From Eledone cirrhosa (taxonomy: Eukaryota), in the NCBI GenBank assembly GCA_964016885.1, contig CAXHJY010001763.1:1-33108 (forward strand): 33,108 nucleotides of DNA. The letters are read 5' to 3'. A program made the translations under genes and the position numbers. The notes beneath the pieces were generated by a model. The model ran no database searches and had not been told where the DNA came from. It saw only the letters and a program-made list of their open reading frames with translations. Shown here in pieces: positions 1 through 33,108 of the stretch (positions are counted from its first letter, which is position 1; the number at the start of each line of letters is the position of its first letter).

Positions 1-114
1 ACATAGGACAATATATAATATATATATATATATAGTGAGTTTTTTGGAGGGAGGAGGGGGAGATAAACATGCACATATGTGTATATATGTATATATACAC
101 ATACATACATACGT

Positions 115-151
<37 letters not shown>

Positions 152-420
152 TTTAAGTAGTTAGTGTTTGTAGTATTGTTTCTTGTCACCTGGTAGGTAA
201 CTAAACAAACTGACTTTGTTTATTTGACTGATAAACAGATCGATACATATGCCAGGTGACATAATCGAATAAAATATTAAGTGTTGCATCTTGATAACCA
301 TTCGATGACCACAGATCAATGATTGAATCCAGCAGTATATATATATATATATATAGTATATATATATATTATATATACACGATATTAAACAAATGGAAAC
401 TATATTTATAAAACCATATT

Positions 421-486
421 TATTTCGTTATATATATTTCTGGGATATCATATTAAAAATATGGTATGCCTTCCTCAGACAAAATA
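421..486 (-). ncRNA. Type I hammerhead ribozyme motif
   Basis: Minus strand: tattttgt CTGAGGA [31-nt hairpin] GAAA TATATA TA acgaaata. Helix I is 8 bp and helix III is palindromic. Confidence 0.8.
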
Positions 487-570
487 CAATACATAAGCTG
501 TTTTATAAATAATTTTGACATACCTTATAATAATGCAACTTCCATTTTAAAAAGTTGATTTGGCAACTTA

Positions 571-612
<42 letters not shown>

Positions 613-979
613 TATACAGGGTATTAGTGCAAAAGTTGCGTAATAGTAAAATAACTCTTTGCCATATCTTATTTGTTATATAAACGGCTTTTTCTTGTGA
701 TTTAGGGTGGTGAATGACTATTTGCGGCACTATAATATATATATATATATAAAGTTTTAATATAGATGAGATTCTACAGGACTAATATATATGTAAGTAT
801 GTGTGTATACGTACATACATATATGTATACAGACGTACAGTAGCATGCATATATATATATATATATATATATGATAGATTTTGATAGATTTTTATATATT
901 TCAATTTCTATTTCATTTGTCTATATCTTTTTTTTGATTTTCTTGATGAGTTTTTCTAAGTATTTACCCATGTTTTATA

Positions 980-1055
980 TTGCCTCGTCTGACGAACGAA
1001 TGAAGTCCTTTATTTCGTATTCGCCTCATTCGGGAAACCTCTGGTAATGAGGTAA
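980..1055 (+). ncRNA. Type I hammerhead ribozyme motif
   Basis: ttgcctcgt CTGACGA a-cgaatga...tcattcg-g GAAA cctctgg TA atgaggtaa. Helix I is 9 bp and helix II has a 7-bp core. Confidence 0.85.
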
Positions 1056-1153
1056 TTATATTGTATTGATTTTTATACATTAAATTTTGCTCTGATACTT
1101 ACATAGAGCACTCTTCATTTCTATGACCTTTTCTGTTCCAACGGAAATTTCAA

Positions 1154-1194
<41 letters not shown>

Positions 1195-1420
1195 CATACA
1201 GGTACACATACATATATGCACGTATCAGTTTAGCGGACGCTTATTATAACGCCGCTTTGTCCGTTTGTGTCAGTGTTGAACAAAAAGGTGACGTGGTTGC
1301 CTTAACACCGTACTGCATAAAAATTCAGGCTGTTCAGTTTGTTTACAAACGAACAAAGCGGCGTTATAATAAGCGTCCGCTAAACTGATACGTGCATATA
1401 TGTATGTGTACCTGTATGTA

Positions 1421-1464
<44 letters not shown>

Positions 1465-1983
1465 ATATATGATAATATGCATCTGCTACTGTACGTCTGG
1501 TATACATATATGTATGTACGTATACACACATACTTACATTTAAGTAAGTGCCGTACTAAGAGTGAGAAATGAAATTTCGTTTTCATTTTATTTCATCTTC
1601 AAATTATATATATATATACTACTGGATTCAATCATTGATCTGTGGTCATCGAATGGTTATCAAGATGCAACACTTAATATTTTATTCGATTATGTCACCT
1701 GGCATATGTATCGATCTGTTTATCAGTCAAATAAACAAAGTCAGTTTGTTTAGTTACCTACCAGGTGACAAGAAACAATACTACAAACACTAACTACATA
1801 AATATTTATATATATATATCTACGTATCGCTCGTAACACTAACTACATAAATATTTATATATAATATATATCTACGTATCGCTCGTCAGCTGTCTACTGA
1901 GTGCCTTTGTAATTTCGAAACACTAAAAACAAAACAACTCTTCCCAGAAAAGAAGTATTAAAATACGATATATATATATATAA

Positions 1984-2160
1984 TCATCATCATCATCATC
2001 ACACCGTTTAAACGTCCATTTTTTCCACGCTTTAACGGATAGTACGAGTGGCAAGTCTGGTCAGGGTTGGCCACGTGTCACCACATCTGTTCCGGTGAGG
2101 ACTGAAAAATTTGGCCGGGTATTTTATAGCTGGATGCCCTTCCTAACACCAATCACGTGA
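1984..2160 (-). mobile_element. (GAT)n-tailed SINE-like element (probably RTE-dependent), one of many copies
   Basis: (CAT)n then tttaaacgtccattt...gctggatgcccttcctaacaccaa. The same motifs recur at ~7300-7465, 8618-9002, 10095-10240, 17631-18030, 19467-19710, 20660-20820, 22610-22882 and 24500-24778. Confidence 0.65.
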
Positions 2161-2178
2161 ATCTCTCTTCTCTCTCTC

Positions 2179-2880
2179 TAAAAAACACAAATAGTAAGAA
2201 AGGAAAAAAGATTTTTTGTTAGTAGAAAATGCTGAAGAGTGAGATTCTTTCAGTGTAATATCAAAACATTTATTTATTTATAAAGAGGATATTTACGCAT
2301 TTGAAATAATGGTCACCGGTTTCAGCATTATATGCATTGTCAATTGCGGATATGCATAATATGGTTAAGTTTCATATTTATTACAAATAATAATAATAAT
2401 AAGGGGAAGAAAAAATTATTAGGTTTTACATACATATTTTCAAAGGAGAGTTCATACCTCTGTCCGTGTTTTTCCTTCTTTTCTCTTTCCCTTTTTTTTA
2501 TTATTATTTGTATTAAATATGGAACTTAACCATATTATGCATACCCGCAGTTGACAATGCTGAAACCGGTACCATTATTATGGATTGGCAGTATCGGTGG
2601 AGGGTTGGACGCCATGCTTTCTAGCATAGTTACGTCCCTTTACGATCTGAGTTCAAATCCCGCCGAGGTTGACTTTGCCTTTCATCCTTACGGGGTCGAT
2701 AAAATAAAGTACCAGTAATGCACTGGGTAATTGCTGGCCTTGTGCCTAAAGTAAGAAAACAATATTAAGTGCGTAAATATCCTCTTTATAAATAAATAAA
2801 TGTTTTGATATTACACTGAAAGAATCTCTTCACCATTTTCTACTGAAAATTTTTTTTTTCCTTTCTGTTATTTGTTTTTA
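2179..2880. repeat. Inverted repeat (~2179-2412 vs ~2480-2880) with a SINE inserted in the right arm
   Basis: The left arm aligns to the reverse complement of the right arm once 2580-2767 is removed. Confidence 0.8.
2580..2767 (+). mobile_element. tRNA-derived SINE, family A
   Basis: Head tggattggcagtatcggt, B-box gagttcaaatccc, and central ctttgcctttcatccttacggggtcgataaaataaagtaccagt shared with other copies in the window. Confidence 0.8.
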
Positions 2881-2923
2881 TATATATCAATATATCAACT
2901 CGTGTGTTGTTACTTTTCTACAT

Positions 2924-2964
<41 letters not shown>

Positions 2965-3101
2965 TATATATATATTATATATATTATATTCACTCGAGTG
3001 AGACCCGGCAAAGGTGGAAGATGCTGGATGGCGGACGTCCTCCGGTCTTTGATTTTCAGCCCCATGGATTTTATCTATTACATTCATTTGTTATATTTCG
3101 A

Positions 3102-3159
3102 ATACCTGATGATATCACCGGATTCATAGGGAACCCGGTCATTGAAGTGATCATAGTAT
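3102..3159 (+). ncRNA. Type I hammerhead-like motif (A15.1->G variant)
   Basis: atac CTGATGA tatc-accggattc atagg gaacccggt-catt GAAG TGATCA TA gtat. Palindromic helix III; one core deviation. Confidence 0.6.
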
Positions 3160-3406
3160 AATAAACCTTTCAAGGATTTACACAAGTCCGGCCTCCTGTC
3201 ATTTCATATATATATATATATATATATAATATATATATATATATATAATATATATATATAGAGAGAGAGAGATACGTAGGTCGGATGTAAAAGCAAGATG
3301 TCTGAATGCCCGACGAATTACAATTGCTTTCTGCGCCTATGCTTTTGAAACCTATAGTAACAGAATAAATGTTATTGTGTATGAATCATAATAAATTATC
3401 TTCTTT

Positions 3407-3620
3407 TTGGCAGAATCGGTTGAGCATCGGACAACATGCTGAGCTGCATAGAGTTACGGCTTTTTACGTTCTAGGTTCAAATCTAAACCGAGGTTAGCTT
3501 TGCCTGTCATCCTTAAGGGGTCGTAAAATAAAGAACCAGTCATGCACTAGGGTCGATTTAATCGACTTTCCCCCCTTCCCTTCAAATTGCTGGCCTTGTG
3601 CCTGAAGAAGAAATAGTTAT
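3407..3620 (+). mobile_element. tRNA-derived SINE, family A
   Basis: tggcagaatcggtt...ggttcaaatc...ctttgcctgtcatccttaaggggtcgtaaaataaagaaccagt...ttgctggccttgtgcc. Confidence 0.8.
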
Positions 3621-4241
3621 ATACACCAATTTATTTCCGTTTCCTTTCTACGGACCTTTACGTAACTCTAGTACAACACCACACGCAACTTTAAATGCTA
3701 ATAACTGAGGACATACACATGATAGAAATTCCCCTGTAAACTATATAGAAAAGGGTTATTTATATAGTTTTACGTATTAGTAAATGTTTTTTTAAAATAT
3801 TGCAAATTAATTATAATTTATTAACATTAACAATACTGGAATATCTTTCAACAAGTTGTAAACCCGGTTTAAACAAAATATTAAGAAAGTTGACATATAT
3901 ACTGATTGTTAAAGATAGGTTTATACACTTATAGCTTTTGTATGCAAGTATCGGACAAAAGATCTTAACGTTTAAAGTCGCATAATGAATTTATAAACAG
4001 AGAGAGAGAGATACATATATATATATATATATTACAGAGAGAGAGAGAGATACATATATATATATATTACGCTCTGCTAACTCTCTAGCCCACTAAATAT
4101 TAACACTTCGAATATTTATACTGCCGGCACTAGTATCGAGCACCTTTGGCATACGCTACTTGGCAAATAACTATATGTATCACCTATCCCTCCTTTTTCT
4201 CTCTTCCTCGATACGTAAATACTATATATATATATATATAT

Positions 4242-4575
4242 ATAATATAAGATCAAAAGATGGTTAAAGGAGTTCCATGTATTTTATTATGCGCATTTCA
4301 AAAACAAACATCATCATGCAATAATATTTGTGTTTTCATCAGATAAAACAGGAGAACATGATATGAAGGCTAAAAAACACTTGTGGATAGTGCAGTTTTA
4401 AATCAAATATTATTGCATGATGATGTTTGTTTTTGAAATGCGCATAATAAAATACATGGAACTCCTTTAACCATCTTTTGATCTTATATTATGCATACTC
4501 CAGTCCTACAAACTGTAGAGTGCTTCTTATCCGATATCTGCATTGCTTTATTGTACTACAATAAAACTCACCTCC

Positions 4576-4578
<3 letters not shown>
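4242..4578. mobile_element. (TA)n-flanked fold-back insert (arms 4242-4330 / 4404-4492, tail to 4578), PLE-like
   Basis: ~89-bp inverted arms, a hammerhead overlapping the left arm, and an ACTC...GAGT hairpin at 4497-4521. Confidence 0.75.
4282..4348 (-). ncRNA. Type I hammerhead ribozyme motif
   Basis: Minus strand: ttttat CTGATGA aaacacaaatattatt gcat gatgatgtttgttttt GAAA TGCGCA TA ataaaa. Confidence 0.85.
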
Positions 4579-4636
<58 letters not shown>

Positions 4637-4788
4637 GAAAATAGAGAAATTAATGTAAGCAAGAAGCCAACAGTAATTCAGACATATAAGTGACTATTAC
4701 GTCAAGATGAAAAATATTTAACGCAAGATATGGGAAAATAATTCAACCCAAATTCAAAACAAGTCAAGACCAGAATATATATGCAGCA

Positions 4789-4861
<73 letters not shown>

Positions 4862-4963
4862 GCGCCCGTAGGCAGTATGCCTGGTTAGCAGTCGATGCTC
4901 TTGTAGAGCAGAGTAATAATAGTATAAGAACGAAGGAACAAAGACGAGGTTACACATTAAAGC

Positions 4964-5051
4964 ATATCTGAGGATGTTTCGATCCTAGAGTCGGGTTCGA
5001 TAAATAATAGATCGTTCCTCGAGCTGATCGACAGTGAAACATATGTAATAT
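4964..5051 (+). ncRNA. Type I hammerhead motif with long (~61 nt) helix II
   Basis: atat CTGAGGA [tgtttcgatc...gatcgacagt] GAAA CATATG TA atat. It lies between short inverted arms 4923-4945 / 5081-5104. Confidence 0.7.
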
Positions 5052-5192
5052 TTTATTAAATATAATATGATGCAACACTGGTTCTTTGTTCCTTTATTCT
5101 TATATGTATAAGGTAAACAGAAATAACAACACAATCGCTACAGTATATGGAAGGAATATACCAGGTTAACGCTTGAAATAGCAGGAAGAGGG

Positions 5193-5228
5193 TCTTAAAG
5201 TTTCGGACGCTAGTCCTTCATCAGAAGA
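5193..5228 (-). ncRNA. Minimal type I hammerhead motif
   Basis: Minus strand: tctt CTGATGA a GGAC tagc GTCC GAAA ct TT aaga. It sits inside an inverted-repeat element (~5108-5160 / ~5688-5740). Confidence 0.75.
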
Positions 5229-5468
5229 AACAAAAGGAGAAATTAGAAAGATTGAAGGGGCAGGCGGGGTGGAATTGGAAAACATGTCTTTAGAGAAAAA
5301 TAACAGGTCCATTCATGTTGCCATCTCTCGGAAAACTGCTGATGCTGGCGTTCTGTGTATGATATACTTTTTTTTAGAAAAGTAGATGATGGAGCGCGTC
5401 TGGGGCAGTATGTCCATTCAATCTTTCCAATTTCTCATTCCTTCCTCCGACGAAGAACCATGTATATA

Positions 5469-5552
5469 CGAGGGTTGGTGAAAAGTTCATAGGCTGACCA
5501 AGATATTCTCATGGAGCTACCAAATGAGGTTTATTTTTCAACATAGTCCCCT
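5469..5552 (+). mobile_element. Mariner-type terminal fragment
   Basis: TA-cgagggttggtgaaaagttc resembles the TIR of the mariner at 11100 (TA-cgaggggggatcaaaaagttc). Confidence 0.5.
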
Positions 5553-5738
5553 GGAAAGAAACAATGCAGTTAAAGTTGCAGCTCTTTACGTTCTGAGTTA
5601 AAATCATGCTGAGGTGAGCTTTGCCTTTCATCCTTACAGGGTCGATAAAATAAAGCACCAGTAATGCATTGGGGTCGATTTAATCGATATACCTTCGATA
5701 TACTGTACCGATTGTGTTGTTATTTCTGTTTACCTTTT

Positions 5739-5766
<28 letters not shown>

Positions 5767-5770
<4 letters not shown>

Positions 5771-5990
5771 TTATTAAAATAACAGATTAAAGTTTAAGCA
5801 AAGAATCGCTGCTTTCACCCTTAACGGGATCTTCAGAAGATCCCGTTAAGGGTGAAAGCAGCGATTCTTTGCTTAAACTTTAATCTGTTATTTTAATAAA
5901 TATTTGCTCTACGGTTCTTATATATTTGATATATATTTATCCTTATCGAGCCCTCTTTGGATTTTAGTCTTCAAATTTATTATTATTACT
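5767..5990. mobile_element. Perfect 68-bp-arm palindrome (5767-5903, centre 5835) plus tail; second copy at ~27529-27740
   Basis: ...gggatcttc a gaagatccc... is symmetric over 137 bp, (TA)n-flanked, with a GCTC...GAGC hairpin at 5906-5951. Confidence 0.8.
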
Positions 5991-6353
5991 ATATATATAT
6001 ATATATATATATATAAATACATACATAAATACAAAATCCGCAAAACATTCTTACAATTCAAGGCATGAACAATTGCCCGAAGAATGATGACAATTTCCTT
6101 TTCTTTACAACCTTGCCACCAGGAATGTGGCTAGTGAAATTAAGAGAAAGAGAAGAAAAACATACATACATACATATTGTCACACATAAACATAGATAAA
6201 TATTTGTGCTATACTAAAGGTGAGACAGCAAAACTACACTACAGATATAACATTTCCTTTTTATCTTTAACATGGTCGGATTATCTGCTAAAAATATAAT
6301 TATCATTGTTTTATTAAAATATATCAAACACCTCATATTTACAGGAATGATAG

Positions 6354-6388
<35 letters not shown>

Positions 6389-6395
<7 letters not shown>

Positions 6396-6555
6396 ATATA
6401 GAAATGGCTTCTACAGGACTAGAACTGTTTCATTCAAATGAAACAGTTCTAGTCCTGTAGAAGCCATTTCTATATTAAATATTTATACTCTGCTTTGTAT
6501 TGAGTACCTTTCTTACTGTGGTTACCCCCGATTGAACCTGGGATAAACTTATCTT
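6389..6555. mobile_element. Perfect palindrome (6389-6482) plus tail; non-inverted copy at ~9003-9113
   Basis: Centre tttcatt-ca-aatgaaa. The arm carries the 3' half of a hammerhead (GAAA cag ttctagtc ctg TA gaagccat), and an ACTC...GAGT hairpin lies at 6487-6505. Confidence 0.8.
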
Positions 6556-6628
6556 ATATATATATATATCTATATATATATTTTCATAGTTTTTGGCATT
6601 AATATATATACTGGTTGGATGCCCAACA

Positions 6629-7308
6629 TCCCACACTGTAAAGTCTTGTAGGAGTCATGACAAAAAGCACACATCCCACACTGTAAAGTCATGTAGGAGT
6701 CACGACAAAAAGCACACATCCCACACTGTAAAGTCATGTAGGAGTCACGACAAAAAGCACACATCCCACACTGTAAAGTGGTCATGTAGAAGTTACAACA
6801 AAAAATACCCAGCCCACACAGTAAAGTGGTCATGTAGATATCACGACAAAAAGCAGCCAGCCCACACTGTAAAGTGGTCATGTAGGAGTCACAACAAAGA
6901 ATTCCCAGCTCACACTGTAAAGTGGTCATGTAGGAGTCACAACAAAAAACACCCAGCCCACACTGTAAAGTGGTCATGTAGGAGTCACGACAAAAAACAC
7001 CCAGCCCACACTGTAAAGTGGTCATGTAGGAGTCACGACAAAAAACACCCAGCCCACACTGTAAAGTGGTCATGTAGGAGTCACAACAAAGAATTCCCAG
7101 CTCACACTGTAAAGTGGTCATGTAGGAGTCACAACAAAAAACACCCAGCCCACACTGTAAAGTGGTCATGTAGGAGTCACGACAAAAAACACCCAGCCCA
7201 CACTGTAAAGTGGTCATGTAGGAGTCACGACAAAAAACACCCAGCCCACACTGTAAAGTGGTCATGTAGGAGTCACAACAAAAAACACCCAGCCCACACT
7301 GTAAAGTG
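6629..7308 (+). repeat. 48-bp minisatellite (3 x 45 bp + 11 x 48 bp) at the 5' part of a (GAT)n-tailed SINE-like element
   Basis: Unit cacactgtaaagtggtcatgtaggagtcacgacaaaaaacacccagcc. It runs into ggttggcaatgggaagggcatcc...gatgatgatgat (to ~7465). Confidence 0.92.
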
Positions 7309-7572
7309 GTTGGCAATGGGAAGGGCATCCATCCGTAGAAATCTAGCCAGAAACATTCCAATATGAGAAAGACACGGTAACCCGACCCAACTTGCCACTA
7401 ATGGGTCAAACTCGTCTAACCCATGCTAGTGTGGAAAATAGACATTAACCGATGATGATGATGATATCTGAAAGCACAAGGACCTCCAGAGGTCAACTGA
7501 TGAGAAGGGACACTTCTGTGTTTCGTCCATTTATCCACTGTCTTCGCCCGCTTATCCACTGTCTTTGCCCGG

Positions 7573-7616
<44 letters not shown>

Positions 7617-7634
7617 TTGTGAATGTATGTGTGT

Positions 7635-7890
7635 CTTGGTGGTTAATGTGTTTGGCTCACAATCGTAATGTCATGAGTTTGATTCCCAGCTGTGTGTTTG
7701 AGTCCTAGAGTATGACACTTTATTTCATGTTACTCCAGTTCACTCAGTTGGAAGCTATGACTTTTACCTGTGATTTAAGGAACAAGCCTTTTCACAGACT
7801 ATGTTATGCTGAATCTCCCTGAGAATTACATTAAAGCTACACATGTCTGCGGAACATGTGCCGTCACCTACATCCACATTAATTTCATAG
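7635..7890 (+). mobile_element. tRNA-derived SINE, family B (degenerate)
   Basis: tggtggttaa...gagtttgattccc...gacactttatttcatgttactccagttcactcagttg, matching 16613-16892. Confidence 0.6.
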
Positions 7891-8051
7891 GTAGGTAGCT
7901 CCATGCTGCTGCAACCATCACCCTCACTCTCTCTCTCTTGCACACACTCTTACCATCCCCTTTTCTGAGTGACTGACCTTTTACACAATGAGTGCAACAG
8001 CATTAATATAATAGTTAATCAGTAACTATTATAATAATTAATCAGTATATA

Positions 8052-8150
8052 CAGGGTGTCCCTCCAAAATGTATACACACTTTGATTACCTGTACAGGCA
8101 ATATTTATTAGAATGCTGTTGAAGTGTGTATACATTTTTGAGACACCCTG
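8052..8150. mobile_element. Tc1/mariner-type MITE (99 bp)
   Basis: TA|cagggtgtccctccaaaatgtatacacactt ... aagtgtgtatacatttttgagacaccctg|TA. Confidence 0.85.
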
Positions 8151-8164
8151 TAAATATATATATA

Positions 8165-8350
8165 TGTGTTTCTGAGGAGGACAGCCGATTAAACAGGAAC
8201 TTTGAGATTGGTAATGGGTAGTAACCTAACCACTGTATCGACCATGCTGGTCGATACATTAATCTCTGCTGTTCAATTGACCCTCGGGAACAATGAACTA
8301 ACTGTGTACCTACACCTGACTTCTGTTTTTATTGTTCAAACACACACATA
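8165..8350 (+). pseudogene. Inactivated copy of the long-helix-II hammerhead element at 25176-25373
   Basis: tgttt CTGAGGA ...ggtagtaacctaaccact...gatacattaatctc... then caatgaactaact...acctacacctgactt. It aligns to the 25.3-kb copy but lacks the GAAA-CGATCG-TA segment. Confidence 0.65.
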
Positions 8351-10264
8351 TATTGATAGTCTGAGGTACTGGGACCAGGAAGACACAAACCAAAGAAGTA
8401 CTCAATGCAGAGTGGGTATATTAGTGAAGGTAGAGGATCTACGGTGAGCTCGGGTGTTTAGACTAGTTACCTCTTCTCTGAGAATACATAACTAACTGAA
8501 ACCACTAAGTTTGCGGTAGATCCTCTATGTTCACTAATATATATATATATATATACTCCTACCCATAGTAGCATGGAAAATGGACATTAAACGATGATAG
8601 TGGTGATGATGATATCTCATCATCATCATCATCGTTTAACGTCCATCTTCCACGCTAGCATGGGTTAGACGAGAGTTGTCCTACTTGACCGTGTCTTGCT
8701 CGTATAGGACTATCTGGCAGGTTTTCTACGGCTGGATGCCCTTCCTAACACCAACCACATTTACAGTGTGGACTGGGAACTTTTTACCGTGTTACCTACA
8801 CGACCACATTACAGCGTGGACTGTGTGTTTTTTTGTTGTGAGACCTACACAGTCTCATATATATATATATATCATCATCATCGTTTAACGTCCATCTTCT
8901 GCGCTAGCATGGGTTGGACGGTTTTGTACCACTTGAGGCGAGATTGGTCGGGAGACTGTGTCTCGCTCATACAGAACTGCCTCTGACAGGTTTTCTATGG
9001 CTCCTTTGAATGAAACAATTCTAGTCCTGTAGAAGCCATTTCTATATTAAACATTAAATACTCTATGTATTGAGTACCTTACTTACTGTAATTAACCCTG
9101 ATTGAACCCAGGATACACACACACACACACATATATATATATTAGAAAAAAAGTTTCATTTATAAAGAAGTTTCATGTATAGCAAGGGCGGTGCCCAAGC
9201 ATGGCCTCATCTGGATGGCTGGAACAGGTAAAAGAGTGTATGATATTTATTGTGTATCGACCTGTTACACTCTGCCTGTGTCTAGAGTGCTTGCTTTGGT
9301 ACCAACAGCAGTATTTCACTGAATCACCTACACCATATATATATATATACACAAAACATGAACCAGAGCTATATTTATTTGTGCTAGATTAAAGATATAT
9401 CGTTCCATTTTTATCTTTAACATGGTTGGATTATCTGCTAAAAATATTATAATTATCACGTTTTACTAAAATATAACAAATACCTCATACAGGAATGCCA
9501 GAGTAATCAGTGGTATATATATATATATATATATATACGTAAAGGTAAAGGAACCAAATAAATATATATATTTTTTAAAATAAGACTCCAGTTGCATTTT
9601 CGATTTCATCTTTTTTTCTTTATACTTTCACTCGTGTAGGACACCTCGGTTATTTTTCATTTTGTAAAAAAAAACCTCACTTTCTAATATATATATATAT
9701 ACACATATATATATATCTATATATACACATATATATATATATACATATATATCTATATATATATACATATATATCTATATATATATACATATATATATAT
9801 ATATACACCCAAGCAGGGAAAAGCGGACGTAAAATGATGATGATGATGATGATACATATATATACATATACATATATATATATATGTATACATATATATA
9901 TATACATATACATATATATATATATATTCATGTAATGACACACCAATACACTAACCCACAACACTTATATACATACCACTCACGTGTCTGTACTTACTAT
10001 TTAACACACGTACACACATACTTTCATCAATACACACACACACCCATCTACTTTACCAGTTTTGAACCTGAGCATAGAGATATGATTGCTCTGTCATCAT
10101 TTCATCATTTCATTTTACGTCCGCTTTTCCCTGCTTGCAAGGATGGGACGGGAACTGATTCTGGCTTGATTTCTACAGCTGGATGCCCTTCCTAACACCA
10201 ACCTCATTTACAGTGAGTACTGGGTGCTTTTTTGCCGTCGCACCTCCACGACCACTTTGCAGTG

Positions 10265-10405
10265 GAATGATATGGACCCCAGTCCCTATCAACTCATTTC
10301 TACAGCTGAGTAAACTGGAGCAATGTGAAATAAAGTGTCTTGCTCAGAGAATTGAACTCACAACCTTTCGATTGCAAGGCCAATGCTCTAACCACTAAGC
10401 CATGT
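10265..10405 (-). mobile_element. tRNA-derived SINE, family B fragment
   Basis: Reverse complement of ggcttagtggttagagcattgg...gagttcaattc...agcaagacactttatttcacattgctccagtttactcagctg. Confidence 0.7.
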
Positions 10406-10589
10406 GCCTCCTCTGTGCATGTGAAAATTTCTGCATTTGTTATGCAATCTTGGTAAGTTATGCAGACAATTTGTGTGAAACGTGTTCACTACTTGTTTTT
10501 GTTTTCGCATATGCACAATCCTTGTCTCGCAGCCATAAAGAAACACTGGCAGACATAGAGTATTATAATATCTGTAACTTCAGATGAAT

Positions 10590-11097
10590 ACTGATGCTCG
10601 CTTTCCAAATCTGTCACAGGTCATTCATAGCCTTATAAGTTAATGCTCTTCTGTGAAGTATGTATTCCTCGCCAGTGCAATTACAGCTGATGACCTTTGA
10701 GCCTAAGTAGATAAAGCAAACTGTTCTTCTTAGTTCAGTATTATTTGTAAATATTCCATTTTCGTTATCAATGTTTAAACACATGTACTCAGTTTTTGCC
10801 ACGTTTGGTTCTAGGCCAACAGTGTGTGCTTCGTATATTATGCGAGTTAAATGATCTTGTGCTTTCTGTATTGAAGGCGCAATTAAAACAATGTCATCTG
10901 CAAATGCCAGGTTTGATAACTTAAAACCAGATGTGAGCTCAATGCTGTCTTCGGGATGGGCTTCTGCTTTTAGAATGTGGTCAATAATGATGACAAATAT
11001 ATATGGTGCTAAAGTATCTCCTTGTAATATGCCTTTCGTTATATTGAATTTGGGGGATTGTTTTCCATTGATACTTTCTACAGTCATTTGATTAACA
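10590..11097 (-). pseudogene. Non-LTR retrotransposon (RTE/RTEX-like) reverse transcriptase, 3' segment
   Basis: Translates as KGILQGDTLAPYIF...LAFADDIVL...GLEPNVAKTEYM...FIYLGS. Confidence 0.88.
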
Positions 11098-11099
11098 TA

Positions 11100-12412
11100 C
11101 GAGGGGGGATCAAAAAGTTCGCGGAATTTTATCGTAGTAAGAAAAAAATAGGTTAAAACAATATTAAACATGTCAGAACATTGTCACTGGGTGTTTACCT
11201 TGCTATTAGTCACTTGTAGTCAGTTATGCGTGGACTATTGTACAGTACTGACACACTTTAAAAAACCTCTTTTTGGAACAATGGAAAATAGTTATTTTGA
11301 GATAAGATCGAATATCAAGTTTCTGGTGAAACTCAAATGGAAAGGAACACAGATTATGGAGGCTTTAGTTAAAGTTTACGGTACTACTGCTCCAAAGAAA
11401 ACTGCTGTCTACAAGTGGATTCATCGATTCAAACAAGGGAGAGACGACCTTGAAGACGACCATTGCAGTGGAAGACTAGGAACATCAAAAAATGACCAAA
11501 CGTTGAGGCTGCTCAGACTTTTATTGAAGAAGATCGAAGAATAACAGTTAATCAGTTAGCTAAGTCCCTAGACATTTCATATGGTTCGGCAAATTCAATT
11601 CTGCACGATAATTTGGGACTAAGCAAGCTTTCAGTGCGATGGGTCCCAAAAGCGTTGTGCCCTGATCAGCTGATTCTTCGAAGTGATCTGTCTTTGGCGA
11701 TATTAAACAAAATTGAAGTTGATGAAGAGCATTTCCTGACCAGAATCATCACCGGAGATGAAACCTGGATCTACCAGTATGATCCTGAATCCAAACAGCA
11801 GTCAAAATAGTGGCTTCCGCATGGATCATCGGGGCCAATCAAGTTCAAATCTCAAAAGTCGGATAAAAAAGTGAAGGCCACCATTTTCTGGGATTCAGAT
11901 GGGGTGATACTAATAGATTATCTTGAAGGTCAAAGAACTGTGACAGGAGCTTACTATGCAAATGTTTTAAGGAAACTGAAAGAGGCATTAGTCAAGAAAC
12001 GAAAAGGGAAACTTCATGGTGGGATCTTGTTTGACCATGATAATGCACCAGCGCATTCTGCGAGGGTTGCAAAAGAAGTTCTTCGAGAATTTCGATGGGA
12101 AGTGCTTCCTCACCCGCCTTATAGTCCAGATTTAGCCCTATCAAACTTTTTCCTCTTTCCAAAACTCAAAGAAATGCTAAAAGGAACCCGTTTTAGTGGT
12201 GTTGAAGAAGCTAAAAACACTGCCAACACATGGCTTCGAACAAGGCCTTCAACTTTCTTTAGAGACGGCTCTCGAAGCTGGAAGCATCGCCTTGTGAAGT
12301 GTATTGACCTGGATGGCAACTATGTAGAAAAATAAATTGAAGGTAAATCATATTTTTTGAAAAATAGAATATTTTCTGAAAAATTCTGCGAACATTTTTG
12401 ATCCCCCCCTCG
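11100..12412 (+). mobile_element. Full-length mariner DNA transposon (Hsmar2/irritans-like), defective
   Basis: TA target duplication (11098-99, 12413-14) and ~31-bp TIRs cgaggggggatcaaaaagttcgcggaatttt / aaaattctgcgaacatttttgatcccccccTcg; 1.3 kb long. The subfamily call is from recollection of TIR and protein similarity. Confidence 0.95.
11281..12335 (+). pseudogene. Mariner transposase pseudogene
   Basis: Motifs WVPKAL, ITGDETW, HDNAPAH and YSPDLALSN. Frameshift near 11500, TAG at 11808-11810, and the third catalytic Asp appears as Asn. Confidence 0.92.
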
Positions 12413-12414
12413 TA

Positions 12415-13100
12415 TAGGCATTCAATTGCAGCAATGATTTTCTCTTTAGAGCGCTCAGCATTAAAAAAAATATGCAACAAAGTTCTTGAGTCAGCATCAT
12501 CTCCTGCTAATTGGAGAAAGTCTATTATAATGCTTCTGCCCAAGAAAGGTGTCTTGCATAACATGTCTAATTATAGCGGCATATCATTACTTAATCATGC
12601 TGCAAAGCTGTACAACTGATTACTGCTAAATAGATTAAGAAGAAGCCTCAATAGTGATATTAGCAACACTGAAAGTGAGTTTAGGCCATCTCACAGTTGC
12701 ACTGAACAAATACATACTTTAACCCTTTAGCATTTACATTACTCTATATATACTATAATATTTTCATGGTAAAGACTTTACCTCACATAATTATCGAATC
12801 TATAGATTTTGATATTATTTATTTTCAGAACAATACCTTAACATCAGTATGAGTGGCTGATTACAGCCGGTTTGAACAGAAAGTGGTGAGAGACTTCTGG
12901 ACGGATATGGCCAGTTTAAATGCATGAAAAATGGTGCCTTCTGGTAGTTGCTGTATTCATCGATTTCTGGAATCGACAGTATTCATCGATTTCTGGAATC
13001 GACAGTGTGGATAGAACTGCAATCTTTAAAATCTTGCGAGACACCAGCCTCCCAGAGAAAATCAATACTCAATCACTTGTACATCAATATCACAAGCAGG
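12415..13100 (+). pseudogene. Non-LTR RT, more N-terminal segment (opposite strand to 10590-11097), interrupted by a MITE
   Basis: PANWRKSIIMLLPKKG...NYSGISLLNHAAKLYN...FRPSHSCTEQIHTL, then VAVFIDF...DSVDRTAIFKIL...LPEKI. Confidence 0.82.
12723..12923 (+). mobile_element. piggyBac-type MITE copy (right TIR damaged)
   Basis: TTAA|ccctttagcatttacattactct...ggatatggccagtttaaatgc; homologous to 18812-19034. Confidence 0.75.
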
Positions 13101-13149
13101 CAGTTTCATTGATTGAATCAATTAGAAGACTTGTTGTCAGAACATATAT

Positions 13150-13335
13150 AATTGTTTCTATTTTTGGCACAATGTCAGCAATTACCCCAGTGCATTACTG
13201 GTGCTTTATTTTGTCGACCTCGTAAGGATGAAAAGCAAAGCTAACCTTGACGGGATTTGAACTCAGATTGTAAAGGACCATAACTCTATGGTGCAAAGCA
13301 TGGTGTCTGATGTTCTACTGATACTGCCAATCCAA
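13150..13335 (-). mobile_element. tRNA-derived SINE, family A
   Basis: ccccagtgcattactggtgctttattttgtcgacctcgtaaggatgaaaagcaaag...gggatttgaactc is the reverse complement of the family A core. Confidence 0.75.
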
Positions 13336-14061
13336 CAACATATATAATATACAGGCATGTGGTTAAGGAGTTTACTGTGACCATGCAGTTTCATGTTTCA
13401 TTTAATGACATCATGGGTGCATGTCTTCTACTATAGCTTCAGGATAACTCAATACCTTGTGAGCAAAATTTAATAGATGAAAGCTGTACAGATGCCTTAC
13501 ATATCTATCTGTCTGTCTGTCTGTCTCTTTATATGTATATATTTATCCCCCCCCCCCCTCTATATATATATATATATACATGCATACATCCTTTATAGGA
13601 TTACATTTCTGTTAAAGATTATTTTCCTACTGCCAAATACTTTCCTGTTTCAATTACTGAATTTTGAAAACCCCCTCCCCCAAAACTCATTAAATAATAT
13701 AAATAATAATTAATTAAATAAATAATTAGTTTGTTTAGAATCAGTGTTGGTATTTGAAGTGTAATTAATATGAAAAGTTTGTTATATATAGCAGAGAAAT
13801 CTCTCCTGGTTAAAACAGGGAAAGACATACAATTATTGGCCAACACACACAGACACACAGAGAGAAAGAGAGAGAGAGAGATTATTTGGACTGATTAAGT
13901 TTAAGCACAGAATCTCTTTGCTGTAACCATTTTTGGGATCTTTATATATATATATATATAAATCTACACACATATCTATATATATCTATAAATATATATA
14001 TAACATTTATCGTGTCCTCTTTGGAGTTAGTCTGTTGAGCCTTGTATATGTAGCCTTCAGC

Positions 14062-14097
<36 letters not shown>

Positions 14098-14217
14098 CCT
14101 TGTATATAGTAGGTGTATCTGATGTTAAAGAACCTGAAGCTTCGGATGAGTCCAAGTCACCTAAATGATAATGCATCCCAACTCATCTATGAGATGTATT
14201 TTGCACACACTCACATA

Positions 14218-14406
14218 CAGGGTGTATCAGAAAGAATCATTCGATTTTATTTACAATTTTTACAAAAGCTCAATATGTAAATAACTTTAAAAAATTTATA
14301 AAACTTTATATTCAGACATGAATTGTACAAGTTACAGCATGATTATATGGTTTAAAATATGTTTAAAAAATACAGCCTTATGAAACACCTTTTTTGATAT
14401 ACCCTG
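14218..14406. mobile_element. Tc1/mariner-type MITE
   Basis: TA|cagggtgtatcagaaag ... ctttttttgatataccctg|TA. Confidence 0.7.
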
Positions 14407-14765
14407 TATATAGATGTAAATATTTGTTTGTATAAAACAGAAAATAAATTTTCATAATTATTAGAAAAACATTTTTCAAAATATATAATTTTTTTTTATT
14501 AACAAAAAATATTCTGATAGAAGGAATTCAGTTAAATTCTTCAAGTAAAAAATCCTTACACCAAAAATAAAAAAGAATAAAAAAATCACTCTATATTGCT
14601 CTTGGCTAATGTCCTAAATCTTAAGCTATGTTTATAAAAATGTCCTACCTTCTTGAAATTATTTACATTTCTGTTTATTTAATTGGAATCCCAAACTATT
14701 AACTGATTTCATAAATTTTAGGCCTCACTCTTTAGAAATTCTTAATAAATAACTTTTAGATTTAA

Positions 14766-14988
14766 CACTTTAGCATTTAAACTGGCCATATGCGGCCAGA
14801 ATTCTCTCATCTCTTTCTGTTCAAACTGGCCATAAACGGCTGTTCATACTGATGTTAAGGTATTGTTCCTAAAATAAATAATATCAAAATCTCATAGATT
14901 CGATATTATGTGAGATAATTATATGAGGTAAAGCCTCTACTGTGACAATACAATAATATGTATACACAGTAATGTAAATGCTAAAGAG
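14766..14988 (-). mobile_element. piggyBac-type MITE copy (reverse orientation)
   Basis: TTAA|cactttagcatttaaactggcc...gtaatgtaaatgctaaagag|ttta. Confidence 0.75.
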
Positions 14989-15989
14989 TTTATTCTACTT
15001 GGGACCTTATATTATAATCTAGGTTGAAAATATAAAGGATCACACAAAGATAATCTAGTTTTAAAACCTCACCACATCACATCTAGAAATCTGTCAGAAT
15101 TTAATTTTATTTGGTTAAGGACCTAAACCATAATCTAATTAAAAAACTTTAAGGATCACACTTAGAAATCATTTTCAACTGAATTTTATTCAAAGAGAAA
15201 ATCAAAATTCTTTTGAGGGTTAAATCGCCTCATTCATAATTCTATTCTCAGAAATTATCTACAATTAATTTTTATTCAATTTGTGATGTAAAAACATTAT
15301 CTAGATTGAATCCATTAACCCTATTGTTACCATTCTTCTAATGAGACAAAAATGAAATTTACAGCTCACACCTATGCAGGTTTAACTAACCCCCTACAAT
15401 GTTACATTCCATCCGAGGTTTCTTGGGTGTTTAAATGATAGGGGCTCCAGTCCTATCATGGGATGCAACATAAAATGAAACATTTTGCTCAAGAAAACAA
15501 CACACTACTAAGTCCAAGAATTGATCCCACAACCTTATTATTATGAATCCAGCACCCTAACTACTAAGCCACATACTTTCACAATGAAAGACACTGCTTG
15601 TCATTTTGAAATGATTTTCAAAATATTTAAGAATTTGGAACAATTAAAATATATAACTAACTTTATCCTTATTAAGATGATATTTAGAATATAACTTAAC
15701 AAAAGTTCTTATATAGAATTATGATGGATGGTCATATATAGATATAAGCATTTTAAAACAAACAGTTTTGTATCATAGCACCAGGGGCAGTATCAAGTGG
15801 TTTGATATCAAAAAGGATCACATTGAGACATCATCATCATCATTTTACGTCATCCTTAACAATTAAATTTTTACTCAACAAGTGACCCTGTGTATGATTT
15901 AGTAAACATGGGGTATCATCATTAGAAATCATTCATGATTCAATTATATTATTCATTGGGGATCCAGACTATTATCTGAATAGACCCAC

Positions 15990-16125
15990 AGAAAATTTTA
16001 ACAATAAAAAGGTGGAGACCTGATTTATAATATAATTTGAAACCCTTTTCTCATCACCTGACTTCTTTTCAGTCACAGACCAAAGTCATAATCTGAATTC
16101 CCGCTCCATAACTTTTGAGAATAAC
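15990..16125 (-). pseudogene. Decayed duplicate of the GSTO C-terminal coding end plus start of the 3'UTR
   Basis: Reads GGG AAT TCA GAT TAT GAC TTT GGT CTG TGA CTG AAA AGA AGT CAG GTG versus gene GGG AAT CCA GAT TAC GAT TTT GGT CTT CAA CTG AAG AAA AGT CAG TTG TAA. The flanking ataatataatttgaaaccc is also duplicated. Confidence 0.75.
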
Positions 16126-16239
16126 CCCCCCCCCCCCCCAAAAAAAAAAACCCTTAACAACAAAAGGTTATTCAGTGGGAGACCTTATTCATAATATAAT
16201 TTGAAACCCCCACTTTTTTTAATTACATTTAGAAATCAT

Positions 16240-16502
16240 TTACAACTGACTTTTCTTCAGTTGAAGACCAAAATCGTAATCTGGATTCCCGTTCCCCAAA
16301 CCTTTGAAGAATGCAATTTGATGTTGAACTTCATGCTTTGTGGCCATCACTGCTGGTTGCTGCAACATGTTCTCATTCCATTGAGAGAGTAATGGGTATT
16401 TGTTGATGACAAAATGGTTGTTAGTTGCAGTTAACATCTTTATTGCCTCCATTTTCTCAAACCACGGCCAAATATTGAAGTCAGCCATACTAACTTGTTT
16501 TC
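16240..16502 (-). CDS. GSTO1: GSTO exon 5 (terminal)
   Basis: tgtcag|GA AAA CAA GTT AGT ATG GCT GAC...CAG TTG TAA; encodes [17 protein letters not shown]...[16 protein letters not shown]. Confidence 0.95.
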
Positions 16503-18343
16503 CTGACAGAGAAACCAATAAATATATACATTAGTAATAAATGTTTCGAACATAGGCAAAAAGCTAACAATTTTTTTTGGTGGTGGAATGGATTATATTG
16601 ATACCAGTGTGTGGAGGTGTGTGGCCTAGTGGTAAGGGTGTTGGGCTTATGATCATAATGTTGTGGATTCGATTCCTGGGCTGGGTTGCGTGTCGTGTTC
16701 TTGAGCAAAACACTTCATTTCACATTGCTCCAGTATACTCAGCTGAAAATGAGTACCAGCAATATCCAGGGGTTTACTCTTGTGATGGACTGGCGTCCTG
16801 TCCAGTAGGGAGTCTTGTACTCTCATTCACTTCATGCCATGAAACTGGGATAAGTACCGGCCTAACGATCCTTCTGGCTTAAGACAGACTTTGGACTGAG
16901 ACTAGTATGTGACTGGTACTTTATTCTATCGACCCTGTAAGGATGAAAGGCAAAGTTGGCCTTGGCAGGATTTGAACTTAGATCGTAAAGAGACGAAACA
17001 AATGCTGGGAAGTCAATGAAATCAAACAGTACTTGACTGTTACTTTATATTATTGACCCTGGGAAGGATTAAGTAATGGGTTAAGGTTAGAGTTATTTTC
17101 AACTCTTTTAATAAAATGCTTTATAGTACTCAATAGAGATATATCTGTCTTTGACAATGACTGTGAAAATACTGTGATACATATAACCTTGTCTTAATTT
17201 TCCATGACCCCCCCCCCCCCGCCAAAAAAATGACAATAATGTATTAATTATTGTCATAGTAAGTAATCCAGTGTGTGTGTATGTTTGTAGGATAGGGGGC
17301 TCTATATATCCACTACGACGAGCACTACCCCATATATAGGGGAAGTACTCCAGTGTGTGTGTGTAGACAAAGGAGCTCTATATCACATCTACCACCACCA
17401 CCAGCACTCTCCTTTATATATAGGGCAGTACTCTAGTGTACCTTGCCATGCCAAAGATAAATCTCACCTCCAAAGAAGGGTCCACCTCTTTCTTTGAGTT
17501 GCTCTTCAAAATAGCAGAGCTTGGATGTCAGCTTATTTTCCATAGCATCAGTTTTTTCATGTTCAGGGGTTTTGATTGCCTTTAAAAGGTGTTTTATCAT
17601 CTGCAATGTTGAATAGTAATGAAATATATATCATCATCATCATCATCATTATTATTGTTTTTAGCCTATTTTTCCATGCTAGCATGGGTTAGATGGGTTG
17701 TCAGGAGACCATATCTTGCTCTTATGAATCTAATTGGGCTTGATTTCTAGGGCTGGATGCCTTTCATAACACCAGCATCGTTACAGTGTGGACTGGGTGA
17801 TTTTTATCTTGTTATGACTCCTACATGACCACTTTACAGTGTGGGCTGGGTGCTTTTTGTCATGAATCCTACACGACCACTTTACAGTGTGGGCTGGGTG
17901 CTTTTTGCCATGACTCCTACACGACCACTTTACAGTGTGAGCTGGGTGCTTTTTGTCATGAATCCTACCCGACCACTTTACAGTGTGAGCTGGGTGATTT
18001 TTGTTGTGACACATACATGACCACTTTATATATATATAATTAATATGTACAGTCTCACATTCTACCGAGTGCACAGGAGAGGTTAAAGACATGGCAACCT
18101 CTCCTGTGCACTCGGTAGCCTATGAGACTGTACATTATCGAGATGCATATCCCTGGCTTCAGTACTGACTTGGTCTATGTAGACCTGTCCAACCCTTGGT
18201 AGCAGGTAAAGCTACTCTAAAACAATGATGATGATGATGATATAATATACAACTATGAACACAATACTATATCTGTATACAGATCACTTTCTCTTGCCAC
18301 CTGTCACAGAAATAAAATCTGAAATCAATAACTATATACACAC

Positions 18344-18380
<37 letters not shown>

Positions 18381-20394
18381 ATTTTGTCTGTGTCCACCAT
18401 ATATATATATATATATATACATAAACTCATACACTTTATACATTTACTGTGGATAAGGTATATTAATAGATCTATTTTTATATACATTTATATGTAGACA
18501 ATAATACATTCTATTTGTGTGTGTATTGATTTCATACACATGCACAAAGTTAAGGAATGATTGAATGTACCTCAGAATATAACTGGTACTTATATTATCA
18601 ATTCCTGTTAATAGTCAAGCAAATTGTAACTTGGTATTTAAATTACAATAATTAAAGGATAAAAGGATTAAATGTTGTTAAGAGAGTACTCTCTGTAAAT
18701 GTGGTTGGCATTAGGAAGGGCATCCAGCTGTAGAAAAAAGTGTTTTATCATCTGTAATGTTGAATAGTAATGAAATATATATATATCATCATCATCATCA
18801 TTATTGTTTAACCCTTTAGCATTTACATTACTCTCTATATATATTATTATATTTTCATGGTAAAAGCTTTATCTTATATAATTATCTCACATAATATTGA
18901 ATCTACGAGATTTTGATGTTATTTATTTTGAGAACAATACCTTAATGTCAGTATGAGTGGCCAGTTACAGCTGGTTTGAAAAGAAAGAGGTGAGAGAATT
19001 CTGGCCGGATACGGCTGGTTTAAATGCTAAAGGATTAAATTTAACCACAAAGAAGAATACACTTACCCTATCCATATGACTGACTAACATTTCATCTTTG
19101 GCCTTAAGGTAAGGGTCAGTGGGATTTAAAGGAGGATTGGGGTAGAGTTTCTCTAGGTAATCATTGCAGATTAAGGACTCGTAGATTATCTTGGAATCAT
19201 GTTCAATGACAGGAACCAATCCAAAAGGATTTTTCTCAAGAAACCAATCTGGTTTGAATTTTAGGTTGATGTTTACTGTTTCATGCCTGCAATTGAAACA
19301 ATAACAATATATGAGATGTTAAACACACACACACATGCACGCACAGTATGAAGTAAACTGTTACATGGTAGCAAAACAGATCTTTAATGCAGAGAAGAAA
19401 AACTGGGTGTAAGAGGAATCAAAATGTATTGTACAAGAGAGAAGACTGAGCTGGTATGGACATGTAATCATCATCATCATCGTTTAACCTCCATTTTTAC
19501 ACACTAGCGAGGGTTAGATGATTTGTCCTGTTGTAAGACGAGCCAGATCAGATGACCATATCTTGCTCACACAGAACTTATTCTGGCTTGGTTTCTATGG
19601 TTGGGTGTCCTTCATAACACCAACCATATTTACAATCTTTACTGGGTGCTTTTTGTCATGACATCCACATGATCACTTTACAGTGTGGACTGGGCACTTT
19701 TTGTCATGGCAGTAGCTCAGAGAGTCACTCCAAGTGAGCTGCTACTTATCCGAATTGAGAGATCATTTGAGAAATCACAGCTCAGGTACTATGGGCATGT
19801 GGTTAGAATGTCTCAGGAAAGAATTGCTGGACAGATTTTGCAGGCAGGAGACCCAGGGGTAGACCCTGAGCAAGATGGTTGGATAACATCCATGAGCTTG
19901 GCTGGTCTTGCTTGGGTATCCAGCCAAATCAGTTGGAGACGGTTGCTTCTGACAGGACCTGCCAGAAGGAGTGTTTGAGGACTCTGCCCCCATGACCCTC
20001 TCAGGAATAAGTGGGCAAAGAAGAAGAGTAGAAAAATGTCAAGCAGCCCAAGTAGAAGGAACTTGGGGAAGTGGAAAACATGAGAAGTAGTAAAAGCTGA
20101 TATTAAGAGGCTGAACCACATGAGGGAGATAAAGTATTAGAACAACAAGATGGTGGGTTGGAGAACATCTGTCCAACGAATACAAGCAAAGAAACATGGA
20201 TGTAAAATGATGATGATGGAGATATATACAATGGGATTCTATACAGTTCCTGCTTCTAAATTTCACTGACAACACATTGGTCAATCTAAGACTAGATTAG
20301 AAGACAGTACTATTGCAAATTTAGTGGGAAACACATGGTTGTAAAGTGAATTTCTAAACCACAGAACTCATGGATGGTGTGCATGAATCACTGC

Positions 20395-20440
<46 letters not shown>

Positions 20441-20569
20441 CTATCTGTATGAATGTGTATTTCTCCACCCTCACCTGTATCTTTCTCCATTTATAGAGCT
20501 TCATAAGAACTGTATTTATTTACCTTGTTTCCTCCTTGTAGTAATACACACACATATATGTATAAACAA

Positions 20570-20661
<92 letters not shown>

Positions 20662-20897
20662 TGGTGTTAGGAAGGGCATCCAACTGTAGAAAACCCGCCA
20701 GACAGTCCTATGCGAGCAAGACAACCACTCTTGCCTCAAGTGGGAAAACCCCCGTCCAAACCCATGCAAGCGTGGAACACGGACGCTAAACCTGATGATG
20801 ATGATGATGATGATGATGATATATATATATATATATGTGCCTGTATATATATATATATACATACACACACGCATATATATATATATATATATACAGG

Positions 20898-20935
<38 letters not shown>

Positions 20936-20947
20936 CAGGCACACACA

Positions 20948-21018
<71 letters not shown>

Positions 21019-21165
21019 GCACACACACGTGTATATATATATATATATATATACAGGCACACACACGTGTATATATATATATATTTATATATACACACAG
21101 GCACACACACACTATATATATATATATATATTTATATATACACACAGGCACACACACACACACAC

Positions 21166-21197
<32 letters not shown>

Positions 21198-23425
21198 AGC
21201 ACACACATATATATATATACACACAGGCACACACATTCACCTATATTTTTAATGCATTACTTCCACTAGGACAGTGACAATTGAAGCACAGAAACACACT
21301 TTTAATTGACACTCACAAATAATGAAACACACTTCACTGAACTGAAGCATTTCTATAACATTAACCCTTTGGCATTTACATTTACTATTATATTTTCACA
21401 GTAAAGTCTTTACCTTACATAACATTTACATTACTCTATATTTACTATTATATGTTCACAGTAAAGGCTTTACCTTACATAACATTTACATTACTCTATA
21501 TTTACTATTATATGTTCACAGTAAAGGCTTTACCTTACATAACATTTACATTACTCTATATTTACTATTATATGTTCACAGTAAAGGCTTTACCTTACAT
21601 AACATTTACATTACTCTATATTTACTATTATATGTTCACAGTAAAGGCTTTACCTTACATAACATTTACATTACTCTATATTTACTATTATATGTTCACA
21701 GTAAAGGCTTTACCTTACATAACATTTACATTACTCTATATTTACTATTATATGTTCACAGTAAAGGCTTTACCTTACATAACATTTACATTACTCTATA
21801 TTTACTATTATATGTTCACAGTAAAGGCTTTACCTTACATAACATTTACATTACTCTATATTTACTATTATATGTTCACAGTAAAGGCTTTACCTTACAT
21901 AACATTTACATTACTCTATATTTACTATTATATGTTCACAGTAAAGGCTTTACCTTACATAACATTTACATTACTCTATATTTACTATTATATGTTCACA
22001 GTAAAGGCTTTACCTTACATAACATTTACATTACTCTATATTTACTATTATATGTTCACAGTAAAGGCTTTACCTTACATAACATTTACATTACTCTATA
22101 TTTACTATTATATGTTCACAGTAAAGTCTTTATCTTATATAACATTTAACTTAACATCCTTATGAGTGGCCAGTTATGGGTGGTTTGAACAGAAAGTGAG
22201 ATAATTTTGGCCGGATATGGTTGGTTTAAATGCTAAAGGGTTAAAGCATAAAAGTAGAGTCAATGTCCTATGTGATCACAAAGTCGGCTTTGTGACCACA
22301 TAAGTCTTGGTTCAATCTTCTATGGTACCTCTTGTTGACAACTACCTTGTCACTGGAATTTAGTAGATGGAAACTGTACAGAAGTCTGTAGTATATTATC
22401 ATCATTCATTCTTATGTGTTAATGTGTATGAGACAAATTTTTTCCAGTTCTGCATTTGTTTCCGAATAGGCTATGTAGCTGGTAAACCTTAACACACATC
22501 GTTATAGCGCTTCACCAGCCCCTTCTTTCTGTTGTCTGTATCTGTTTATGTATTTACGTGTAGATGTGTGTTTATGTAACTAAAGTGTAATGTACATTAC
22601 GAATGGACTAAATGATTTTAAGTGGTTGTGCATGTGTCATGACAAAAAAAGCACCCAGGCCATACTGTAAAGTGGTTGTGCAGGTGACGCGATAAAAAAG
22701 CACCCAGTACTCACTGTAAATGAGGTTGTTGTTAGGAAGGGTATTCAACTATAGAAATCAAGCCCATATCAGTTCTGCATGAGCAAGACAGGTCACTTGA
22801 CCTGGCATTGCCCACAACAGGACAACCCGTTTAACCCATGCTAACATGGAAAAATGGACGTGAAACGGTGGTGATGATGATGGAAAAGATTTCAAATTGT
22901 CCTAACAACTGTCTTACCTCGGGCTGCGACTCATGGTGTCTGACACTCTTACCGGATACAGAGCCTCTTCCTTTTTTTTTCACTTAATGTGTTTTTTCTT
23001 GTCATTTCCTCCTTTGTGAGACCCAGTTTTATGAGATCAGCTTCCACCATCTCTGCTCAACCCTTTTTCATATTCCACTACTATGACTTCCTTTCACCAA
23101 CATTTCAATGTTTTAATTTATTTTTTATATAACATTTGAAATCCTTAATACCATTAAAATAACTTTGCTTATCTTTTAAGCCTCACATTTAAATATAAAC
23201 TTTTCTTCTTCTTTCTGAGTGAGTTGTCCTCAAACACTCCTTCCAGAGGGTCCTGTCAGAAGCAAATGTCTCCAAATGATCAAACTGGATCACCAAGTGA
23301 GACCAGCCAAGCTAACGGATGTTATCCAACCACCATGCTCGAGATCTTCCTCCGAGTTTCCTGTTAGTTGGCGTTGCCTGTAAAATCTGTCCAGAAATTC
23401 TTTCCTTAGTCAATCCAACCATGTA

Positions 23426-23477
<52 letters not shown>

Positions 23478-26447
23478 TATATATACATAGGAAACTGTGT
23501 GTATATAAATATTTGTGTATGTGCATGTCAAACACACACACACGCACATACAAAGGAAACTGTGCATGTGCATACATATTTGTGTATATGCTTTTTTTCA
23601 TATATATACACATACACATTTACACACTCACACACGTGGGAAACTGTGCATGTGCTTGTCAACATCTGTTACGCATCTGAATTGAATTTTTAATTTGATA
23701 TGTTTAATTTAAACAAACCAATTATAAAAATAGTAACAGATTAATTGAACTTTCCAGAAATAGCAGTCAAATCCCCTTCAAATCTCTCTCTACAGTTTGA
23801 GTTATTAAGTACACCTTTTTAAATCTACTCAGAGATAACAAGGGTTATACAGCAACAATCTCAACAAAAGTACCAGAAAAAAACCTTATGAGAGAGCCTG
23901 GAGCCAATGAGTGAAACCTATGCTTATATTGAGCCAACAAGAACAGCTGCAACAAGAACAACAGCTGCAACAAGAACAACAGCTGTAACAAGAACAACAG
24001 CTGTAACAAGAACAACAAAACAAGCACAGAAAATGTTAACTCACGGAATCTGTTTATGTTCCAAAACTAGTCTGGTCCTTTGAGCATATGGACAGAATCT
24101 CATACTGTACAGTCGTAAGGTACCTGGCTCTTGTTTGGGACATTGGCTACCTAAAAGGAAGTTAAACAAAATGAAAGAGAATATATATGTATATAAACAA
24201 AAAAATAAGAAAAAAATTGGCCATAGACTCAGTACAGTGTAGTATACCACACTGTAGTGTGTACTTATTGCTAAATGAACTGGACTATTGGGGGTTACAT
24301 ATCTTGACCATGGAGAGAAGAGAGTGACTCATACTAAACTGTCGTATCTACTTACAACCAGGTGTCTAATCCCACTACACTTGTCATACTTATCACCCTG
24401 TTTACCATCTACTTTGTTCTAGCCTCTACTCCTGTAGGGTAGAGAGGGCTCTTCAGTTGAGTTAGTGACCTACAACCTCTCTAGAGCTGGTGCCACGATA
24501 AACAGCACCCACTCCAAATTGTAGGGTGAGAGTGTTGGTAGCAGGAAAAAAGTGCCCAGTCCACTTTGTCGGATGGTTGTGGTAGTACCATGAGGAAACA
24601 AATCCCATATATGCCGTGAAGTGGTTGGCATTAGGAAGGGCATTGAGCTGTAGAAGCCATGCCAAAAATGGAATGTATGACCAAGATAGTCAACTGAGTA
24701 GCCTACTTTGCCACTGAACATGACAACCTGTCTAAACCATATGAGCATGAAAAATAAACGTAAAACGATGACGATAGCGATTACATATATATTTATATAT
24801 ATATATGCAGAGGTTATATTTAATTTGTTGGGATTCAACAAGCTTAAAAATTTAATAACTGATATAAAACACTCAACAGGGTTGAGTAAATATTCAATAT
24901 ATTAATAAATGGAAACTATATTTATAAAACGATAATTATTTTATTATATATATTTCAAGGGCAACCAAGGCAAATTATGGTGCGCTTTCATCAGATAAAA
25001 TACAGATTTGTTTTATAAATAAATATTGACATACCTAGAAAAAAGACAACGTTAACGGTTGAAGACTATCTAGTGAACTTCAACCGTTAAGGTTGTCTTT
25101 TTTCCGGGTATGTCAATATTTATTTATAAATATAGTTTCCATTTATTAATATATTGTATATATATATATATATATAGGTTTATGTTTGTGCATAGAACAA
25201 TGAAAAAAAGTCAGATGTAGGTAGTTAGTTAGTTCATTGCTTTACGATCGTTTCAGAGGCTCGATTCATCTTTGGAGATCAATGTATCAACTAAAATGGT
25301 AGTGGTTAAGCTACTACCTATTTCTGGTCTTGAAATCCATGTTCAACTGGTCGTTTTCTTCAGAAACATTGAATATACAGGCTTATATATTAGATATGTG
25401 TTTAATTATATACACATTGGTGTAGTCTTGGTTACCCACTCTATACAGATATAACTTTATATGTGTGTCATCATCATCATCATCTTCGTTTAACGTCCAT
25501 CTTCCACGCTAGCATGAGTTAGTCGTGTATGTATGTATATACAGGGGCATCTCACTGATCTCACTTGTGGCAAAGACCCTCAACAGGATAATTATTAACC
25601 AGATCCAGCCTGAGATGGAGAAGAAGCTTGGACAACCAGAATGGTGTCACAGTTTGAGGTTGGTATGGAAGTCAGACATTCATAAAAACCTGAAGATATG
25701 TCTCTCGCTACAGTGGTTTCTGTGCTGATACTTGGACACTGACCAAGAGACTCACTTAGATGGTGGATGGGTGATACACGAGGATGTTGAGGATGGGCCT
25801 GAACATTAATCAGTATACACTGATGATGAAGAACTCAGAGCTGTACGGGAGTCTTCCAAAAGTCAGCTTGAAAGTGACACAGAGGAGATTGAGGTTAGTT
25901 GGACATGCTCCATGCTCCACAACATTCAGAGTTGACACTTCACTTAATAGTCCTGTGGGAGCCCCTACATGGACACACTGGAAGATGGAAACTGAGACAT
26001 ATATTGATGCCCTAAAGACAGACTGGTTTCTGAGAGACATGTGACATAGCGGTGACGATGAAGGACAGAGATCGATGGCAAGAACTCGTCCATGGATCTC
26101 GGGAATTTTACCCGTCCTGTATATATATATATATATATATACACAGTTGACCCCAGAATTCGAGGGGTCACGTTTCTAGAGCACCCGCGAATATTGGACG
26201 TGGTCCATAAAAATGCCTATAAACGTCAAAACATAACGTAAAACATAAGCCGGCAAATGCCGTATATTGTTATTAATAATTAAGCATTAAAAAACGTGAA
26301 AAAAAAAATTAATACGAAAAAAGCCATGAAAAATTTGCGGAAGATATTTACGATTCCGCGAATATGCGGCGGTTTCCACGAACAATTATTAGTTAGGTTC
26401 TAAGGAAAATCTCGCGAATAACCGGGACTGCGAATGTATGGTGTACA

Positions 26448-26483
<36 letters not shown>

Positions 26484-27923
26484 CTTGGGGAGGGTCATAT
26501 TTGTGTAATAATATTGCCAGAATTAATAACAGAACACACTCACTGTTTGGTTGGTTTTCGCTTCTGTGTCTTTTATATCAGTTAATTTAATTTATTCGGT
26601 CCTCAATGTTACCATTGACTGACCAACGGTCAAAAATACAGATACAATATAGACACAAACACATATATATAGTCTAACAAAGTATGCCTAGGCATACAAT
26701 GCAAGGGGAGGAAACATAATAGCACCACTGACGATGTTGCAGATGTGCAACGAAAGAACTTTGTTAGATTATATATTATGTTTGTGACGATATTGTATCT
26801 GTATTTTTGACCGTTGGTCAGTCAATGGTAACATTGAGGATCGAATAAATTAAATTAACCGATATAAAAGACACAGAAGCTAAAACCAACCAAACAGTGA
26901 GTGTGTTCTGTTATTAATTCTAGCAATATTATTACACAAATATGACCCTCCCCAAGTATAACAATATTTGTTTCGACACACGATTTCATATAAAAAACCT
27001 CGCAATATATATATATATATATATATATATAGATGTATTTATTTATATTTATAATCACAGTTGTCATATCAACAGCAACCCTCTAATTATTCAAGTAAGC
27101 ATGATATGTCGTTATTATCATTGTCATATGGCTCGTAAATTCTAACGACAACATAACATCTATTACGGGAACCTCTAAACTGTCACTCAATCTGTTAAAA
27201 ATAACAGCTAAACCTTCCCCCAAACACTCCTTGTCGTTATAAATACGGAGAGAACATATCAGATAATTGCGATCGTGATCAGTAGAACTTTGTATCAGAG
27301 GGAACCATTATGAACGACACCGCTCTCACATAACCGGTGTTTGCTTACGAATGCACGCATATACATATATGTCCATACGTGTGTGTGTATCTTTTTTTCT
27401 TTGCTACCTTGCTCCTCCCGTGTGTGTGTGTATACATATTTATAAATGTTAAATATTATCATATATATATATGTATGTGTGTGTGTACATTTTACGTATA
27501 TATAGAAGTACTTATACATGCCTGTATATATATTTATTAAAATAACAGATTAAAGTTTAAGCAAAGAATCGCTGCTTTCACCCTTAACGGGATCTTCTGT
27601 TTCAGAAGATCCCGTTAAGGGTGAAAGCAGCGATTCTTTGCTTAAACTTTAATGTTATTTTAATAAATATTTGCTCTACGGTTCTTACATATTCGATATA
27701 TATTTGTCCTATTTGATATAAATTTATCATTATTACTATATATATATATATATATATAACAAAGGAAGTGTGGTAAGATACCAGGTGGACCATAACGTAC
27801 CAGAGTACTCGATACTTTTGGTAGTAGAGTGGGTAATATGAAAAGAGTCAGGACCCCAACGGTTGAGCTCCGGCCGTTTCGACAGCTAGATCTGAACTCA
27901 GCCGTCGGGGTCCTGACTATTTT

Positions 27924-27967
<44 letters not shown>

Positions 27968-28083
27968 GTGTGTGAGTGTGTAAAAGGTAAACAGAAATAA
28001 CAACACAGTTGGTGTGGGTTGTGTGCATGTATGTACGCATGTATTTCAACCCTACCATTTGCATAAGCCAGCTGGGTCACCAT
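16240..28083 (-). CDS. GSTO1: Glutathione S-transferase omega (5 coding exons: 28083-28056, 24150-24045, 19286-19067, 17600-17468, 16502-16240; 249 aa)
   Basis: Exons join with GT-AG sites and consistent phases (1,2,0,1) into 750 nt: [71 protein letters not shown]...[11 protein letters not shown]...[20 protein letters not shown]...[13 protein letters not shown]. Motifs [34 protein letters not shown] and DY.GL are diagnostic of omega-class GSTs. The symbol means GSTO1-like; orthology was not tested. Confidence 0.93.
16613..16892 (+). mobile_element. tRNA-derived SINE, family B (GSTO intron 4)
   Basis: A-box tggcctagtgg, B-box gattcgattcc, then gtgttcttgagcaaaacacttcatttcacattgctccagtatactcagctg. 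Confidence 0.8.
17468..17600 (-). CDS. GSTO1: GSTO exon 4
   Basis: ttgcag|ATG ATA AAA...TTC TTT GGA G|gtgaga; encodes [44 protein letters not shown]. Confidence 0.9.
17631..18030 (-). mobile_element. (GAT)n-tailed SINE-like element with ~5 units of the 48-bp minisatellite
   Basis: (CAT)n, ggctggatgcctttcataacacc, then repeats of gaccactttacagtgtgggctgggtgctttttg. Confidence 0.8.
18812..19034 (+). mobile_element. piggyBac-type MITE (223 bp), GSTO intron 3
   Basis: TTAA|ccctttagcattta ... taaatgctaaagga|TTAA. Confidence 0.85.
19067..19286 (-). CDS. GSTO1: GSTO exon 3
   Basis: ttgcag|G CAT GAA ACA...GAT AGG|gtaagt; encodes [49 protein letters not shown]...MDR. Confidence 0.95.
19710..20040 (+). 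pseudogene. RTE-type LINE 3' fragment (a reverse copy lies at ~23200-23415)
   Basis: [28 protein letters not shown], followed by frameshifted RPRGRP...WLDNI. Confidence 0.75.
20398..21237. repeat. Compound (TA)n/(CA)n microsatellite with recurring tacaggcacac spacer
   Basis: Directly visible; it is the source of many YI/HT-rich ORFs. Confidence 0.9.
21365..22240 (+). mobile_element. piggyBac-type MITE expanded by an internal 60-bp tandem array
   Basis: TTAA|ccctttggcattta ... taaatgctaaaggg|TTAA. Confidence 0.88.
21373..22149 (+). repeat. 60-bp tandem repeat (11 identical units 21421-22080 plus variant flanking units)
   Basis: Unit aacatttacattactctatatttactattatatgttcacagtaaaggctttaccttacat. 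Confidence 0.97.
23935..24017 (+). repeat. 18-bp tandem repeat (caacaagaacaacagctg) x ~4.5 in GSTO intron 2
   Basis: Directly visible ~27 nt from the exon 2 donor. Confidence 0.85.
24045..24150 (-). CDS. GSTO1: GSTO exon 2 (contains active-site CPYA)
   Basis: ttttag|GT AGC CAA...CAG ATT CC|gtgagt; encodes [34 protein letters not shown]. Confidence 0.95.
24937..25002 (-). ncRNA. Type I hammerhead ribozyme motif (homolog of 421-486)
   Basis: Minus strand: tattttat CTGATGA aagcgcacca...tggttgccctt GAAA TATATA TA ataaaata. It lies within a (TA)n-flanked fold-back insert ~24807-25156. Confidence 0.85.
25233..25373 (-). ncRNA. Type I hammerhead motif with ~102-nt helix II domain
   Basis: Minus strand: ttcaatgttt CTGAAGA [102 nt] GAAA CGATCG TA aagcaatgaa. 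Helix I pairs 9/10 and helix III is palindromic. Confidence 0.7.
25538..26115 (+). pseudogene. Internally deleted RTE/RTEX-like LINE fragment
   Basis: [24 protein letters not shown] and RMLRMGLNI...[23 protein letters not shown]. Confidence 0.75.
26144..26450. mobile_element. pogo/Tigger-like MITE
   Basis: cagttgacccc...cgcgaata...gtgtacactg|TA; reverse-complement homolog at 28887-29206. Confidence 0.7.
26479..27004. mobile_element. (TA)n-flanked fold-back insert (arms 26479-26683 / 26758-26961, 43-nt tail), PLE-like
   Basis: ~205-bp imperfect inverted arms with a hammerhead core in the spacer. Confidence 0.8.
26720..26766 (+). ncRNA. Minimal type I hammerhead motif
   Basis: tagcacca CTGACGA t GTTGCA gatg TGCAAC GAAA gaac TT tgtta. 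Helix II is a perfect 6 bp; helix I is weak. Confidence 0.65.
27529..27740. mobile_element. Second copy of the 5767-5990 palindromic element
   Basis: Near-identical arms with a different centre (gatcttctg ttt cagaagatc). Confidence 0.85.
27758..27926 (-). mobile_element. (TA)n-flanked fold-back insert; non-inverted homolog at ~30702-30841 (+)
   Basis: Arms gaaaagagtcaggaccccaacggttgagctc / gaactcagccgtcggggtcctgactattttc, with an ACTC...GAGT hairpin at 27807-27830. Confidence 0.75.
28056..28083 (-). CDS. GSTO1: GSTO exon 1 ([10 protein letters not shown]); in-frame upstream ATG at 28173 would add 30 aa
   Basis: ATG GTG ACC CAG CTG GCT TAT GCA AAT G|gtaggg. Phase 1 matches the exon 2 start, and the peptide resembles GSTO N-termini. 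Confidence 0.78.
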
Positions 28084-28361
28084 ATTTGAGTATGTTGACA
28101 ACTTGTGTAGAACTTCCTTGTTATCAAACTGCAGGATTGACTTAAAACCAGTTCGATGTAGCAGCGCTAACATATCTTCACTGCACCACGACACTAACAA
28201 AAACGTTTTTTTTTTCCCTTTGTTTTCGAACACTTCACATCACCCACATATCTCGGTTACTTTAGAATTTTGTTCCAATGGAGTGGCTGAACTGGTCGTA
28301 ACAGTATATCGTTCTTGCTCTGTGGAATCTCGTACTATCTTTGACACCGGTACGAAACTAT

Positions 28362-28541
28362 GACCTTTAACAACAGTCAGCGCCGCCACATGTAAACAAG
28401 ACAGACCAAGGGAGGTTACTCTAAACGACTTAAACTAATCGAACGAGACCTTTAACATCTGTCGGCGCCGCCGTCGTCGCCGCCATATGTAAACAAGAGA
28501 CAAAGGGAGGTCACTCTAAACGACTTAAACTTGTCGAACGA
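28362..28541 (-). promoter_or_regulatory. Tandemly duplicated putative GSTO promoter module (28362-28446 / 28447-28541)
   Basis: CpG-containing direct repeat ~190-370 nt upstream of the first in-frame ATG. Each unit has TTGTTTAC (minus strand; FoxO-type), GCCGCCA (YY1-like) and AGGGAGGT(T/C)ACTCT. Confidence 0.55.
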
Positions 28542-28562
28542 GAAGTACAATATCATTAAAAA

Positions 28563-29270
28563 TGGTGGATTGGCAGTATTATTAGACGGTGGATTGGCAG
28601 TATCGGTAGAGGGTCGACGCCATGCTTTGCAGCAAAGAGTTACGGCCCTTTATGATCTGAGTTCAAATACCGCCAGAGTTAACTTTCATCCTTACGGGGG
28701 TCGATAAAATAAAGTACCAGTAATACACTGAGATAATTGCTGGCCTTGTGCCAAAAGTAGAAACAATTATTAGAGCATCGGACAACATACTTCGCGGCAT
28801 AGTGTTACGGCCCTTTAAGTTCTGAGTTCAGATCTCGTCGAGGTTAGCTTTGCCTTTCGTCCTTACGGGGTCGATAAAATAAAATACAGTGTACCCCTGA
28901 CATTCGCTGTCTCGATTATTCGCGGAATTTTCCTTTGAATCTTCGCGGAATCGTAAATAACTTCCGCGATTTTTTTTATTGCGTTTTCCGAGGCAATATG
29001 TACATATATTTAGCGCTAAATTATTAATAACAATATATCGTATTTGCCGGCCTATTAGACGACATTTCGCATAAGACGTTCCCTCTTATTTTATTATATT
29101 TTACGTGATATTTTGACGTTTGTAGGCCTTTTTATGGGCCACGTCCAATATTCGCGGTTTTTCACCCTTCGCAAGTGCTCTAGGAACGTAACCCAGGGGA
29201 CAACTGTACCAGTAACGCACGGGGGTCGATTTAATGGAGTTGTCCTTATGCCGAAATCAGAAACTACTAA
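28563..29270 (+). mobile_element. Two tandem family A SINEs; the second is split by a Tigger-like MITE
   Basis: Two gagttca...ctttc(a/g)tccttacgggggtcgataaaataaa cores. The second continues TA-ccagtaacgcacgggggtcgat after 29206. Confidence 0.78.
28887..29206. mobile_element. pogo/Tigger-like MITE inserted at the TA of a SINE
   Basis: TA|cagtgtacccc...ttcgcgg...ggggacaactg|TA. Confidence 0.78.
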
Positions 29271-29626
29271 ATACATCAGTGGCGTTGGACTGACAAAATC
29301 ACCAGTGAATTGTTTATTTAAAAATCAATCGGATAGACTTGTTTTTTTTTTTTGTAAGCAGATTTAAGTCTCTCATTGATAATGGGTTTTTAAACTCGAA
29401 AATATTTGGTATCGTTAAATTTGCTAAGGTAAGATTCTTTTGTTATCTTGGCAATTTAACATTCTGCATATGCACTGTTTTGGTTTTCAAAATTTAAATT
29501 AGTGTTTCATATATATATTTATATATATGTGAATATAGACATAGAATATTCGAAAATATTCTGTATGTTTATAATAAACATTTTGAAGACCTAATCGCTA
29601 TAGAATAGAATACGTCACGTATTACA

Positions 29627-29671
<45 letters not shown>

Positions 29672-30302
29672 CCATATATCTTTAGATATTATATGTATGT
29701 ATGTATACAAATATATTGAAGCTAAATTTTAAATATATTCCATCTCCTCCCCAGACATAGAGTATCTAGGAATATATAATAAAATGTGTTCTTCGTTTAA
29801 AATTTTATAATAAGAGGGAAATTTGGCTACTACTTCGAGCAGGTCAAATGACTGCTGTATTTAGTAAAACTCTTATTAAATTACCACAAAAACAAGAAGA
29901 AAAAACAAAACGTACCATAATTAGAGACAGGGTGTAATAATTTATCCTCAGACCAGCAACCCAGGGTGCCGCGTTGTGGGATTGAATCCGAAACAACGGA
30001 GCTGTAAAACGAAATTCTTGACCACACCGCAAACATTTCTCATTCGACAATTAAAAGGAGAAACAATTTAAGTATCTTAGAGTTGCCTCCCCTACACTGT
30101 AAAGCGTTTTCAACCCACCCTCATCCCTACAACGTCAAACGAGCTTCTATGTGCTGCACAATTTACACAGTTTATTTTCAGTAAACTAATAACTAGAGAA
30201 TGTCAGTCGAATTGGTGGCGTTCATACATTTCCAGGGACATAAAAGAAGGCTAACAACTCAAGCAACGAATAAAAAGTCAATGTCTGACTTGATTTACCG
30301 GG

Positions 30303-30307
<5 letters not shown>

Positions 30308-30342
<35 letters not shown>

Positions 30343-30412
30343 ACATACGCAAGATTATGTATGTTAAAATATAGTTATCCATATCTATGTTTTTACGTGT
30401 ATGCACACACGC

Positions 30413-30450
<38 letters not shown>

Positions 30451-30451
30451 G

Positions 30452-30535
<84 letters not shown>
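30308..30535. repeat. (GT)n and long (CA)n microsatellites
   Basis: Directly visible. Confidence 0.95.
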
Positions 30536-30537
<2 letters not shown>

Positions 30538-30894
30538 ATTACAACAATGACATAAACAGGTACTTAAGTTTCGTTGGGTTCTGGACCTCAACTCATCAAC
30601 TCATTCAGGCTGAATGTAACTATTTATACTAAACTCGTCCTATGAATTGAGTGCTCTTACCCTTGGATATTTTAACCGAACTTTTACTACAGTATATATA
30701 TAGTTTAGATCTAGCTGTCGGAACGACCGGAGTTCAGCCGTCGGGTCCTGACTCTTTTCCTATTACCCACTCTACTACCCGAAGTATTGAGTACTCTGGT
30801 GCGTTATGGTCCATCTAGTAACTTATCACACCCTCTTTGTTATATATATATATATGACAGTCGATCAACTTTCGTCAAATCGTTTCCGTTGGTC

Positions 30895-31050
30895 TTTCCA
30901 GTTGCTAATACTATCTATCGGTCACAACTCCAGGTAGAAGGAGCAACGTGAAATAAAGTGTCTTGCTTAAGGACATAACGCATCGCCCGGTCCAGGAATC
31001 GAACTCACAGCCTCAAGATTGTGCATCCAATTCTCTAACCACCTCAGCCA
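30895..31050 (-). mobile_element. tRNA-derived SINE, family B
   Basis: ggagcaacgtgaaataaagtgtcttgcttaaggaca...ggaatcgaactc...ctaaccacctcagcca is the reverse complement of the family B head and core. Confidence 0.75.
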
Positions 31051-31539
31051 CATACACACACACACACACACACATACATATATGCGTGTGTTTAATGGTA
31101 GCTATGGTGCTTCCATAGGCGGTATGCCAGTTGAGCATTCTATGTTCTTGCAGAGTGTAAATAATATAAACAAACGTATTGGTGTGTGTGTGGGTGGGTG
31201 TAGGAGAGGGAGTGTGTGTGTGTGTCTACACATGTGTGCGTACATATGTGTATGCATGTAGGTGTATGTGTCTGCGTGTATGTGTATTTATATGTGTGTG
31301 TGTATCTGTGGGTATATACTCGCGAGTGTGAGCGGACGTGTGAGATACCAAACCCAGCATGACTCCATTGAAGTGTGTCGGACGAAGAGTGGCTGATGAC
31401 CAGTGTGGCAGCAAATAGTGACCAGAATTTATGATGACGTATAAAAACAACAGCCAATGGCAAGACAAGAGTGGAAGATGTTTTTTTGAAGGTGTTTTTT
31501 GAAGCTAAAACCCTAGTGAGAAAATTTTGCTCCGAAAGC

Positions 31540-31639
31540 ATTGCATGTGTCCGAAGAACCTGCAGTTATAGAATCAGGCAGATCCATACAATGATCATGT
31601 CTCGAGCTATCTGCCGGCGAAACAATTGTAACACGCAAT
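31540..31639 (+). ncRNA. Type I hammerhead-like motif (U4->C) with long helix II
   Basis: attgcatgtgt CCGAAGA [61 nt incl. ggcagat...atctgcc] GAAA CAATTG TA acacgcaat. Confidence 0.6.
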
Positions 31640-32028
31640 AAACTGAGTCTAGATGCATCACTGATTTTTCGTTTGTTTATATTATATATATATTTATATA
31701 TATACACATACACACAGGCATTACAGTTCCACCTGTGTAGATATAATCAATATATAACCAGAAGCTGGTCATGGTTGAGTTATTAGATTTTTGACTATTC
31801 CAACTTTGTCAGGTAATCAGAAGAGCTACAAGTTTCGTACCTGCCGATATGTCTTCCCTTCAAAAGCAGCTTATATTAATGTTAACATATTAACATATTT
31901 AAAAGAAATCCCGGACCGATAAATATCTTAGACTCTGAGAAAAGAACAAAAACAAATTTTCTTTTGGTTATTTAATCTGTTGTTTATGTATGTATGTATA
32001 TAATACTCTCAAATGTGTGTATATATGC

Positions 32029-32077
<49 letters not shown>

Positions 32078-32444
32078 GGTATATACCCCCCACCCCACCC
32101 CACACACAATATATATATATATAGACACCCTCATATGTATTTATGTATATGAACGAGCGAGATCTCTACGTAAATGGTAGCTAGACTTGTTAGCAGCCAA
32201 TTACTCATCAGATCATGTCATTTTGTCTCATATTACTGTGATACAAAACCCGAGTATCGCCGTTTAGCTTTGTTAGCGTTATATATGTAAGGTCACCATG
32301 AGAGATCACCAGAAAATATAGTTGGTCGTCACGAGAATTTATCACGAGATTTCTAACATTCATGCTTATATCTCCAAGAATATCGTACTATATGGAGGTG
32401 TACGAACATAGGAAAGCATATGTCATACGTTTATGTAAAATTGT

Positions 32445-32610
32445 TTCTGATTTAGGCACAAAGCTAACAATTTTAGAGGAGGGGAAACTCAATTAAATCG
32501 ACCCCAGGGCGTTACTTGTACTTTGATTCATCGACCCTGTAAGTATGAAAAGCAAAGCTCATCGTGGCAGGATTTGAAATCAGAATTTAAAAAGCCGTAA
32601 CTTTATGCCG
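32445..32610 (-). mobile_element. tRNA-derived SINE, family A (degenerate)
   Basis: aaatcgacccca...gtactttgattcatcgaccctgtaagtatgaaaagcaaag...ggatttgaaatc. Confidence 0.7.
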
Positions 32611-33108
32611 CTTAACAATACTGCCTGTCCATCACCCTATACATAGACATGTATAATAAACATATGTAGGTCTCGCTATGAATGATTTAAACTATGATAA
32701 TGTCACAGTTATCTCCGTAGCCGTATGACTATGCCAGACGTCAGCGTTTCAGGATTTTTATCCTACCATGGGTGACATTTGCTCACTCAGTACTGAGAAA
32801 AGAATAAGCTATATCATATATAGTTATTTTTCGTATAAAACATCGACTGGGGATACTCATTTGCATAAAGTGAGAGCTTGATTGGCTGGGCACAGCTTAA
32901 AACATTCGTTGGGAGACTTACATATGCGAAACCACAACTACATAGTTTAGGGATTAATTCCATTGCACTGGATCCTGGTTGTCTTCTACCATAGTCCCAA
33001 CTCAGATAGATCAAATGACCTGGAGAGCGAAATTTGGTAGATGGAAATAGTGTGGAAGTTTGTCGTTGAGTATGCTTGTTTTGGGAAAGGTAGGTTTAAT
33101 TTGTCACC

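Follow-up and report, generated by a model that had tools for sequence, protein, structure and literature searches.

The 33,108-nt stretch of Eledone cirrhosa DNA analyzed here (the window; contig CAXHJY010001763.1) raises the question of why one small hairpin, RCTC-loop-GAGY, recurs close to the TA runs that end its inserted elements. The elements that we could trace are Penelope-like elements (PLEs), the closest retroelement relatives of telomerase. How PLEs choose their RNA, and how their inverted copies with a one-sided tail originate, is an open question; to our knowledge, in vitro work covers a single PLE, for which no recognition signal has been defined. The original prediction placed the hairpin in the 3′ tails of unrelated elements, and read it as a shared cis-acting structure, for instance one that fixes the start of the inverted copy. 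All 12 stems are present, at the coordinates and on the strands given below, and the distance to the TA run is 38–65 nt at 12 of 12 sites, against a claimed ~38–66 nt; the TA run is short at site 8400 and is preceded by a CA repeat at site 9060. Eight of the 12 sites have a local inverted arm that ends 0–13 nt 5′ of the stem, in line with the prediction; none was found at sites 1089, 9060, 30633 and 30769. The features of the window are the following:

989..1038, + strand: putative hammerhead ribozyme core (core pattern) in the pLTR of a Hydra-type stub, family E; the same region lies 5′ of the L282 ORF
1089..1109, + strand: hairpin 1 of family E, tail to ~1156; the L282 copy has a second hairpin
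127-349 / 1605-1827: inverted arm, ending just 5′ of hairpin 1881
1881..1902, + strand: hairpin, single-U-bulge variant (bulge form by eye)
4071..4141, + strand: additional, long-looped candidate hairpin, ~80 nt 5′ of a TA run
4245..4489 (4245-4308 / 4426-4489), unstranded: fold-back arms of a family-F stub
4295-4342, − strand: putative hammerhead core within the family-F stub (core pattern)
4497..4521, + strand: hairpin 1 of family F, tail to 4578; a second hairpin is present in its read-through copies
4897..4909, − strand: hairpin-like stem that does not match the strict form
5770..5900, unstranded: fold-back arms of a family-D stub
5906..5951, + strand: hairpin 1 of family D, tail to 5989; the near full-length copy L078 has a second hairpin and an ORF
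6392..6479, unstranded: fold-back arms of a family-B stub
6487..6505, + strand: hairpin 1 of family B; in the full-length copies seen, its second hairpin is degenerate
8400..8413, − strand: hairpin 1 of family H with a shortened loop; fold-back 8418-8541
9060..9075, + strand: hairpin 1 of family B, second copy
24871..24887, − strand: hairpin 1 of family C, apparently a mutated copy; second hairpin in read-through copies
24952-24994, − strand: putative hammerhead core of the family-C stub, whose inverted arm lies near 25123-25152
27807..27830, − strand: hairpin 1 of family A, in a fold-back stub at ~27760-27925; read-through copies carry a second hairpin
30633..30652, + strand: hairpin of family G, single-U-bulge variant (by eye)
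30769..30792, + strand: hairpin 1 of family A, second copy

Eight of the 12 sites fall in six families (A–F) that we traced to Hydra-clade PLEs, an assignment made on motifs. The families are 29–51% identical in protein and their tails cannot be aligned. All six carry DKT, not DKG, with an N-terminal RW(R/K) in families A–E and RWI in family F. A CxCx5C linker together with a GIY-YIG domain at the C terminus, without the Neptune-type Cx2-5CxxC, were found in L291 (family B) and L290, and by eye in family D; single ORFs of 713 and 772 aa contain the YRDD RT catalytic motif. Naturally open ORFs lie at L290:4597-6915 and L291:1619-3760. Pfam GIY-YIG matched L291 weakly and L290 not at all, and Pfam RVT_1 gave no match to the 713- and 772-aa ORFs. 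The GIY-YIG search returned mainly Neptune-type elements and served as a control only; DKG and Cx2-5CxxC, the Neptune-type features, were found in control L061 and are absent from L290 and L291. Pattern matches suggest hammerhead cores in the pLTR, and insertions lie in (TA)n, where copies are arranged in tandem or inverted and have a tail on one side. These traits agree with the text of Craig et al. (2021, PMC8557442) on Hydra-clade EN+ PLEs, which describes RWK/RWR with DKT, the CxCx5C linker, a C-terminal GIY-YIG and a short single ORF, as well as a pLTR hammerhead, (TA)n targets, and tandem and inverted insertions with a tail. The claim that the host elements are unrelated is not supported: all six traceable families are Hydra-clade PLEs, and the motif is missing from the Neptune-type PLEs in this genome (hairpin in 0 of 7 5′ regions). 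These Neptune-type elements make fold-backs and tails without it, so the motif is dispensable for the mechanism in general. For the other four window families (sites 1881, 4897, 8400 and 30633), searches gave stubs or nothing, and no link to an ORF: genome searches for read-through copies were empty for sites 1881 and 4897, family H (site 8400) gave one place and no read-through copy, and family G (site 30633) was likewise not linked to an ORF.

In five of the six families, full-length copies contain a second hairpin, which starts ~2–6 nt past the point where the stubs end. This second hairpin was predicted from one copy and later found in further families. The order is hammerhead ribozyme motif, hairpin 1, spacer, hairpin 2 and ATG, with hairpin 2 starting 33–111 nt 5′ of the ATG. 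Hairpin 2 marks the main 3′ end and is missing from finished stubs, which explains the 38–66 nt between hairpin and TA run. For family A, a pattern that required a hairpin gave 298 genome matches versus 1 in the control, and one continuation is common to 99 of the 100 matches listed. With patterns that had no hairpin requirement, a common continuation with the second hairpin follows at 40 of the 46 places listed for family F, and 21 of the 46 places listed for family C share a continuation, the rest being unrelated flanks. In family B, the sixth, the second hairpin is degenerate and reduced to a remnant in the full-length copies seen, and 15 stub ends lie at the hairpin-2 position despite this. 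Hairpin spacing is 65–113 nt in the E. cirrhosa families and ~62–74 nt in other organisms; the E. cirrhosa tails likewise measure 65–113 nt, whereas the text of PMC8557442 gives 30–40 bp for PLEs.

The full motif has a lower stem of 4 bp, next a bulge that starts with U and usually measures 2 nt, above it an upper stem that covaries, and finally RC. What had been described as variable loops do vary in length, but they are structured, containing the bulge and the upper stem. The 2-nt-bulge form fits 8 of the 12 window sites, and by eye a single-U bulge fits sites 1881 and 30633; site 24871 appears to be a mutated member of a family that otherwise conforms. The bulge begins with U in 38 of 39 hairpins and is strand-specific (0 of 28 in the reverse-complement control). 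Among hairpins from other organisms, the upper stem is paired in 38/39, 30/38 and 20/25, with several pair types, including pairs of the G-U type, and alternative bulge registers give far lower pairing at the first pair; in this set, the lower stem is invariant at its three inner pairs. Pairing occurs in 98.5% of cells, a level reached in 0 of 500 shuffles, with two of the five measures taken not above shuffles. The hairpin thus covaries; at the first upper pair, most of the change separates hairpin 1 from hairpin 2 and so represents few independent events. Isolated short hairpins fold weakly (0 to −9 kcal/mol), which makes stability alone a poor guide. The loose pattern RCTC-N4..40-GAGY has 82 strand-hits in the window, mostly away from element ends: the signal resides in position and fuller structure, not in the bare four-base pattern. 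Identity with hammerhead stem III was considered and rejected, since the ribozyme sits separately, upstream of the hairpin.

The original prediction did not recognize the motif as a described one, and our searches agree. Among the Rfam 15 matches listed (150 of 179), none reaches the gathering score of its curated model, and most are sub-threshold, microsatellite-driven miRNA models. We found no publication on this hairpin in the text of the open literature searched. The word “hairpin” has zero occurrences in the available text of an Octopus vulgaris repeat paper (PMC13282606) and in the available main text of a retrozyme preprint (10.64898/2026.07.22.740005); “stem-loop” does not occur in the text of Craig et al. 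(PMC8557442), nor “hairpin” or “stem-loop” in its supplement text.

Both kinds of element end are coupled to the hairpins. Of 271 ends at TA runs, 263 sit just 5′ of hairpin 1 or 2, in two zones making up 12% of the reference length, and 8 lie elsewhere; when only arbitrarily placed stretches are counted, 90 of 95 ends fall in the two zones. The distance to a hairpin is mostly 2–6 nt for main ends and more variable, reaching 14 nt, for inverted-arm ends. In a motif-blind set of 71 fold-back tails, taken from 77 arbitrarily placed 10-kb stretches, the strict motif opens 16 tails, 2–9 nt past the arm end, with ~0.3 expected; controls shifted by −120, −90, −60, +30 and +60 nt gave 0, 0, 0, 4 and 0 motifs. 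For 86 strict motifs followed by RC, a TA run lies 30–89 nt downstream in 67 and at that distance upstream in 18. The positional enrichment relative to element ends and inversion end-points therefore holds and, together with covariation, upholds the view of a shared cis-acting structure marking the start of the inverted copy; the pairing of two hairpins had been missed. The start zones are AU-rich, resembling the TA target, and this could partly set the element ends.

The arrangement recurs outside E. cirrhosa. Two strict hairpins precede a Hydra-type ORF at 15 of 28 loci from other organisms, which form only 12 clusters (twin motif in 7), and at 13 of 13 loci in the subset with an intact ribozyme core; the twin-hairpin controls gave 0/203, 0/28 and 8/5600. 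In these organisms, five second copies end 2–4 nt 5′ of hairpin 2 and one ends 12 nt 5′ of hairpin 1. A model trained only on other organisms gives its top ranks to four of the 12 window sites, with site 1089 as the best match (E 6e-6), and recovers 8 of the 12; the candidate at 4071-4141, missing from the original list, is a weak match (E 0.29). Among six published Hydra consensus sequences inspected by eye, the motif is absent in one and a variant in two; of the sequences published in PMC8557442, Hydra-1_Ajap shows the twin hairpin on inspection by eye, and the tails of Hydra-2_Ajap and Hydra-2_Amil show hairpin 1.

Given that copies end a few bases 5′ of either hairpin, the pair likely tells the reverse transcriptase where to begin. 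We consider it probable that the window sites represent hairpin 1 of a bulged pair carried by Hydra-clade PLEs, each hairpin of the pair serving as a docking site in the RNA and setting a start of reverse transcription. The element’s protein would bind each hairpin, its GIY-YIG nuclease would nick both strands of the (TA)n target, and each nick would prime on AU-rich bases immediately 5′ of one of the hairpins. A copy begun at hairpin 2 would include hairpin 1 and the tail, and one begun at hairpin 1 would lack the tail and become the inverted arm; with each hairpin positioning one of two RT starts, tail length would equal hairpin spacing, so that the pair would explain the one-sided tail. More speculatively, the U-led bulge, with its arginine sandwich geometry, may be read by the arginine-rich RW(K/R) helix near the protein N terminus. 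A broader reading, possible but more tentative, is that Hydra-clade PLEs carry two copies of a bulged hairpin that resembles TAR and is conserved among distant aquatic animals, and that this pair docks two RTs per RNA, each priming one strand of a cut (TA)n target just upstream of its hairpin. If true, the hairpin pair would be the molecular ruler of the PLE tail and a portable internal RT start signal, which could serve RT-based tools as a programmable one. Small, covarying and present twice, the motif lies a few bases from each of the two ends and lends itself directly to mutational tests; it also predicts tail length from sequence and enables annotation of Hydra-type ends.

The same end geometry is predicted if the hairpins mark RNA cutting or 3′-end formation just upstream, by self-cleavage, the element protein or a host nuclease, with copying from RNA 3′ ends as in LINEs. 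RNA-seq read ends do coincide with the start sites of a lizard PLE, yet that element initiates internally on uncut RNA in vitro, according to the text of PMC11167929; moreover, the motif is small and mostly stem, and no ribozyme family, hammerhead included, is among the 150 of 179 Rfam matches listed, so we regard RNA cutting as unlikely. It is quite unlikely that the signal is read as DNA, with the GIY-YIG nuclease recognizing the inverted repeat, either in cDNA that is single-stranded or in a tandem intermediate, and cutting next to it as the insertion is resolved. Craig et al. attribute the tail to nuclease-mediated resolution (text of PMC8557442), and the Drosophila Penelope nuclease requires tail sequence for recognition (as cited in PMC11167929), but finished stubs lack hairpin 2, and the strand-specific bulge and the G-U type pairs of the upper stem both point to RNA.

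Hairpin 2 lies near enough to the ATG for the hairpins to act in translation or packaging control, as 5′ UTR operators for the element’s own protein, while the adjoining TA-like bases set the ends; the AU-rich start zones and the family B end, retained without a full hairpin 2, would also fit. This explanation appears very doubtful, as other nearby TA-rich stretches are almost unused (the 8 of 271 ends above) and the offset is maintained across families with unalignable sequence and in other organisms. Chance, or a loose four-base pattern picked out by eye, could draw on the many loose hits in the window and is scarcely credible, being refuted by the motif-blind tests (end zones, shifted controls, loci and model from other organisms, pairing).

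In stringent LINEs, the hairpin lies 5′ of the start site and is hence copied into every insertion. Those elements have one hairpin, whereas the present ones have a pair in which each hairpin lies immediately 3′ of its own start and the second is left out. The 3′ tail stem-loops of UnaL2 and zebrafish LINEs nevertheless resemble ours, as conserved internal-loop hairpins near the RT start that are required for mobilization (text of PMC1636434 and PMC4176376). Another parallel is PAc, a Poseidon-clade PLE of Anolis, for which two internal RT start sites are reported, one on either side of the tail (Frangieh et al. 2024, PMC11167929). In PAc, both strands of an AT-rich target are cut and extended, a protein dimer is predicted, and initiation is linked to a stem-loop downstream of the ribozyme. 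PAc differs in its clade and in initiating in an AC-rich stem-loop within the ORF, and the text available to us reports no conserved or duplicated recognition motif, the binding site being bounded only to the first 172 nt (PMC11167929).

The bulge itself has a possible counterpart in the arginine sandwich. The hairpins appear to have its sequence geometry, in which a bulged pyrimidine comes after a base pair and is succeeded by G and an A-U pair. Compared with HIV TAR, the G-A-G strand here belongs to the basal stem, not to the loop-closing stem. In the descriptions of HIV TAR and 7SK in PMC6189040, the likeness extends to a paired base, a bulged U, a G and an A-U pair, and bulges of one and of two bases both occur.

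All 12 RCTC/GAGY hairpins of the original prediction, here called sites and named by their start in the window, are present, with a TA run 38-65 nt downstream; an inverted arm ends just before the hairpin (gap of 0-13 nt) at eight of them. TA microsatellites and short fold-back inserts are abundant across the window, a 33-kb contig of a 3.0-Gb animal, probably cephalopod, genome. Given that a loose stem pattern gives 82 strand-hits in the window, we ran the enrichment test without using the motif, defining fold-back units by TA runs and inverted arms only in 77 arbitrarily placed 10-kb stretches. This yielded 190 units, of which 71 have a tail (length 15-160 nt), and the strict motif (stem, 2-nt U-led bulge, upper stem) opens 16 of these 71 tails, 2-9 nt past the arm end, against ~0.3 expected; the remaining 55 include tails of other Penelope-like element (PLE) families, mutated copies and unrelated palindromes. 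Where the strict motif is joined to RC (n = 86), a TA run lies 30-89 nt downstream in 67 cases and at the same distance upstream in 18. Other loose-pattern stems occur at 9269-9288 (+) and 17299-17323 (+); the former, 46 nt upstream of a TA run, does not fit the strict form.

The motif reads NCTC, upper stem, loop, U-led bulge and GAGY, usually followed by AC. In 39 hairpins chosen by CTC and GAG anchors only, a rule that missed families A and E and hairpin 2 of family F and mis-anchored one entry, scoring in the 2-nt-bulge register shows the first to third upper pairs formed in 38/39, 30/38 and 20/25, with no significant fourth pair; in other bulge registers the first pair forms in at most 10/38. 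The first pair is C-G in 23 hairpins and T-A in 15, and all four Watson-Crick types are represented at the second. The anticipated covariation was borne out in the upper stem. In 23 hairpins from outside this genome 98.5% of cells pair, a figure that, like the covariation score, none of 500 shuffles reaches, with the structure derived from these same hairpins; two measures counting pairs or pair types did not exceed the shuffles. A covariance model built from the 23 alone and run on the window ranks sites 1089, 27807, 30769 and 5906 highest (three at E<0.01) and recovers eight of the 12 sites among 18 matches at E<=10.

The elements had been described as unrelated. This is contradicted by six families (our labels A-F), all of which lead into ORFs with Hydra-clade motifs, 29-51% identical over ~140 aa; their tails are not alignable to one another.

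Element families, their window sites and the ORF motifs that follow
Family A: sites 27807 and 30769, leading into an ORF with RW(R/K) and DKT
Family B: sites 6487 and 9060, leading into an ORF with RW(R/K) and DKT
Family C: site 24871, leading into an ORF with RW(R/K) and DKT
Family D: site 5906, leading into an ORF with RW(R/K) and DKT
Family E: site 1089, leading into an ORF with RW(R/K) and DKT
Family F: site 4497, leading into an ORF with RWI and DKT

According to PMC8557442, RW(R/K)-type and DKT motifs, a CxCx5C linker and the lack of Neptune-type zinc fingers are diagnostic of the Hydra clade; two open ORFs, one of family B, have the linker and lack these fingers. Families A-F are, as assigned by these diagnostic motifs, Hydra-type PLEs. 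No ORF link was found for sites 1881, 4897, 8400 and 30633. Locus L078 holds a copy of the 5906 family that is nearly full length, in the order inverted arm, pLTR, tail and RT plus GIY-YIG ORF (frameshifted); the tail is no more than the next unit's 5' UTR.

In L078, a second, similar stem (hairpin 2) begins a few bases beyond the point where stubs, short inserts ending without it, join TA. Having predicted hairpin 2 from this locus, we sought it in the other families, with a read-through pattern that required a hairpin in family A and only some G/C past the tail in families F and C. Family A gave 298 matches versus one control, with one continuation common to 99 of the 100 matches listed; among the matches listed for families F and C, one continuation, hairpin 2, occurs in 40/46 and 21/46, and a few copies carry point changes in it. 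Family E has hairpin 2 with a long loop, and four more Hydra-type families of this genome also have two hairpins; family B is the exception, with no more than a 3' remnant of hairpin 2 in the full-length copies seen. At G000:C2:356030062-356031920, seven family A matches, all carrying hairpin 2, recur at a spacing of 299 bp in a short tandem array that is possibly a non-autonomous retrozyme-like derivative.

Nearly all element ends at TA runs lie just before one or the other hairpin. Mapping of ten reference junctions from natural copies against all loci collected (257 ends in a first pass) gave 271 ends adjoining a TA run, family A being over-sampled. Hairpin 1 follows within 15 nt at 110 of these ends and hairpin 2 at 153, while 8 fall outside the two zones, which make up 12% of reference length. 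In the arbitrarily placed stretches only, the counts are 39, 51 and 5. Each position is uncertain to within a few bases, since the letters closing the element are TA-like. Without the 22 ends that depend on post hoc choices (15 on the family B remnant, seven on hairpin 1 re-anchored ~20 nt upstream in two families), 241/271 are still in the zones.

For other organisms, metagenome contigs yielded 28 ORF starts of Hydra type in a single scan; 15 of them have two strict hairpins within 190 nt before the ATG (13/13 where the ribozyme core is intact), compared with 0/203 downstream windows, 0/28 reverse complements and 8/5600 shuffles. The 28 loci form 12 clusters, seven with the twin motif, and several misses lack a native 5' end. 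Second copies on these contigs stop 2-4 nt short of hairpin 2 in five cases, one of them at a contig end, and 12 nt short of hairpin 1 in a further case. By eye, six published Hydra consensus sequences show both hairpins in one, hairpin 1 in the tail in two, variants in two and none in the last, that of octopus. Neptune-type PLEs of the genome that holds the window have tails but lack the hairpin: it occurs in 0/7 of their 5' regions, three of which show the tail-to-ATG junction clearly, and is absent from 27/30 regions downstream of the GIY-YIG matches. The Hydra-type 5' region of L173 has two hairpins, both without the U bulge.

In a lizard PLE (PMC11167929), both target strands are cut and extended, and copying starts at two points inside the RNA, with the tail as the stretch between. 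In the Hydra-type elements, each of the two ends lies just 5' of one motif copy. In the simplest reading, the element protein would grip a hairpin and start copying from the AU-rich stretch on its 5' side, which could pair with the TA target once nicked. Starting at hairpin 2 would give the arm bearing hairpin 1 and tail, and starting at hairpin 1 the inverted arm without tail; hairpin 2 would stay uncopied except where copying runs on through a tandem unit. The geometry itself is observed, and protein binding, priming and a role for two proteins are our suppositions. Alternatives to this reading are RNA processing at the same two points, recognition of the hairpin as DNA, and a translation signal adjoining TA-like starts. 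The bulge layout matches that of the arginine sandwich motif as described in PMC6189040, a likeness we take as a lead only. The element class was already known, as were fold-backs, tails and the two start sites; no description of the motif was found in the text of the openly readable papers searched or in the Hydra paper's supplement text. We regard the twin hairpin of Hydra-type PLEs as real, conserved and apparently undescribed: a paired RNA signal whose proposed role is specific and testable.

By eye, the lizard RNA near its start sites has a GAAAG...ACAAC module repeated twice (PMC11167929 supplement 1), a hint that PLEs in general may use paired signals. Several Hydra-type elements (L164, L169, L178, L179; PMC8557442 File S2) have a hammerhead stem III, ACTC-N-GAGT, complementary to the hairpin arms; through alternative pairing, the folding of the ribozyme could be linked to binding at the hairpin.

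Tails from further PLE families lie at 9625-9685, ~2895-2925 and ~26961-27005. For the first two, which begin ACTCGTG without a GAGY partner, the matches are Neptune-type ends: L069 and, less closely, L057/L073; the third is from a common family with no ORF link. A transposon at 11097-12415 (inverted ends 11097-11130 and 12380-12415), its transposase frame disrupted by stops and shifts, is presumably mariner-type and interrupts a LINE-type reverse transcriptase frame fragment at 10614-11183 (-). An open frame at 18965-19318 (-) resembles what we take to be a glutathione S-transferase exon, and the window may lie in an intron. Other dispersed repeats contain tandem arrays with units of 60 bp and 48 bp (21380-22148, 6630-7310 and 17809-18028).
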